Source: a virus
Taxonomy: Duplodnaviria; Caudoviricetes
Strand: one strand, 5' to 3'
Length of the DNA stretch: 64,000 bases
IMG/VR virus record: IMGVR_UViG_3300029305_003510
Span: 64,001 to 128,000 of that record
The position numbers and the translations under genes are program-made. The number at the start of each line of letters is the position of its first letter. Positions within the stretch are counted from its first letter, which is position 1. This document shows positions 1 through 64,000 of the stretch, piece by piece. The notes under the pieces are model-generated. The model was given only the letters and a program-made list of their open reading frames with translations, was not told the DNA's origin and did not search any database.

Positions 1-1041
1 TGTCTGATCCATTGTCTGCTTTAAATAAGCAGGAAGCATCGCAGAAAGTACCTGGTCCGTAATAAGCTGTAACGGGTTATCGCCAGCAGCTCCAAGAATA
101 GTCTTTAAATCCATGCCACCAGTTGCCATACTAAGCATACTGGAAATACCATATTTCTCGTCAGCATTTTTCTTAATGGTTTTTAGCCAATTCTTGATAT
201 TCAACTCACCATGAACACCAAATAGCTCTTCATCTTTTGGTGCCTCAAACTTCTCCGGTGCAGCCGGAGTTGTGTTGGTTTTAATCTGCGTAAGCAGATC
301 CGTGATTGTCTGTAGCTGACCCATCATCTGCTGGTGTGCTTCACGATTTACTTCCAGCATAGATGTTGCAAAAGAGTTCACCGCTTGCAATGTTGCCGCC
401 TGTTGGGTGACCATGTTCTGAGCAGCATTCATCATTTGTGCATGCTGCTTCAAAGACATACGAATATTCGTTTGTGCATTTGCATTATTCGTATGAACCA
501 TGGCTTGTGTAGCGGTACTAATAGCGCTGATTGTTGCATCGGTACGAATATCAGCACCACGTTCCTGCACTTCGACAAGTTTTACTTCTTTCTCGAATGC
601 GGGATCTACTTCAGGTTCGACATATTCTCCATCTTCATCGAACCCGGTCATGTCAACATCACCAAAACTATCCAACAGGGAATCAATATTTGCACCCCAT
701 TCGGATCGATCTCGGTTAGCAACATAAAGATCTCCAGACTTTAAATCCGACAATGCGTTATTCGCAAATTTAGATAGAGCTTGGAAATTATCCGAATGCA
801 TTGCACGGTCGACGCTCTTATTTAAGCTATCTACAGGATTGCGTAGAAAGCGGGCAGTATCTTCAATTAGATCACGGTTGGTGTCAACCATGCCTGCCAA
901 TGTGGGCATCGACATATTTACGACTTCAGTACCAGATGCGAGGAATAATTTTGCCGTTCCTGTAAAATATTTGCCACCTTTGGTAGCGATGCCTTTCAGG
1001 CGCTGGCGAACATCTTTCACCATCTTATCATTCTCGGCCAA
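1..1041 (-). CDS. N-terminal part of a large virion protein (possibly tape-measure-like); runs off the left edge
   Basis: Open frame from TTG 1041 (SD-like AGGTG upstream) to position 1: MAENDKMVKDVRQRLKGIATKGG..., helical and A/Q/M-rich. Preceded by an AACA-N4-TATA motif at 1072-1083. Product is inferred only. Confidence 0.5.
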   Translation of the reverse strand, partial: MAENDKMVKDVRQRLKGIATKGGKYFTGTAKLFLASGTEVVNMSMPTLAGMVDTNRDLIEDTARFLRNPVDSLNKSVDRAMHSDNFQALSKFANNALSDLKSGDLYVANRDRSEWGANIDSLLDSFGDVDMTGFDEDGEYVEPEVDPAFEKEVKLVEVQERGADIRTDATISAISTATQAMVHTNNANAQTNIRMSLKQHAQMMNAAQNMVTQQAATLQAVNSFATSMLEVNREAHQQMMGQLQTITDLLTQIKTNTTPAAPEKFEAPKDEELFGVHGELNIKNWLKTIKKNADEKYGISSMLSMATGGMDLKTILGAAGDNPLQLITDQVLSAMLPAYLKQTMDQT

Positions 1042-1141
1042 TACGTTTCACCTACTTTCTACAGGGTATAGTATAGGAATGTTCGGCCTAAACCATATAC
1101 CGGCTAGTATAACATAAATAGTTTGATGAAAAAATAAAAGC

Positions 1142-1170
1142 AAATGGGAGCCCATATGGGCTCCCATTTT
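1142..1170. terminator. Intrinsic terminator-like hairpin
   Basis: AAATGGGAGCCC-ATAT-GGGCTCCCATTT perfect inverted repeat with a T-run. Confidence 0.6.
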
Positions 1171-1251
1171 TCTGTATACATATTATATTCATAATGATAG
1201 AATCGAGACCGTTGTGAACTTGCTGGATGTCGACAGCATTCAGCAAAATCC

Positions 1252-1566
1252 ATGTTCACAGAAGGAGATGATCTGAAGGCGCATACTCTCCAAAAGTTGC
1301 ATGCTCGGAACCAGCGTGTTGCTCCCTGTTTAGAAGAATTGCTTCTTCCAGGGTATACACTGGATGATATTTCTGAAACAGCTAAGACTAACGAGTGGAA
1401 CGTGGTGCGGTATATTGAAACCGAGCCATTGGACCCATTCAGAGTCTTCGTAACCCGTATGGCTTTGGCCAACGGCGTAAGTAAACTTACTTTAGCTCAA
1501 TCCTATCACTATGGATGTTATCCGGGAAGTATATTTCAACTTCCCGGGTACATCTTTATTCACTGA
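1252..1566 (+). CDS. Hypothetical protein
   Basis: 104-aa ORF downstream of a TACATATTATA motif, converging on the minus-strand operon. Confidence 0.55.
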   Translation: MFTEGDDLKAHTLQKLHARNQRVAPCLEELLLPGYTLDDISETAKTNEWNVVRYIETEPLDPFRVFVTRMALANGVSKLTLAQSYHYGCYPGSIFQLPGYIFIH

Positions 1567-1873
1567 TGGAATTTTCTTTTTCTAGCAATGACTCCATCTC
1601 AGATTTAGTACCGATGCCTCTGATCGATCCAAATTTCTCGCCACGCCAAAACCGAAAACCGCCACACTTTTCACTGAATCGCATTAACTTTACAAACTGA
1701 ATAGTTTCATTTTCATTCTCTCGTAACATGGGATAAAGTCCAACGATATCACCAGTTTCAGTATCAAGCTGAACTTGTGCTAAGAATACAAAGGTACCGT
1801 CGTCTTCAGCACGACCGTTTAGCATGTCGAGCACTCGTTGAATAACGCTCTTAACAACGTCTGAGATGATCAT
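1556..1873 (-). CDS. Hypothetical protein
   Basis: 105-aa ORF packed directly after the 1880-2383 gene. Confidence 0.7.
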   Translation of the reverse strand: MIISDVVKSVIQRVLDMLNGRAEDDGTFVFLAQVQLDTETGDIVGLYPMLRENENETIQFVKLMRFSEKCGGFRFWRGEKFGSIRGIGTKSEMESLLEKENSISE

Positions 1874-1879
1874 ATGTAT

Positions 1880-2383
1880 TTAACCCTTCTTAGCCTGCTT
1901 CTTCTGCAGAGCCAGAGCGCGGTCAACCACACTCTTCTTATAAGTTACCTTACCGGTATGAGCGCCAGAACGCTCCATCTTCTTTACGGTCAGCTGCAGC
2001 ATCTTCTCACGGAACATGCGCATATTCTTCCCGCATTCGGTATAGATGTACATAGCCTCATCCACAGCATCAGTGACCCACTCAACATCTCGAGCGCCGT
2101 ATTCGAAGCTGTCAATGATCTTGCTACGCTCACCGGCATCGGTAACACCAGCATGCTTCAGCATCTTGTCCATGAACTTCTGCAGACCTGCACCAATGTC
2201 GCACTCTTCCTCAAGCAGAGCGTCATTGCGCAGGAGATACTTCTTAGCCTTGAAGTCCTTATCAGACAGAACTGCATAGACCAGAGTCTGGAAGTCAGAC
2301 TTAGAGAACCTGCTGGACGGATTCTTCTTCAGCTCGTCAACGATCGTATTAACCGCTACGGCCACATTCTTCTTTTCGCTCAT
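1880..2383 (-). CDS. Hypothetical protein, probably highly expressed (possible DNA-binding protein)
   Basis: Strong AAGGAGG RBS, biased codons (CTG/AAG/GGT), basic C-terminus. Confidence 0.75.
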   Translation of the reverse strand: MSEKKNVAVAVNTIVDELKKNPSSRFSKSDFQTLVYAVLSDKDFKAKKYLLRNDALLEEECDIGAGLQKFMDKMLKHAGVTDAGERSKIIDSFEYGARDVEWVTDAVDEAMYIYTECGKNMRMFREKMLQLTVKKMERSGAHTGKVTYKKSVVDRALALQKKQAKKG

Positions 2384-2466
2384 TGTTATAGTTCCTCCTT
2401 AATATTCATTTACATTGGGGAATATGGTTATGGTATTTCTAAACGAGGACTATTTCGCCTCGGGAT

Positions 2467-2757
2467 TCACCCTCCAATAATCACATCACCGCTACCATCT
2501 CGCACAGATCCACCAATCGAGACAGCATCACCGACTCTGGCTGCAGGTCTACCGTTGATAAAAACGCTACTACTACCAGCGGAGATTGTGTCAGAATGTC
2601 CAGGATGTACTAAACACCCGTGAGATGCATAGCTATCTCCGACACGACCTGCACCAAGTCCATTGATCAGTACATCACTGCTTGCTGTGACAAGAGGGAC
2701 AGGAGCACACATATCATGTCCGGTGTTAGAATCACCCAATCTTGTAGCACTTGGCAT
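2467..2757 (-). CDS. PAAR-repeat tail spike tip protein
   Basis: MPSATRLGD, INGLGAGRVGD and INGRPAARVGD repeats; ends GSGDVIIGG. Confidence 0.95.
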   Translation of the reverse strand: MPSATRLGDSNTGHDMCAPVPLVTASSDVLINGLGAGRVGDSYASHGCLVHPGHSDTISAGSSSVFINGRPAARVGDAVSIGGSVRDGSGDVIIGG

Positions 2758-2770
2758 GGAATATACCCCC

Positions 2771-3073
2771 TTAGTTCAAACGAACTATACCACCCTGAGT
2801 TGTAAAGTTTCCGGTAATCGTAACATCAGCTTTAATGTCGATCTTATTTGCATTGATTGTCATATTCTCACACTCAATGTGAATATCACGAGCATTTAAG
2901 TTGAGATCACGAATTTTCAGAATTACATCCAGAGAAGTAAAATCAACACTATCCGGAACGATAATGACCATCTTCTCAGCCTCGTAGATGAGAACGGTCT
3001 TTCCACCCATTCCTTCAAGTTCGGTTCGATATAATCCTTTTAGCGTTGATGCGGGTACACCACTTTCATACAT
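2771..3073 (-). CDS. Probable short central-spike (gp5/gpV-like beta-helix) protein
   Basis: Alternating beta-strand pattern LNLNARDIHIECENMTINANKIDIKADVTITGNFT; immediately upstream of PAAR. Confidence 0.5.
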   Translation of the reverse strand: MYESGVPASTLKGLYRTELEGMGGKTVLIYEAEKMVIIVPDSVDFTSLDVILKIRDLNLNARDIHIECENMTINANKIDIKADVTITGNFTTQGGIVRLN

Positions 3074-3096
3074 GGTATCACCTCCAATATACCAGG

Positions 3097-3462
3097 TTAG
3101 GCTCTGGGGACAAGAACCATAAACCCATCTGTATCACGAACGCCCTCTTTAGTCTTCTTGATCTTCTTATCTTTCACACGCTGATTATAATTAGCTCGGA
3201 TCTTGCCGATCAGATCACTAACCTCAGCGGCACCAGCGTTAATGATTACAGACAGAATCTCTTCATCTCTGGCCTCTTTTCCGTATACAGGAATAGCCAG
3301 CAGAGCCACAATCAGGTCACGATTAACATCTTTCATCACAACCTGAGTAGTCTTTTTACTCTCAGACTTTGCAAGCAACATTGCACGTACATCTGCAGCC
3401 ATATCAATATTCATCCTTTCTCTCGGAGTTATTATTTTGTCTGCTGATAAATCAATAAACAA
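3097..3462 (-). CDS. Hypothetical protein with C-terminal DxDGFxxLxP tag
   Basis: 121-aa ORF (true start may be an internal ATG); ends RDTDGFMVLVPRA. Confidence 0.7.
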   Translation of the reverse strand: MFIDLSADKIITPRERMNIDMAADVRAMLLAKSESKKTTQVVMKDVNRDLIVALLAIPVYGKEARDEEILSVIINAGAAEVSDLIGKIRANYNQRVKDKKIKKTKEGVRDTDGFMVLVPRA

Positions 3463-3499
3463 TGATCTCTTGTGGGTTTAGTAATATTTTAGCACCTCG

Positions 3500-3511
3500 A
3501 ACACCACTATA
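3500..3511 (+). promoter_or_regulatory. Putative late promoter AACA-N4-TATA
   Basis: AACACCACTATA upstream of the RNAP beta-like gene; the same motif precedes most virion operons. Confidence 0.65.
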
Positions 3512-3535
3512 ACGTATACAAATATTGTGTGCTGA

Positions 3536-6500
3536 TTGAATCCTGAAACGAAAGGTTGTGAAGATAACATGGTAAGGGTTGACTATCTGGACCCTTTTAT
3601 GGTTTACCAGACGAAGCCGCCTGTCATTATGCCTGAAACCCAGGGGGATCGTAAGAAGGATCAGGCATATGTCGTAATTGCGCCCACGATTGAACAGGAG
3701 CTTCAATTCCTTTCAACAAATAAGGTGCTATCTTTCCGTTATTTATCGAAGTATTTTGTAGAGAAAAGATGGGACACAAAACTGTATGGAGCCGGACGAG
3801 TAATCACGCTTCCCAATAAAGATGGGGAGCTTTCTAATCTTCTGGGCAGATATCACACAGGAAATCTCAAAGATCTTGATGAAGTCACATCTTTCCTCCC
3901 CACAAATAAAACTGATCTTCTAAAACGTCTGAACGTATTGGTTGAAGTCAACCACGTAACCAATGGTGTATTGACTAACCCGAAAGATAATCGAATTCTC
4001 CGCATGAAAGTTCAAGATTTGATCAAAGAACTTAGTCGGGTAATCGAAATTGACTATCTTGGACCTTATCAGAGAACCATTATTATCCCCATGGAACTCT
4101 GGTTTGATGCTGAGGAATATAACGCACCAGCAAATCTCATGAAACCTATTAGCAAGAATCCTATGGGCGTCTTTCTCGGGATGCTTACCGATGTAAATAC
4201 TCTCAGAAAATTCGGTAATATCATGCTGGTTGATGGTAATTACGTGCTGAAGATGAATGCTGATAGTATTCCTGATAAAGAAAAGGATGACCCGAAAGAG
4301 TTCATCGAAGAGCAAATTACTGCTTTCATGAGGAAAGCTCGTAAGCGTAATCCGGCATATCTTGCTCCTATTAAAGAAATGGACGGAGAAGATGATCCTT
4401 CTACCGTTTCTCTTGCAGTTGCAGCGGAGAAAACACGTAAAGAAATGACAGCTGATAAAGCTATCGAGGCAATCAAAGCTGATCCAGATAAAGTATCTCC
4501 GGAAAAGAAAGAAGCGATTGCTAAAAAGGTTGAAGAGAAAATTGCAGCAAAGCCTGCCAGCAGTTCCTCTTCACCAGCTCCTGCAATGGTTGATGAGTAT
4601 GATAGTGGCACTGATCCTGAGGATGAACTCATTCGTCTGGATGAAGATCTTCCTAAGATTGAGTTCGATAAACCTGGTGAAGCCGATGTTATTCTCTCTG
4701 CAAAAATGTCTGGTAGATCTGTTGCATCTGAGAAACGTAATGAGATGCTGAAAGATAAGTATCGTGAACTTAAGTTCGGTGCTACATCTATGATGGATCT
4801 CATTGAAACTGAAACTGCCGCAGAGATTCCGGTTATCGAAACAAAAGCGCGTACGATTAATCCGGCTCTAAAGAAGCTCTCTGCTCAGCGGTTTGAAGAG
4901 ACCTATGATAAGACCCTGATGCAGCATGACCTTGTCAGTATTCTTCTTCATTTCTCCGGTGTACGTCCTGCAATGTATTTGAATAAAGATATCGAGATCG
5001 AAGATGTTTCGTCCAGAACTGATCGTGTATTAAAATACACGGTTACATTCGAAGATGAAGATCGTAAACGTCATCGGTTCTCATTCAAATTGCCGAAGAT
5101 GTATAAGCATAAATATCTCTTCTTAAATGGACAGGAACTTACGATTACTCATCAGAAGCTGCCATTCCCGATTACAAAAGTTCAGGCTGATCGTTGTCAG
5201 TTGGTAACTAACTACAATAAGATCTTCGTATATCGATATGGTACTGCGCTTTCTCCGAGAATCATTCGACTGAAGAAAATCTTAAGTGGTGAAAATCTTC
5301 CTAACTGTGTCATTCGTAAGGGTGATTGTACATCGATGAACAAATCCCGTCTTACCACGATTGAGTTTGATGAACTTGCAAGCAATTTCGTGAAAATTCA
5401 GATTGGTAAAATGAATGACAATATTTCGTTCTTGTTCGATCCTGATGCTACTAGCGTCATGTTTGATGAGAGAAAAATGCCGACTAAAGTTGATTCTGTT
5501 ACCAGTGATGAACTCGATAAAATCGAAGATAAGACCTTGTTCCCCATTGCTCTCAGAAAAACCAAATCTTCCAATCAGTCTGTAGTGATTCAGTATTGGT
5601 TGTCTGGCACAACCAATCAGGTTTATGATGATAAGGGGATAAAACAGGGTGAACTCTCTGACTTTCTGATTCAGAATCTGATTGAATTCAATCCAAATCT
5701 TGAGAAAGATTTTGCTGATACCAGTGCTGGTAGTAAGTTCATGTATTCTCGTGTAAGGATCATGTCTCAAGATATTCCGCTGATTCTTGTCATGGGTGCA
5801 GCTGATCCTAATGGTCTTATTGGTGCACTAGAGAAGAGTAAGATCAACTACCAATTTGTTGAGAAACGTCCTACCGTTGATAAAAACGTCACTGGCGTCA
5901 TTCCTTTCGCGGATGGGTATTTCGTTTTCGATCGATATCCTTATGAGAACTCTCTGCTGCTTAATGGTCTTTCTACGTTCCCGTCTAAGGAGTATAACTT
6001 TTATGATATGAACATGAGAGACACTTATGTAGATATTTTCGATCTCATGTGTGGACAGAGAACTCTTGCAGATAACCTGCCTGCATTTAACTATATGATG
6101 ATCGATCCCATCACAAAAGAAGTTCTCAATAAGTTGGATATGCCTACAGATTTTGTAACCTTGCTTCATTTCTGTAATGGCGTATTGGCTGACAATTCTT
6201 TCCAGATTGACTCGAACTATGAGAACAGCCGTATTCGCTCTAACGAGATTATTATGGCACATCTCTACAGAGAACTGGCTGTTGCATGGTCCAATTATCG
6301 ATCTGGTAGAACTGACACTTTTTCTATTCCTGAAGATATTATCCTTAAACTTTTACTCACGTCTAAGATCGTGGACCCGAAGTCGAAGTTGAATATCTCG
6401 CTGGAACTTGAAAATGATCGCAATGTGAAACTTAAGGGTCCAAGTGGTATGAATGAAGACCATTCGTTTACGATTGAAAAGCGTGCATATCATCCTACTA

Positions 6501-7888
6501 TGCGTGGCGTCGTTGCTACAAATAGTACACCTTCTGGTGAAGTTGGTATCAATCGACATATGGTTACTAATGCGAATCTGAAAGATGCTCGCGGTTTTAT
6601 CGAAATTAAGAAAGATTCGTATGATGGTACTGAGCTGCTATCTCCCGGTGAGATGCTTCAGCCTTTTGGTCCTGAATCCGCCGATATTGAGCGTCTTTGT
6701 ATGTCAATTTCGCAGTCCAAACATCTCGTACCCGTTGCTTCGCAGTGCTCTTGTCCTGTGTCTTATGATATGGAGCGTATTGCACCATACATGAGTAATG
6801 ATTTTGCGTTTACGGCAAAACAAGATGGTAAAGTAGTAGAGATCTCTGAGGATCTTATGATCGTTCAGTATACTGATGGAAGTTTCGATGATATTGACCT
6901 CTCTGAACATCCAGCTCGTAATACTGATGGTGGTTTCTATATCATGAATAAGATGGATGCTAGACTGAAAGTCGGTAATCGGTTCAAAGCTGGCGATATT
7001 CTAGCTTTTGATAAAAAGACTATCAACGATCTTGATTTCTTCGGTGATCCCTGTGCTAACGTCGGCACACTTGCACGTGTTGCTTTCGAATCTAATGGTT
7101 CAGTCTTTGAAGACTCCGGATATATTACCGATGACTTTGCTCACCGATTTGCAACACAGATCACAAAGCAGAAGCGAGTTATTCTCTCTAAGTATGCTAA
7201 TATCAAATATATTGCTAAGATTGGACAGAAAGTCCAAGCAAATGATCCCATCTTAGCGTTTGATGATACGAAAGATGAATTCTCGTCTCAGCTTCTGGCT
7301 TCTATCACTGATCAGCTTGCCGATGAAGATGAAGTGATTGCTACCAGTGCACCTGTTATCAGTAAGTATACTGGAACAATTAAGGACATTCAGATCATCT
7401 ATACTGTTCCACTGGAAGATATGTCACCGAGTCTCCGGAAGGTTGTTGACAGTTATGCTAAAGATGCATCTAAACGCGAAAAAGTTGTCGGCAAATATCG
7501 TGACATCCGCGATGCGAACACTATCATGAAATCTTCCGAGATGGCTATTCCTGATTCCCGTGGTAAGGTTGCTGGCACTAAGATTAATGAAGGTGTTATC
7601 ATTGACTTCTACATCGAATATGAAGATGTTGCCGGTAATGGTGATAAGGGTTCTATCACTGCTCTGAAATTTACTGTCTGTAATGTAGTGCCGTCAGAGC
7701 TTGCCGGATATACTGAATTCAATCCTGATCGAAAGATTGAAGTATATGTGGCATCGTTTGGCGCATTCAAACGAATGGTTGCGGACGTTGAGAAGATTGG
7801 TATTCTGACTAAAGTTCTTGTCGAGAGTAAGAGAATGCTTAAAGACGAATATAGTCAGAAAATCAAAGATGCATTGAAAAAGAAATAA
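3536..7888 (+). CDS. Phage multisubunit RNA polymerase beta-like subunit (probably virion RNAP) with a long N-terminal extension; start may be ATG 3569
   Basis: RpoB-like motifs in order: KLKGPSG, STPSGEVGINRH, RGFIE, SQSKHLVPV, AKQDGKVVEI, FEDSGYI, GDKG. Lacks the RpoB C-terminus, as in split jumbo-phage RNAPs. Confidence 0.85.
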   Translation: MNPETKGCEDNMVRVDYLDPFMVYQTKPPVIMPETQGDRKKDQAYVVIAPTIEQELQFLSTNKVLSFRYLSKYFVEKRWDTKLYGAGRVITLPNKDGELSNLLGRYHTGNLKDLDEVTSFLPTNKTDLLKRLNVLVEVNHVTNGVLTNPKDNRILRMKVQDLIKELSRVIEIDYLGPYQRTIIIPMELWFDAEEYNAPANLMKPISKNPMGVFLGMLTDVNTLRKFGNIMLVDGNYVLKMNADSIPDKEKDDPKEFIEEQITAFMRKARKRNPAYLAPIKEMDGEDDPSTVSLAVAAEKTRKEMTADKAIEAIKADPDKVSPEKKEAIAKKVEEKIAAKPASSSSSPAPAMVDEYDSGTDPEDELIRLDEDLPKIEFDKPGEADVILSAKMSGRSVASEKRNEMLKDKYRELKFGATSMMDLIETETAAEIPVIETKARTINPALKKLSAQRFEETYDKTLMQHDLVSILLHFSGVRPAMYLNKDIEIEDVSSRTDRVLKYTVTFEDEDRKRHRFSFKLPKMYKHKYLFLNGQELTITHQKLPFPITKVQADRCQLVTNYNKIFVYRYGTALSPRIIRLKKILSGENLPNCVIRKGDCTSMNKSRLTTIEFDELASNFVKIQIGKMNDNISFLFDPDATSVMFDERKMPTKVDSVTSDELDKIEDKTLFPIALRKTKSSNQSVVIQYWLSGTTNQVYDDKGIKQGELSDFLIQNLIEFNPNLEKDFADTSAGSKFMYSRVRIMSQDIPLILVMGAADPNGLIGALEKSKINYQFVEKRPTVDKNVTGVIPFADGYFVFDRYPYENSLLLNGLSTFPSKEYNFYDMNMRDTYVDIFDLMCGQRTLADNLPAFNYMMIDPITKEVLNKLDMPTDFVTLLHFCNGVLADNSFQIDSNYENSRIRSNEIIMAHLYRELAVAWSNYRSGRTDTFSIPEDIILKLLLTSKIVDPKSKLNISLELENDRNVKLKGPSGMNEDHSFTIEKRAYHPTMRGVVATNSTPSGEVGINRHMVTNANLKDARGFIEIKKDSYDGTELLSPGEMLQPFGPESADIERLCMSISQSKHLVPVASQCSCPVSYDMERIAPYMSNDFAFTAKQDGKVVEISEDLMIVQYTDGSFDDIDLSEHPARNTDGGFYIMNKMDARLKVGNRFKAGDILAFDKKTINDLDFFGDPCANVGTLARVAFESNGSVFEDSGYITDDFAHRFATQITKQKRVILSKYANIKYIAKIGQKVQANDPILAFDDTKDEFSSQLLASITDQLADEDEVIATSAPVISKYTGTIKDIQIIYTVPLEDMSPSLRKVVDSYAKDASKREKVVGKYRDIRDANTIMKSSEMAIPDSRGKVAGTKINEGVIIDFYIEYEDVAGNGDKGSITALKFTVCNVVPSELAGYTEFNPDRKIEVYVASFGAFKRMVADVEKIGILTKVLVESKRMLKDEYSQKIKDALKKK

Positions 7889-7892
7889 ACAA

Positions 7893-7923
7893 ATACGAGG
7901 GTGGGACTGTCCCACCCTCGTAT
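7893..7923. terminator. Bidirectional terminator
   Basis: ATACGAGGGTGGGAC-T-GTCCCACCCTCGTAT between convergent genes. Confidence 0.8.
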
Positions 7924-7936
7924 ACTTTTTATATCA

Positions 7937-8818
7937 TCATTTCTTGTGTTTACCCACACGATACGCTGCTGTAATCGTATTACGCATCAACATTGCACGT
8001 GTCATTAATCCAATTCCACCAGGAACAGGAGTGTACCATAATGCATTCTTATATGTATCAGGATGAAAATCACCACACAAATTTCCATCAGCATCTCGAT
8101 TAATACCAACGTCAATAATACCAAATTCGCGATCTGTCGGCACCATATCCGGTGTAATGAAATTCGGCTTACCGACAGCGCTTACAATGATATTCGAATG
8201 TGTTGTATGCTCTTTAAGCTCCAGCGTATGAGAATGGCACACAGTGACAGTTGCATTCTTTTGCATAAATAACTGAGCCAAAGGTTTACCGACAATATCA
8301 GACCTACCGATAATTGTCACATTATAACCATGAATCATATCCAGATTATAGTATTCGAGAAGCTTCCAAATACCGGCAACAGTACACGGCAGCATATACT
8401 CATGCGGTGAGTTATCTGCATACAGAAGTCCCATATTCTCGGTAGTAATACCGTCCACATCTTTGATGGGTGAAATAGTGTTAATGATAGCAGCTCTATC
8501 ACCAGCGCTATAGAACATAGTTGGCAAAGGGAGTTGAACCATAATACCGCTAATCATATCATCCTCATTTAAGGCTTTGATGATAGAAATGATATCATTT
8601 GTGTAATTCTTATCACCGGGAAAAGAGTACACTATAGTTACAATTCCGCATTTACGAGCATCAGCTTCTTTATTTCGTACATAGATATCAGATGCAGCAT
8701 TCACACCAACCTTGATGATAGCGAGACGCGGTCTTACTGTGAACCTCTCTGCATGATCTCTAGTATCTTCCAAGATTTCGTTGGCGCACTCTTTTGCAAA
8801 TAAAATCTGCGAATTCAT
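7937..8818 (-). CDS. folD: Bifunctional 5,10-methylene-THF dehydrogenase/cyclohydrolase
   Basis: YVRNK, GIMVQLPLP, KDVDG, PCT, IIGRSDIVGKP, DVGINR, TPVPGGIG motifs. Confidence 0.97.
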   Translation of the reverse strand: MNSQILFAKECANEILEDTRDHAERFTVRPRLAIIKVGVNAASDIYVRNKEADARKCGIVTIVYSFPGDKNYTNDIISIIKALNEDDMISGIMVQLPLPTMFYSAGDRAAIINTISPIKDVDGITTENMGLLYADNSPHEYMLPCTVAGIWKLLEYYNLDMIHGYNVTIIGRSDIVGKPLAQLFMQKNATVTVCHSHTLELKEHTTHSNIIVSAVGKPNFITPDMVPTDREFGIIDVGINRDADGNLCGDFHPDTYKNALWYTPVPGGIGLMTRAMLMRNTITAAYRVGKHKK

Positions 8819-8822
8819 ATTC

Positions 8823-9221
8823 TTATTCCTCCTCAGAGGTAGTTTTATCCATTACATATCGCTGAGAAACAACGTCATCGGTAAATACTTGATATCCCAT
8901 TCCGGGTTCCTTGATCAACCATTCACCTTCTGCTACAACCAGGAGACGATTAGTATCTTTATTGGATACGACAAGAGTCGGATGCGTCATCCCGTTGATT
9001 TCAGGATTATCATTACCGCTAACCTGACTCTTATTGCGACTAATCATATGCCCTTCGATACCGATAGGATCACCATTAGTCAAAGCGTAGAAATCGTCTC
9101 CGATCCAATTCAGAATATCGAAAAGATTGGAGAGACGGAACTGCACGCCTTCATGTGCAGTGTGGCGAACTTCCAGGGGTCTGATGGTAGATACATTCAT
9201 ACTAGTTGCGATCATTTCCAT
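8823..9221 (-). CDS. Hypothetical protein
   Basis: 132-aa ORF with AAGGAGG RBS, within the operon. Confidence 0.75.
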   Translation of the reverse strand: MEMIATSMNVSTIRPLEVRHTAHEGVQFRLSNLFDILNWIGDDFYALTNGDPIGIEGHMISRNKSQVSGNDNPEINGMTHPTLVVSNKDTNRLLVVAEGEWLIKEPGMGYQVFTDDVVSQRYVMDKTTSEEE

Positions 9222-9235
9222 AGTTAATTACCTCC

Positions 9236-9904
9236 TTAGAATTGGTACAGATCGTAAGCTTTCATAAAGTCATTCATATCAGACTTATAAGTTTCAACAG
9301 ATCCATCTCGTTTATAAACGAGAATCTTGAATTTGAAATCATAGTCTGTATACGCACAACATTGAGCCTGTATCTCATAAACACCCTCCACACCTTTTCG
9401 GTGGAAGTTTATGAAATTGGCAAGCTCATTAATATTATCAATGACAGTATCAGTTTGGTATACGTCCATTACCTCAACTTCACCGTCATATGATGCACGG
9501 AGTTTAAAACTGATAGCAATCTTATCAATCTCCATCAGTCTTAGATATGCTTTTAGAGAAATACGCATATACATATGCTCAGTTGCATTAACCAGCACAT
9601 ATAGATCATCATACTTTTTCTGAAGCTCTTTCAACTTCTTGAGATCAAATCGAGTGCTACTAATAATAACCTTGGGTTTACCATCTTTACTATAAATAGC
9701 AAGATTGTCAAACTTCACAAAATGGAAGTCCTTTACAAAACGGCTGGACTTCCATTTCTTGAGTTTCTTCCAAAGCCAATGCTTCCAAGAACCCTTCTTA
9801 AACTCAGGAGCTTTAATCTCTTTCTCTTTTGATTTCTTATCTTTCTTCGATTTCTCTTCACTCTTACGCGGAACGAGAGTGAAGAACTCATCTTTCTTGC
9901 TCAC
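9236..9904 (-). CDS. Hypothetical basic protein (possible paralog of 9901-10626)
   Basis: 222-aa ORF, GTG start overlapping the upstream stop; begins MSKKDEFFTLVPRK. Confidence 0.75.
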   Translation of the reverse strand: MSKKDEFFTLVPRKSEEKSKKDKKSKEKEIKAPEFKKGSWKHWLWKKLKKWKSSRFVKDFHFVKFDNLAIYSKDGKPKVIISSTRFDLKKLKELQKKYDDLYVLVNATEHMYMRISLKAYLRLMEIDKIAISFKLRASYDGEVEVMDVYQTDTVIDNINELANFINFHRKGVEGVYEIQAQCCAYTDYDFKFKILVYKRDGSVETYKSDMNDFMKAYDLYQF

Positions 9905-10626
9905 AACGTCACCCTTCCTTTCTCGTCTACGTTGATATTGAGTAAATCAAAAATCTTCTGAGGATTACCAGCTACGACATCGTATGTATAGTCATCATAC
10001 ACAACAATAGCTTTCAATGTTATAGTAACCACCTCAAGATGCTCTTTATTACACATTTTAATATAGCGATCAATATTTACGTACATCATACGCTGAATGA
10101 TCTCAAGAGCTTGTTTTAATTCAGATGGCGTATCTATAATGAGATACGGAAATGATGAATTATCTGTATCAGTTGCCAGATGATCTAACACTTTACTTTT
10201 ACCACCAATATCCATCTCAGCTCTGACCCGACACATAATACCAACACGTTTGATATGTCGAACTTTTCTAGAACATTCACATTTAGCAAATGTTCCGGAA
10301 GATCGTTTCCAGTCAATAGTCTTCCCTACATTATTCCAAGCTTTATTTTGCCAAGCTTTCCGATTATATGCAGTGACTAATCTTTTAAACCCGGTATTAT
10401 TCTGATAGTCGCTAGCATAAATACGATATGTAGTAGCTCTGGTGTTCTGTTCACCTGGAGATACTCGGCCTTTCGGATAATATAAATAATTATCACCAAC
10501 AGGTAGACCTTTTCTGGGAGATGCGATTTCACCAGGTTCATTCTTAGAATCAAATGATATATCTGATCCAATTCGTTTTAGAATAATGAACCCATCGTCA
10601 TCTCGATATTGACTCTTTTTACTCAC
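9901..10626 (-). CDS. Hypothetical basic protein with N-terminal DxDGF tag
   Basis: 241-aa ORF with GGAGG RBS; begins MSKKSQYRDDDGFIILKRI. Confidence 0.8.
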   Translation of the reverse strand: MSKKSQYRDDDGFIILKRIGSDISFDSKNEPGEIASPRKGLPVGDNYLYYPKGRVSPGEQNTRATTYRIYASDYQNNTGFKRLVTAYNRKAWQNKAWNNVGKTIDWKRSSGTFAKCECSRKVRHIKRVGIMCRVRAEMDIGGKSKVLDHLATDTDNSSFPYLIIDTPSELKQALEIIQRMMYVNIDRYIKMCNKEHLEVVTITLKAIVVYDDYTYDVVAGNPQKIFDLLNINVDEKGRVTL

Positions 10627-10808
10627 ACAACTTCCTCCAATTTCCGCAGAATTATATCATCGTCTGTATATGTTTCAGAAAAGAATAAACTCAGAGGTTT
10701 AGCGCATAGGTTCTACTTATAGGTAGATAGAATATGCTTATAGCATAAACATAAAGGTAGAATAAAGAGAAGAAAGTAATATAAAGAAAGAGAAAATAAG
10801 AGATTTAA

Positions 10809-10992
10809 TGTTTTTCGGTGGACAGCTCTTAAAGAGCGCAGTGGAGGTTCTCCGTGGCCTCCTCAAAAGGCCTAAGGAGAATCGCGAAACGAGCAAATAA
10901 ATAACCGGAGCCCACTTAATTTCTTAGTCCACCGAAAAACAAAGCAAGCAAAAAGAATAATACATGTAAACATTGCGTTTACATGTATTATT
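10809..10992. repeat. Nested inverted repeats in a divergent intergenic region
   Basis: TGTTTTTCGGTGGAC / GTCCACCGAAAAACA arms ~100 nt apart, followed by the AATAATACATGTAAAC / GTTTACATGTATTATT palindrome. Confidence 0.75.
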
Positions 10993-11119
10993 CAAATTTT
11001 GAGATAAAATTATTAAAATTTCTAAATAAATCAAAAATTACTATTCGATAATACAGATAACAACTAGATAAATAATCATCTGAATCTATCAGAAATGAAA
11101 GGAGTTATTTGATAATACT

Positions 11120-11686
11120 ATGATTAACATCATAACTTCTAATCCAACAATTATTAAGAATATACAAGACTATACAGATAACTTCATCGTCGTACATTTG
11201 ATGGAATGTACTCTGATTCCGTTATCTGTTCAAACCAGTGGATACAAGTTTAATATCTATCATCAAGATGGAATAGATTTATCAGAATATGAAGAATATA
11301 AAAGTTCTTCTAATCTGAGATTTGAATTTATTCCTGTGCGAGCTATTTCAGAAGCTCTAGACAAAATCATTGAGACTATCGCACGGGAAGAAGAGCAAGC
11401 ACGAACCGAGGCTGAAAAATTCAATGAAAATCAAGAAGAACTGATGATAGCCTCGGTCGTTGACATGAGTTGGAATAAACTCGGGATAAACTACATCAAC
11501 AATAGACTCGCTCAGCATGATTGCGAGTCCTCCTGTCTGAATTTATATCAGTATCTTCGGGTGGGATCTATTCAGAGTCTAGCCGACATACTGAAAGGTC
11601 GGCTCCAAAGTGATTTTGTTTATCCCGAAGATCCTGTTGCATTTAGTTACGCAATCATGCGAGTCCTGAATGGGGTGAGCATGTGA
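11120..11686 (+). CDS. Hypothetical protein
   Basis: 188-aa ORF with AAGGAG RBS. Confidence 0.75.
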   Translation: MINIITSNPTIIKNIQDYTDNFIVVHLMECTLIPLSVQTSGYKFNIYHQDGIDLSEYEEYKSSSNLRFEFIPVRAISEALDKIIETIAREEEQARTEAEKFNENQEELMIASVVDMSWNKLGINYINNRLAQHDCESSCLNLYQYLRVGSIQSLADILKGRLQSDFVYPEDPVAFSYAIMRVLNGVSM

Positions 11687-12420
11687 GAATACCACATATC
11701 AATAAACTACGACTCGAATCAATAGATAAAGCACCTTCGGCCGAGATTGAAGTTGCTATTGAACCAAGTGTATACCTCGACGATCTCGGCCTCTTTGAAG
11801 ACAAGAAAGAATATATCAAATGGGTTATTCGAATGAAGAAGCTCATACGAGATTCTTTCGAGTATGAAGAGTTGATTTATTTCCTGAAGAGAAAGAGAGG
11901 AATGGATCGATGCGGTGTACATCCAAACCAGACGATATGGGATGGATTCCGCATTGAATTACATCATACACCTTTCTGTTTGGAAGATATTGTACATATC
12001 GTGACAAATAAGAGAAAGCAGCGCGGAGAATCCATGAAGATGGGTGATATCGCCCATGAGATCATGGAATTACATTATCTTGGTCTGGTTGGACTATATC
12101 CACTCTGTATGATTTGTCACTATTTCTGCCACTCGGATGAGGGTGACTCTCTATTTATTCCACTTGAAAATGTTTTCGGTGATCCAGAAAAATTCTATGA
12201 AATGTATAGGCCATATGCCACGGAAGGTATACAGACGAAGTGGAATAACTTGGTTCAGTTGAATAAAGGATATCATCTGATAACAGAAACCATTCCGATC
12301 GAACTTCAGAAGAAATACATTTACGTAAAACCCACAGATAAGAAGGGTAAGAAAGCTGATTTTGAAGTGGTCAGCACTACCAAGTTGGTGGATTTTATCA
12401 ATGAGATCAATAAGAAATAA
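11683..12420 (+). CDS. Hypothetical protein with HNH-like metal-binding motif (paralog of 19131-19775)
   Basis: DRC...IELHHTPF...PLCMICHYFCH. Confidence 0.6.
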   Translation: MRIPHINKLRLESIDKAPSAEIEVAIEPSVYLDDLGLFEDKKEYIKWVIRMKKLIRDSFEYEELIYFLKRKRGMDRCGVHPNQTIWDGFRIELHHTPFCLEDIVHIVTNKRKQRGESMKMGDIAHEIMELHYLGLVGLYPLCMICHYFCHSDEGDSLFIPLENVFGDPEKFYEMYRPYATEGIQTKWNNLVQLNKGYHLITETIPIELQKKYIYVKPTDKKGKKADFEVVSTTKLVDFINEINKK

Positions 12421-12511
12421 AGAATGAGTGAGATGTTAAATCGTCTCACTCATCTTTCTTTTTCGCCTATATACTATAATGATGAAGATTATAGAAGAAA
12501 GGAGGACATGT

Positions 12512-13147
12512 ATGGGCAATTCGCCAGAGTATATTGTCTTCACAGATGCGTCATTGAGACGAAATAAGACAAGATCCTATTGTGCTTTCGGTGTTGTTGT
12601 ATTAAATCTAAAGACACTGGAATACGCCTCATTTGGGGCAGAGTTAGGAAGCCGCACAGTTACGTTTGGAGAGGGCTGGGCGGTGTATCGTGGAATTCAA
12701 GCTGTCTGTAATATCGTTGATAAGAAACGGAAAGATCCCATACAGATTTTAGTGGTGACGGACAGTAAGCTTACAGTGAAAGTTTTAAGTGAGTATATCC
12801 CGTTTGTGTGGGATACAAAAAATTGGGAGAACTGGAAGAAAGTAGATGGTTCTCCAGTAAAGAATCAAGGATTATATCGAAAGATAGTGGCATTGATTAA
12901 TGATCATCCCGAGATCCATCCTCGCATTGCTCATATCAATTCTCATCAGTCAGATAATGATTGGGAGAAGATTCAGAGTAAGTTGAAGAAGTATGGTATC
13001 AATGCTGACCCAAAAACAACACGTGTCTTTATGAATATGAATGATCTGGCAGATTCTATCTGTCAGGGCATCACAAAGAAGATGCGAGATGAAGAAGAGA
13101 AGACCGGTGAATTTATCCGGTTAATACCGAAAGGAGAACTAAAATGA
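12512..13147 (+). CDS. rnhA: Ribonuclease HI
   Basis: FTDAS, GEGWAV, VTDSK, WKKVDGSPVKNQGL, HINSH, NDLAD catalytic pattern; ATG 12512 follows AAGGAGG. Confidence 0.9.
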   Translation: MGNSPEYIVFTDASLRRNKTRSYCAFGVVVLNLKTLEYASFGAELGSRTVTFGEGWAVYRGIQAVCNIVDKKRKDPIQILVVTDSKLTVKVLSEYIPFVWDTKNWENWKKVDGSPVKNQGLYRKIVALINDHPEIHPRIAHINSHQSDNDWEKIQSKLKKYGINADPKTTRVFMNMNDLADSICQGITKKMRDEEEKTGEFIRLIPKGELK

Positions 13148-13533
13148 GAATGTTATTGGTAGGCCAAGCTAAAGATAGTAATGACATCGTCTATGGTGTA
13201 TCTCTTAACGGAAAAACTCTTGTAGAAATACTCGGAACATCACAAGGACCAATCACTCCTGCTGAATTAGTTCGGATCTGCAAAGAAAATGATTGTAAGA
13301 TTACAGCCGAACAGTATTTCACATATGCGAGCCTATTTATTAGGGTTATGACCGCACATCAATATGTATCATGGACAAGAGAGTCTATGAATGGTATTAT
13401 TGCAATGATGCAAGATGAGGATTGTGAGGGTATGTTGGATGAGTTTTTCAATTCTGACAACTATCCTCTCATGGAAGATCTTATGGGAGTCTTTGCTGAT
13501 ACTGACACATATCAGATTGTCCCGAAGGATTAA
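13144..13533 (+). CDS. Hypothetical protein
   Basis: 129-aa ORF translationally coupled to RNase H. Confidence 0.75.
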   Translation: MRMLLVGQAKDSNDIVYGVSLNGKTLVEILGTSQGPITPAELVRICKENDCKITAEQYFTYASLFIRVMTAHQYVSWTRESMNGIIAMMQDEDCEGMLDEFFNSDNYPLMEDLMGVFADTDTYQIVPKD

Positions 13534-13578
13534 ATCTTCGAGTATAAATTATATAGACAGAGGAGGTGAAGCCCGTGT

Positions 13579-14439
13579 ATGACAGAACCTAAGAGAAGAA
13601 GTTGCGCAAGTAGACTTCATGCATTACAAGATGATTTCGGTTTGTCGGAAAAAGAACTTAAACAAGCCGTACGAGAGGTATCAAGACCTCGTGAAGTAAA
13701 ACTTCCAACCTTCCATGAGAAGGTTTCGAAGAAAGAAAAGATGCGCCGGGAACTTGAAACGCCCGGAAACAAACAGCATAAGTATATGATTGCTTACTGG
13801 TATTTGGAGGAATACCTTGAGCCTGAATATTCCCATGATGTGTATCGTAAGCATCAAGATTTCAAAGATTTGATTCAGTATGCTTATGAACAGGCTATGG
13901 GTGTAATACAGATAGGAACATACATCGTTAATACTGACCTTAATCCTCTTACAGCATTTCCTGATCCGCCGGATGATGAATTGGATATTCCTGAAATTCA
14001 ATGGAATGAGTTTGATGTATATTGTAAGAAGCATCCATTGAAAGGTGGAGCCAAAGATATCTTCAAACGGCGTAAGAGATTTAAGAAATATTTGCATAAG
14101 AGACGTGGTCGTTATTATTCCAAGAAGAGAATGCGAATGTATGATCCCTTGTTCGCAATGACAGTCGTGGACGAGAAAGAAATGCTTAAAAATCTCGAAC
14201 GCATAACCCGTGAAAATGAACTTCGTGTGAAAAAGTTCCATGAGATGTTGGATTCTCTTGTATCTGATAGATCGATTGGAGCAGAAGCCATGAAGAAGTT
14301 CGATAAGCAAACTAAAGATATTATGTCCCAGCATCGAAAACGATTGAACTCATTCATGAAACAAATTGGACAGAAACCTACACCAGTGACGTTCGATTTT
14401 GATGATGAGCCCTCAATTACCTATGATGGTTGGGATTGA
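13579..14439 (+). CDS. Hypothetical charged protein
   Basis: 286-aa ORF with AGGAGGTG RBS; K/R-rich central segment. Confidence 0.8.
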   Translation: MTEPKRRSCASRLHALQDDFGLSEKELKQAVREVSRPREVKLPTFHEKVSKKEKMRRELETPGNKQHKYMIAYWYLEEYLEPEYSHDVYRKHQDFKDLIQYAYEQAMGVIQIGTYIVNTDLNPLTAFPDPPDDELDIPEIQWNEFDVYCKKHPLKGGAKDIFKRRKRFKKYLHKRRGRYYSKKRMRMYDPLFAMTVVDEKEMLKNLERITRENELRVKKFHEMLDSLVSDRSIGAEAMKKFDKQTKDIMSQHRKRLNSFMKQIGQKPTPVTFDFDDEPSITYDGWD

Positions 14440-14456
14440 TGAGGGGTGAATAATAA

Positions 14457-14729
14457 ATGAAGATGGTATATGAGCCAGGAGAGAAAGAGCAATTTTCTAA
14501 TATGAAGAGTTACTTGTTCAATGAATCTCTTTCTGAGCGGATTTATAGCTTAGATTTTAAAGTAACGAATCCAGCTTTAGCCGAGTATATTCTGATAGCT
14601 ATGATGAATGGAAAATTGTCAGAAGTTGATATAGGTATTGATATACAGAGCATCAATATCATGTCACTGGCTGAGACAAAGATCCTGAAAGAAAAGCTTC
14701 ATCAAATGATTGAAGATCTTATGCCTTAG
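14457..14729 (+). CDS. Hypothetical protein
   Basis: 90-aa ORF with RBS. Confidence 0.7.
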   Translation: MKMVYEPGEKEQFSNMKSYLFNESLSERIYSLDFKVTNPALAEYILIAMMNGKLSEVDIGIDIQSINIMSLAETKILKEKLHQMIEDLMP

Positions 14730-14789
14730 ACGGATCTCAGTTTTGTGTATATATTATAATAGGGATAAAAGACAAAGTGAGGTCATTCT

Positions 14790-16502
14790 ATGGCTAAGAA
14801 AAATAAGATCAAAAAAGATTCAAGTAACAAGAATAGTAAGAACGAATCCAAGCTCTCTAAGAAACGATTGCTCAGTAGCGAATACGAGCAGTATAAGCGG
14901 ATTGGAGAAATTGACCGTTCCCAAAATTGGTTGGAGTTATTTACTCCAACCGTGGTCCAAGACCTTTTCGAAATCATGCACTCCTGTTCGGATAATCAGC
15001 TCAAATCTGATTATATTCGTAAGGAGTTAGCATATTATGGATTCGAGCCCGTCGGACTCGGAACCAATATTTATACTATGCACAATCCGGCATATCCTGG
15101 AGTAATATTCAAATTTGCTCTGGATGACAATGGTTTGGCAGATAACTTCAATGACACATTACTGCAGGACCTTGTCAATGATTTTCTGGTGAACGAGTGT
15201 GGCGATAAGCCAAGATATACTCGAGTAGTAGCCAGACATCCGTCTGCAATCGTATCTGTACAAGAGCGCAAAGTTGTGGTTGCAGATCAAGATCGTATGG
15301 ACACATTTCGTGGAAGTATCCTTAAAACTCTACAGAAATTGTCCATGAAGTTTATGATCATCGATCTTTCACCATCGTTATATCACCTGAATTATGGTAT
15401 TGACCGTAATGGTGATTGGTGTTTTGTCGATGCGTCAGATCTCTATCCATTAGCAAATATCGATAAAAAGGTTCGATGTAACAAAGCTGTTGGATGGAAT
15501 GATAAGAAGCGCGAGGTGAGACGTTGTGGTGGACGTTTAAGATATAACGAAGACTTCAGCAATATCATCTGTGAAAACTGTGGGACAGAGTTTCTGCCAT
15601 TAGAGATTCGACCCAAAGATAAGGAGGAAAAAGGACGAATGGCAAATAGTATTTGCGATGGTATCTCGATCGAAGAGAGAGAAGAGATGCGCAGAGCCGA
15701 GATGAGAGAAATTCTCGGCGAAACTCCCCAGGATATTGACGATATGGACACCGAAGAGACGGTTGAGGAAACCTCTCGGAATCATATCGAACAGCCTGCG
15801 GCGAAGAATCCTCTGCCCACTAAGCAGAGACCTGCTACAATCTTCGTAACGCCTGCACCTGCTAGCGAAGATGATGACGACGATGGCGTAGAAGCGCCGG
15901 TTGTTCGTGAACCCAGCGAAGAGGTACGTCAAGAGACATCTACATCCTTCTCTGAATATCTGGGACGTAGACCTACTCCCGAGGTATTGGATGAGGATGA
16001 CTATGAAGAAGATCCTCTTGGAAATGATGAGGAAGATGAGCATGTTGTGCTCGCATATGCTCGTGAAGGAACTGAGTTTCCTGATCCTGACATGGAGGAA
16101 GATAATGATTCTGATGAGGACGAAGACGAGTCCGATGATGTAGAGGATGAATCTGATTCCATGGAGCCTGTTGATGAAGAAGATGCGACTGAGGAAGAGC
16201 TGGAACCGGTTGAACCTAAGATCACATACTCTGTCGTCAATTATGATCCCAAACATGCGCTCGGTTCACATATCGGACTGACTGACAGTGGCACTTTCCC
16301 TGGAATCCTGATGCATATCGAAGGTGACTTCGAGGAAGCATTCAAGGAGTACGGTCTCAGTCTGTATGTGAAGATCGGCGACGACTCTACGATTACTCAG
16401 GCAATCAGTGCAGAGGTATTCCGTAAGATCCTGGCTGATGTAGTTCCTGAGATCATTGAAGAACAGGAAGCCTATGAGCGTAGCCGTAAGGCGTATTATT
16501 AA
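14790..16502 (+). CDS. Protein-kinase-like domain, Zn ribbon and acidic low-complexity region
   Basis: VGLGTN (Gly loop), IFKFA (Lys), IIDL...NYG (catalytic loop), FVDA (DFG-like); then C..C/CENC; then a D/E-rich tail. Confidence 0.6.
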   Translation: MAKKNKIKKDSSNKNSKNESKLSKKRLLSSEYEQYKRIGEIDRSQNWLELFTPTVVQDLFEIMHSCSDNQLKSDYIRKELAYYGFEPVGLGTNIYTMHNPAYPGVIFKFALDDNGLADNFNDTLLQDLVNDFLVNECGDKPRYTRVVARHPSAIVSVQERKVVVADQDRMDTFRGSILKTLQKLSMKFMIIDLSPSLYHLNYGIDRNGDWCFVDASDLYPLANIDKKVRCNKAVGWNDKKREVRRCGGRLRYNEDFSNIICENCGTEFLPLEIRPKDKEEKGRMANSICDGISIEEREEMRRAEMREILGETPQDIDDMDTEETVEETSRNHIEQPAAKNPLPTKQRPATIFVTPAPASEDDDDDGVEAPVVREPSEEVRQETSTSFSEYLGRRPTPEVLDEDDYEEDPLGNDEEDEHVVLAYAREGTEFPDPDMEEDNDSDEDEDESDDVEDESDSMEPVDEEDATEEELEPVEPKITYSVVNYDPKHALGSHIGLTDSGTFPGILMHIEGDFEEAFKEYGLSLYVKIGDDSTITQAISAEVFRKILADVVPEIIEEQEAYERSRKAYY

Positions 16503-16599
16503 GTGATTACTGGCTGGAAATTAAATATAACCAGTCATGATCATAGATATCCCCGCAACCCCATACCATTCTGTAAACTAAATTAAGGAGGAATTAATA

Positions 16600-17667
16600 A
16601 TGGTATTCATTCTGAACGAACAGAAGGCCACCAAGATTTTCGAGAACTATCGGAATGTGGCCGCCTTTACCCTGTCCAAGGGCCTGAAGGGTGCAACCAT
16701 CGGTGATCTGGAGGTTTCCTACGAGAAGCTGAATTTCCTGCCCGATGAGGACACTATCAACGCGATCAAGTCCGGCGACATGAAGCTGAAGAAGGTCATC
16801 AAGAAGGCCCTCAAGGCTCTGTATTCTCCCAGCATGGATAATGCGGCTATTGGTCTGGGCATGACTCAGCTGGTCACTATCCTGTCCAATAATCGTAAGG
16901 CTAAGCGCGGTCCCGCTGTTCTGGTCTTCGTGACTGACGAGGAGGATACTGCTCGCAACAAGATCATGACCAAGTATATCACTGCTCTTCTGAATGCTTT
17001 TGGTCTCAATCCCATCACTAAGGGCAAGGTTGTCAATAAGCTGTTCAAGAAGCGCAAGAAGGCTAAGGAGAAGGTCATTGAGTTCTCCAAGAAAAAGGAT
17101 TCCGGCTGCAATCTGTCCCGCAAGGGTGTTGAGCTGAAGCGTATCAATTACGTCTTCTATGAGCTGGAGATGCGTCAGTCTGCTATGACCAATATGGATC
17201 TGCGTGATATGGATAGCAGCGCTGCTGAAGCCTGCACCAAGAGCCTGCTGAAGGTTTATACCGCGGAGAACCTGAAGGAAGTGGACAAGAAGATTGCTAA
17301 GCGTTTGGCCAAGAAGGATAAGACCGCGGTTAAGGCTTATCAGAGCTTGAATGAGATCCTGGTCTCTATGAACGCTGATCTGAAGATGCCCAAGGTCAAG
17401 TTTGGCCAGAAGAAGAAGAAGGGCAAGGCTGTTGGTCCTAAGGTCAATACCAAGAAGTTCAAGAAGTTCTTCACCAAGAAGCGTAATCGCGGCATGCTGC
17501 TGCTGATCTATGCTCACACCCTGGCTGTAATGCTGGGCCTGGAGATTGGTTCCAAGGACTACAACTCCTACATGAAGGGTGTTTGCAACTCCTTCAAGGA
17601 GGGCTTCGGTAAGGAGTTTACCGCAGCTGCGACCGCTTATGCCAAGGGCGAGAACGCTGTCGGTTAA
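16600..17667 (+). CDS. Very lysine-rich hypothetical protein, probably highly expressed
   Basis: 355 aa, AAGGAGG RBS, strongly biased codons (AAG/CTG), followed by a terminator. Confidence 0.85.
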   Translation: MVFILNEQKATKIFENYRNVAAFTLSKGLKGATIGDLEVSYEKLNFLPDEDTINAIKSGDMKLKKVIKKALKALYSPSMDNAAIGLGMTQLVTILSNNRKAKRGPAVLVFVTDEEDTARNKIMTKYITALLNAFGLNPITKGKVVNKLFKKRKKAKEKVIEFSKKKDSGCNLSRKGVELKRINYVFYELEMRQSAMTNMDLRDMDSSAAEACTKSLLKVYTAENLKEVDKKIAKRLAKKDKTAVKAYQSLNEILVSMNADLKMPKVKFGQKKKKGKAVGPKVNTKKFKKFFTKKRNRGMLLLIYAHTLAVMLGLEIGSKDYNSYMKGVCNSFKEGFGKEFTAAATAYAKGENAVG

Positions 17668-17683
17668 TTAAATCCGATTGGCA

Positions 17684-17717
17684 GAAAGAGCGGGGTCTAT
17701 GTGGCCTCGCTCTTTTT
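17684..17717 (+). terminator. Intrinsic terminator
   Basis: AAAGAGCGGGGTC-TATGT-GGCCTCGCTCTTTTTT. Confidence 0.75.
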
Positions 17718-17734
17718 CTATTTCATAGCAGGAG

Positions 17735-18580
17735 GTGAGGACAATAGCCTTCATATATGAAGATCCGAATAGAGATCGACAAGGTTTCTATAAATTGAAA
17801 CGAACCTATAGCGATCTGTATAAGAAAGTAAATTATACAACACCTGTACAGATGGTGCAGAACAGAATCATTGAGTATGATATTAAATCTGCAAATATCA
17901 GCATGCTTCGACAAGCGGGTGTGGTTAAAAGTTCTACATTGGATGAATTAGAGAAACTCCCTAAGAAAGACCGACAAGTATTAATCGGTAAAATGCAGAA
18001 ACTTGACCCGAAACTGAAGAAGGTTATTGCCCGTGGAATCATTCAGGCTAAACATGATTTATTCCAAGCAAATGGAATCCAGGATAGTGAAGTGTTATCT
18101 ATTAAAAATGATGCACTTTTCATCGCTGGAAGGCGTTTGAAATATACAAAGTTTGGTGAGGTTGAGTTTAGGCCTAAGAACACGTATTCTTTCTATATCA
18201 AAATTGAAGGGATTGAGTTCTATTATGATTCTAAAAATGATATAGTTGCTGTTAAAGGTGTGAATGATTCAATAGTTGAACATCCAGATCATCAGGAAGG
18301 TATGATTCGATTCTTTGCAAAAGTTATGAAATTCATGGTATATGATCATCGTGATGCTTTGCGAAGATATCTGATTGAATTTTCTGATGACTATAAGAAC
18401 AAACGCCTTCCGGTACAATACTATCGTGAGTTTGGTAGCGCTAATATTTACCGGACAAATATGGGCATCGCTGAATATAGTTTTAATTTGGTTGCTGCAG
18501 GCGAAGATGATAAAGAGATCATCAATGGTGTGTTCAATTATATGAAGTTTGTACTTCCACTTATACAGACATTTATTTAG
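17735..18580 (+). CDS. Short DNA-polymerase-palm-like protein
   Basis: IIEYDIKSAN resembles polymerase motif A (DxxS); SIKNDAL resembles motif C; only 281 aa, no exonuclease domain. Confidence 0.5.
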   Translation: MRTIAFIYEDPNRDRQGFYKLKRTYSDLYKKVNYTTPVQMVQNRIIEYDIKSANISMLRQAGVVKSSTLDELEKLPKKDRQVLIGKMQKLDPKLKKVIARGIIQAKHDLFQANGIQDSEVLSIKNDALFIAGRRLKYTKFGEVEFRPKNTYSFYIKIEGIEFYYDSKNDIVAVKGVNDSIVEHPDHQEGMIRFFAKVMKFMVYDHRDALRRYLIEFSDDYKNKRLPVQYYREFGSANIYRTNMGIAEYSFNLVAAGEDDKEIINGVFNYMKFVLPLIQTFI

Positions 18581-18596
18581 GAGGTGTAATCGCATT

Positions 18597-19082
18597 ATGA
18601 TCTCTGGATTAGTTCTTGCATACATCTGGGCTGCGGTTATTTTCGTAGTAGGAATTATTCTGATGGTATGTGGCTTTATCTTTATGAAACATGCTCGCAG
18701 GTATAAAAAGATGCAAGAAGAGCTTGTCAAGAAAGTTGAGATTCGAACGAAGAAGGAGTATAATAAGATCGCTTTGATGTCTCCTAAGGATCTCAATACC
18801 TATTTGACACAAACATTTGCTAAGATGCTCGAGGTTGAGTCTCAAGCACATATCAGTGAGAAGGATTTTGAAGCCACTACAAAACTCTTTGCATATAGTT
18901 TGGCCGCGCTGGTAGATTTTCTTGGGCCTGAGACGATTGACGCGATTGATTACTATTACGGCAAAGACTACGTGCAGAGATGGGCACAGTATTCGTATCG
19001 CTTGATTGAAGCTCGAAGACTTACTGACAGTGTGGTAAATAAAGCGATGATGTATGAATCGCTTACTAACCATATGGTATAG
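18597..19082 (+). CDS. Single-pass membrane protein
   Basis: N-terminal hydrophobic helix LVLAYIWAAVIFVVGIILMVCGFIFM; ATG after AGGAGGT. Confidence 0.75.
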   Translation: MISGLVLAYIWAAVIFVVGIILMVCGFIFMKHARRYKKMQEELVKKVEIRTKKEYNKIALMSPKDLNTYLTQTFAKMLEVESQAHISEKDFEATTKLFAYSLAALVDFLGPETIDAIDYYYGKDYVQRWAQYSYRLIEARRLTDSVVNKAMMYESLTNHMV

Positions 19083-19130
19083 TAAAAATAAGAGAGGAGT
19101 GGACCGTCTATGGCCCACTCCTTATTCTTT

Positions 19131-19775
19131 TTATTTGAAACTTTTTAACTGATCGGCAACATCAAACAATCCTTGATCAAGAGATTTACCATCGGCATTT
19201 TTACATTCATCGATATATCGTTGAATATATCGAAAATGTTCGCGCTCCATACCATCACCCCATCTATCGATAAAGCGATCCAGTCTGCCCCATGTGGCTT
19301 TAATATCAATGAAGATTCCCTTATTACTCTTTTTATTATGAGCACCACCAATATGAACCGGTTTAGAGAGCATGACAATCATGATATTATCGGCCTCGTG
19401 TTCAGCCAGTACCAAATCGGCGATCTTAAATGTAGTGATATCTGTATCACCTCTGAGAAGACAAGCACGTAGCACAATATCACAAATATCAAAAAGATTA
19501 AAAATTGGTCCATGATGCATTTCAATTTTTAGCTTAGGTGCTTCTGTAGGAAGATTTCCCATGATAACGCATTTATCCAGTCCACCTTCTTTAAGCTTAT
19601 GGATGTAATCACTATAGCGGTCATCATCCCGGACCATAGCTTCACAGCCTTTTACATATTTTTCATACCGATCATAATCTTCAAGAAGATCTCTTTTTTC
19701 TGCTTCAAAGGAGATATATTCTTTAGCATTTTTACCGAGGCCATGTATTTTAAGGGGTTCAAATTTAGAAGACAC
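19131..19775 (-). CDS. Hypothetical protein with HNH-like motif (paralog of 11683-12420)
   Basis: DKC...IEMHHGPIFNLFDI...LSKPVH; GTG start after AGGAGG; AACA-N4-TATA at 19806-19817. Confidence 0.7.
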   Translation of the reverse strand: MSSKFEPLKIHGLGKNAKEYISFEAEKRDLLEDYDRYEKYVKGCEAMVRDDDRYSDYIHKLKEGGLDKCVIMGNLPTEAPKLKIEMHHGPIFNLFDICDIVLRACLLRGDTDITTFKIADLVLAEHEADNIMIVMLSKPVHIGGAHNKKSNKGIFIDIKATWGRLDRFIDRWGDGMEREHFRYIQRYIDECKNADGKSLDQGLFDVADQLKSFK

Positions 19776-20094
19776 AAAAGACTCCTCCTTCTTTTGCAAC
19801 ATATTTATAGGGGTGTTGTCGCGTTTTTGAAGGATGACATCTTGTAGTATGACTATATGACCTCTTCACAGATTGTCGGAATGTTACTGGGTGCAGCTAT
19901 GTGCGTTCTGACGCGGCTTTTTGGCATGGACATATATTCTTCTCCGTTTTGTTTCTGCCTGTGTTTTTGTCAGGTGATTTCCAATTCTTTTCTCTTTCCT
20001 TTGTTGAGTGATAACAGGAGTACCTTTAGGGGAGGTACTCCTGTTATTTTCGTATTTATCGATACAGAAAACATCACTATAATCGGTAGAGACC

Positions 20095-22311
20095 GTGATT
20101 TGCGATGATTTATACAGAAAGGAGGAGTATCTGTTGACTTATGATTTTCTCGAGTCTCTATATGCAGATGTACTATCGATTGTAAAAGGTCTGGTGGTAA
20201 AACGCGTAGACCTTGCTCGTGAGAATGAGACTATTGATACGGTCAGAGCATTTGAGACTTATCTGGCCTGTGTAAATGGGACTCGTTATTTTTATACTTT
20301 CAAAGAGTATGAATTGGAAATTTTAGAGAAGTATATGCCGAAAACACAAGCAGTAGCCTGCCATCTGGATGCAAACAAAATCCCAGAGGAGCTGCGCGAG
20401 GCTATTGTGAACGATCAGGCTAAGTATGTATTGGACACATACGTTGAGCGAAATGAATATTACCGAATGCTAATTGGTCTTCCTCGGCTGGATGATACTC
20501 AATGGATATATGTCCGCAATCAAAGAGATATTCCCAGGGATGTGCCGATTCATCAGATGTCGATTGACCAAATTTCTCAGCTTGAAGTTCGAGGAGTATT
20601 AGATCAGTTGAAAGCTGATAATCCCAGTGCAGACTATCTGAATTATCTTGGTGTGAACTCTGTTGATTTGATTGAAGCACGGTTGGCAAAACCCTTTGAA
20701 ATTCTTCGGATGGGTAGTACAACAAATGTTCGAGTAATGGATATGTTCCAGAAGGAGTATTACTTTGCTCGACGTTATATCATGTCTACGATCTATCATA
20801 GAGAACAAATCACTACTAAGACTCTATATGATCCGACGATCGGTGTTTTGATGTTGACGCTGGCTATTCGCAATACATTAGTACCTGATGAAAAAGCTTA
20901 CCTTAATTTTGAAGAGATTCTTGACGCAATTCTGGAATCTTATGGGATGTTAAGGTATTTCCAGAAGTTTCCATTTACTTATAAGCAGAGACTAGTTCTT
21001 GCTATGGACCGTCTGCTGAAAGTAAAAGGAACTGATGGCGTGCTTGTTGATGTCTGTAAGTTGTTTTCGCAGGATGACCTGATTGCTAATCGGTATTTTC
21101 TTATGAAGACACAACCTAAAGACATTGATGGTAATATCAGTTTCACTGGAGATCCAAATCAGGACTATCGTCTTGATTTCATCAGAGCCGAAATTCAAGA
21201 GCATGATATCAATACACAGGAAGAAAATCGACTCTCATATGACACTGTCACTGACAATGACTTTCTTTGGCAGCTTACTCCTGAAGAGAAAGAGGAGATT
21301 CTTCTTACTGATTTTAATCTGATGATGACGAAGTATGTTGACGTAGAAGTTGCATACGAAGTCACGTCCCTTGTATTTGAAGTTTGTTGTTTTATTAATC
21401 TTATCTTGTATGCCAGAGATAACATTGCAAAGGTGACAATGGTCAATACTTATGCAACTTCTGGTAAGTGTACGTTATTCACGATGATGAACTTCCTTTT
21501 GGCTGCTATGGCTAAGAGGGCTCATTTTGATGGAAATATTGTATACGAGCCTACACAGATTGCAGAGATCTGGAGATTCAATTATGATGATATCGAGGAG
21601 CAAGTCCGAGAGATTGTTAATAAGTATGAATTACAGATTGATGTGGACCGTGTCCTGGTTGAAGGATTTGATATGGAACTTGCCAAACCCCTTGGGAGGA
21701 CAGATTCCCCTGATATTCTGTCCATATATGTAAAGAATCGAGCACTCTTCGATGCGATATTGGATGAGATGCATAAAACGAATGATATCCGACAATATAT
21801 TGCGTTATCTAACTGTAAGGATATTTTCTTTACATCTTCTAAGGAGCGTGAAACTTTCATCAAGCTTGATGGGACATATGCAGAAACATACTATGAAATG
21901 TTGGAAGATCTTGATCCAAAATTAGCAAGAAAGCTTGATAGCATCGAAGATGAGGATGCACTGAATGGTCTGCTAGTGTATATTCTGGAGAAGCTGGAAG
22001 ATCTATTTAACTCAGATGAGCTGAAATATCTATTCCTTAATACTCCTACTGTATACGCATCACTGATTGGTCGATATATCCGAATGGCGATTAATGTCTT
22101 CAAGGCGTCTTCCGTCCAGCTTCGCTCTATTAATATTTTCTTCTATCTTGGAGATAGAGATCCTATTCGTGTGATTGATGGTAAAGTTGTACATAAGAAG
22201 TATCCAATCAATGAATGGATTCATGTACAAGATACCGTAAGTACACATAAAACCATATTCCTGAATGAATATATAGCAGTAGGTGATAAGGCCTACGCAA
22301 ATATCGAGTAA
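20095..22311 (+). CDS. Probable virion structural (baseplate-wedge-like) protein
   Basis: 738 aa downstream of an AACA-N4-TATA motif (20070-20081); LKVKGT resembles baseplate wedge KGT motifs; inference only. Confidence 0.55.
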   Translation: MICDDLYRKEEYLLTYDFLESLYADVLSIVKGLVVKRVDLARENETIDTVRAFETYLACVNGTRYFYTFKEYELEILEKYMPKTQAVACHLDANKIPEELREAIVNDQAKYVLDTYVERNEYYRMLIGLPRLDDTQWIYVRNQRDIPRDVPIHQMSIDQISQLEVRGVLDQLKADNPSADYLNYLGVNSVDLIEARLAKPFEILRMGSTTNVRVMDMFQKEYYFARRYIMSTIYHREQITTKTLYDPTIGVLMLTLAIRNTLVPDEKAYLNFEEILDAILESYGMLRYFQKFPFTYKQRLVLAMDRLLKVKGTDGVLVDVCKLFSQDDLIANRYFLMKTQPKDIDGNISFTGDPNQDYRLDFIRAEIQEHDINTQEENRLSYDTVTDNDFLWQLTPEEKEEILLTDFNLMMTKYVDVEVAYEVTSLVFEVCCFINLILYARDNIAKVTMVNTYATSGKCTLFTMMNFLLAAMAKRAHFDGNIVYEPTQIAEIWRFNYDDIEEQVREIVNKYELQIDVDRVLVEGFDMELAKPLGRTDSPDILSIYVKNRALFDAILDEMHKTNDIRQYIALSNCKDIFFTSSKERETFIKLDGTYAETYYEMLEDLDPKLARKLDSIEDEDALNGLLVYILEKLEDLFNSDELKYLFLNTPTVYASLIGRYIRMAINVFKASSVQLRSINIFFYLGDRDPIRVIDGKVVHKKYPINEWIHVQDTVSTHKTIFLNEYIAVGDKAYANIE

Positions 22312-22331
22312 AGAGAGGTGCACAATTACTC

Positions 22332-23219
22332 ATGGCTAATATTAAAATTCGTGGCGATCATATGACCGTGCTTGATACTGTGCATGATGATTCTGGTCGT
22401 CTTTTGGCTGAAGCAAGGCCTCATGAAGTCATTGGCGAGGTGGAAATCATTTTGGCTTCCAAATATGGCGGTAAAACGATTTTCACTCGTTCTCTGAGAC
22501 GCAATGATCTGCTCGTTACTGGTGCAGTATTCTTGTCTGAAAAGGTGAACAATATTCGTTCTACTTTTAAGACTACTCCAATTGATTTGGAGCTCGGTGT
22601 TCACACAATTGAGGAGATCGATACTTCTTCTGATACTGTACCGTTGGAGAAGATCGTTGGCATCATGGTCGGTAATGGTGGTTGTGGTGATACCTATAAT
22701 ACAGTACATAAAGTTCATCGCACGGATCGTACTGTACCCGGCATGCTCCCCCTTCGGGTTGTACCTTTGGAGCATGATCTGGAAGGCGCTACACGCAATC
22801 GTTACCTCCTGCGTGTAGTAAAGGGCGACTATGCTTATTACTACGGTAAGAAGTTTACCGTTGAGCGTGAGATCAATGTCCAATATGAAGATGGCACGAC
22901 CGTTCCTACAAACGTAGATATCATCGGCGATTCTAACGGGAAGTATATCAAGACTTTCACTAAGTATTCTGCGACATTGGATGAGACGGATATTCGTGAA
23001 GGTTTTAAGATCAGTCAGGGAAGTACCATGCGGTCGTTGGTAAATTCTGTTGGTCTGATGACAGGTTATATCGGAGAGGCGTCTGATTCCAAAGAAAAGG
23101 GCGGAAATGTTGAGGAAGTCTTCAATGCCCGAATGATGACTACTCTGAACATGGAGAACAATGAATTGAAAGATTCTGAGGCGACAGTTACTTTTATCTA
23201 TCGTCTCTATTTCACTTAA
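22332..23219 (+). CDS. Probable virion structural (baseplate/tail) protein
   Basis: 295-aa beta-rich ORF in the late operon; IMVGNGG motif. Confidence 0.55.
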   Translation: MANIKIRGDHMTVLDTVHDDSGRLLAEARPHEVIGEVEIILASKYGGKTIFTRSLRRNDLLVTGAVFLSEKVNNIRSTFKTTPIDLELGVHTIEEIDTSSDTVPLEKIVGIMVGNGGCGDTYNTVHKVHRTDRTVPGMLPLRVVPLEHDLEGATRNRYLLRVVKGDYAYYYGKKFTVEREINVQYEDGTTVPTNVDIIGDSNGKYIKTFTKYSATLDETDIREGFKISQGSTMRSLVNSVGLMTGYIGEASDSKEKGGNVEEVFNARMMTTLNMENNELKDSEATVTFIYRLYFT

Positions 23220-23236
23220 TGAGGAGGGATTGACCA

Positions 23237-24481
23237 ATGGCGGAAAGGATTCTCAACGAGGCTCAGCAGAAAGAGCTGTTCCGCCTCATCGGTGATCCTG
23301 AAAAGTTGGATGCTCATATCATTGCAAATTTATTTGCTTATATGAAAGATGGCGGTATTAAGTATCATCCTGATGATATTATTACCATTGGACCAAATGA
23401 GTCGAAGTTTGTAAAACCCAATACGAAGACTACAATCGGTATCTATCTAGCAAATAAGTATATCTGGGAAGATCTGGCCATCTTCGGGTATATCAATAAA
23501 CCCGTTACTGGCAAGGTAAATGGCAAGATTGATACCGCAATGGCAAAAGCTTTGATGTCTGGTGATATTACACGGGAGCAATATGGTCGTTATATTGATC
23601 GTACACAGTGGTTATATGGTGGTCCTCTTGCTTTTATTATCAATACTTCCTTATCGGAAACTTTGATCACTCTTCCTCCGGCTGCTAAAGCTCAGAAGAA
23701 GAAGCTCCTTGAAGAAAATCGAGAAGGCATTGAAGCGAATGATCCTCAGGTGTCTACTCATATTGAACATGAAGTTGTTAAGACTGCATTGGATGAAATG
23801 AGGAAAAAGAATGACCCTGCTATGGCATTGTTTGATGCCGGTTGCGGTATTGATCCATATAACCAATATAAGACAATTATGGTTATGAAGGGTGCTGTTC
23901 AGGATAATACAGGCGAATCTCCTACGGGATATAAGGTCATTACATCTAACTATGATACCGGTATCACTAAAGAAGATATGCCGAAAATCGCTGATACAGT
24001 TGTTACGTCATCCTATTCTTCTGGCGTTGCTACACAGGACTCCGGTACAAACGGAAAGAAATATAACGCTTTGTTTCAGCGAGTTCGACTTCAAAAGCGC
24101 GGTTCTGATTGTAGCACAACCGAGACGATTGCCGTTGATATCACAAAGGATAATGCAGACGACTATACCTGGCGGTATATCGTCGAAGGTAGTTCTAACG
24201 GTAGTAAGGGCAAACTTGTGATGCTTACTCCAGAAAATATTGACTCCTACATCGGCAAGACAGTAAAGATGCGCACCGGTATCTACTGTAAGGCGAAAGA
24301 CCCTGAGTATTGTTCTTGCTGTATTGGCGACAGACCATATCGTATCGGTGTGCGTAATATTGGGTTTACGTTTATGACTATTTCAGGCTCTACCTTAAAT
24401 GCTTCCTTGAAGCGTAAACATGACGTAAGCGTGAAGTTATATCCGATACAGATATCCGATGTGATGAAATATGTGATGTAA
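23237..24481 (+). CDS. Phage RNA polymerase beta'-like subunit, C-terminal part
   Basis: MVMKG, SNYDTG, bridge-helix-like TQDSG, DCSTT, and Zn site RTGIYC...YCSCCIG, all corresponding to RpoC C-terminal motifs. Confidence 0.85.
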   Translation: MAERILNEAQQKELFRLIGDPEKLDAHIIANLFAYMKDGGIKYHPDDIITIGPNESKFVKPNTKTTIGIYLANKYIWEDLAIFGYINKPVTGKVNGKIDTAMAKALMSGDITREQYGRYIDRTQWLYGGPLAFIINTSLSETLITLPPAAKAQKKKLLEENREGIEANDPQVSTHIEHEVVKTALDEMRKKNDPAMALFDAGCGIDPYNQYKTIMVMKGAVQDNTGESPTGYKVITSNYDTGITKEDMPKIADTVVTSSYSSGVATQDSGTNGKKYNALFQRVRLQKRGSDCSTTETIAVDITKDNADDYTWRYIVEGSSNGSKGKLVMLTPENIDSYIGKTVKMRTGIYCKAKDPEYCSCCIGDRPYRIGVRNIGFTFMTISGSTLNASLKRKHDVSVKLYPIQISDVMKYVM

Positions 24482-24980
24482 TAAATCCCCACTGGTCTTA
24501 ATTGATCAGTGGGGTAACATTTTGTATGAAAGGCGGAGAAAAAGAATCGGATGAAGGTTACCGATTCTTTGAGATGTGTTATGTTGATGGAAGTTATCCG
24601 ACAACAATGCGACCCATATTGCCATATAAAGGCTCAGGACCAGGTTTACGATATTCAACAACAGGGAGCTCATCACTCAAATCTGTGTTGAAATTGTCGA
24701 TTTTCATGTGTTCACAACATTCTTTTAAATGCATAAACGTCTCGACCAATCATTCCATCGAAGGATATTCCGCGTTGGTTCCCATAATATCTCCTCCTTT
24801 CATACATAAAATGGAGAGAGGGTAGTGTCAGTACCCTCTCTCCATGCCTTCATTATTATAGTATATATGCGAAAGTTATGTTAAATTGGAAAAGTGCAGA
24901 GAGCCCAAATTGGGCTCTCTATTTTATTCTTAGCAGTTTCCTAACTTAGGTATAACACCCACTCGAAGGAGGTAATTATA

Positions 24981-25646
24981 TTGCTTGCGCACAAGGTAAA
25001 TGAAGATGCACGACTGTTTTTCTTTGAGGTAAAATATCCTGAAGAATACGGTGTATGGTACCCCACATATGATCAGGATATCGAATATCTGAAATCTCGA
25101 ATCCTGACTTATCGTTCCGCTCATACGACTGAGATGGATATGGAGACCAGTCAGTATTATGAAGGTGCAAAAACGCTCATTGAAGTTTTCGATCTGTTCA
25201 TGGCTACCGGCATCGCAACTATCTGTAAAGATATGAATGTACTGATCGAGAATATCAAAGAGCCGGAACATTTTGATCATGCAGAAGTTCAGTTTCATAT
25301 GATCTATGATCAAACACAGGTTGATGATAACGGGAAAATGACAAGTTCTGCTAAAGGTGATTATAAAATCACTCTTATCTATACTCGTGAAACCAATAAT
25401 CCCTGTGGTATTTTCCTGATCTATGGAGAGAATCTCGATAATGGTAATACCTTTACCGTTGGAGATACTCTGGTATCTAAAATCGGGCTGACTACTGATC
25501 ATTTAAACTGGTTGGACGAGGGTGCAAAATGTTTTCCTGCTGGTCCGATTCTGAAGTATAGTGAGAACTTTCCTATATATGCTACACTAGCTAATCAGAT
25601 CATGGATCGTCTGAAGGATACGTTAGATATTATTGTGTATGATTAA
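24981..25646 (+). CDS. Hypothetical protein
   Basis: 221 aa, AAGGAGGT RBS, TTG start. Confidence 0.8.
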   Translation: MLAHKVNEDARLFFFEVKYPEEYGVWYPTYDQDIEYLKSRILTYRSAHTTEMDMETSQYYEGAKTLIEVFDLFMATGIATICKDMNVLIENIKEPEHFDHAEVQFHMIYDQTQVDDNGKMTSSAKGDYKITLIYTRETNNPCGIFLIYGENLDNGNTFTVGDTLVSKIGLTTDHLNWLDEGAKCFPAGPILKYSENFPIYATLANQIMDRLKDTLDIIVYD

Positions 25647-25663
25647 TAAGAATTGAGAGGTGA

Positions 25664-26383
25664 ATGGTTTTGACTGATATGAAGTCGATTACAGTCATTA
25701 AACGTGATGGTCGTGAGGTTGAATTCAATTACGATCGTATTACGAAAGCTATCAAGTCAGCAATGATTGCTGTGAATCCGCAGGGTTATATTAATGGTAT
25801 TCCAGTTGAGCTTGCTGCTGCGAATGTCAAAGACGATGTTGTTTACGATATCGAGAAGTCCTTGCGATCTGATGCAGATAAAAAGATCACTGTAGAAGCA
25901 ATCCAGGATCTCGTTGAAGAAGCTCTTATTCGTTTAGGCTATTCTGATATTGCCAGAGCGTACATCATCTATAGACAGAATCGTAATCGTGCACGCAATT
26001 ATAAATCTGATATGATGAATATTATGCGTGAGATTACATATTCTGATGCTGTTGATGCTGATATTAAACGCGAGAATGGTAATATCAATGCTGACTCTCC
26101 TATGGGAGCTATGCTCAAGTATGGTTCTGAAGTATCCAAACAGTTTGCGCATCAGGATCTTCTTACACCCGAACATAGCAAGGCTCATATGGAGGGAGAC
26201 TGTCAAATACATGATTTGGATTTCCTTGCTACTGGTACATTGACTTGTAATCAGATTGATATTATCGAACTTTTTAAGGATGGGTTTTCTACAGGGCACG
26301 GATATCTTAGAGAACCTGGTTCGATTCGATCTTATGCAGCTCTTGCATGTATTGCGATTCAGGCAGAGCAGAATGATATGCAT
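25664..26383 (+). CDS. nrdD: Class III (anaerobic) ribonucleoside-triphosphate reductase, exon 1 (ATP cone and N-terminus)
   Basis: VIKRDG ATP cone, RENGNIN, IHDLDF, TCNQID, QAEQNDMH; joins in frame to GGQSIPNF at 27457. Confidence 0.95.
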
Positions 26384-27456
26384 TTCGGTGTGTAAATTTA
26401 CATTATTTCATTTTGATTAATGTAATATTTATATAATGTGGTGCCGCCATATAGGAAACTTATGGTGGAAACTCCGTAAACCTGTGATCCGCAGGGTGTG
26501 AAGATAACGAATAGTTACATCAGGAAATGGGTGTTTAATATCTTTGCTAACCGGGAACTGCAAGTGTGACGACTTGTTAATCCGGTGCCACGTTCAAATT
26601 TATTTATACCATCACATTCATATTCTATAGGAAAGGAGGGTGCATTATGAGCAAAGTTCAGGTTAATACATTATGGTCATTGGAAAACATAAAAGACCAA
26701 TACATATTTGATACTGAAACTCTTGATATTACAAATATATGGAGTGGCAGAATTATTTCTGTGTATATAGATAAACGTGGATATCCTGCTGTATCTATGA
26801 GTTTGAAAAATCCAACAAAAACTGGCAGAAGATATGCTAATGTAAAATATCATAAAATTATTGCATTAGCATGTATAAACAATGGTCCATATAAGCTCAT
26901 TGAACATCTTGATGATAATCCATTAAACTTTCATCCGAGCAATCTTAAGTTTTCAACTCAAACCGAAAATGCAAAAACTATGCGTGCAAATGGAATCAAT
27001 AATCATATTGATTCAATCTTTGAGTTGATGCTAACAGATGGAACGAAGTATATTGGAACAACAAAAGAGATTTCAGAGCAAAGCGGTATTCGCAGAGGCG
27101 CCATATATGATAAGATGTATCAGCGATATGATAAATCTCATACAAGGACTCAGCGAAAATATAATATACAACACGTTAAACTTCTCTATTCTGGGAATGA
27201 GCGGAGGAACGCTACAAAGAAAGAAAAGGTGCTACGGGAAAGGGATAGTGATGGGTTCCTTATCCTACATAGAATTAATAATTTGAACAGGTTCAGAGAC
27301 TAACGAAAGGATAGCCGGCGCATAAGGTTTGAGTCTTATCAACTCTTAACGGCGAGTAACCGAGTAGTGTTAGCTCCGAGATGGATACGGGAGCGAAAAT
27401 GGAGGGCCCTAACTAGGTGAAGCTAGAGGGCTGAGATATAGTCCGTTGGCCCGACG
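26384..27456 (+). mobile_element. Group I intron in nrdD
   Basis: P1 AUGCAU-UUCG-GUGUGU with U.G at the 5' splice site; R element TCAGAGACTA (~27293); S element GAGATATAGTCC (~27433); terminal G at 27456; removal restores NDMH|GGQS. Confidence 0.92.
26647..27303 (+). CDS. Intron-encoded HNH homing endonuclease
   Basis: KRGY...YHKIIALACI...IEHLDDNPLNFHPSNLKFSTQTEN; lies inside the intron and its stop overlaps the R element. Confidence 0.9.
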   Translation: MSKVQVNTLWSLENIKDQYIFDTETLDITNIWSGRIISVYIDKRGYPAVSMSLKNPTKTGRRYANVKYHKIIALACINNGPYKLIEHLDDNPLNFHPSNLKFSTQTENAKTMRANGINNHIDSIFELMLTDGTKYIGTTKEISEQSGIRRGAIYDKMYQRYDKSHTRTQRKYNIQHVKLLYSGNERRNATKKEKVLRERDSDGFLILHRINNLNRFRD

Positions 27457-29151
27457 GGTGGGCAATCTATACCAAACTTTGAATACGGTCTTGCAATCGG
27501 TGTGCATAAAAGTTTTCGCAAGGCTATTATTCAGAAAATTCTTGATTATCTCAATATCATTGCAGGCATTGAGTATCAGTCTTTGAAGACTGAAATTAAA
27601 GCCAGTGTTGATCACTACATTGCTAATGGTGTCAAGCTGAATGAGTATGTTGCGGAAGAAAACATGTCCAAGGATCCTTCTAGGATTATAGCAATCTCTG
27701 ATATTATTCGCAATTATACCAATACGGATATTAGTTTTGATACGGCTAGCAATATTCTTAAAAGTGCAATTCGGACTGTTGTTGATGAAACACATCAGGC
27801 CACTGAAGCTGTTATCCATAATCTTAACAGTATGCATTCTCGTGCTGGCGCACAGGTACCATTTTCTTCTTTGAACTATGGCACGGATACCACAGATGCT
27901 GGTAGACTTGTTATTAGAGAAACTTTGAATGCTGTAAATGAAGGTCTCGGTAACGGTGAAACGGCAATCTTCCCCATCTCTATTTTCCGAGTAAAAGATG
28001 GAATCAATTTTAAACCCGGGGATCCTAATTACGATCTCTATAGATATTCTATGGAGGTTACTGCTAAGAGACTATTCCCGAATTATGAGTTTCTTGATGC
28101 ACCGTTCAATCTGCAGTATTATGTAGAAGGTAAACCTGAAACATACGTTGCTACGATGGGATGTAGGACTCGTGTTATGGGCAATATCAACGGTCCTGAG
28201 ATCTCTCATGGTCGTGGTAATCTGTCTTTTACAACCATCAACCTTCCCCGTCTTGCGATCAAGGCTGAAAAGAATATTGATAAATTCTTTGATGAGCTTG
28301 CTCATATGCTTCAGCTCGTCGAAGAACAGTTATATTTAAGATATAAATACCAGAGTACAAAGAAAGTTCTTAATTTCCCATTCCTTATGGGTGAGAGTCT
28401 TTGGTTGGATTCTGATAAACTTGAATACAATGATAGCGTGAAGGAAGTTCTCAAGCATGGCACATTAAGTATTGGGTTTATCGGCCTCGCCGAGGCTCTG
28501 GTAGCTTTGATTGGTAAGCATCATGGTGAGTCCAAAGAAGCTCAAGAACTCGGTCTTAAGATCATTGGGTTTATGCGCAAGTGGTGTGATGATGCAAGTC
28601 AGAGACATTACTTAAACTACAGTCTTCTGCAAACCCCGGCCGAAGGGCTTTCTGGAAGATTTACTCGTCTTGATAGAAAACGCTATGGCATTATTCCCGG
28701 TGTAACTGATAGAGAATACTATACTAATTCGAGTCATGTACCCGTTTACTATGAGATTAATGCTTTTGATAAGATTGCTATCGAAGCGCCATATCATGCT
28801 CTGTGTAATGCAGGACATATTGCATATATCGAGATGGATGGAGATCCCAGTAAGAATGTCGATGCAATCGAGCAGATTCTTGCCCATATGAAGAATTGTG
28901 GTATCGGATATGGATCTATCAACCATCCTGTCGACTATGATCCTGTCTGTGGTTACACTGGTATCATTGATGATGTATGCCCTCGCTGTGGTAGACGCGA
29001 AGGTGAACCTGTGGCAGTAGATAAGCTTCGTCATCTGGGTGTGTGGAAGCATCATGCAGCGGATCCGATTGCATATCGTCCGGATCCCAACGAGGAAGCT
29101 GATAAAATTCCAAATATTTTCGTATACACACCGAAGAAGGAGAATGAATGA
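27457..29151 (+). CDS. nrdD: Class III ribonucleotide reductase, exon 2 (no glycyl-radical loop)
   Basis: SRAGAQVPFSSLNYG, FPISIF, MGCRT, RGNLSFTTINLPR, TPAEGLSGRF, YYTNS, DPVCG...CPRCG; no RxxGY motif. Confidence 0.95.
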   Translation, partial: GGQSIPNFEYGLAIGVHKSFRKAIIQKILDYLNIIAGIEYQSLKTEIKASVDHYIANGVKLNEYVAEENMSKDPSRIIAISDIIRNYTNTDISFDTASNILKSAIRTVVDETHQATEAVIHNLNSMHSRAGAQVPFSSLNYGTDTTDAGRLVIRETLNAVNEGLGNGETAIFPISIFRVKDGINFKPGDPNYDLYRYSMEVTAKRLFPNYEFLDAPFNLQYYVEGKPETYVATMGCRTRVMGNINGPEISHGRGNLSFTTINLPRLAIKAEKNIDKFFDELAHMLQLVEEQLYLRYKYQSTKKVLNFPFLMGESLWLDSDKLEYNDSVKEVLKHGTLSIGFIGLAEALVALIGKHHGESKEAQELGLKIIGFMRKWCDDASQRHYLNYSLLQTPAEGLSGRFTRLDRKRYGIIPGVTDREYYTNSSHVPVYYEINAFDKIAIEAPYHALCNAGHIAYIEMDGDPSKNVDAIEQILAHMKNCGIGYGSINHPVDYDPVCGYTGIIDDVCPRCGRREGEPVAVDKLRHLGVWKHHAADPIAYRPDPNEEADKIPNIFVYTPKKENE

Positions 29152-29666
29152 GTAAGATCAGAGTAGCGGGTGTGATTGAGAATTCTACTGTTGACGGCCC
29201 CGGATTCCGCACAGTAATTTTTACTCAAGGATGTCCGCATCATTGTGAAGGGTGTCATAATCCGGAAACCTGGTCTTGTGATGGTGGGACTTTAATTGAA
29301 GTGAAAGATCTTGCTGATCTTATCATGAAAAATCCATATTGTACTGCAATCACATTATCTGGTGGCGAACCAATGAGTCAAGCTGCTGAATTGTGTGAAT
29401 TGTTGGATGTGTTTGAAAGTGCTGGTAAGAGCTATCATGTGATGACTTTTACTGGATATACATTTGAACACCTGTGGGATAGTGGTTCCAACCACATGAA
29501 AGAACTAATTTCTCGATCTGATCTAGTGGTCGATGGGCCATTCATTATGACTGAGAAATCGTTGGAATTGTACTACCGAGGTTCGCGGAATCAACGAATT
29601 TTGGAAGGAAAGTCCTCGATCATGTTAGGTCGGCCGGTGCTTGCAAAGATCGGAGATCAGATCTAG
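29148..29666 (+). CDS. nrdG: Anaerobic RNR activating enzyme (radical SAM)
   Basis: VDGPGFR, GCPHHCEGCHN, LSGGEP, VDGPF, RGSRNQR. Confidence 0.96.
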   Translation: MSKIRVAGVIENSTVDGPGFRTVIFTQGCPHHCEGCHNPETWSCDGGTLIEVKDLADLIMKNPYCTAITLSGGEPMSQAAELCELLDVFESAGKSYHVMTFTGYTFEHLWDSGSNHMKELISRSDLVVDGPFIMTEKSLELYYRGSRNQRILEGKSSIMLGRPVLAKIGDQI

Positions 29667-29706
29667 AAAGACTTATAAATTCTACTTCGAAGGAGTGTTT
29701 TGCTAC

Positions 29707-29784
29707 ATGAAGACTTTTGTAAGAAATGGTATTGAAATGGTTGGCGAAGGAGTTCGCTTTGATCGTATCAGGCGTGTTACCGGT
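29707..29784 (+). CDS. Stand-alone NrdD glycyl-radical domain, exon 1
   Basis: AAGGAG RBS; MKTFVRNGIEMVGEGVRFDRIRRVTG ends at GGT immediately before the intron. Confidence 0.85.
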
Positions 29785-30770
29785 TGACCTACCAAATAGG
29801 CCGGTGCCCATGGTGACATGGGGCAATAAAATCCATTAAACTGTCGGGGACGATCCTTAGAGCTCTGAATACTAAGTATATGCAGTGATGTATATATGGC
29901 AAAGTGTAACGGCTTTGGTATAGTAACAACGTCAGAGATTGGACAATCCGCAGCGAAACCTCTGTTTATTTCAGAGGGACGTTCAACGATTATAATATGG
30001 AGAGTTTAGCTATGAGTAAAAAACCAGAAATAAAACCTACTGATAATGAAATTGAATATGTTACAGAATGGTATGGTATAAAGAAGGCTGCAGAAATTGC
30101 GGATGATCTTGAAATCTCTGTGAATCGTGTATATAATATTTGCAGATTTATAGGATTTAAACATTTAAATCGCAATTTCCTAATAATGTATGATCAGGAG
30201 CAAATTATCCTCGGTGGAATTCTCGGTGATGGTAATATTAAACGCAATGGTAGTAATTATTACTATCGAGAATCTCATTCCGAAAAAGAGAAAGAATACT
30301 GCTACTGGAAATTTAAGATGCTAGAAAACTTGGCGTCTAAACGAGGGTTCGGTATTTCCGATAAACGTGATGGACAATATGGTTTTCAAACAATAAACTC
30401 ACCAGCATTTAAGAAATATAAGAAAATGTCTAAAAGTGAGGTTATTGATAACTTAGATATACTAGGGGCTTTGGTATATTTTCTCGATGATGGATGGATG
30501 AAATCTACCGGGTTTTGTTTGTCTACAGGCATACTCGATGAAAATGAGCGTGAATTATTAAAGGCCAAACTTGATAAACTATTTAGAATCGATTGTCACC
30601 TTATTGGCAATGAGACTTTATCAGTAACAAAGAAAGATATTATTAAGTTAATTAAAGCGTTTAAGAAGTATATCCCTCATAACATTGATGTATACAGGAA
30701 GAAAGTGCAGCCGCTCATAGATAAATTTAAGGTATAATCTAATCCTCCCAGAAATGGAAGGCAGCCAATG
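29785..30770 (+). mobile_element. Group I intron inserted after the glycyl-radical Gly codon
   Basis: P1 ACCGGU/GCCGGU with U.G pair; P/Q-like CTGTCGGGGA and AATCCGCAGC; P7 GATTA/TAATC; terminal G at 30770; removal restores RVTG|YLVG. Confidence 0.9.
29997..30737 (+). CDS. Intron-encoded LAGLIDADG homing endonuclease
   Basis: IILGGILGDG and LVYFLDDG motifs, N-terminal HTH-like segment; inside the intron. Confidence 0.9.
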   Translation: MESLAMSKKPEIKPTDNEIEYVTEWYGIKKAAEIADDLEISVNRVYNICRFIGFKHLNRNFLIMYDQEQIILGGILGDGNIKRNGSNYYYRESHSEKEKEYCYWKFKMLENLASKRGFGISDKRDGQYGFQTINSPAFKKYKKMSKSEVIDNLDILGALVYFLDDGWMKSTGFCLSTGILDENERELLKAKLDKLFRIDCHLIGNETLSVTKKDIIKLIKAFKKYIPHNIDVYRKKVQPLIDKFKV

Positions 30771-39558: not shown

Positions 39559-42500
39559 TTACTCTTTGATGGTATAAGTCTGATCACTACCAAGACCAGG
39601 AATAATAATGCGAGATTGATTATCCGGCATACCGGTAAGACTGATATCAGAGATAGCGTTGAATTTTCTAACAAGATCTCTGATAAAGTATTCAGCTTCA
39701 TCTTGATGATCTTCCAGATATTTCAGTTCTCTCATAAGTCTACCATTATAGATATACTCCTCCATGAGAACATCGTAGAATCCACGATATGTCTTATCAC
39801 AGACATGCATCGGAATCATTTTCTCATAATCTCTATCCGGTCTTTGAATACTAGTAGAAGTGTCAGGAGCATTCCAATATTGGATAGCAAGACGCTTTGC
39901 TCGACTAAGATAGATATCTTTCTTGCTATAGAAGAAATCGACACAAGAAATTATCTCGTTGAAATTCAGCAACTGGATTTTACCTGCGGCAATTTCTTTA
40001 TATTCCGTTCTAGGGATATATCTACCATTGACGAATAGCATCATTCTATCACCCAGGAATGCAATATCTCGATAGGAATAATCGATTACATGTCTCCATG
40101 CGGCTTCTCTTTCACGGTTAGTTACACCTTCTTCATCGTCATAGTCGATATGATATCTTCCGATGTTAGTGGAATACGTTACACTGTAATCGGTAGTATC
40201 AATTCGAGCGGTACTAACGGTATGAGATCTTCCGGTATAAAGTCGCATGAGACCAGGATCAAAGACATCCTCGCCAGTGACAAGACGTTTATGGAAGATA
40301 TTAACATCTTTCAGATCAATTACACCAGATGAAATCAGATCTGCAAGAATGCTGATATAACGAATACCAAGCTTTCCTCTGAAATTCATAACAATATCAT
40401 CAAACATAAATGCTGTAATATTATCATGATCGAACTGGAGCATCAGCAGACGTTCGTTGATATTCAGAATCATAGACTCAGTATCGGAATAACAGACCTT
40501 GTTATCGATTTCTTCTAGGAATTCATACCAAATTGCACGATCAGTCGGATCTTCGGAGAACTGTTTACCATAGTTGATCTTATAAAGTGTGGGATCGTCA
40601 ACTTTGCGGAACAGTTCAATTTCAGTCTCATCGCCATGTGCGCCATAGTCAAACGTCAGCGTTGATTTAACATCACCTTCACCGAGATCCATTAAGAAAC
40701 CTTCAGGGAGATTGTATCCATTTTCCATAAGAGGAGAACAAACAATTTCCCCAACGTAGTCCTGCAGTGTGACACCAGGGATGTTGACCCAGATTGTACC
40801 AATTTCAGCGAAGTCGGGTTCCCTAATAGACATGATGTACTTCAGGTTATTCATCTTCGCAGTCTGAATAACAGGAGCAGCATCTTCTGGATCAGGCGGG
40901 ATATCTAGCCAGTACATGCCAATCTCAGCATTCTCCGGCTTCTCTTCGGAAAGGATATACTCAGCACCATCCGTTTCCATATCCACATTATCGAGTTCCG
41001 GATAAGGATTCTCAATTTCATTCGCCGCGTTACTGTACACATAATCGATCAAGAGAACTTTATAGACTGCTACGTTTAGAGTCTCTTTATCCATTGTATC
41101 CAGATAACTTTCCCAAAGAATTCTGATCGCAGTTTTATCCTCCTCAGTACCCTCGGTAATGTATCGGAGAATGATTCTCTTTTTCTGCTCGACAGTGTAT
41201 CCTGCGATCTCTGCACCAGTGATATAGTTACCAGATTCATCATCCACATAAGAGATAGTTTCCAATGCAAACATGTCCGGCGCTACAACACCTACACCGT
41301 TCAACACATTATCGAACGGGTTTTCATCAATATATGGTGTATCAGGATTATCTTTACCATCTACGTCAAAAGTCTCGGCATATATTTGACCTTCATAATG
41401 CCAACTATCAGGAGGAGGGCCAATACCGGATTCGTATTGTTCGAAACCTTCACGCTCAGGAAGAGTATTGTCTTCAATGGACACGGCATTCAATTCTGGA
41501 GATTCTGGTAGAGGACCAATATTCATCTCGGTTCTTTCAACAATGCGGGGGTCATCTATGCCAGAACCTTCTTGTAGAACCAGATAGTCTTTATGGCCTT
41601 TAGATAGTTTAAAATATGTCAGTAGTAGTTCAGTGTATTCCTGTGGGCCTGTATCATCAATAATCATATCCATTGCATATGAGCCAGCTTTGATATCCTG
41701 AGGGATATTATCAGGATCAAGTCCCATGGCTTTGATACGTTCAATAGGATTTACCTGGAACATATCAGGTTCTACGTTGACAAGAAGTTCGAACCAAAGA
41801 TGCTGGTCTTTCACCGAAGGCTCAACAGTTGCTACACGGACAGCATCATCTACAGGATGATCGATCACATCACCACGAAGAATAAGCAGGTTCCGATAGA
41901 AGCGGTTCAGTTTAGTATGCAGTTCTAAAATATTATTCAGATCTACATAATCTCCAATATTTTCAATGACAGTATCTTCACCAGCGTTAAACTTGATCAA
42001 TGTAAACCTATTCACATCATACATCTCAGAGTCAATGATATAAGTGGGGTTACCAAGTTCAAGGTTTTCTACATAATGGTCATCTATCTTTTTAAGAGAT
42101 ACCACCTGATAGTCACTAAAAATATTACCACAATAGAACATGATATCTCGATGAGGCTCAAATGGTACATTTGTGACAATAGCACTTTTTGTTTTACCAT
42201 TGAGCATATGAATATCTGTCTGGAAGAAAGTAGGTCTTGCAAAGCGACTGTTATCACACATCAAGAAATCATTCTGCTCACTACAGAAGAACGGGAATTT
42301 CTCCCAAAGTCTATAGCAGTATGCTGCAATTCTGAAAAGCTTATCCAGAATAATCTCTTCATCGTCAGACCCAAGGATTACATCGTTCACCGGTCGGAGC
42401 TTGTTCAGATATTCTACATCACAGTTATATGGATCATCGATCATCATAAATTCCGGATAGCAAACCAAACGTGATACATCCGGACAAGGTATCCTGTCAG

Positions 42501-43326
42501 AGCTGTCGGTATACACTCTAACGATACAGTCTTTATCTACTTTTATGCAAGGATAGAACTTAGCATCAATAGGATACCCAGGATCATGATCTACAACGAT
42601 ATGATGATAGCATCGAGTATGATACGGACTATCAATGAAGATACCAGTATTGGCTTTTACCTCATATACACCAGCAAGGTTTGCGCAAAGAAACAAATCG
42701 ATATCAGTCGTATAGGAGCAATGAAACTCCCAGTGAGTTGCATCAATCTGTTTTACTTCAGGGATACATATCTTGCCATTACTGATGTAGTATACACATT
42801 TACCTGGATTATCCATACTCGCAAAAGGTTGTCTGGTGATATCAATTCTTTGCACGTGGATATAGTCGCCCTCAACATCGGCGATCTTAGTATATCGTTG
42901 GAAGATATTTTCATTACGAATCAATGTAACCACGGTATTCTCAATATCGTAATGTTTTGGCATGATACCATAGAGATGAACTTCAGATTCGATCCACGTA
43001 ATAGTATTGGGGTTAATATATTCATCATCGATCCAGATTTCCAAATCTTCAATAGGTTGACGATCGATCATGAAATGTGGATAAAAATACCCAACACGCT
43101 CAATGTCACGATAGGATAACGAACATTGCTCGATAGATTTCTGCCCAATATATTCCCTATTTTCTCGGATCCTCCGTTCCTCCGTACAGAGTATGCCCAT
43201 CTCGTTCAGTGTATTATACAGTTCGGTTGTAGTTGACATGTTTGAGACAAGCACCCGAGCTCGCCTCCTTTCCATATATTTTCTCAGGGGGGCTTTTCTA
43301 TAAAAGAATATAGGCAAAAATCCCAC
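39559..43326 (-). CDS. Large probable virion structural protein
   Basis: 1255-aa ORF in the tail gene block; MLFVNGRYI-type beta modules. Confidence 0.7.
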   Translation of the reverse strand: MGFLPIFFYRKAPLRKYMERRRARVLVSNMSTTTELYNTLNEMGILCTEERRIRENREYIGQKSIEQCSLSYRDIERVGYFYPHFMIDRQPIEDLEIWIDDEYINPNTITWIESEVHLYGIMPKHYDIENTVVTLIRNENIFQRYTKIADVEGDYIHVQRIDITRQPFASMDNPGKCVYYISNGKICIPEVKQIDATHWEFHCSYTTDIDLFLCANLAGVYEVKANTGIFIDSPYHTRCYHHIVVDHDPGYPIDAKFYPCIKVDKDCIVRVYTDSSDRIPCPDVSRLVCYPEFMMIDDPYNCDVEYLNKLRPVNDVILGSDDEEIILDKLFRIAAYCYRLWEKFPFFCSEQNDFLMCDNSRFARPTFFQTDIHMLNGKTKSAIVTNVPFEPHRDIMFYCGNIFSDYQVVSLKKIDDHYVENLELGNPTYIIDSEMYDVNRFTLIKFNAGEDTVIENIGDYVDLNNILELHTKLNRFYRNLLILRGDVIDHPVDDAVRVATVEPSVKDQHLWFELLVNVEPDMFQVNPIERIKAMGLDPDNIPQDIKAGSYAMDMIIDDTGPQEYTELLLTYFKLSKGHKDYLVLQEGSGIDDPRIVERTEMNIGPLPESPELNAVSIEDNTLPEREGFEQYESGIGPPPDSWHYEGQIYAETFDVDGKDNPDTPYIDENPFDNVLNGVGVVAPDMFALETISYVDDESGNYITGAEIAGYTVEQKKRIILRYITEGTEEDKTAIRILWESYLDTMDKETLNVAVYKVLLIDYVYSNAANEIENPYPELDNVDMETDGAEYILSEEKPENAEIGMYWLDIPPDPEDAAPVIQTAKMNNLKYIMSIREPDFAEIGTIWVNIPGVTLQDYVGEIVCSPLMENGYNLPEGFLMDLGEGDVKSTLTFDYGAHGDETEIELFRKVDDPTLYKINYGKQFSEDPTDRAIWYEFLEEIDNKVCYSDTESMILNINERLLMLQFDHDNITAFMFDDIVMNFRGKLGIRYISILADLISSGVIDLKDVNIFHKRLVTGEDVFDPGLMRLYTGRSHTVSTARIDTTDYSVTYSTNIGRYHIDYDDEEGVTNREREAAWRHVIDYSYRDIAFLGDRMMLFVNGRYIPRTEYKEIAAGKIQLLNFNEIISCVDFFYSKKDIYLSRAKRLAIQYWNAPDTSTSIQRPDRDYEKMIPMHVCDKTYRGFYDVLMEEYIYNGRLMRELKYLEDHQDEAEYFIRDLVRKFNAISDISLTGMPDNQSRIIIPGLGSDQTYTIKE

Positions 43327-43383
43327 CCTTTAAAAGATAAGACGGGAAGGGAGCTATTGTCCCCTCCCGTCGTGGTTACATTC

Positions 43384-44454
43384 TTACTGATTGCCGATCA
43401 TCAACTGCATACGCTTGTACATATCTGCGCCCTTAGTTTTCTCCATAACAGGCTCAAGAGCCATACGAGAAATCAGAGGAGATTCAAACAGAACCATACA
43501 GATCGTATAGAGATGATAGCCGATATAGTCGATCGACATAGCTGTAGCGGCACCGTATAGTCTGATCCACTTGTCATATACCAGATAGTCGCTGAGGCCC
43601 TTCATGGAAGGGCAGAGACGTTTCAGTTCCAGAATAAACAAAGAGATCGAATCAAAGTTATCTGTCTGGAACTGTGCATCCAAAGACTCAGTGATCAATT
43701 TAGACAGCTTTGGGAAATATGTATTCTTATACCGACGGAAGAACATTTCCTGACCAGTCTGTGTTCCATACATCTGAATCAAGGCAAACTCAGTAGCCAG
43801 GTAACGAATCTTGTCTTTAGTGACAGGATCCATATGTACCAGAGAGTTAATAGCTTTTTCCAGCATAGAACCATACAGAAGAGCCATACCATCGCCCAGA
43901 TCTGCAGGAACAGAAGAATTTGTCTGCACAATTTTTAATGCAACACATGCAGCGAACAATGCTGCCATAAGTGCATTATAATTTCTGCTATGAGCAATCT
44001 GATATTTGCCCATATTATCAAGCTGGACAAAATCAGAAATGTTCACGAAGATACGAGCATTTCGACCACTGCCCTGGATGATATAGGGGATGCATGTAGG
44101 AAGTTTATACTCTTCGCTGTAGACCATGATTACAGATCCATCATCAATCATAGAGCGCATTGTTTTCTTGCAGCTCAACTTGTAACGAGGACCTTCAAAG
44201 AGTTCATACTGCACAGTCTTGTCAAATTGAGTATAATCGACATGAAGAAATCCGTTATTTTCAACGGTCATACGGGGGATTACGTCAACCAGCCGCTGGC
44301 CGTTGACCATAGTGTTTTTATTAGCGTATTCAAACACCTCAGAATCACTGAGACGGTAGAATATTTTACGCTCACCGACAGTTTCCCCCAAGAGTGTCAG
44401 TGTATCGTCCTGTGGCCAAGACAAAGAGGGGAGAAAGACTTTTGTGTCAGTCAT
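43384..44454 (-). CDS. Probable virion protein
   Basis: 356 aa, AAGGAG RBS, AACA-N4-TATA at 44504-44515. Confidence 0.7.
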   Translation of the reverse strand: MTDTKVFLPSLSWPQDDTLTLLGETVGERKIFYRLSDSEVFEYANKNTMVNGQRLVDVIPRMTVENNGFLHVDYTQFDKTVQYELFEGPRYKLSCKKTMRSMIDDGSVIMVYSEEYKLPTCIPYIIQGSGRNARIFVNISDFVQLDNMGKYQIAHSRNYNALMAALFAACVALKIVQTNSSVPADLGDGMALLYGSMLEKAINSLVHMDPVTKDKIRYLATEFALIQMYGTQTGQEMFFRRYKNTYFPKLSKLITESLDAQFQTDNFDSISLFILELKRLCPSMKGLSDYLVYDKWIRLYGAATAMSIDYIGYHLYTICMVLFESPLISRMALEPVMEKTKGADMYKRMQLMIGNQ

Positions 44455-44602
44455 TCCAATTTAGCTCCTTTCATTCAGCGCTGATTATTACACATATAAC
44501 ATGTATACTTATGTTTTTCTAAAGATCCCCTAGTCGAAATTGAAATGGGTATAAGAGGTATATTTCCTCAAAGTTTACCATTATATGGAGGCCTAATTCC
44601 TT

Positions 44603-45115
44603 ATGAAACAACGTATGAATAGACAGAAAATTTCGCAACTTCAAATGGATCGTGCTGAGCATGAAATGAAACGTAATATGACCAAAACATACAACTGTGT
44701 TTCATGCTCAAAGGCTATTCGAGAAGAGGATATTATAACAGCTGATGCTTTCAGGATAATGGATCCTGGTGGTGAAGTTCGATATTTAGTTGGATATCGG
44801 TTTAGTTGTAGTAAAGATTTAATCAAACCTTTCTATGACGCTAGGTATAGATGCATGTGTACTCAAGGCGACGATGCATCTGCACATAATTGTCAAACTT
44901 GTATGTACAGTGAGCCATATATGGTTCAGATACTCAATGAAGTTCCTAAAGGTGGTAAAGCTAAAAAGTGGGCCAAACCACCCAAAAATAACTGTATAGC
45001 ACATCGTATTTTATATCGCTGTAAAAACTTAATACGTATGGAACAGTTTAATGAAGGAACATTCATGTGTGCATATATTAAATGTGATCATTATAAGAAA
45101 CGGGAGGAGAAGTGA
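44603..45115 (+). CDS. Cys-rich putative zinc-binding protein
   Basis: CVSC, CMC, CQTC and C-x4-C motifs. Confidence 0.7.
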   Translation: MKQRMNRQKISQLQMDRAEHEMKRNMTKTYNCVSCSKAIREEDIITADAFRIMDPGGEVRYLVGYRFSCSKDLIKPFYDARYRCMCTQGDDASAHNCQTCMYSEPYMVQILNEVPKGGKAKKWAKPPKNNCIAHRILYRCKNLIRMEQFNEGTFMCAYIKCDHYKKREEK

Positions 45116-45882
45116 TTTTAATGGCCAAAAAGGATAAAGAGCAGGAGAAGAAAGTTGAAGTCGAAAGTGGTAAGACTAAAACTGATAACCACAATAAGGC
45201 TTACATAAATTCAAAAGGCGAACGCGTTATGCGCATCACTGAAGTTATCAAGGTTCTTGCTAAGGATCAGTTGATGACTTGGGCAAATATGTTGGGTTTC
45301 AAAGGTATTGACTATAAGAAAGAGCTTGAAAGAACTGCAAATATCGGTTCTATGTTTCATGGTGTAGTCGAACAGTTCATGAATCCCAAGCAGCTTGCAT
45401 TTATTGACTATTCCGCATATGGTGTCTACGGTTTTCAGTCTGAAATGGAAGCTACCAATGCAATTCATTCTTTCTTCGAATGGTATGAAGATGTAAAAAA
45501 TATCGTCAAAGTTAAGTTCACTGAAAAAGTTGTAGTCGGTGAGAAACTTGGTGGTACTATCGATTGTGGTATTGAAGGTTTTTGTGATCCCGAAAAGGTA
45601 ATCTTCGTAGACTATAAAACGAGTCCCAGTTTTTATCTCAGTCAGTTTCTTCAGCTTGCAGGTTATGTAAAACTTTATGAAGAGGTTTATGGTGAGGATA
45701 CTGTGGAAGGTGTTATGGTGGTCCTTGCCAATAAGAAAACGGGAACTAAAGCTCGTGCACGATTTATTGATCGGGATGCAATGGGTCCAATTATTTTGTG
45801 TTTCGATTGTCTTTATAATACAGCAGTTGCCACTAAGGTCCTAAACAATAGTTGGTGGCAGTTGGGAAAGGATATACAGTAA
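45112..45882 (+). CDS. PD-(D/E)xK (RecB/Cas4-like) exonuclease
   Basis: RITEVI, GSMFH, E...GGTID, VDYKTS, LQLAGY. Confidence 0.85.
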   Translation: MILMAKKDKEQEKKVEVESGKTKTDNHNKAYINSKGERVMRITEVIKVLAKDQLMTWANMLGFKGIDYKKELERTANIGSMFHGVVEQFMNPKQLAFIDYSAYGVYGFQSEMEATNAIHSFFEWYEDVKNIVKVKFTEKVVVGEKLGGTIDCGIEGFCDPEKVIFVDYKTSPSFYLSQFLQLAGYVKLYEEVYGEDTVEGVMVVLANKKTGTKARARFIDRDAMGPIILCFDCLYNTAVATKVLNNSWWQLGKDIQ

Positions 45883-46574
45883 TGCATTACACGAATGAAA
45901 CTACATCATTTCTCTCGTATGAAGTAATTGGTGAGGTATCTCTGAATATCCTTGAGTTTAAAGAGAAAGGTGATACTCTTAATTTTACGGGGGAAATTAC
46001 TGAAATCTTCTATGAAGACTATTTGAACAAAATGCCAGGTGGGATTCCAAGGCTTCTTCCCCAGAAGCATGCGTTGAATCTTAAACTTGTATCAGTTCAA
46101 GCCAATCGCATTGTAAGGAATATTACCATATTGATCACGGATGTTATTACATATGAAACTGATGAGAACTACAACAGCTGTAGAATTACAGTCAAGTATG
46201 CAAGAATTCCTACAGGGGATACTGATCCTCGATCTTTGGTGACAATTCGTCCTGTAGTCTCTCATATTTTTCACAGTGATGGCTTTATCGGCCTCACGCT
46301 CGAAGGTGATATGAAAGCGATCATGCATATGGCTAGCCGGGAACTTCGTGTATTCTGTCATGGTGGGATTGTTTATTATAACGGTGATTTGACTATGTTG
46401 AATACCACTATGGAGGACAAACCTACTATTGATAGTATACGATATAACACAATTGGCATACTAACAGCATCAGCATTGAAAATTCCTGTACAGGAGGAGT
46501 ATAGGAGATTTAAAGATGCTTTTAAACATTTTGTGAAAAATATCTACGGTTTGGATAATATCGCAGATATTTGA
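45882..46574 (+). CDS. Hypothetical protein
   Basis: ATG coupled to the upstream TAA (TAATG). Confidence 0.75.
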   Translation: MHYTNETTSFLSYEVIGEVSLNILEFKEKGDTLNFTGEITEIFYEDYLNKMPGGIPRLLPQKHALNLKLVSVQANRIVRNITILITDVITYETDENYNSCRITVKYARIPTGDTDPRSLVTIRPVVSHIFHSDGFIGLTLEGDMKAIMHMASRELRVFCHGGIVYYNGDLTMLNTTMEDKPTIDSIRYNTIGILTASALKIPVQEEYRRFKDAFKHFVKNIYGLDNIADI

Positions 46575-46597
46575 TATGAAATAAGGAGGAAGTATAT

Positions 46598-47584
46598 ATG
46601 AGCTATGCTGATTTTAAATTCATTGGTAACTGTAAGAAGATCCTTGCGGAGGGATTCTCTGATGAATCATTCCAGGTTCGTCCTAAGTGGGAAGATGGTA
46701 CTCCCGCACATACGAAGAAGCTGCTACATGTAGTTGACCATTATCAGCTTGCACAGGATTCTATTCCCATTATGACCATGCGCAAAACAGGATTTAAGAC
46801 CTGTATTGGTGAGATTCTTTGGATCTATCAGAAAGCATCCAATGTCATTAGTGAGCTCGGTTCTCATATCTGGGATGAGTGGGATGTTGGTAATGGTACA
46901 ATCGGAAAAGCTTATGGCTATCAGATCGGTAAACTCCATCGACATCATAAGCATACTCCTGGAGAAAATCTGTCTGACTACCCGTCTGCTGGTGAAAAGG
47001 ACGGCTGGATTTATCTGAATCAGATCGATGCCGTTATTTGGGACCTGAGAAATAATCCTGGTTCTCGGTCTATTATTACGAATATGTACAATCATGAAGA
47101 TCTCAGCGAGATGGGTCTTCGTCCCTGTGCATATTCTATGACATATAATGTCACAAAAGACTCTGATGGAAATATGGTTCTGAATTCTATTCTGAACCAG
47201 CGTTCACAGGATATGCTCACCGCCAATAATTGGAATGCCGTTCAATATTCTGTTCTGACTCATATGTTGGCTCAGATTTGTGGCATGAAGGTTGGTAAAT
47301 TTACCCATGTAATTGTAGATGCGCATATTTACGATCGACACATCCCTGTTGTGGAGAGTATGATCAAAGAGTATGAGAATGTGTTGGTTAAAGCCGTACA
47401 TAATATCGACTCTGGTTATGATGATCGTACTATTCAGGAACTGCGCGAAGTTCTGCCATATCGTAATCCTAAGTTCTGGATCAATCCTGATATCAAAAGT
47501 TTCTATGACTTTACTACAAAGGATTTTGAGCTGAAGGATTATCATTACGTTCCGTTCGACTATAAAATCCCTGTGGCAGTCTAA
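46598..47584 (+). CDS. thyA: Thymidylate synthase
   Basis: EILW, IWDEW, GKAYGYQ, LRPC, NQRSQD, DAHIYDRH; ends IPVAV. Confidence 0.97.
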   Translation: MSYADFKFIGNCKKILAEGFSDESFQVRPKWEDGTPAHTKKLLHVVDHYQLAQDSIPIMTMRKTGFKTCIGEILWIYQKASNVISELGSHIWDEWDVGNGTIGKAYGYQIGKLHRHHKHTPGENLSDYPSAGEKDGWIYLNQIDAVIWDLRNNPGSRSIITNMYNHEDLSEMGLRPCAYSMTYNVTKDSDGNMVLNSILNQRSQDMLTANNWNAVQYSVLTHMLAQICGMKVGKFTHVIVDAHIYDRHIPVVESMIKEYENVLVKAVHNIDSGYDDRTIQELREVLPYRNPKFWINPDIKSFYDFTTKDFELKDYHYVPFDYKIPVAV

Positions 47585-47596
47585 TGAGGTGACTAT

Positions 47597-47899
47597 ATGA
47601 AAGTGTTTCTGAGTCATCCAATGCACGGGATTTCTGAGGAAGAGTGTCTTGCATATCGAGATAAGGCGATGGAGCATATTTGTGAAAGATTTCCGGATGC
47701 AGAATTACTTGAAACATTCATTCATGAAAATGCTCCTGTTAATGCTACACGTCAATGGCATCTTGGAGAATCTATTAAGTTCATGGGAGATGCTGATATA
47801 GTATTCTTTTCAAAAGATTTCCGAGAAGCTCGTGGATGTTGCGTAGAGTATCAAGTGTGTCTCGAATATGGGATCCCATTTGAAATTCTACAAATTTAA
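47597..47899 (+). CDS. Small nucleoside-deoxyribosyltransferase-like fold protein
   Basis: KVFLSHPMHG...ADIVFF...ARGCCVEYQVC pattern. Confidence 0.5.
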   Translation: MKVFLSHPMHGISEEECLAYRDKAMEHICERFPDAELLETFIHENAPVNATRQWHLGESIKFMGDADIVFFSKDFREARGCCVEYQVCLEYGIPFEILQI

Positions 47900-47916
47900 G
47901 AATTGAGGTGAATGTT

Positions 47917-49020
47917 ATGATCGCGATTGCTCTTGTAGATCAAAAGTGGGGCATCGCAGCCAATGGCAAGCAAATCATATTTATTCCGGAAGATCTGAAA
48001 CGGTTCAAGAAGCTTACTGAGGGTCATCCAGTTATTATGGGTCGTAAAACATATGAAGCCCTTCCCGGAAAGAGACCACTTCCAGGAAGACGTAATCTGA
48101 TTCTATCCAGGAATATGGAGACTGCACCAGAAGGATTTGAGCTTGGTAGCCTCATGGCTAATGATCCCGATACATGTGTAATAGGTGGTGAGTCGGTCTA
48201 TGCGCAGCTACTTCCTTTATGTGATCATATCTACCTCACTGTAGTAGAATATGATTTCGAGGCTGATCAATTTTTCCCCAATATTACTCATGATGGAAGT
48301 GATTGGGAGTTAAGATCCCGTGGACCTGATCTTGAGTATAATGGATATGTATACCATTTCGATGAATATGTTCGCAAAGGTTCTTTTGATCTTGTTGAAC
48401 CTACGAAATCGGTAGAAGAAGATCTGCAGCAGTTTAATAAAGCTGAAATTCTTGCTGTTGCAGAAACACTTATCCAGCAAGCTCAAAAGGAGCATACGAA
48501 TGAAGAGGCCCAAGCCTCAGCCATCTTAGCAAATCTGGCAGTATTGTGTTATTCTCAGGGTATGAATGCAACCTGTAACAAAGGTGTGAAAGCTTTTGCA
48601 TCTACCGATGATATTTTTGCTGACGTTATTGCAGAGGCGCAAATTCGTTGGGAGTGGATCATCACATACTGTCACGATGTGTTAAACATTGATCTTCATC
48701 CATTGGCAATGCTATTTGTATTGCGATTTATCACATCTAGCGAGAACGATGTGTATGCTCCACATGTTCTTGCGGGTATTGAGCGTGTCAGCAAACAGTT
48801 GGATGAAAAGATCGCTGAAGATGTACAAGCAGCGGATGCTGAAATCGATCCTGAGATTGAAAGTTTTGATGGGAGTATGGCAACTTTGGTTGTAGAATAT
48901 TTCAAATTGCTTGAGGAAATCGGAACATTCCATCGGGATCGCGATAAGTACGAGACAGAAGAACAGAAGAAACTACATGATCGAATTGTTACGATTTATC
49001 GTAAGATCGGTCGTACATAA
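47917..49020 (+). CDS. folA: Dihydrofolate reductase fused to an unknown ~210-aa helical C-terminal domain
   Basis: IPEDLKRFKKLT, VIMGRKTYE, RPLPGRRNLILSR, VIGGESVY, ADQFFP. Confidence 0.9.
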   Translation: MIAIALVDQKWGIAANGKQIIFIPEDLKRFKKLTEGHPVIMGRKTYEALPGKRPLPGRRNLILSRNMETAPEGFELGSLMANDPDTCVIGGESVYAQLLPLCDHIYLTVVEYDFEADQFFPNITHDGSDWELRSRGPDLEYNGYVYHFDEYVRKGSFDLVEPTKSVEEDLQQFNKAEILAVAETLIQQAQKEHTNEEAQASAILANLAVLCYSQGMNATCNKGVKAFASTDDIFADVIAEAQIRWEWIITYCHDVLNIDLHPLAMLFVLRFITSSENDVYAPHVLAGIERVSKQLDEKIAEDVQAADAEIDPEIESFDGSMATLVVEYFKLLEEIGTFHRDRDKYETEEQKKLHDRIVTIYRKIGRT

Positions 49021-49122
49021 CCTCTCGAAATACATATTATATCAGTGGATGTAGAGCCTTCATACATAAGGTTTTGCATCCACTGATATTGTAATTCAAA
49101 ATATAGAGAGGAGTATGAAACT

Positions 49123-49413
49123 ATGACAAGAAGACAGAGACGAGATCTTGTAATTGATCAGAAGAGAGCCGCACTTGCATATGCAGCTCGTGATGTTTCT
49201 CAGCAAGAATTAGCCGAAGAGTTCGGTGTTACTCAGAGCACTATTTCCAGATACATTAAACTGGGCGAATTAGCGATCCTCGCAGAGTGTAATATCAAAG
49301 AAGCCGATAGTCCGAGCACAGTGCGAGCTAAAGCTAGTAGAGCTGGTTATCATGACACCAGTGATATTCAGCGTATACATGGTCATTGTGTTCGACGATA
49401 TCAGAAAGTGTAA
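49123..49413 (+). CDS. Helix-turn-helix DNA-binding protein
   Basis: SQQELAEEFGVTQSTISRYI. Confidence 0.85.
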   Translation: MTRRQRRDLVIDQKRAALAYAARDVSQQELAEEFGVTQSTISRYIKLGELAILAECNIKEADSPSTVRAKASRAGYHDTSDIQRIHGHCVRRYQKV

Positions 49414-49461
49414 TTTAAATAAGCATACATAAAATACGAAAGAAAAGGAGAGTGAAATTGT

Positions 49462-50802
49462 ATGCAGGCAATCCGTGCTGGGGACCTTTATTTCTTGCAG
49501 TCCCCGTTTCATACGCAACCGTCAGATACAGGAGCTGCTGTAGAAAAGAGGCTTAGTTATCTGCTCGGTACAGTTTCATCGAGACCGGTGGTAGTAATCC
49601 GGCCTCCCGCATGGTGGGATCGTTTCAACACCTGTACTGTCATACCCGCACTGTCCCACGGTGAACCGGCTATTGTTTATAAGCTGATCGACCGCTACGG
49701 AGGGATGACGAAAGCTGACTATCCCTTTGTGCCTCATAATCCACATACCATTCCTGTTTCACGACTGGGCAAGTTTATGGGGTCAATGACAGATGAAGAA
49801 TTAGAACCTCTTCTCTATGCATATAAGTGGATCCATGATCCCTTTATGCAGATGGATACACAGAACTATCCTGTACCAGAGGTATATCGAGATGTGATGG
49901 CGAAAAAGATTCCGCCTCACAGTTGGAGAGTGAATAAAGATGCCAGAGCTGGTGTAGATATCCGTATCACGAAAGATATGGAACTACAAAGTGAAACTAA
50001 TCCTGAGCTGAACCGTTTCAATATTGGCTCTGCGATGAAAACCAAGATCTCTCCCACTGCTGAGAGAGCATTGAACTGTGACAAGATTTATGTTCCAACG
50101 GAGAACCCTCTTCCTGATTCCGTTGAAATGGGGATTAATGAAATATCTTGTCCGGTAGAAAAATCATTCCCGCCATCAATATTTGATACGGAGACGCTGA
50201 ACAGGGTTGCCAGCAGGTTTACTATCAGCGATGCGTATTATAATAACGATAAATCTATTCGAACACCAGATATCCTTACAGCGTCTGAAATTTCAAATAT
50301 CCGTTGTGAGCTGACCGATTCTGAATTCAATGAGATCATTCAGTTCTACAAGAAGATGACACCGTTGGATGCATATATACTTGGTCCGCGTCTTCCTCTT
50401 GAAGTTCTGGCTGATATTACTGAGATGCCCACATCTAAGGCTGTCGCTCTGAAAAGGCTCTGTAATTATATGCGCGATCTTCCTTGCGAAGATTATGATA
50501 ATAGAGTCAAAGAGCTTGAAGATAGGTTAGAGTCTGAAAAGGAAGAACAATCTGAAGTCGAAGAAGAGATTAAACAGCAAGGCGCAAATAAGTCTCCATC
50601 CATGTATGTGAATGAGCTTCAGAAAGTTAAACCATATCTGAATCAGAAATCTATCATGAGCATGCCAGATGATGTCGCCAGGCTATTCCTCGAAATGCCG
50701 ATGTATCTCATTAAGAGAAATTATAATGGGACTCAGTTTAATAAACCATATGCGAAAGCTATGGAATACTATAAAGAGAAACTAAGTAAAACACCAGCTT
50801 GA
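49462..50802 (+). CDS. PemK/MazF-like domain fused to a long unknown C-terminal region
   Basis: RAGDLYF...RPVVVI...CTVIPA...HTIPVSRLGKFMGSMTDEEL follows the MazF fold pattern. Confidence 0.65.
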   Translation: MQAIRAGDLYFLQSPFHTQPSDTGAAVEKRLSYLLGTVSSRPVVVIRPPAWWDRFNTCTVIPALSHGEPAIVYKLIDRYGGMTKADYPFVPHNPHTIPVSRLGKFMGSMTDEELEPLLYAYKWIHDPFMQMDTQNYPVPEVYRDVMAKKIPPHSWRVNKDARAGVDIRITKDMELQSETNPELNRFNIGSAMKTKISPTAERALNCDKIYVPTENPLPDSVEMGINEISCPVEKSFPPSIFDTETLNRVASRFTISDAYYNNDKSIRTPDILTASEISNIRCELTDSEFNEIIQFYKKMTPLDAYILGPRLPLEVLADITEMPTSKAVALKRLCNYMRDLPCEDYDNRVKELEDRLESEKEEQSEVEEEIKQQGANKSPSMYVNELQKVKPYLNQKSIMSMPDDVARLFLEMPMYLIKRNYNGTQFNKPYAKAMEYYKEKLSKTPA

Positions 50803-50881
50803 TTGGAGAAGAGTAAAACGGGGGCCTAGCGTCCCCGTTTCTTTTCCTGTCAATATATTAACACAAATGTACAAATAGGAG

Positions 50882-52075
50882 GTGAAATATAGTTTGCGTG
50901 ACTTTAAAATCATAGCAGCTATGGCAGATTTGCATATTGGAGTACGTCATGTTAGTGCAAAGACGCTTAAAGTTCAGCTGAAGAAACATTTCTTTGACGT
51001 TCTGAGGAATATGAAATATCTTGATGGAATTTTTCTGCTTGGGGATCTTCTTCATACAGTGATTACATTGGATTCAGATTATTCAGAACTGTTTCATTGG
51101 TTCATAGATAAGGTTTATAAGATTGCAAAAAAGAAAGGTGCCACTGTGGTTATTGTACGAGGCACTCAAGCACACGATGCAACCCAGCTTGATAATATAA
51201 AATATCTTCAGAGAAATGAAGATGGTGTTGATTTCCGTATCTATGATACCGTGGAAGAGATAACTCTCTGGAATGATTATAAGGTTCTGGTACTTCCCGA
51301 TGTAAAGGTGAAACAGCTCAAAGATGTTGGCAAGTATTTTAAAAATTCTGATAAATATGATCTGATTCTTGGTCATGGGCTGATTACACAAATGCAGTTC
51401 TTTGCACAGGAATCTGAGAATATGCCAACAAAGACTTATGTTTTTGATGCAGATGAGCTCAATTCTGCGTGTAAAGGTCCGGTTTTATTTGGTCATATCC
51501 ATCAGTACCAGTCAATCGGAAATCAATTCTACTATGTAGGCCCGTTTACGATGCTTGAGCGTGGTAATATTGATGCTGGTTTTGTTGTTATGGGTATCTA
51601 TGATAATGATCGGACAAAATATAAAGTTGAGCATTATATCAATCCGGATTCTGCAGCCTATCATGAGATTGATGTAACTGCAAAGATCCTTCGTGATATT
51701 CCTATTGATGAGATCGTTGAGGCGATTGATTCTATCGCGACCGATGCAAAAGAGAATGATCTCATCACTCTTCGAATTACCCGTGGTGATGAGACTGAGG
51801 CTGCAGAGAAAGTGATGATACTGGAGAATCGATATCGAAAAGATAAAAGATTTTCAATCATCAAGAAAGTTAAAAATAAACGGGAAGAAGAGCATGATAA
51901 ACTGCAAGCGGATAGGAAAAAGAGATATGAGTATTTAATGGATGAGAATATGGAACTTCCATCTATTCTGTACACATACTATCTTTCAGATGTAATTCCA
52001 ACTCTTCCTGATAAGAAGAGTGTTGCTGCTTGTCTGACTGAAGATGATTTCCGTAAAGCGTTAGGAGTTGAATAA
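50882..52075 (+). CDS. SbcD/Mre11-like metallophosphoesterase nuclease
   Basis: ADLHIG, LGDLLH, RGTQAHD, LGHG, FGHIH, YVGPF; true start probably TTG ~50894. Confidence 0.88.
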   Translation: MKYSLRDFKIIAAMADLHIGVRHVSAKTLKVQLKKHFFDVLRNMKYLDGIFLLGDLLHTVITLDSDYSELFHWFIDKVYKIAKKKGATVVIVRGTQAHDATQLDNIKYLQRNEDGVDFRIYDTVEEITLWNDYKVLVLPDVKVKQLKDVGKYFKNSDKYDLILGHGLITQMQFFAQESENMPTKTYVFDADELNSACKGPVLFGHIHQYQSIGNQFYYVGPFTMLERGNIDAGFVVMGIYDNDRTKYKVEHYINPDSAAYHEIDVTAKILRDIPIDEIVEAIDSIATDAKENDLITLRITRGDETEAAEKVMILENRYRKDKRFSIIKKVKNKREEEHDKLQADRKKRYEYLMDENMELPSILYTYYLSDVIPTLPDKKSVAACLTEDDFRKALGVE

Positions 52076-52077
52076 AT

Positions 52078-52338
52078 ATGACCCAACAAGAACTTGATAA
52101 ATTAAATACTCTTACTAAGAAGTATGGGTATGAATTTAGATCTCTTAGAGAGATCAAGAAATATACACGCAAAGTGCGGAGAGATATTCGTGAGAAATGT
52201 AAAGCTATGGGAATTCGTGTCGATGATAATACCATAAGAATTTATCGGACATGGAAACCAAAGAAGAGATTTGATAATCTCTTAATCCGTCCTGGATTGA
52301 AGAAGCGTTATATTCAATTAAAATACAAAGGAGATTGA
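52078..52338 (+). CDS. Small basic hypothetical protein
   Basis: 86 aa with AGGAG RBS. Confidence 0.7.
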   Translation: MTQQELDKLNTLTKKYGYEFRSLREIKKYTRKVRRDIREKCKAMGIRVDDNTIRIYRTWKPKKRFDNLLIRPGLKKRYIQLKYKGD

Positions 52339-52343
52339 TACGC

Positions 52344-52571
52344 ATGGCTAATAGTGAAATGATGGAACTGGAAGGTACTGTGGTTGAAGCATTCCCCAGT
52401 CTGATGTTCAAAGTTGCTGTAGATGTTGGAGGAAAGACTCATCATGTGATGTGTACGCTTTCCGGTAAGTTGAAGATGAACTATATCCGGGTGCTGGTAG
52501 GAGATAAAGTTATGATTCAGATGTCTCCATATGATCTGACAAAGGGTCGTATCACCTGGAGATACAAGTAA
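52344..52571 (+). CDS. infA: Translation initiation factor IF-1
   Basis: ELEGTVVEAFP...SGKLKMNYIRVLVGDKV...SPYDLTKGRITWR. Confidence 0.96.
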   Translation: MANSEMMELEGTVVEAFPSLMFKVAVDVGGKTHHVMCTLSGKLKMNYIRVLVGDKVMIQMSPYDLTKGRITWRYK

Positions 52572-52661
52572 CAAAGGCGCTCTATTAAAGGTTGATCTGT
52601 GGGTAAACGTATCTATACATACCCATACTAAATCTTAAAATTCCGAAAGTGGGATTGATAT

Positions 52662-54449
52662 ATGAGTGCTAATTATCTCAAACTTTTATCGGCAACGGAT
52701 AAACTTCCAGTGCATACTGATTTAGATACACTGGATATCTACTGTGAATATCTGTTGAACGATTCCAGCAAATACATAAACTATGCAAATTTAACGAATC
52801 TTCAGGATTACATATCGAGAATGGATCCGAAGATCTTTATGACGAATGATGCAAAGATGGCTCGATATGAATTCATCAAGTGCTATCTGGAAGCTCGTAT
52901 CAGTCGTGGTGTAGTTTCTCGTAAGATGTGTCTCCGATATGTAAGTGAAACTGTAGATCATAAGTATTGGAAGATCATCCAGCGAGAGATTCTTAATTCG
53001 ATTGAACCTGATACACTGAAGAAGAAAGATATTGAATTTATCAATGATATGATCTTTGCTCAATTGAACGTCATGTTTCTGCATGCATACAAGGCTCCGA
53101 TTGTGCGACTTATGGAAGAATTGGAGACGAATGAGTTCGGTAAAACTCCTGAGAGTTGTACGAATGCAATCCAGTTATTCCAGAGTATGTTGAATGAGCT
53201 TATGAAAGCTCAGCGGAGATCTAAGCAGGACAATAGATTCAATCTGACAGACGTGAACCATTTTAATGCTATTATGACTGAAGCATGGGATAGACTGTTA
53301 TCTGAAAGTCAATTCTGGCAGACTGGTATGCAGGGTATGAATAACATGCTTGGTGGTGGCTTTGAGAATGGTCGAGTGTACAATTTCATTGGTGCAACAG
53401 GTGGTTTTAAATCTGGTTTGTTGTTAAATCTGATGAAGATGATCAAGCTTCATAATAAGGGCCATGAACACAAAGATCCAAATAAACGTCCAACCATACT
53501 CTTTCTCTCTCAGGAAAATAATATCTGGGAGACTATTTTACGTATTTTTGGTATCTTTGGAACAACCAAGAACATTCGGAATTTTACACCGGATGAAATT
53601 ATGGAGATTCTAAAGAAAGGTGGCTTCTGTCTTGTAAATGATGAGCAGGATATCGATATCGAGTTTCGATACTATGGAAATATGGATATCGGTGCAAGTG
53701 ATATTCGAGGTATTGTCGAAGAGCTTGACAATGCAGGTAGAGAAGTTATTTGTATCCTGCAAGACTATATTGAGAGATTGAGACCGCCGATTATGTCGGC
53801 AGATCGTAGAACACAGCTTAATGACTGTTCTAACCAACTTCATGATCTGGCGATTGAGCTGGATATTCCTATTATCACCGGTTCACAGTTTAACCGAGAT
53901 GGTGTAGCAACAATCGAAGATATGAGAGCTGCTGATAAGCATGATATCGGTAAGAAAGTTGGTAGCAAGAATGTTTCCGAGTCATTTGGTATGTTGAAGA
54001 ACTTCGATGTAAATATTAGCATTATCATCGAGTATGACGCAACAGAAGAACGATTCTGGTTGTCATTTAGACGTCTGAAATTCCGTGGTGATGATACGGA
54101 TGCTCTTGACTATTTTGTTCAGCCGTTTGTCGGAAAGAATAGCAAAATCCAGCTGATGGAAGATATCAATGCGGATGTTCCTGTGTATCGTAAATCTATG
54201 GTAGATGAGATTGCTGCAAATATTGTGGATGATGCTCAGTCTATCGGAGATATTACCAGACGCTCGAGAACTCTGCTTGAACCTGTAACGGATGATGCAG
54301 ATGATATTGAGATTGCAAACTTCATGGGACAGTTTGTAGACGATCTGGAACATTCTACTGGTGAGAAACCCGATGGAAGAATTACCGACAGTGACGGCTT
54401 CTATGTACTGATCCCGGCTATGCCGGGCAATGTCATCATGAGCCGTTGA
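52662..54449 (+). CDS. DnaB-like replicative helicase
   Basis: TG...LGGGF, Walker A GATGGFKS, FLSQEN, QDYI, ITGSQFNR. Confidence 0.9.
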   Translation: MSANYLKLLSATDKLPVHTDLDTLDIYCEYLLNDSSKYINYANLTNLQDYISRMDPKIFMTNDAKMARYEFIKCYLEARISRGVVSRKMCLRYVSETVDHKYWKIIQREILNSIEPDTLKKKDIEFINDMIFAQLNVMFLHAYKAPIVRLMEELETNEFGKTPESCTNAIQLFQSMLNELMKAQRRSKQDNRFNLTDVNHFNAIMTEAWDRLLSESQFWQTGMQGMNNMLGGGFENGRVYNFIGATGGFKSGLLLNLMKMIKLHNKGHEHKDPNKRPTILFLSQENNIWETILRIFGIFGTTKNIRNFTPDEIMEILKKGGFCLVNDEQDIDIEFRYYGNMDIGASDIRGIVEELDNAGREVICILQDYIERLRPPIMSADRRTQLNDCSNQLHDLAIELDIPIITGSQFNRDGVATIEDMRAADKHDIGKKVGSKNVSESFGMLKNFDVNISIIIEYDATEERFWLSFRRLKFRGDDTDALDYFVQPFVGKNSKIQLMEDINADVPVYRKSMVDEIAANIVDDAQSIGDITRRSRTLLEPVTDDADDIEIANFMGQFVDDLEHSTGEKPDGRITDSDGFYVLIPAMPGNVIMSR

Positions 54450-54489
54450 TGTATAAACACTGTAAATTATTTTAAGGAGGAAATAATCC

Positions 54490-55206
54490 ATGCCTACTCT
54501 GAAAGAAAACGGAATTCCTAAGAAAGTCCCTCTTCTCATTAAACCTGAAAACATCACGTTTTATGACATTGAGATCAATGATGCGTTCGATTACGGCGCT
54601 CTGACACCTGAAGAGGTAACAGAGATTCAGCAGGCTAATGCAGACTTTGAAGCCAAGGTTCTGCAGCCTGAGCTGATGGGACGTGCACATCCCTGTGTTT
54701 GTATGCAGGAAAAGATCATGGAGCGTGCAATTACCCGTATGAAGCTGACTAACCAGCAGCCTGTAAATGGTCAGATCCCTGTTGAACTGACTCAGGAAGA
54801 TATCGATATGAAGCAGTTTGGTGTTGTTGTCAATACTGCTAATGGTCGATATGATGGGATCCTGGCCATTCTGTCCCGCTGTAAGGGTTGCAGTGATATT
54901 CGCATTTGGGGCACTATTGAGCCTCTGACCGCTATGGTTGCTATGGCATATAACGACTATATGAATCGCCAGCCCCAGCGTGTTGCTGTTCAGCAAGCTC
55001 TTGACGAGCGTGAGCAGAGTGATATCGCACCTGATGGTGATGATACTGCTCCTGTTGTCGAACCCAATACCGCTGCTGATGGTCCTATGTTCATGCTGGA
55101 AAATACCGAGACTGGAGAGAAGCATGCTGCAGATAATCTCAGCGAGGCTCTGTTTGGCGGCGGTAACAGCGAGTTCAAGATGACTGAAGCAAACGGCAAG
55201 GAGTAA
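54490..55206 (+). CDS. Hypothetical acidic protein with Cys motifs
   Basis: AAGGAGG RBS; HPCVC and RCKGC; biased codons. Confidence 0.8.
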   Translation: MPTLKENGIPKKVPLLIKPENITFYDIEINDAFDYGALTPEEVTEIQQANADFEAKVLQPELMGRAHPCVCMQEKIMERAITRMKLTNQQPVNGQIPVELTQEDIDMKQFGVVVNTANGRYDGILAILSRCKGCSDIRIWGTIEPLTAMVAMAYNDYMNRQPQRVAVQQALDEREQSDIAPDGDDTAPVVEPNTAADGPMFMLENTETGEKHAADNLSEALFGGGNSEFKMTEANGKE

Positions 55207-55265
55207 GTCCCGTTGAGTGAAAGAAGATATGGATGGGACGTCATTGGTCCCATCCATATTCTTTT

Positions 55266-55700
55266 TTATTCATTGACGTCATTTCCGACTCTTCGGATAT
55301 ATCTATTCCAGTTGGTTTGAAGTCGTGTAGCAGATTTTGTTACAATCGTATCATATACATTATTCAGATACTCAACTGGAATAAGTCTCACTGTCTGTTT
55401 TATATAGAACTTCGAGGCACATTCTCGGTCATTAAGCATCATAACCATCCATCCAAGACTTGGCGTGCCGTATACATCAAGACTAAGAAGATACGGTTTG
55501 AATCGATAATATTGCCTCTCTGCATCGCTCACTTTATATGTGGCGACATAAGGGCGAATATATCGCATATAGATTTCAAATAGATTTTTATCCGGAATGA
55601 TTAATGTCTTATCATCTGTTTGGGTAAAAAATGTAATTTTGTTGATATCATATCGGTCTTCTCGATTAATGATATCATCCAGCGTTTTGATTACTGCCAC
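55266..55700 (-). CDS. Baseplate wedge gp53-like protein
   Basis: YRFKPYLLSLDVYGTPSLGWMVMMLN resembles the T4 gp53/LysM-type motif; GTG after GAGGAG. Confidence 0.65.
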   Translation of the reverse strand: MAVIKTLDDIINREDRYDINKITFFTQTDDKTLIIPDKNLFEIYMRYIRPYVATYKVSDAERQYYRFKPYLLSLDVYGTPSLGWMVMMLNDRECASKFYIKQTVRLIPVEYLNNVYDTIVTKSATRLQTNWNRYIRRVGNDVNE

Positions 55701-56085
55701 CAGTTTTCTCCTCCTCTTCTTTTTTATCATTCAGAAAAACGAGATACCCTTCCTCAACTTTACCTGTTGGATAGTATAACATAAATTCTGCACCTTTCTT
55801 GAAACGAACAGGCGCAAAAGTTCCATGCATGATAGGAAGGGTAAGATAATGTACAGATTTGATGATATCCTGTGTGACAGGATAGTTGGTATTCATAAAG
55901 TACCCAGACTGTACTACAATATTTGTGTAGCTATCATCCTGCGGCGTAGTCGGAAGATACTCCGGTACATTTACTTGTACGTAGTTATCGACTCTCCGCG
56001 TTACATCTATATAGTCCCTTGCGGCATACACTTTCATTTGACCTCTAATTGTACTGGTGATGTTATTACCTACACCAGAGCCCAT
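55675..56085 (-). CDS. Probable virion/baseplate protein
   Basis: AAGGAGGT RBS; GACA-N4-TATA variant promoter at 56109-56120. Confidence 0.6.
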   Translation of the reverse strand: MGSGVGNNITSTIRGQMKVYAARDYIDVTRRVDNYVQVNVPEYLPTTPQDDSYTNIVVQSGYFMNTNYPVTQDIIKSVHYLTLPIMHGTFAPVRFKKGAEFMLYYPTGKVEEGYLVFLNDKKEEEEKTGGSNQNAG

Positions 56086-56148
56086 AAATAACACCTCCTT
56101 GGTGATTTTATAGGGTTGTCAAACCAAATCTAACAGGAAGCGAGTTGA

Positions 56149-57537
56149 ATGAATTCTGTGAGTTATATTAAGAGATATGATACAAAGGATAAGAAGGTTA
56201 GTTCGCTTCTTGTTGGTAATAAAGCAAAAATTAAAAAGAGTGAGCTAACAGAAAGTCAGAAAGCTGCTGATGAGGTCTTTAATAATTGGTGGTTTCATAA
56301 AAATAAAGAACGAAAACAGATCCTTAGAATTGGAGGCCCTGGTGGCTCAGGTAAAAGCTATTTGGTTCGATATATCATCGAGCATTATGGTTTTAATGAA
56401 TCGAATTGTTATGTTATGGCATATACAGGTCAAGCCACGAATGTTTTGAGACAATCTGGTATTATGGCAAGAACGATTCATTCTTCCATCATGATACCAC
56501 GTGATGAACCTGTTCTTGATAAAAACACACATAAACCTATCTATCGAAATGGTATCCCTCTTACTACTGTAAAGTTTAAACCTTTAAAGAAGCTTCCAAA
56601 AGGCATTAAACTCCTAATTGTAGATGAGGCATCTTTTCTACCTCTCGACATGGAGAATACGCTGAAAAGTTTTGGTATTCCTATTTTAGAGATTGGAGAC
56701 CCTATTCAGCTTCCTCCAGTTAGTCGTGATGCTCAACCGTTTCATTTACGGAATTTGGATTACATTATGACTGGCTCTATGCGACAGAAAGCTGGCAGTG
56801 AGCTCCTTGATTTCTGTACCAGATTTCGTAGATTAGAAAATATTGATACCCGGCAATATCATGATGATGTCTTATTTCTATATGCACAGCCTACTTTAGA
56901 AGAAACATTCTGGAAGTTCTATCCATTTTTTAAGAGTGCAAATGTGATTGTTACGGCTGATAATAAACAGCGTCAGGTTTATAATGATCTTTATCGGGAG
57001 CATATTCTAAAAACAAATTCCCCATTCCCGATTGAAGGTGAACGAATGATCTGCAGACGCAACAACCATGCGATGTCTCTCGGACAGTATACTCTTGTGA
57101 ATGGTACGCAAGGTATCTGTATGCGGGATGTAGGACGGTCTATGGTAGACAAGGGTTCTCATGTATTTTATATGGATTTTCAGCCATTTACCTCTACAGA
57201 TCCTGAGGAGTATTATGGGGATTTAATGTGTGACACAGACTTCTTACATAGACCTTATGGTGTGGATATGTTCAATCAATATAAACCCGGTGAGAAGTTT
57301 GAATATGCCCATGCTATTACAACACATCTGATGCAGGGTGCGCAAGAAGATACGGTTATGTTCATGGATACGTTTAAAGGAGATCAGGAGTATCTTTGGC
57401 GTCTACGATATACTGCTGCAACCCGTGCAAAGAAGCGACTCATTTATGTCATTCCATATAGCCATAAACCCGGATGGAGTGATATCCGTTTTATGGAAGA
57501 CTCTCTTGGTAGTGTGCTTGGAGATCTTGTTCGATAA
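56149..57537 (+). CDS. Dda/RecD-like SF1B helicase
   Basis: GGPGGSGKS, AYTGQA, TIHS, VDEAS, IGDPIQLPPV, AITTHLMQG, YTAATRA. Confidence 0.92.
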   Translation: MNSVSYIKRYDTKDKKVSSLLVGNKAKIKKSELTESQKAADEVFNNWWFHKNKERKQILRIGGPGGSGKSYLVRYIIEHYGFNESNCYVMAYTGQATNVLRQSGIMARTIHSSIMIPRDEPVLDKNTHKPIYRNGIPLTTVKFKPLKKLPKGIKLLIVDEASFLPLDMENTLKSFGIPILEIGDPIQLPPVSRDAQPFHLRNLDYIMTGSMRQKAGSELLDFCTRFRRLENIDTRQYHDDVLFLYAQPTLEETFWKFYPFFKSANVIVTADNKQRQVYNDLYREHILKTNSPFPIEGERMICRRNNHAMSLGQYTLVNGTQGICMRDVGRSMVDKGSHVFYMDFQPFTSTDPEEYYGDLMCDTDFLHRPYGVDMFNQYKPGEKFEYAHAITTHLMQGAQEDTVMFMDTFKGDQEYLWRLRYTAATRAKKRLIYVIPYSHKPGWSDIRFMEDSLGSVLGDLVR

Positions 57538-57556
57538 TGAAAGGAGAATTATATCA

Positions 57557-58066
57557 ATGAGTGGTGTAGCAATAATCGTTCATCATGATGATGGTAAAGA
57601 AAAGTGGCAATCCCATGAGGTATATCTTAAATATCCTATCACTTATGAGGGCTTTGAATTCAGTCAACGTGGATATGGATCTACATTGGAAGAAGCATAT
57701 CAGGACTTCATTGCTAAGTACAATAATGCAATGAAAAATCTGGAAGCACAGAGTCATATGATTCTTGAGACCGATGCTCTTGAGATATTGGAAGTTGATT
57801 GTTTCGGTGACCCTATATTCCGGCTGAATAAAAAGATGTATGGGAAACTTTATCAAATCGGTGAGTTGCATACCAAAGTTTTATATGCAATGTATCTTGA
57901 GGTTGGTTCAGCAACACGTTCTGGTGATGTAAATGTTGTACGAGATGTTCTGAACAGAATTGAGAATGATAAGTTTTATTTTGCAGATCGATCTGAACCT
58001 TTGTATGCCAAGGACTATGGTAAGACGTGGCATGCATATAAATCAGAGGGAACCATCTATAACTAA
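57557..58066 (+). CDS. Hypothetical protein
   Basis: ATG 57557 after AAGGAG. Confidence 0.75.
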   Translation: MSGVAIIVHHDDGKEKWQSHEVYLKYPITYEGFEFSQRGYGSTLEEAYQDFIAKYNNAMKNLEAQSHMILETDALEILEVDCFGDPIFRLNKKMYGKLYQIGELHTKVLYAMYLEVGSATRSGDVNVVRDVLNRIENDKFYFADRSEPLYAKDYGKTWHAYKSEGTIYN

Positions 58067-58084
58067 CATTGGAGGTATATCATT

Positions 58085-58612
58085 ATGAGTAACCGACTCT
58101 CTAAGCCTTTATATTATCTCAGCATTGCTCAGTCTGTAGCATCAAGAAGTACCTGTATTAATAAGAAATGGGGAGCTGTTATTGTAAAAGGAGATGAAAT
58201 TATCTCTACTGGATATAATGGGGCTCCTCGTGGTCGTAAGAACTGCATTGATATTGGATCTTGTTATCGGTTGGTGAACAATATCCCCCGTGGGACTCAG
58301 TATGAATCCTGTAGATCCCTTCATAGTGAGGCCAATGCAATTATCTCTGCGGCTAGAAAAGATATGATCAATGGTACTATGTATTTGTATGGTTGGGATG
58401 TTGTGAATCAATGTCTTGTAGAACATGCAGACAGTTGCATGATGTGTAAACGGATGATTATTAATGCTGGTATCATTGAAGTTGTCGTAGCAGATGTCAA
58501 TGGTATTGCTAAAGATCCTGAAGTAGGCTATGGTTATCGCATTATCAAAGTCTCTGATTGGGTAAAAGATGATGATCTGAAGACTGTCAATGAGGGTAAG
58601 GCTGGGTATTAA
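58085..58612 (+). CDS. dCMP deaminase
   Basis: RSTC, GAVIV, TGYNG, HSEANAI, SCMMCKRMIINAGI. Confidence 0.93.
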   Translation: MSNRLSKPLYYLSIAQSVASRSTCINKKWGAVIVKGDEIISTGYNGAPRGRKNCIDIGSCYRLVNNIPRGTQYESCRSLHSEANAIISAARKDMINGTMYLYGWDVVNQCLVEHADSCMMCKRMIINAGIIEVVVADVNGIAKDPEVGYGYRIIKVSDWVKDDDLKTVNEGKAGY

Positions 58613-58656
58613 AGGCCACAACATCACTATAAACTGATAAGAAAGGTGGTACATCC

Positions 58657-59235
58657 ATGCCTAGTGTTGCCGATTTTTTGCTCAAGCGTGTACAGGAAAA
58701 TGGCTGGTTTTCTGTTGGCAGCCTTTATTTTGATAACTGCTATACCCTTCAGCCTTTTGAAATTGATGGGCGCATTTGTCTCTCCCCGAGCGCTGAGCTG
58801 ATTATTGCAATCAATAACTATGACGCGATTGATTCTGCAACGCTGGATGACTATCTGGTGCACGATGAGCGGCGCATTGGATACCAGCAGAATATCGCTA
58901 TTTTCGGTTTCGAACATCTTCAGCATTTTGCTGTCAATCTTTTCAATTTGACGCATGTATATCCCAGCAAGGTTGAAGAGTTTCCTCTTCCTGCTATTCC
59001 CACTCCAGATGTAATCAACGGTATTACTTTGGATCCTGAAACCGGTTTGGCTGCAGATCAATCTGTTGCTCGTAAGATCACACGTAAGGAGATTGCCACT
59101 ATGGATTTGTTTCCAGATCTGGAGATCTCTGATGCATCTGGTGCACGTATTAAGAAGTTGCAAGACTTCTATGCGAACCAGAAACAGTTCGCAGAAGCTA
59201 TGAATAAGTTCCTCGGACTTTCGGACTGTATTTAA
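58657..59235 (+). CDS. Hypothetical protein
   Basis: 192 aa downstream of AACATCACTATA (58620-58631). Confidence 0.75.
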   Translation: MPSVADFLLKRVQENGWFSVGSLYFDNCYTLQPFEIDGRICLSPSAELIIAINNYDAIDSATLDDYLVHDERRIGYQQNIAIFGFEHLQHFAVNLFNLTHVYPSKVEEFPLPAIPTPDVINGITLDPETGLAADQSVARKITRKEIATMDLFPDLEISDASGARIKKLQDFYANQKQFAEAMNKFLGLSDCI

Positions 59236-59441
59236 TGATCTGCGACCTAACAGAATAATAACCCTTTGGTCGTAGTATGCATTAGGAGTTCGAATTCCAA
59301 ATACATACTATAGACTTGAACAACGGGGTGTCAGTGGTAATACACTGCGCCCCGTAGTTTACCTTTCTCATTCAGGAAAGGGTGTTAGTGTTGGCGCCAG
59401 CATTAACGAGAAAATCTATTATATCAAGGAGGAATCCGACC

Positions 59442-60086
59442 ATGAGCAAGAAAAAGAAGAACAAGAAGAATTCTTGGAAGTATTTCGATGGGGGATACGA
59501 CAAGAAGAAGTCTGGCAAGAAGGGCAAGAAGAATAAGCGTTCCGTTTATGATAAGCCCAAGATGAAGACCGTTAAGCCGACTCTGTCCAAGAAGGACGCA
59601 AAGGCTAATAAGAAGGTCGTTCTGTCTCCTGTGGAAGTCCCCAAGGAGTTCAGAAAGAATCGCCTGAAGTGCAACCATGCTGTGCGCATGATTACCCCTG
59701 AGGCATACCGCAACATGACTCCTACCTATGCGGCTTACACTCCGGCGCTGGAGCGTGTGGTCGAGAAGTATGGTGAGGATCATGTCCATGTCTGCAAGGA
59801 CTGCTATGATGTTCTGGTTGATCGCAATCTGATCACTTCCGATGAAGTCTATGATGCCATGACCACTCTGTATGTGGCTTGCAATGTTGCTGTTGCCAAT
59901 AAGCGTCTGAAGGAAGATGAGGTTAAGGCTATTGCAAAGCTGAAAGATGTCGTCGAAGACTTCCGTCCTGTTCTGGACATCCTGGAGAAGATCGAAGAGG
60001 AAGGAACTGAGTCTGCTCAGCCTACCAATACCGCGAGCCTGAATGCCAATAGCGGCGCTGTATTTGTAGATCCCAGTGATGACTGA
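59442..60086 (+). CDS. Protein with lysine-rich N-terminus and Zn-binding motifs
   Basis: AAGGAGG RBS; MSKKKKNKK...; KCNH and VCKDC; biased codons. Confidence 0.8.
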   Translation: MSKKKKNKKNSWKYFDGGYDKKKSGKKGKKNKRSVYDKPKMKTVKPTLSKKDAKANKKVVLSPVEVPKEFRKNRLKCNHAVRMITPEAYRNMTPTYAAYTPALERVVEKYGEDHVHVCKDCYDVLVDRNLITSDEVYDAMTTLYVACNVAVANKRLKEDEVKAIAKLKDVVEDFRPVLDILEKIEEEGTESAQPTNTASLNANSGAVFVDPSDD

Positions 60087-60329
60087 TAATAGTCACTCAG
60101 TGCTACAATAAAGAGGGACGAGCGGGTATAATCCCGCTCGTTTCTTTTTCTTTTATTTTTGTATATGTTAAGTAGCGAGTAGGTATTCGCATATTACTTA
60201 TAATTTGATTGTGTTACAAACACAGTTATACAAATGAGCCGAAGAATCCGGTTTATTGACTGTATCTCTCGGAATATATATTATAGTATAGAGAAAAGAA
60301 AAGAAATTTCGAGAGGATGTGAATTATAG

Positions 60330-61178
60330 ATGAGCAAAAGAGTTATTAGAAAGTTTGATCCTAAAAAGATAAAGGGTGAAAGATGGGGCAAACTAGAAGT
60401 TGTTCGATTTGATCATGATGAGATCAAGCATGGAAAATACGGCAAATATAAAGTGCATTATGTATTGTTCCATTGCGAGTGTGGAAAAGAAAAGATACTC
60501 GATTATTATTCAGTCGCATCAAATACCAGAGGTGCGGTGAGAAGTTGTGGGTGTGCGTATTATGATAAAATGAAAGATGTGCGTAAATATCCAGATAGTA
60601 TGCGAAATTCACCACTCTATAATGTATACCATAATATGGTACATCGGTGTTATGATATTAAAGACAAAGATTATCATAAATATGGTGCGCGTGGTATTTA
60701 TGTGTGTGATGACTGGATAAAACCTGACAAAGTTCAAGGTTATATGAACTTTTATAATTGGGCGATTAATAGTGGATATGCCGGATATGAACCCGGTACG
60801 CCACGTAAAAATAGACCTACGTTAGATCGTATTGACAATAATGGTCCGTATGCTCCGTGGAATTGTAGATGGACTACCTATATAGAGCAAGCTAATAATA
60901 GACGGAGTGCAAGATATATAACAGATCTTGATGGTGAAGTTCTTACTTGGGCAGAATTCGATAGGAAGCATAATCTTCCATATAGAACCACAAAACAGCG
61001 AAAGCATCTGTATAAAGGTCAATGTTGGTCCGATGATGCTGTACTATATGCATCATATTACCAAGATAGAGGAATTCGCAAGAAGGTACGTACTGGTGAA
61101 TTTATTGATAAAGATGGATTCAAAGTATTAATACCTACAAAAGAAACTTTAAGGAGGATTTTAAAGTATGGCTCGTGA
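60330..61178 (+). CDS. Free-standing HNH-type homing endonuclease
   Basis: HCECG, RSCGC, MVHRCY, YGARGIYVCDDW, TLDRIDNNGPYAPWNCRW. Confidence 0.88.
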   Translation: MSKRVIRKFDPKKIKGERWGKLEVVRFDHDEIKHGKYGKYKVHYVLFHCECGKEKILDYYSVASNTRGAVRSCGCAYYDKMKDVRKYPDSMRNSPLYNVYHNMVHRCYDIKDKDYHKYGARGIYVCDDWIKPDKVQGYMNFYNWAINSGYAGYEPGTPRKNRPTLDRIDNNGPYAPWNCRWTTYIEQANNRRSARYITDLDGEVLTWAEFDRKHNLPYRTTKQRKHLYKGQCWSDDAVLYASYYQDRGIRKKVRTGEFIDKDGFKVLIPTKETLRRILKYGS

Positions 61179-63537
61179 ATATACAGCAAAAGATATTCAG
61201 AGTATTAAAGACGATAGAGAAAGGGTGAGACTTAGGCCGACCATATATGTACCTTCAACGTATAAAGATGGCGCTATACACATCATTTTCGAGATTGTCG
61301 ATAACTCAATTGATGAACTTTCTATTAAAGATTCGGTCGGATCTCATCTTAATTTGACATTTGATACTAAGACTCGAGAAGTTGTTATTATTGATGATGG
61401 TCGTGGTATTCCGCATGAATCTTTGCTCGATGCATGTACAGTGCTTAATACTTCTGGCAAATTCGATAACAGTGAAACTTCTGCATACACTTATAGTGGT
61501 GGTATCAATGGATGTGGTCAGAAGTGTGCAGTTTTTCTGTCCAAATACTGTGAAGTCACCTCAATGCGTGATGGTAAAATGTTGACTTATGTATTTGAGG
61601 ATGGCTATCTCAAAGACACTATTAAGGGTAAGTCTAAAGAACATGGTACAATCAATAAGTTTACTATCGATAATAAACTGATCGAAGTAAATGATGTTAC
61701 GCCCGACGACATCCGCAATCGTCTTATCGAAAAGAGCTATTGCTTCCCTGATATTCACATGACCTTTACAGTCCTGGAGAATGGTAAGGAGATTAAGACC
61801 TATACCTATTACGGCAATACTCTTCAGGATCTGGCTAAGAAAATGAAGCCGGATACTGATATTGTACAAGTATCTGATACCAGAAAGGTTAAGACTCTTC
61901 GCAATATTACCGATGATGATATCAGTGAAGTAAAGGTTATCGTGGATGCATCGCTGGCATATAGTGAGAAAGCTCTTGACATGGATACAGATGCGATGAT
62001 CATCAGCTATGCTAACTCCATTAAAACCTATGATGGTGGACAACACGTTGAAGGTTTGAAGCTTGGTGTGATCAAATACTTCCGTGAGGTTGTAATTCCC
62101 AAGTCTTCTAAGAGAGACAAGGACCTTCCGATTATGCCAAGTGATATCACATCTGGTCTCTGTGGTGTTGTGAGTGTTAAAATCTCTAAACCGGAATTCT
62201 CCGCACAACATAAGGCACGTCTTATGAACCAGGAAGTCAAGTTTGCAGTGCGTGATGCAGTATTTGATGCGCTTTGTGATCAGAAGGGTTCTGTCACAAA
62301 TGCTATGGCGGATTTTGTTCGCAGAGTTACTCGAGGTCGTATTGCATCTAAAAAGGTTCGTAAGAAAGATGTGGATAATGCTTTCTCCACGGATCGTCCA
62401 GATAAGTATGATCCGATCATTTATAATATGAAAACCATTTCACCAGAGGTGGTTCTTGTAGAGGGTGATTCGGCGGCTGGTCTTGCTTCATCTGCGCGTG
62501 ACCCATATAACCAGGCAATCTATCCTGTGAAAAAGCCGAAGAATATTTATGACGCTAATTCTGAGTCCATTATGCATGGAGCGCGTTCTGTGTTCAATGA
62601 TCTGATGGATATCTGTGGCATCGAACCTGGTAAGAAGTGTGATCCCAGTAAGTCTACTATGCGTCATATTCTGATGCTGACCGATGGTGATGTAGATGGT
62701 GACGGTATTGCAATCAGTGTTATCTGTCTGCTGGCCAAGCACTGTAGGCCGTTGATCGATGCTGGTATGGTTGGACGAATTCTACCTCCGGCATATTCCT
62801 TTCCGACTGAAAAGGGTAAGAAGAAGTTCGTCCGTTCCAAGAGAGAGTTCTTTGATCTTATCATGAAGAAGTTCGTTAAGGAGGTAACATTAACTGTTGG
62901 TGGAAAGAATCTCACAGGGGATAAACTGTATAATTTTCTGGAGGCTAACTTCAATTATGATCAGAAGCTGGAAAAGCTTGCCAACCGGTATTGCTGTGAA
63001 CCTAAGCTGATGGAATATATCGCTTGGAAATATCATGGTAATAATAAAGATCAGAAGAGATCCTACTGGCAACAGGCATTAAAACAGTATCCCGAATTCA
63101 AGATTCTCATTGAAGACGGAGTTGTTGTTATAGACGGCGATCTTCCTGGATTTGATTATATCAATTTGGCATTTGATGAGAACTTTGATCGACATCTCCG
63201 CAAGTTCAAAGACATCCAGTCTGAGAATAGTCAGATCTATGGTTATTCGGTGAATGGTAAAGATGGATACACTCTATATGAAGTGATGCATCTGTTCCGT
63301 AAGTATATGCCGAATGGCGTCAAGAGATTCAAAGGTCTCGGCGAGCTTGAGAGCAAAGATCTGCGTGAACTTTGTATGGATCAGGAGAAGAGAACCGTTG
63401 TTATCTTCAAGTTCAAAGATTTTGAGAAAGATATGTCTAAGATCGATGTTATCATGTCTACTAAGGCAGAAGCAGCCGAAGCAAGATCTCGATTGTTAAT
63501 GTCACTCAAAATTGATGAAATGGATCTTGACACCTAA
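61168..63537 (+). CDS. gyrB: Type IIA topoisomerase / DNA gyrase B subunit
   Basis: VRLRPTIYV, EIVDNSIDE, DDGRGIP, SGKF, VEGDSAAG, TDGDVDG, RFKGLGE. Confidence 0.92.
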   Translation: MAREYTAKDIQSIKDDRERVRLRPTIYVPSTYKDGAIHIIFEIVDNSIDELSIKDSVGSHLNLTFDTKTREVVIIDDGRGIPHESLLDACTVLNTSGKFDNSETSAYTYSGGINGCGQKCAVFLSKYCEVTSMRDGKMLTYVFEDGYLKDTIKGKSKEHGTINKFTIDNKLIEVNDVTPDDIRNRLIEKSYCFPDIHMTFTVLENGKEIKTYTYYGNTLQDLAKKMKPDTDIVQVSDTRKVKTLRNITDDDISEVKVIVDASLAYSEKALDMDTDAMIISYANSIKTYDGGQHVEGLKLGVIKYFREVVIPKSSKRDKDLPIMPSDITSGLCGVVSVKISKPEFSAQHKARLMNQEVKFAVRDAVFDALCDQKGSVTNAMADFVRRVTRGRIASKKVRKKDVDNAFSTDRPDKYDPIIYNMKTISPEVVLVEGDSAAGLASSARDPYNQAIYPVKKPKNIYDANSESIMHGARSVFNDLMDICGIEPGKKCDPSKSTMRHILMLTDGDVDGDGIAISVICLLAKHCRPLIDAGMVGRILPPAYSFPTEKGKKKFVRSKREFFDLIMKKFVKEVTLTVGGKNLTGDKLYNFLEANFNYDQKLEKLANRYCCEPKLMEYIAWKYHGNNKDQKRSYWQQALKQYPEFKILIEDGVVVIDGDLPGFDYINLAFDENFDRHLRKFKDIQSENSQIYGYSVNGKDGYTLYEVMHLFRKYMPNGVKRFKGLGELESKDLRELCMDQEKRTVVIFKFKDFEKDMSKIDVIMSTKAEAAEARSRLLMSLKIDEMDLDT

Positions 63538-63549
63538 AGGAGAAAGAAA

Positions 63550-64000
63550 ATGTCTACTGAACCGTTGTATGAATTATCTGGTATGTCTCAGCAAGAATTT
63601 CAGTATCGGATAGCTGAAGGAATCGCATCGACAGAACCGAAATATGATCCTGACGCTTATGAAGAATATCTTAAGCTTGCTGTACCTGGATATAGAGACA
63701 AATTTATGGAAGACTACCAACCCGGTTCAAGATATGTAGGAGATGCACCAGTGCGTATGGATGTTATCAACTTTATTGCAGATATGCTATATAATACTGG
63801 TGCAGATCCAATTTCAGTTCATAGGCTCTTCAAGTGTGGATACTGTTATCATTTTGCAGTAATTCTTGAACATGAGTTTGGCGGGCGAATCTATTGGGTT
63901 AGAAACTGTGGCCACATGGTATGGGTTGATGAGAACAATCTTGCTTATGACATTGAAGGTTACAGAAACGATTTAGATATTGATGAACATCTAGCCACTA
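63550..64000 (+). CDS. Hypothetical protein (partial) with possible Cys-His-Asp triad
   Basis: AAGGAG RBS; FKCGYCYHFA...GHMV...YDIEG; open to the window end. Confidence 0.65.
   Translation, partial: MSTEPLYELSGMSQQEFQYRIAEGIASTEPKYDPDAYEEYLKLAVPGYRDKFMEDYQPGSRYVGDAPVRMDVINFIADMLYNTGADPISVHRLFKCGYCYHFAVILEHEFGGRIYWVRNCGHMVWVDENNLAYDIEGYRNDLDIDEHLAT

Follow-up and report, generated by a model that had tools for sequence, protein, structure and literature searches.

About 20 unrelated DNA- or RNA-handling proteins per genome share a ten-residue peptide tag in this uncultured lineage of gut jumbo phages. The tag, with the consensus R-D-x-[DE]-G-[FY]-hydrophobic-x-L-x-[PKR]-[KRT], is real and private to the lineage, and its existence, portability and client bias are demonstrated by the evidence below. 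A literature search found no paper describing such a phage tag. The window, a stretch of 64,000 nucleotides, belongs to a 75.5-kb AR9-like jumbo-phage contig. When all six frames of this contig were scanned, the fixed pattern D-x-D-G-F-x-x-L (D.DGF..L) gave five matches, all of them in a coding frame and near a terminus, against 0.03 expected from shuffled proteomes. Three complete relatives, not used in the definition of the pattern, contain 9, 11 and 10 matches against about 0.1 expected each, with a terminal bias of P 4e-5 to 2e-3, and the same fixed-pattern scan gave 0 matches in AR9, phiR1-37, LPJP1 and PALS2. The preliminary description had proposed shuffled controls as a check, and in the phage and its relatives the pattern indeed stands far above background and is enriched at termini.

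A profile search identified 19-26 tag sites per complete genome, falling into 34 sequence clusters in which L+3 and P+5 of the tag keep a constant spacing. The profile was trained on the clade itself, so only the fixed-pattern test is independent; the relatives G003 and G004 are close to each other, and genes were called by a purpose-written script. The tag is placed at N-ends, C-ends or linkers, with up to three copies per protein, and its position is subterminal, N-terminal or internal, followed by basic residues (often Lys/Arg). Disorder-promoting residues make up 61% of the tag flanks versus 50% of the proteome. Codons are not shared between the copies, and the conservation is thus at the peptide level, as previously claimed.

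Copies of the tag in the window

The nine stretches named in the preliminary description were correctly translated and lie in frame of real ORFs. The six strong copies are located 8-20 residues from a protein terminus; five of them fit D.DGF..L, and the copy at 17771 fits D..GF..L only. The copies are as follows.

3103..3138, minus strand: 101-aa clade-specific protein with no assigned function (ORF 3097-3402), tagged at the C-terminus; 30 bits
9863..9892, minus strand: 222-aa unannotated protein (ORF 9236-9904) with a degenerate N-terminal tag; core score p=0.005
10570..10605, minus strand: 241-aa unannotated protein (ORF 9901-10626), tagged at the N-terminus; 29 bits
13103..13132, plus strand: RNase H1 (ORF 12479-13147; Pfam RNase_H) with a degenerate C-terminal tag
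13498..13530, plus strand: third weak copy, rejected; profile score -13 bits
17771..17806, plus strand: 281-aa core protein (ORF 17735-18580), tagged on its N-terminal extension
27241..27276, plus strand: HNH endonuclease (ORF 26647-27303), placed between two NrdD pieces by the ORF layout and tagged at the C-terminus
54384..54419, plus strand: DnaB-like helicase (ORF 52662-54449; Pfam divDNAB 4.6e-25), tagged in its C-terminal tail
61104..61139, plus strand: free-standing HNH-like endonuclease (ORF 60330-61178), tagged at the C-terminus

Two of the three weak copies stand, at 9863-9892 and 13103-13132, because orthologues in the relatives have the tag at full strength at the corresponding ends: G003, G004 and G005 for ORF 9236-9904, and G002, G003 and G004 (18-25 bits) for RNase H1, which is tagged in four of six records. 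The third falls away, since its score is far below zero and the relatives have no detectable orthologue. A supposed shift of the tag from the N- to the C-end within one orthologue family, concerning genes upstream of ORF 9236-9904, was also discarded, the genes being not detectably homologous.

The strong copies are conserved in different ways. All six orthologues of the 101-aa protein are tagged, and the G002 orthologue of ORF 9901-10626 carries the tag at the same end. The DnaB tag forms a conserved island within a variable tail and is present in 113 of 120 homologues. The 281-aa protein, previously taken for a polymerase-like protein, is not a replicative polymerase; it is the orthologue of the hypothetical protein AR9 BI022_gp238, with two conserved Asp motifs and no assignment from Pfam, PHROGs, NCBIfam or the PDB. 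It is tagged in 7/7 clade records, and the N-terminal extension is missing in the AR9, LPJP1 and PALS2 orthologues. The nuclease of ORF 26647-27303 matches Pfam HNH_3 at E 6e-4, below the cut-off, and its homologues from other phages align only as far as residue 153-203. ORF 60330-61178 has no match in Pfam or NCBIfam; its family alignment displays an HNH-like D-R-I-D...N-C-R-W core, and six of the eight members are tagged. One HNH DNA-binding region contains a string that resembles the tag, and at one tag there is an overlapping match to Pfam RRP7.

Proteins with and without the tag

The tagged set includes DnaB, the non-virion RNA polymerase beta-N (three copies), ligase, GyrA, an SF2 helicase, RNase H and PC4, together with HNH nucleases, an antirepressor, a resolvase and the reverse transcriptase and Avd of a diversity-generating retroelement (DGR). 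By classes assigned by hand, 13 of 29 nucleic-acid-acting families are tagged versus 0 of 27 virion/packaging families. The earlier observation that virion and metabolic proteins lack the tag therefore extends to the complete genomes, where the nearest thing to an exception is a weak internal match in SHMT (15.9 bits). Gyrase carries the tag on GyrA, whose gene starts just beyond the window end; the copy is degenerate here and full in G001 and G005. The tags sit on clade-specific extensions, which outgroup orthologues lack, and in imported genes they lie outside the conserved domains. The proposal of a portable linear motif that is used at either end of non-homologous nucleic-acid-acting proteins is strongly supported by these observations.

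Several proteins that act on DNA are untagged, namely both DNA polymerase subunits (the N-terminal DNAP-N, and DNAP-C), the clamp-fold protein described below, primase, RecA, SbcCD, Dda and RusA. Neither DNA polymerase subunit is tagged in any record, with best profile scores for DNAP-N and DNAP-C below 5 bits. The tag has also been both gained and lost among orthologues, for example of the resolvase, GyrA and RNase H. At least eight free-standing or intron-borne endonucleases do without it (three GIY-YIG, one LAGLIDADG, two or three HNH_3 and two HNH-like), so the tagged selfish nucleases are no proof that access to phage DNA needs the tag, as the preliminary description had suggested.

A clamp-fold candidate reader

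A 244-aa protein with a clamp fold, encoded directly after the DNAP-N gene, is the likeliest candidate reader of the tag, an assignment that we hold with middling confidence. The model of the G003 protein, encoded at 192861-193595, comprises two domains (pLDDT 95), and every one of its best 39 structural matches is a sliding clamp or a processivity factor. It matches PCNA with Z 10.5 (rmsd 4.0, 193 aligned) and T4 gp45 with Z 9.0, and the next unrelated structure reaches Z 4.9. The gene order is kept in four clade genomes (G003-G006) and ten metagenome loci, some of them redundant, and one homologue is fused to DNAP-N. The clamp gene and its region lie outside the 75.5-kb fragment, so we infer its presence in the window's phage from the relatives that bear it, which have 60-64% DnaB identity. 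In AR9, PALS2 and LPJP1, genes of similar size follow DNAP-N, which does not imply clamp identity, and no such tag is found there; comparison of the clamp with these outgroup candidates by sequence was uninformative. A 270-aa gene upstream of DNAP-N, clamp-like by eye, was dropped; its product is acidic and it occurs only in G003, G004 and close kin.

Domain 2 of the monomer model has fewer strands and a stub of the second helix. An AAA+ clamp loader (PF00004) had no match in G003 and G004 and weak matches only in G005, and a divergent or host loader is possible. The reduced-looking domain together with the lack of a detected loader makes a ring doubtful. The conservation map singles out no peptide pocket, and the predicted complex between the candidate clamp and the DnaB tail of G003 (score 0.02, mark 0.32) counts neither way.

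We propose, as a model with about an even chance of being right, that the tag is a lineage-private docking motif read by the clamp-fold protein, whose free peptide site would act as a toolbelt. The tag probably forms a turn and a short strand and would bind one phage protein on phage DNA. If it works like phiKZ Rhc, the clamp would hold the polymerase via a folded interface, and this would leave the clamp's peptide site available to ligase, RNase H, helicases, gyrase and the late RNA polymerase. Mobile genes (HNH nucleases, the DGR reverse transcriptase, Avd, resolvase and antirepressor) that gain the tag would then be concentrated on replicating phage DNA. We infer all binding steps of this model. 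The preliminary description had suggested recruitment to one phage partner and listed a clamp among the candidates; a clamp-fold protein is indeed found in the relatives, and recruitment to a single partner is presumed. The polymerase, untagged in all records unlike T4 gp43, argues against the clamp as reader, and DnaB, Avd and the antirepressor are not known as typical clients of a clamp.

The peptides that contact T4 gp45 are terminal, interchangeable and carried on flexible linkers, and some of them belong to transcription proteins (PMC2988020); gp45 also binds a peptide of ligase (PDB 6drt). Like the clients of T4/RB69 gp45 (the gp43, gp33 and gp55 C-termini and the ligase peptide), those described here bear short peptides on flexible ends and cover replication and late transcription, and a two-domain clamp-fold protein is encoded beside the polymerase. 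As for gp45-, PCNA- and beta-type clamps, ligase, RNase H and transcription proteins bear the shared motif on their flexible ends. Unlike in the gp45 system, however, the consensus is another one, the tag lies at either end or in a linker, about 20 clients per genome replace a handful and include mobile-element proteins, the polymerase is untagged, no loader was found and clamp binding is putative. The PCNA PIP box, the bacterial beta-clamp QL[SD]LF and the SSB C-terminal peptide likewise place one short motif on many unrelated genome-maintenance proteins that meet at a single hub, which is presumed here. The tag differs in being private to one phage lineage; its consensus does not match the PIP box, QL[SD]LF or LDFLF, and, unlike the SSB peptide, an acidic sequence with I-P-F at the extreme C-terminus, the tag precedes basic residues and stands in a subterminal, N-terminal or internal position.

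Chimalliviruses encode RNase H and a clamp domain in one protein (PMC13648687, PMC13648698). In this fusion, Rhc (phiKZ gp155, Goslar gp190), the clamp domain forms no ring and binds the split DNA polymerase. The present lineage is like the Rhc phages in having a related split B-family polymerase, a clamp-fold accessory and no identified loader, and the window RNase H has a homologue in the corresponding domain of phiKZ Rhc (E 1.3e-5). Unlike Rhc, RNase H (207-220 aa) and clamp (244 aa) are separate genes, far apart in the genome. The clamp candidate shares the general fold class with the phiKZ Rhc clamp domain, and HHalign against the single phiKZ sequence gave a probability of 0.2%, so that similarity at the sequence level was not detectable. 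No client peptide is described for Rhc, and the word 'motif' is absent from PMC13648698.

Alternative readings and implications

It is possible, though we would not expect it, that the tag docks on another abundant phage protein, a nucleoid or scaffold component, and gathers the enzymes into an unenclosed replication factory. The clients are broader than those of known clamps, comprising transcription, recombination and retroelement proteins, and the untagged DNA polymerase fits as well. Candidates are a basic 355-aa protein (window 16600-17667) and an SSB-like protein beside DNAP-C. The 355-aa protein is confined to the clade, its gene has tagged genes around it, and its G003 codon bias is as strong as that of the major capsid gene. 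It folds well but has no convincing known fold (best Z 5.1), so nothing ties it to peptides, whereas the clamp-fold protein, a known type of reader for such peptides, is encoded.

An import or localisation signal is an unlikely explanation. It would be the first linear one for a phage and would direct proteins into an undescribed DNA compartment independent of chimallin; each complex would enter by way of a single tagged subunit, and mobile elements would acquire the tag for entry. The tagging of a single subunit per complex (beta-N of the non-virion RNA polymerase, GyrA of gyrase), of both DGR proteins and of many homing endonucleases agrees with such a signal, as do the tubulin/FtsZ-family gene in G003 and G004 and the absence of the tag from cultured AR9-like phages. 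The tagged set also resembles the nuclear cargo of Chimalliviridae (RNA polymerase, helicase, ligase, RNase H and homing endonucleases). However, neither ChmA nor PicA was detected, within limited sensitivity: phrog_4795 (ChmA) had no match in three complete genomes, in a search where no positive control responded, phmmer with phiKZ gp54 gave nothing while other core genes matched, and PicA/Imp1 gave no match to phrog_3141 or phiKZ gp69. The cargo of Chimalliviridae is recognised by folded surfaces (PMC12908238), and known phage-nucleus import does not use terminal peptides (PMC12908238, PMC13282480), whereas the tag is a linear and mostly terminal peptide. The lack of a detected chimallin or PicA and the untagged solo endonucleases argue against an obligatory import pass, and the untagged replication and repair proteins and the gain and loss among orthologues point the same way. 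The import gate named in the preliminary description is weakened accordingly.

Finally, D-x-D-G-[FY] hairpins are common in proteins, and the frequent Lys/Arg after the tag, the tag-like HNH string and the RRP7 overlap would suit a peptide that has no protein partner, either a small nucleic-acid-binding beta-hairpin with a basic tail or a convergent structural turn; this is very improbable, as a generic hairpin would be neither limited to one lineage and missing from four related phages nor constant at L+3 and P+5 in 34 clusters.

Jumbo phages related to phiKZ and AR9 have been described as having no classical sliding clamp (PMC7824862). The tag system may, at even chances in our judgement, be a variant of the sliding-clamp toolbelt with a private peptide and a broad client set. 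It offers a testable handle on the organisation of replication and late transcription in AR9-like phages, which have no nucleus, and, judged by their tags, about ten protein families without annotation probably act on DNA or RNA. Its presence on incoming mobile genes, including the DGR reverse transcriptase, Avd, HNH nucleases and the resolvase, points to a possible compatibility code private to the lineage. The peptide, if portable, could be used to target proteins to phage DNA.

A terminal peptide tag in a fragment of an AR9-like phage

The DnaB-like helicase of the window was assigned to Pfam divDNAB by family search, and its nearest named phages are AR9/PBS1, the Staphylococcus PALS2-type phages, LPJP1 and phiR1-37 (26-32% identity). 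Based on this kinship, the large contigs of its uncultured relatives (up to 220-290 kb) and the sheep-colon MAG that yielded one of them, the window is a fragment (estimated completeness 29%) of an AR9-like gut jumbo phage. It was compared with three complete relatives (G003, G004 and G005), three partial relatives and four cultured outgroups (AR9, phiR1-37, LPJP1 and PALS2).

A six-frame scan of the 75.5-kb contig containing the window identified five matches to the tag pattern D.DGF..L against 0.03 expected from shuffles, every one in a real ORF and at most about 20 residues from one of its ends. The same fixed pattern gives 9, 11 and 10 matches in G003, G004 and G005, respectively, against about 0.1 expected from shuffles preserving local composition, with 8/9, 10/11 and 8/10 of them terminal (P 4e-5 to 2e-3), and no match in the four outgroups. 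Both frequency and terminal placement are thus above background in the complete relatives, a comparison suggested in the preliminary description. A profile trained on the clade (consensus R-D-x-[DE]-G-[FY]-hydrophobic-x-L-x-[PKR]-[KRT]) finds 25, 26 and 19 sites above its threshold of 14 bits in these genomes, forming 34 sequence clusters, and none in shuffles or outgroup proteins. Of the DnaB homologues, 113/120 carry the tag, as a conserved island inside a variable tail. Collectively, the tag is a real feature: a portable peptide, private to this lineage and strongly biased towards nucleic-acid enzymes.

All nine stretches read as tags in the preliminary description translate as given there, and their codons vary from copy to copy, in line with conservation at the peptide level. 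Two of its three weak copies are upheld, since their orthologues bear full tags at the corresponding end; the third (13498-13530) was rejected at a profile score of -13 bits. Its "polymerase-like" tagged protein is not the replicative polymerase, and database searches gave this protein (17735-18580) no assignment. Related features are as follows.

Window 17735-18580 (+): 281-aa unannotated core gene, present in every AR9-like phage examined, orthologue of AR9 BI022_gp238; its two conserved aspartate motifs recall a polymerase palm
Window 3569-7888 (+): virion RNA polymerase beta subunit; an internal tag-like string around 6581-6616, which scores weakly in the window (7 bits) but strongly in G005 (22 bits), was left out of tag counts
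Window coordinate 64499 onward, just past the window end: GyrA gene with a degenerate tag at its start; orthologues have full tags in G001 and G005, and the tag is lost in G006
AR9 L068:1453-3138 and LPJP1 L071:754-2526: DnaB ending in an acidic I-P-F tail that resembles the C-terminal peptide of bacterial SSB and occupies the position of the window clade's own tag

Tagged and untagged proteins

Client identities were drawn from the AR9 annotation and family searches. The non-virion RNA polymerase beta-N subunit bears three copies on a tail of about 110 residues, and the reverse transcriptase of a diversity-generating retroelement (DGR) bears one or two. The tag is also carried by the Avd partner of this reverse transcriptase, DnaB, an SF2 helicase, GyrA, NAD ligase, RNase H, a PC4-family protein, a BRO/Ant antirepressor, HNH nucleases and, in one genome only, a serine resolvase, as well as by about ten unannotated families. 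With classes hand-assigned and some families included because they are tagged, 13/29 nucleic-acid-acting families bear it against 0/27 virion or packaging families, which agrees with its reported absence from virion proteins. The homologues compared from elsewhere lack the tag, as anticipated: outgroup orthologues miss the tag-bearing extensions, the alignments with antirepressor and HNH homologues end before it, and the two closest checked homologues of the DGR reverse transcriptase in other phages are untagged. Also untagged are both subunits of the split DNA polymerase (DNAP-N and DNAP-C), primase, RecA, RusA, SbcCD, Dda and GyrB. The same holds for at least eight endonucleases, namely the LAGLIDADG protein of the window, three GIY-YIG enzymes, two HNH-like proteins and two or three of the HNH_3 type; the lack of a copy in GyrB, SbcD, Dda and the LAGLIDADG protein had been noted before.

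L021:570-2799 (G003) and L035:9190-11318 (G005): DGR (Avd and reverse transcriptase) among tail-fibre-like genes
G003 70845, G001 52105 and G001 50241: probable inteins, with HNH and LAGLIDADG domains in frame within the ORFs of dCMP deaminase and a Dda-like helicase
G003 L012:6784-7491 (-): unknown protein whose tag region overlaps a match to Pfam RRP7 that narrowly misses the cut-off (E 8e-5); the resemblance is probably convergent

A clamp-fold candidate and other possible readers

The tag is quite probably a docking motif in general, and its peptide would bind one hub on phage DNA. Directly after DNAP-N, G003-G006 and ten metagenome loci encode a 244-aa protein with a confidently predicted fold (pLDDT 95). 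Every one of its top 39 structural matches is a clamp or a processivity factor, with Z 10.5 for PCNA and Z 9.0 for T4 gp45, and the first unrelated structure scores Z 4.9. Foldseek agrees, and the homologue P0216 is a natural 937-aa fusion of DNAP-N and the clamp-fold domain. These models show a polymerase-linked protein of predicted clamp fold in the tag-bearing lineage; as noted previously, none is recognisable in the window. We give this protein about even chances of being the reader. The clamp reading is weakened because the DNA polymerase is untagged, a search for an AAA+ loader in G003 and G004 gave none, clients such as DnaB, Avd and the antirepressor are atypical, and the clamp gene is missing from this fragment. 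Reading by a different hub is possible but rather unlikely.

Window 16600-17667 (+): clade-restricted, lysine-rich 355-aa protein, a candidate nucleoid or scaffold protein; codon bias equals that of the major capsid gene in G003, and the confident model (pLDDT 93) has no clear structural match
PALS2 L125:8105-8887, LPJP1 L109:15330-16310 and AR9 L081 near 106726-107442: unannotated genes for 238-326 aa after DNAP-N, which may be corresponding clamps; weak similarity links the proteins of PALS2 and LPJP1

The import gate proposed earlier fares worse. The client list does resemble phage-nucleus cargo, but searches of limited sensitivity detected no homologue of the shell and import proteins ChmA or PicA, folded surfaces are what known phage-nucleus import recognises (PMC12908238, PMC13282480), and untagged solo nucleases speak against an obligatory pass, leaving an import signal into an undescribed compartment improbable. 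A tubulin/FtsZ-family gene occurs in G003 (L012:12390-13613, -) and G004. G002 and G006 have homologues of it; a search of G005 found none. A nucleic-acid-binding hairpin needing no partner is very improbable.

Relation to known clamp systems

No publication describing such tags came up in targeted literature searches, and a classical clamp is described as lacking in jumbo phages of this broad group (PMC7824862). The closest way of working is the T4 gp45 toolbelt (PMC2988020); its polymerase motif and consensus are not seen here, and the tag system is therefore not filed as a member. With no loader found in G003 or G004 and a reduced domain 2 in the predicted structure, the candidate recalls the non-ring clamp Rhc of chimalliviruses, which is fused to RNase H and grips the polymerase via a folded interface (PMC13648687, PMC13648698). 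In contrast, RNase H here is a separately encoded, usually tagged homologue of the Rhc RNase H domain; the peptide on RNase H may stand in for the Rhc-type fusion.
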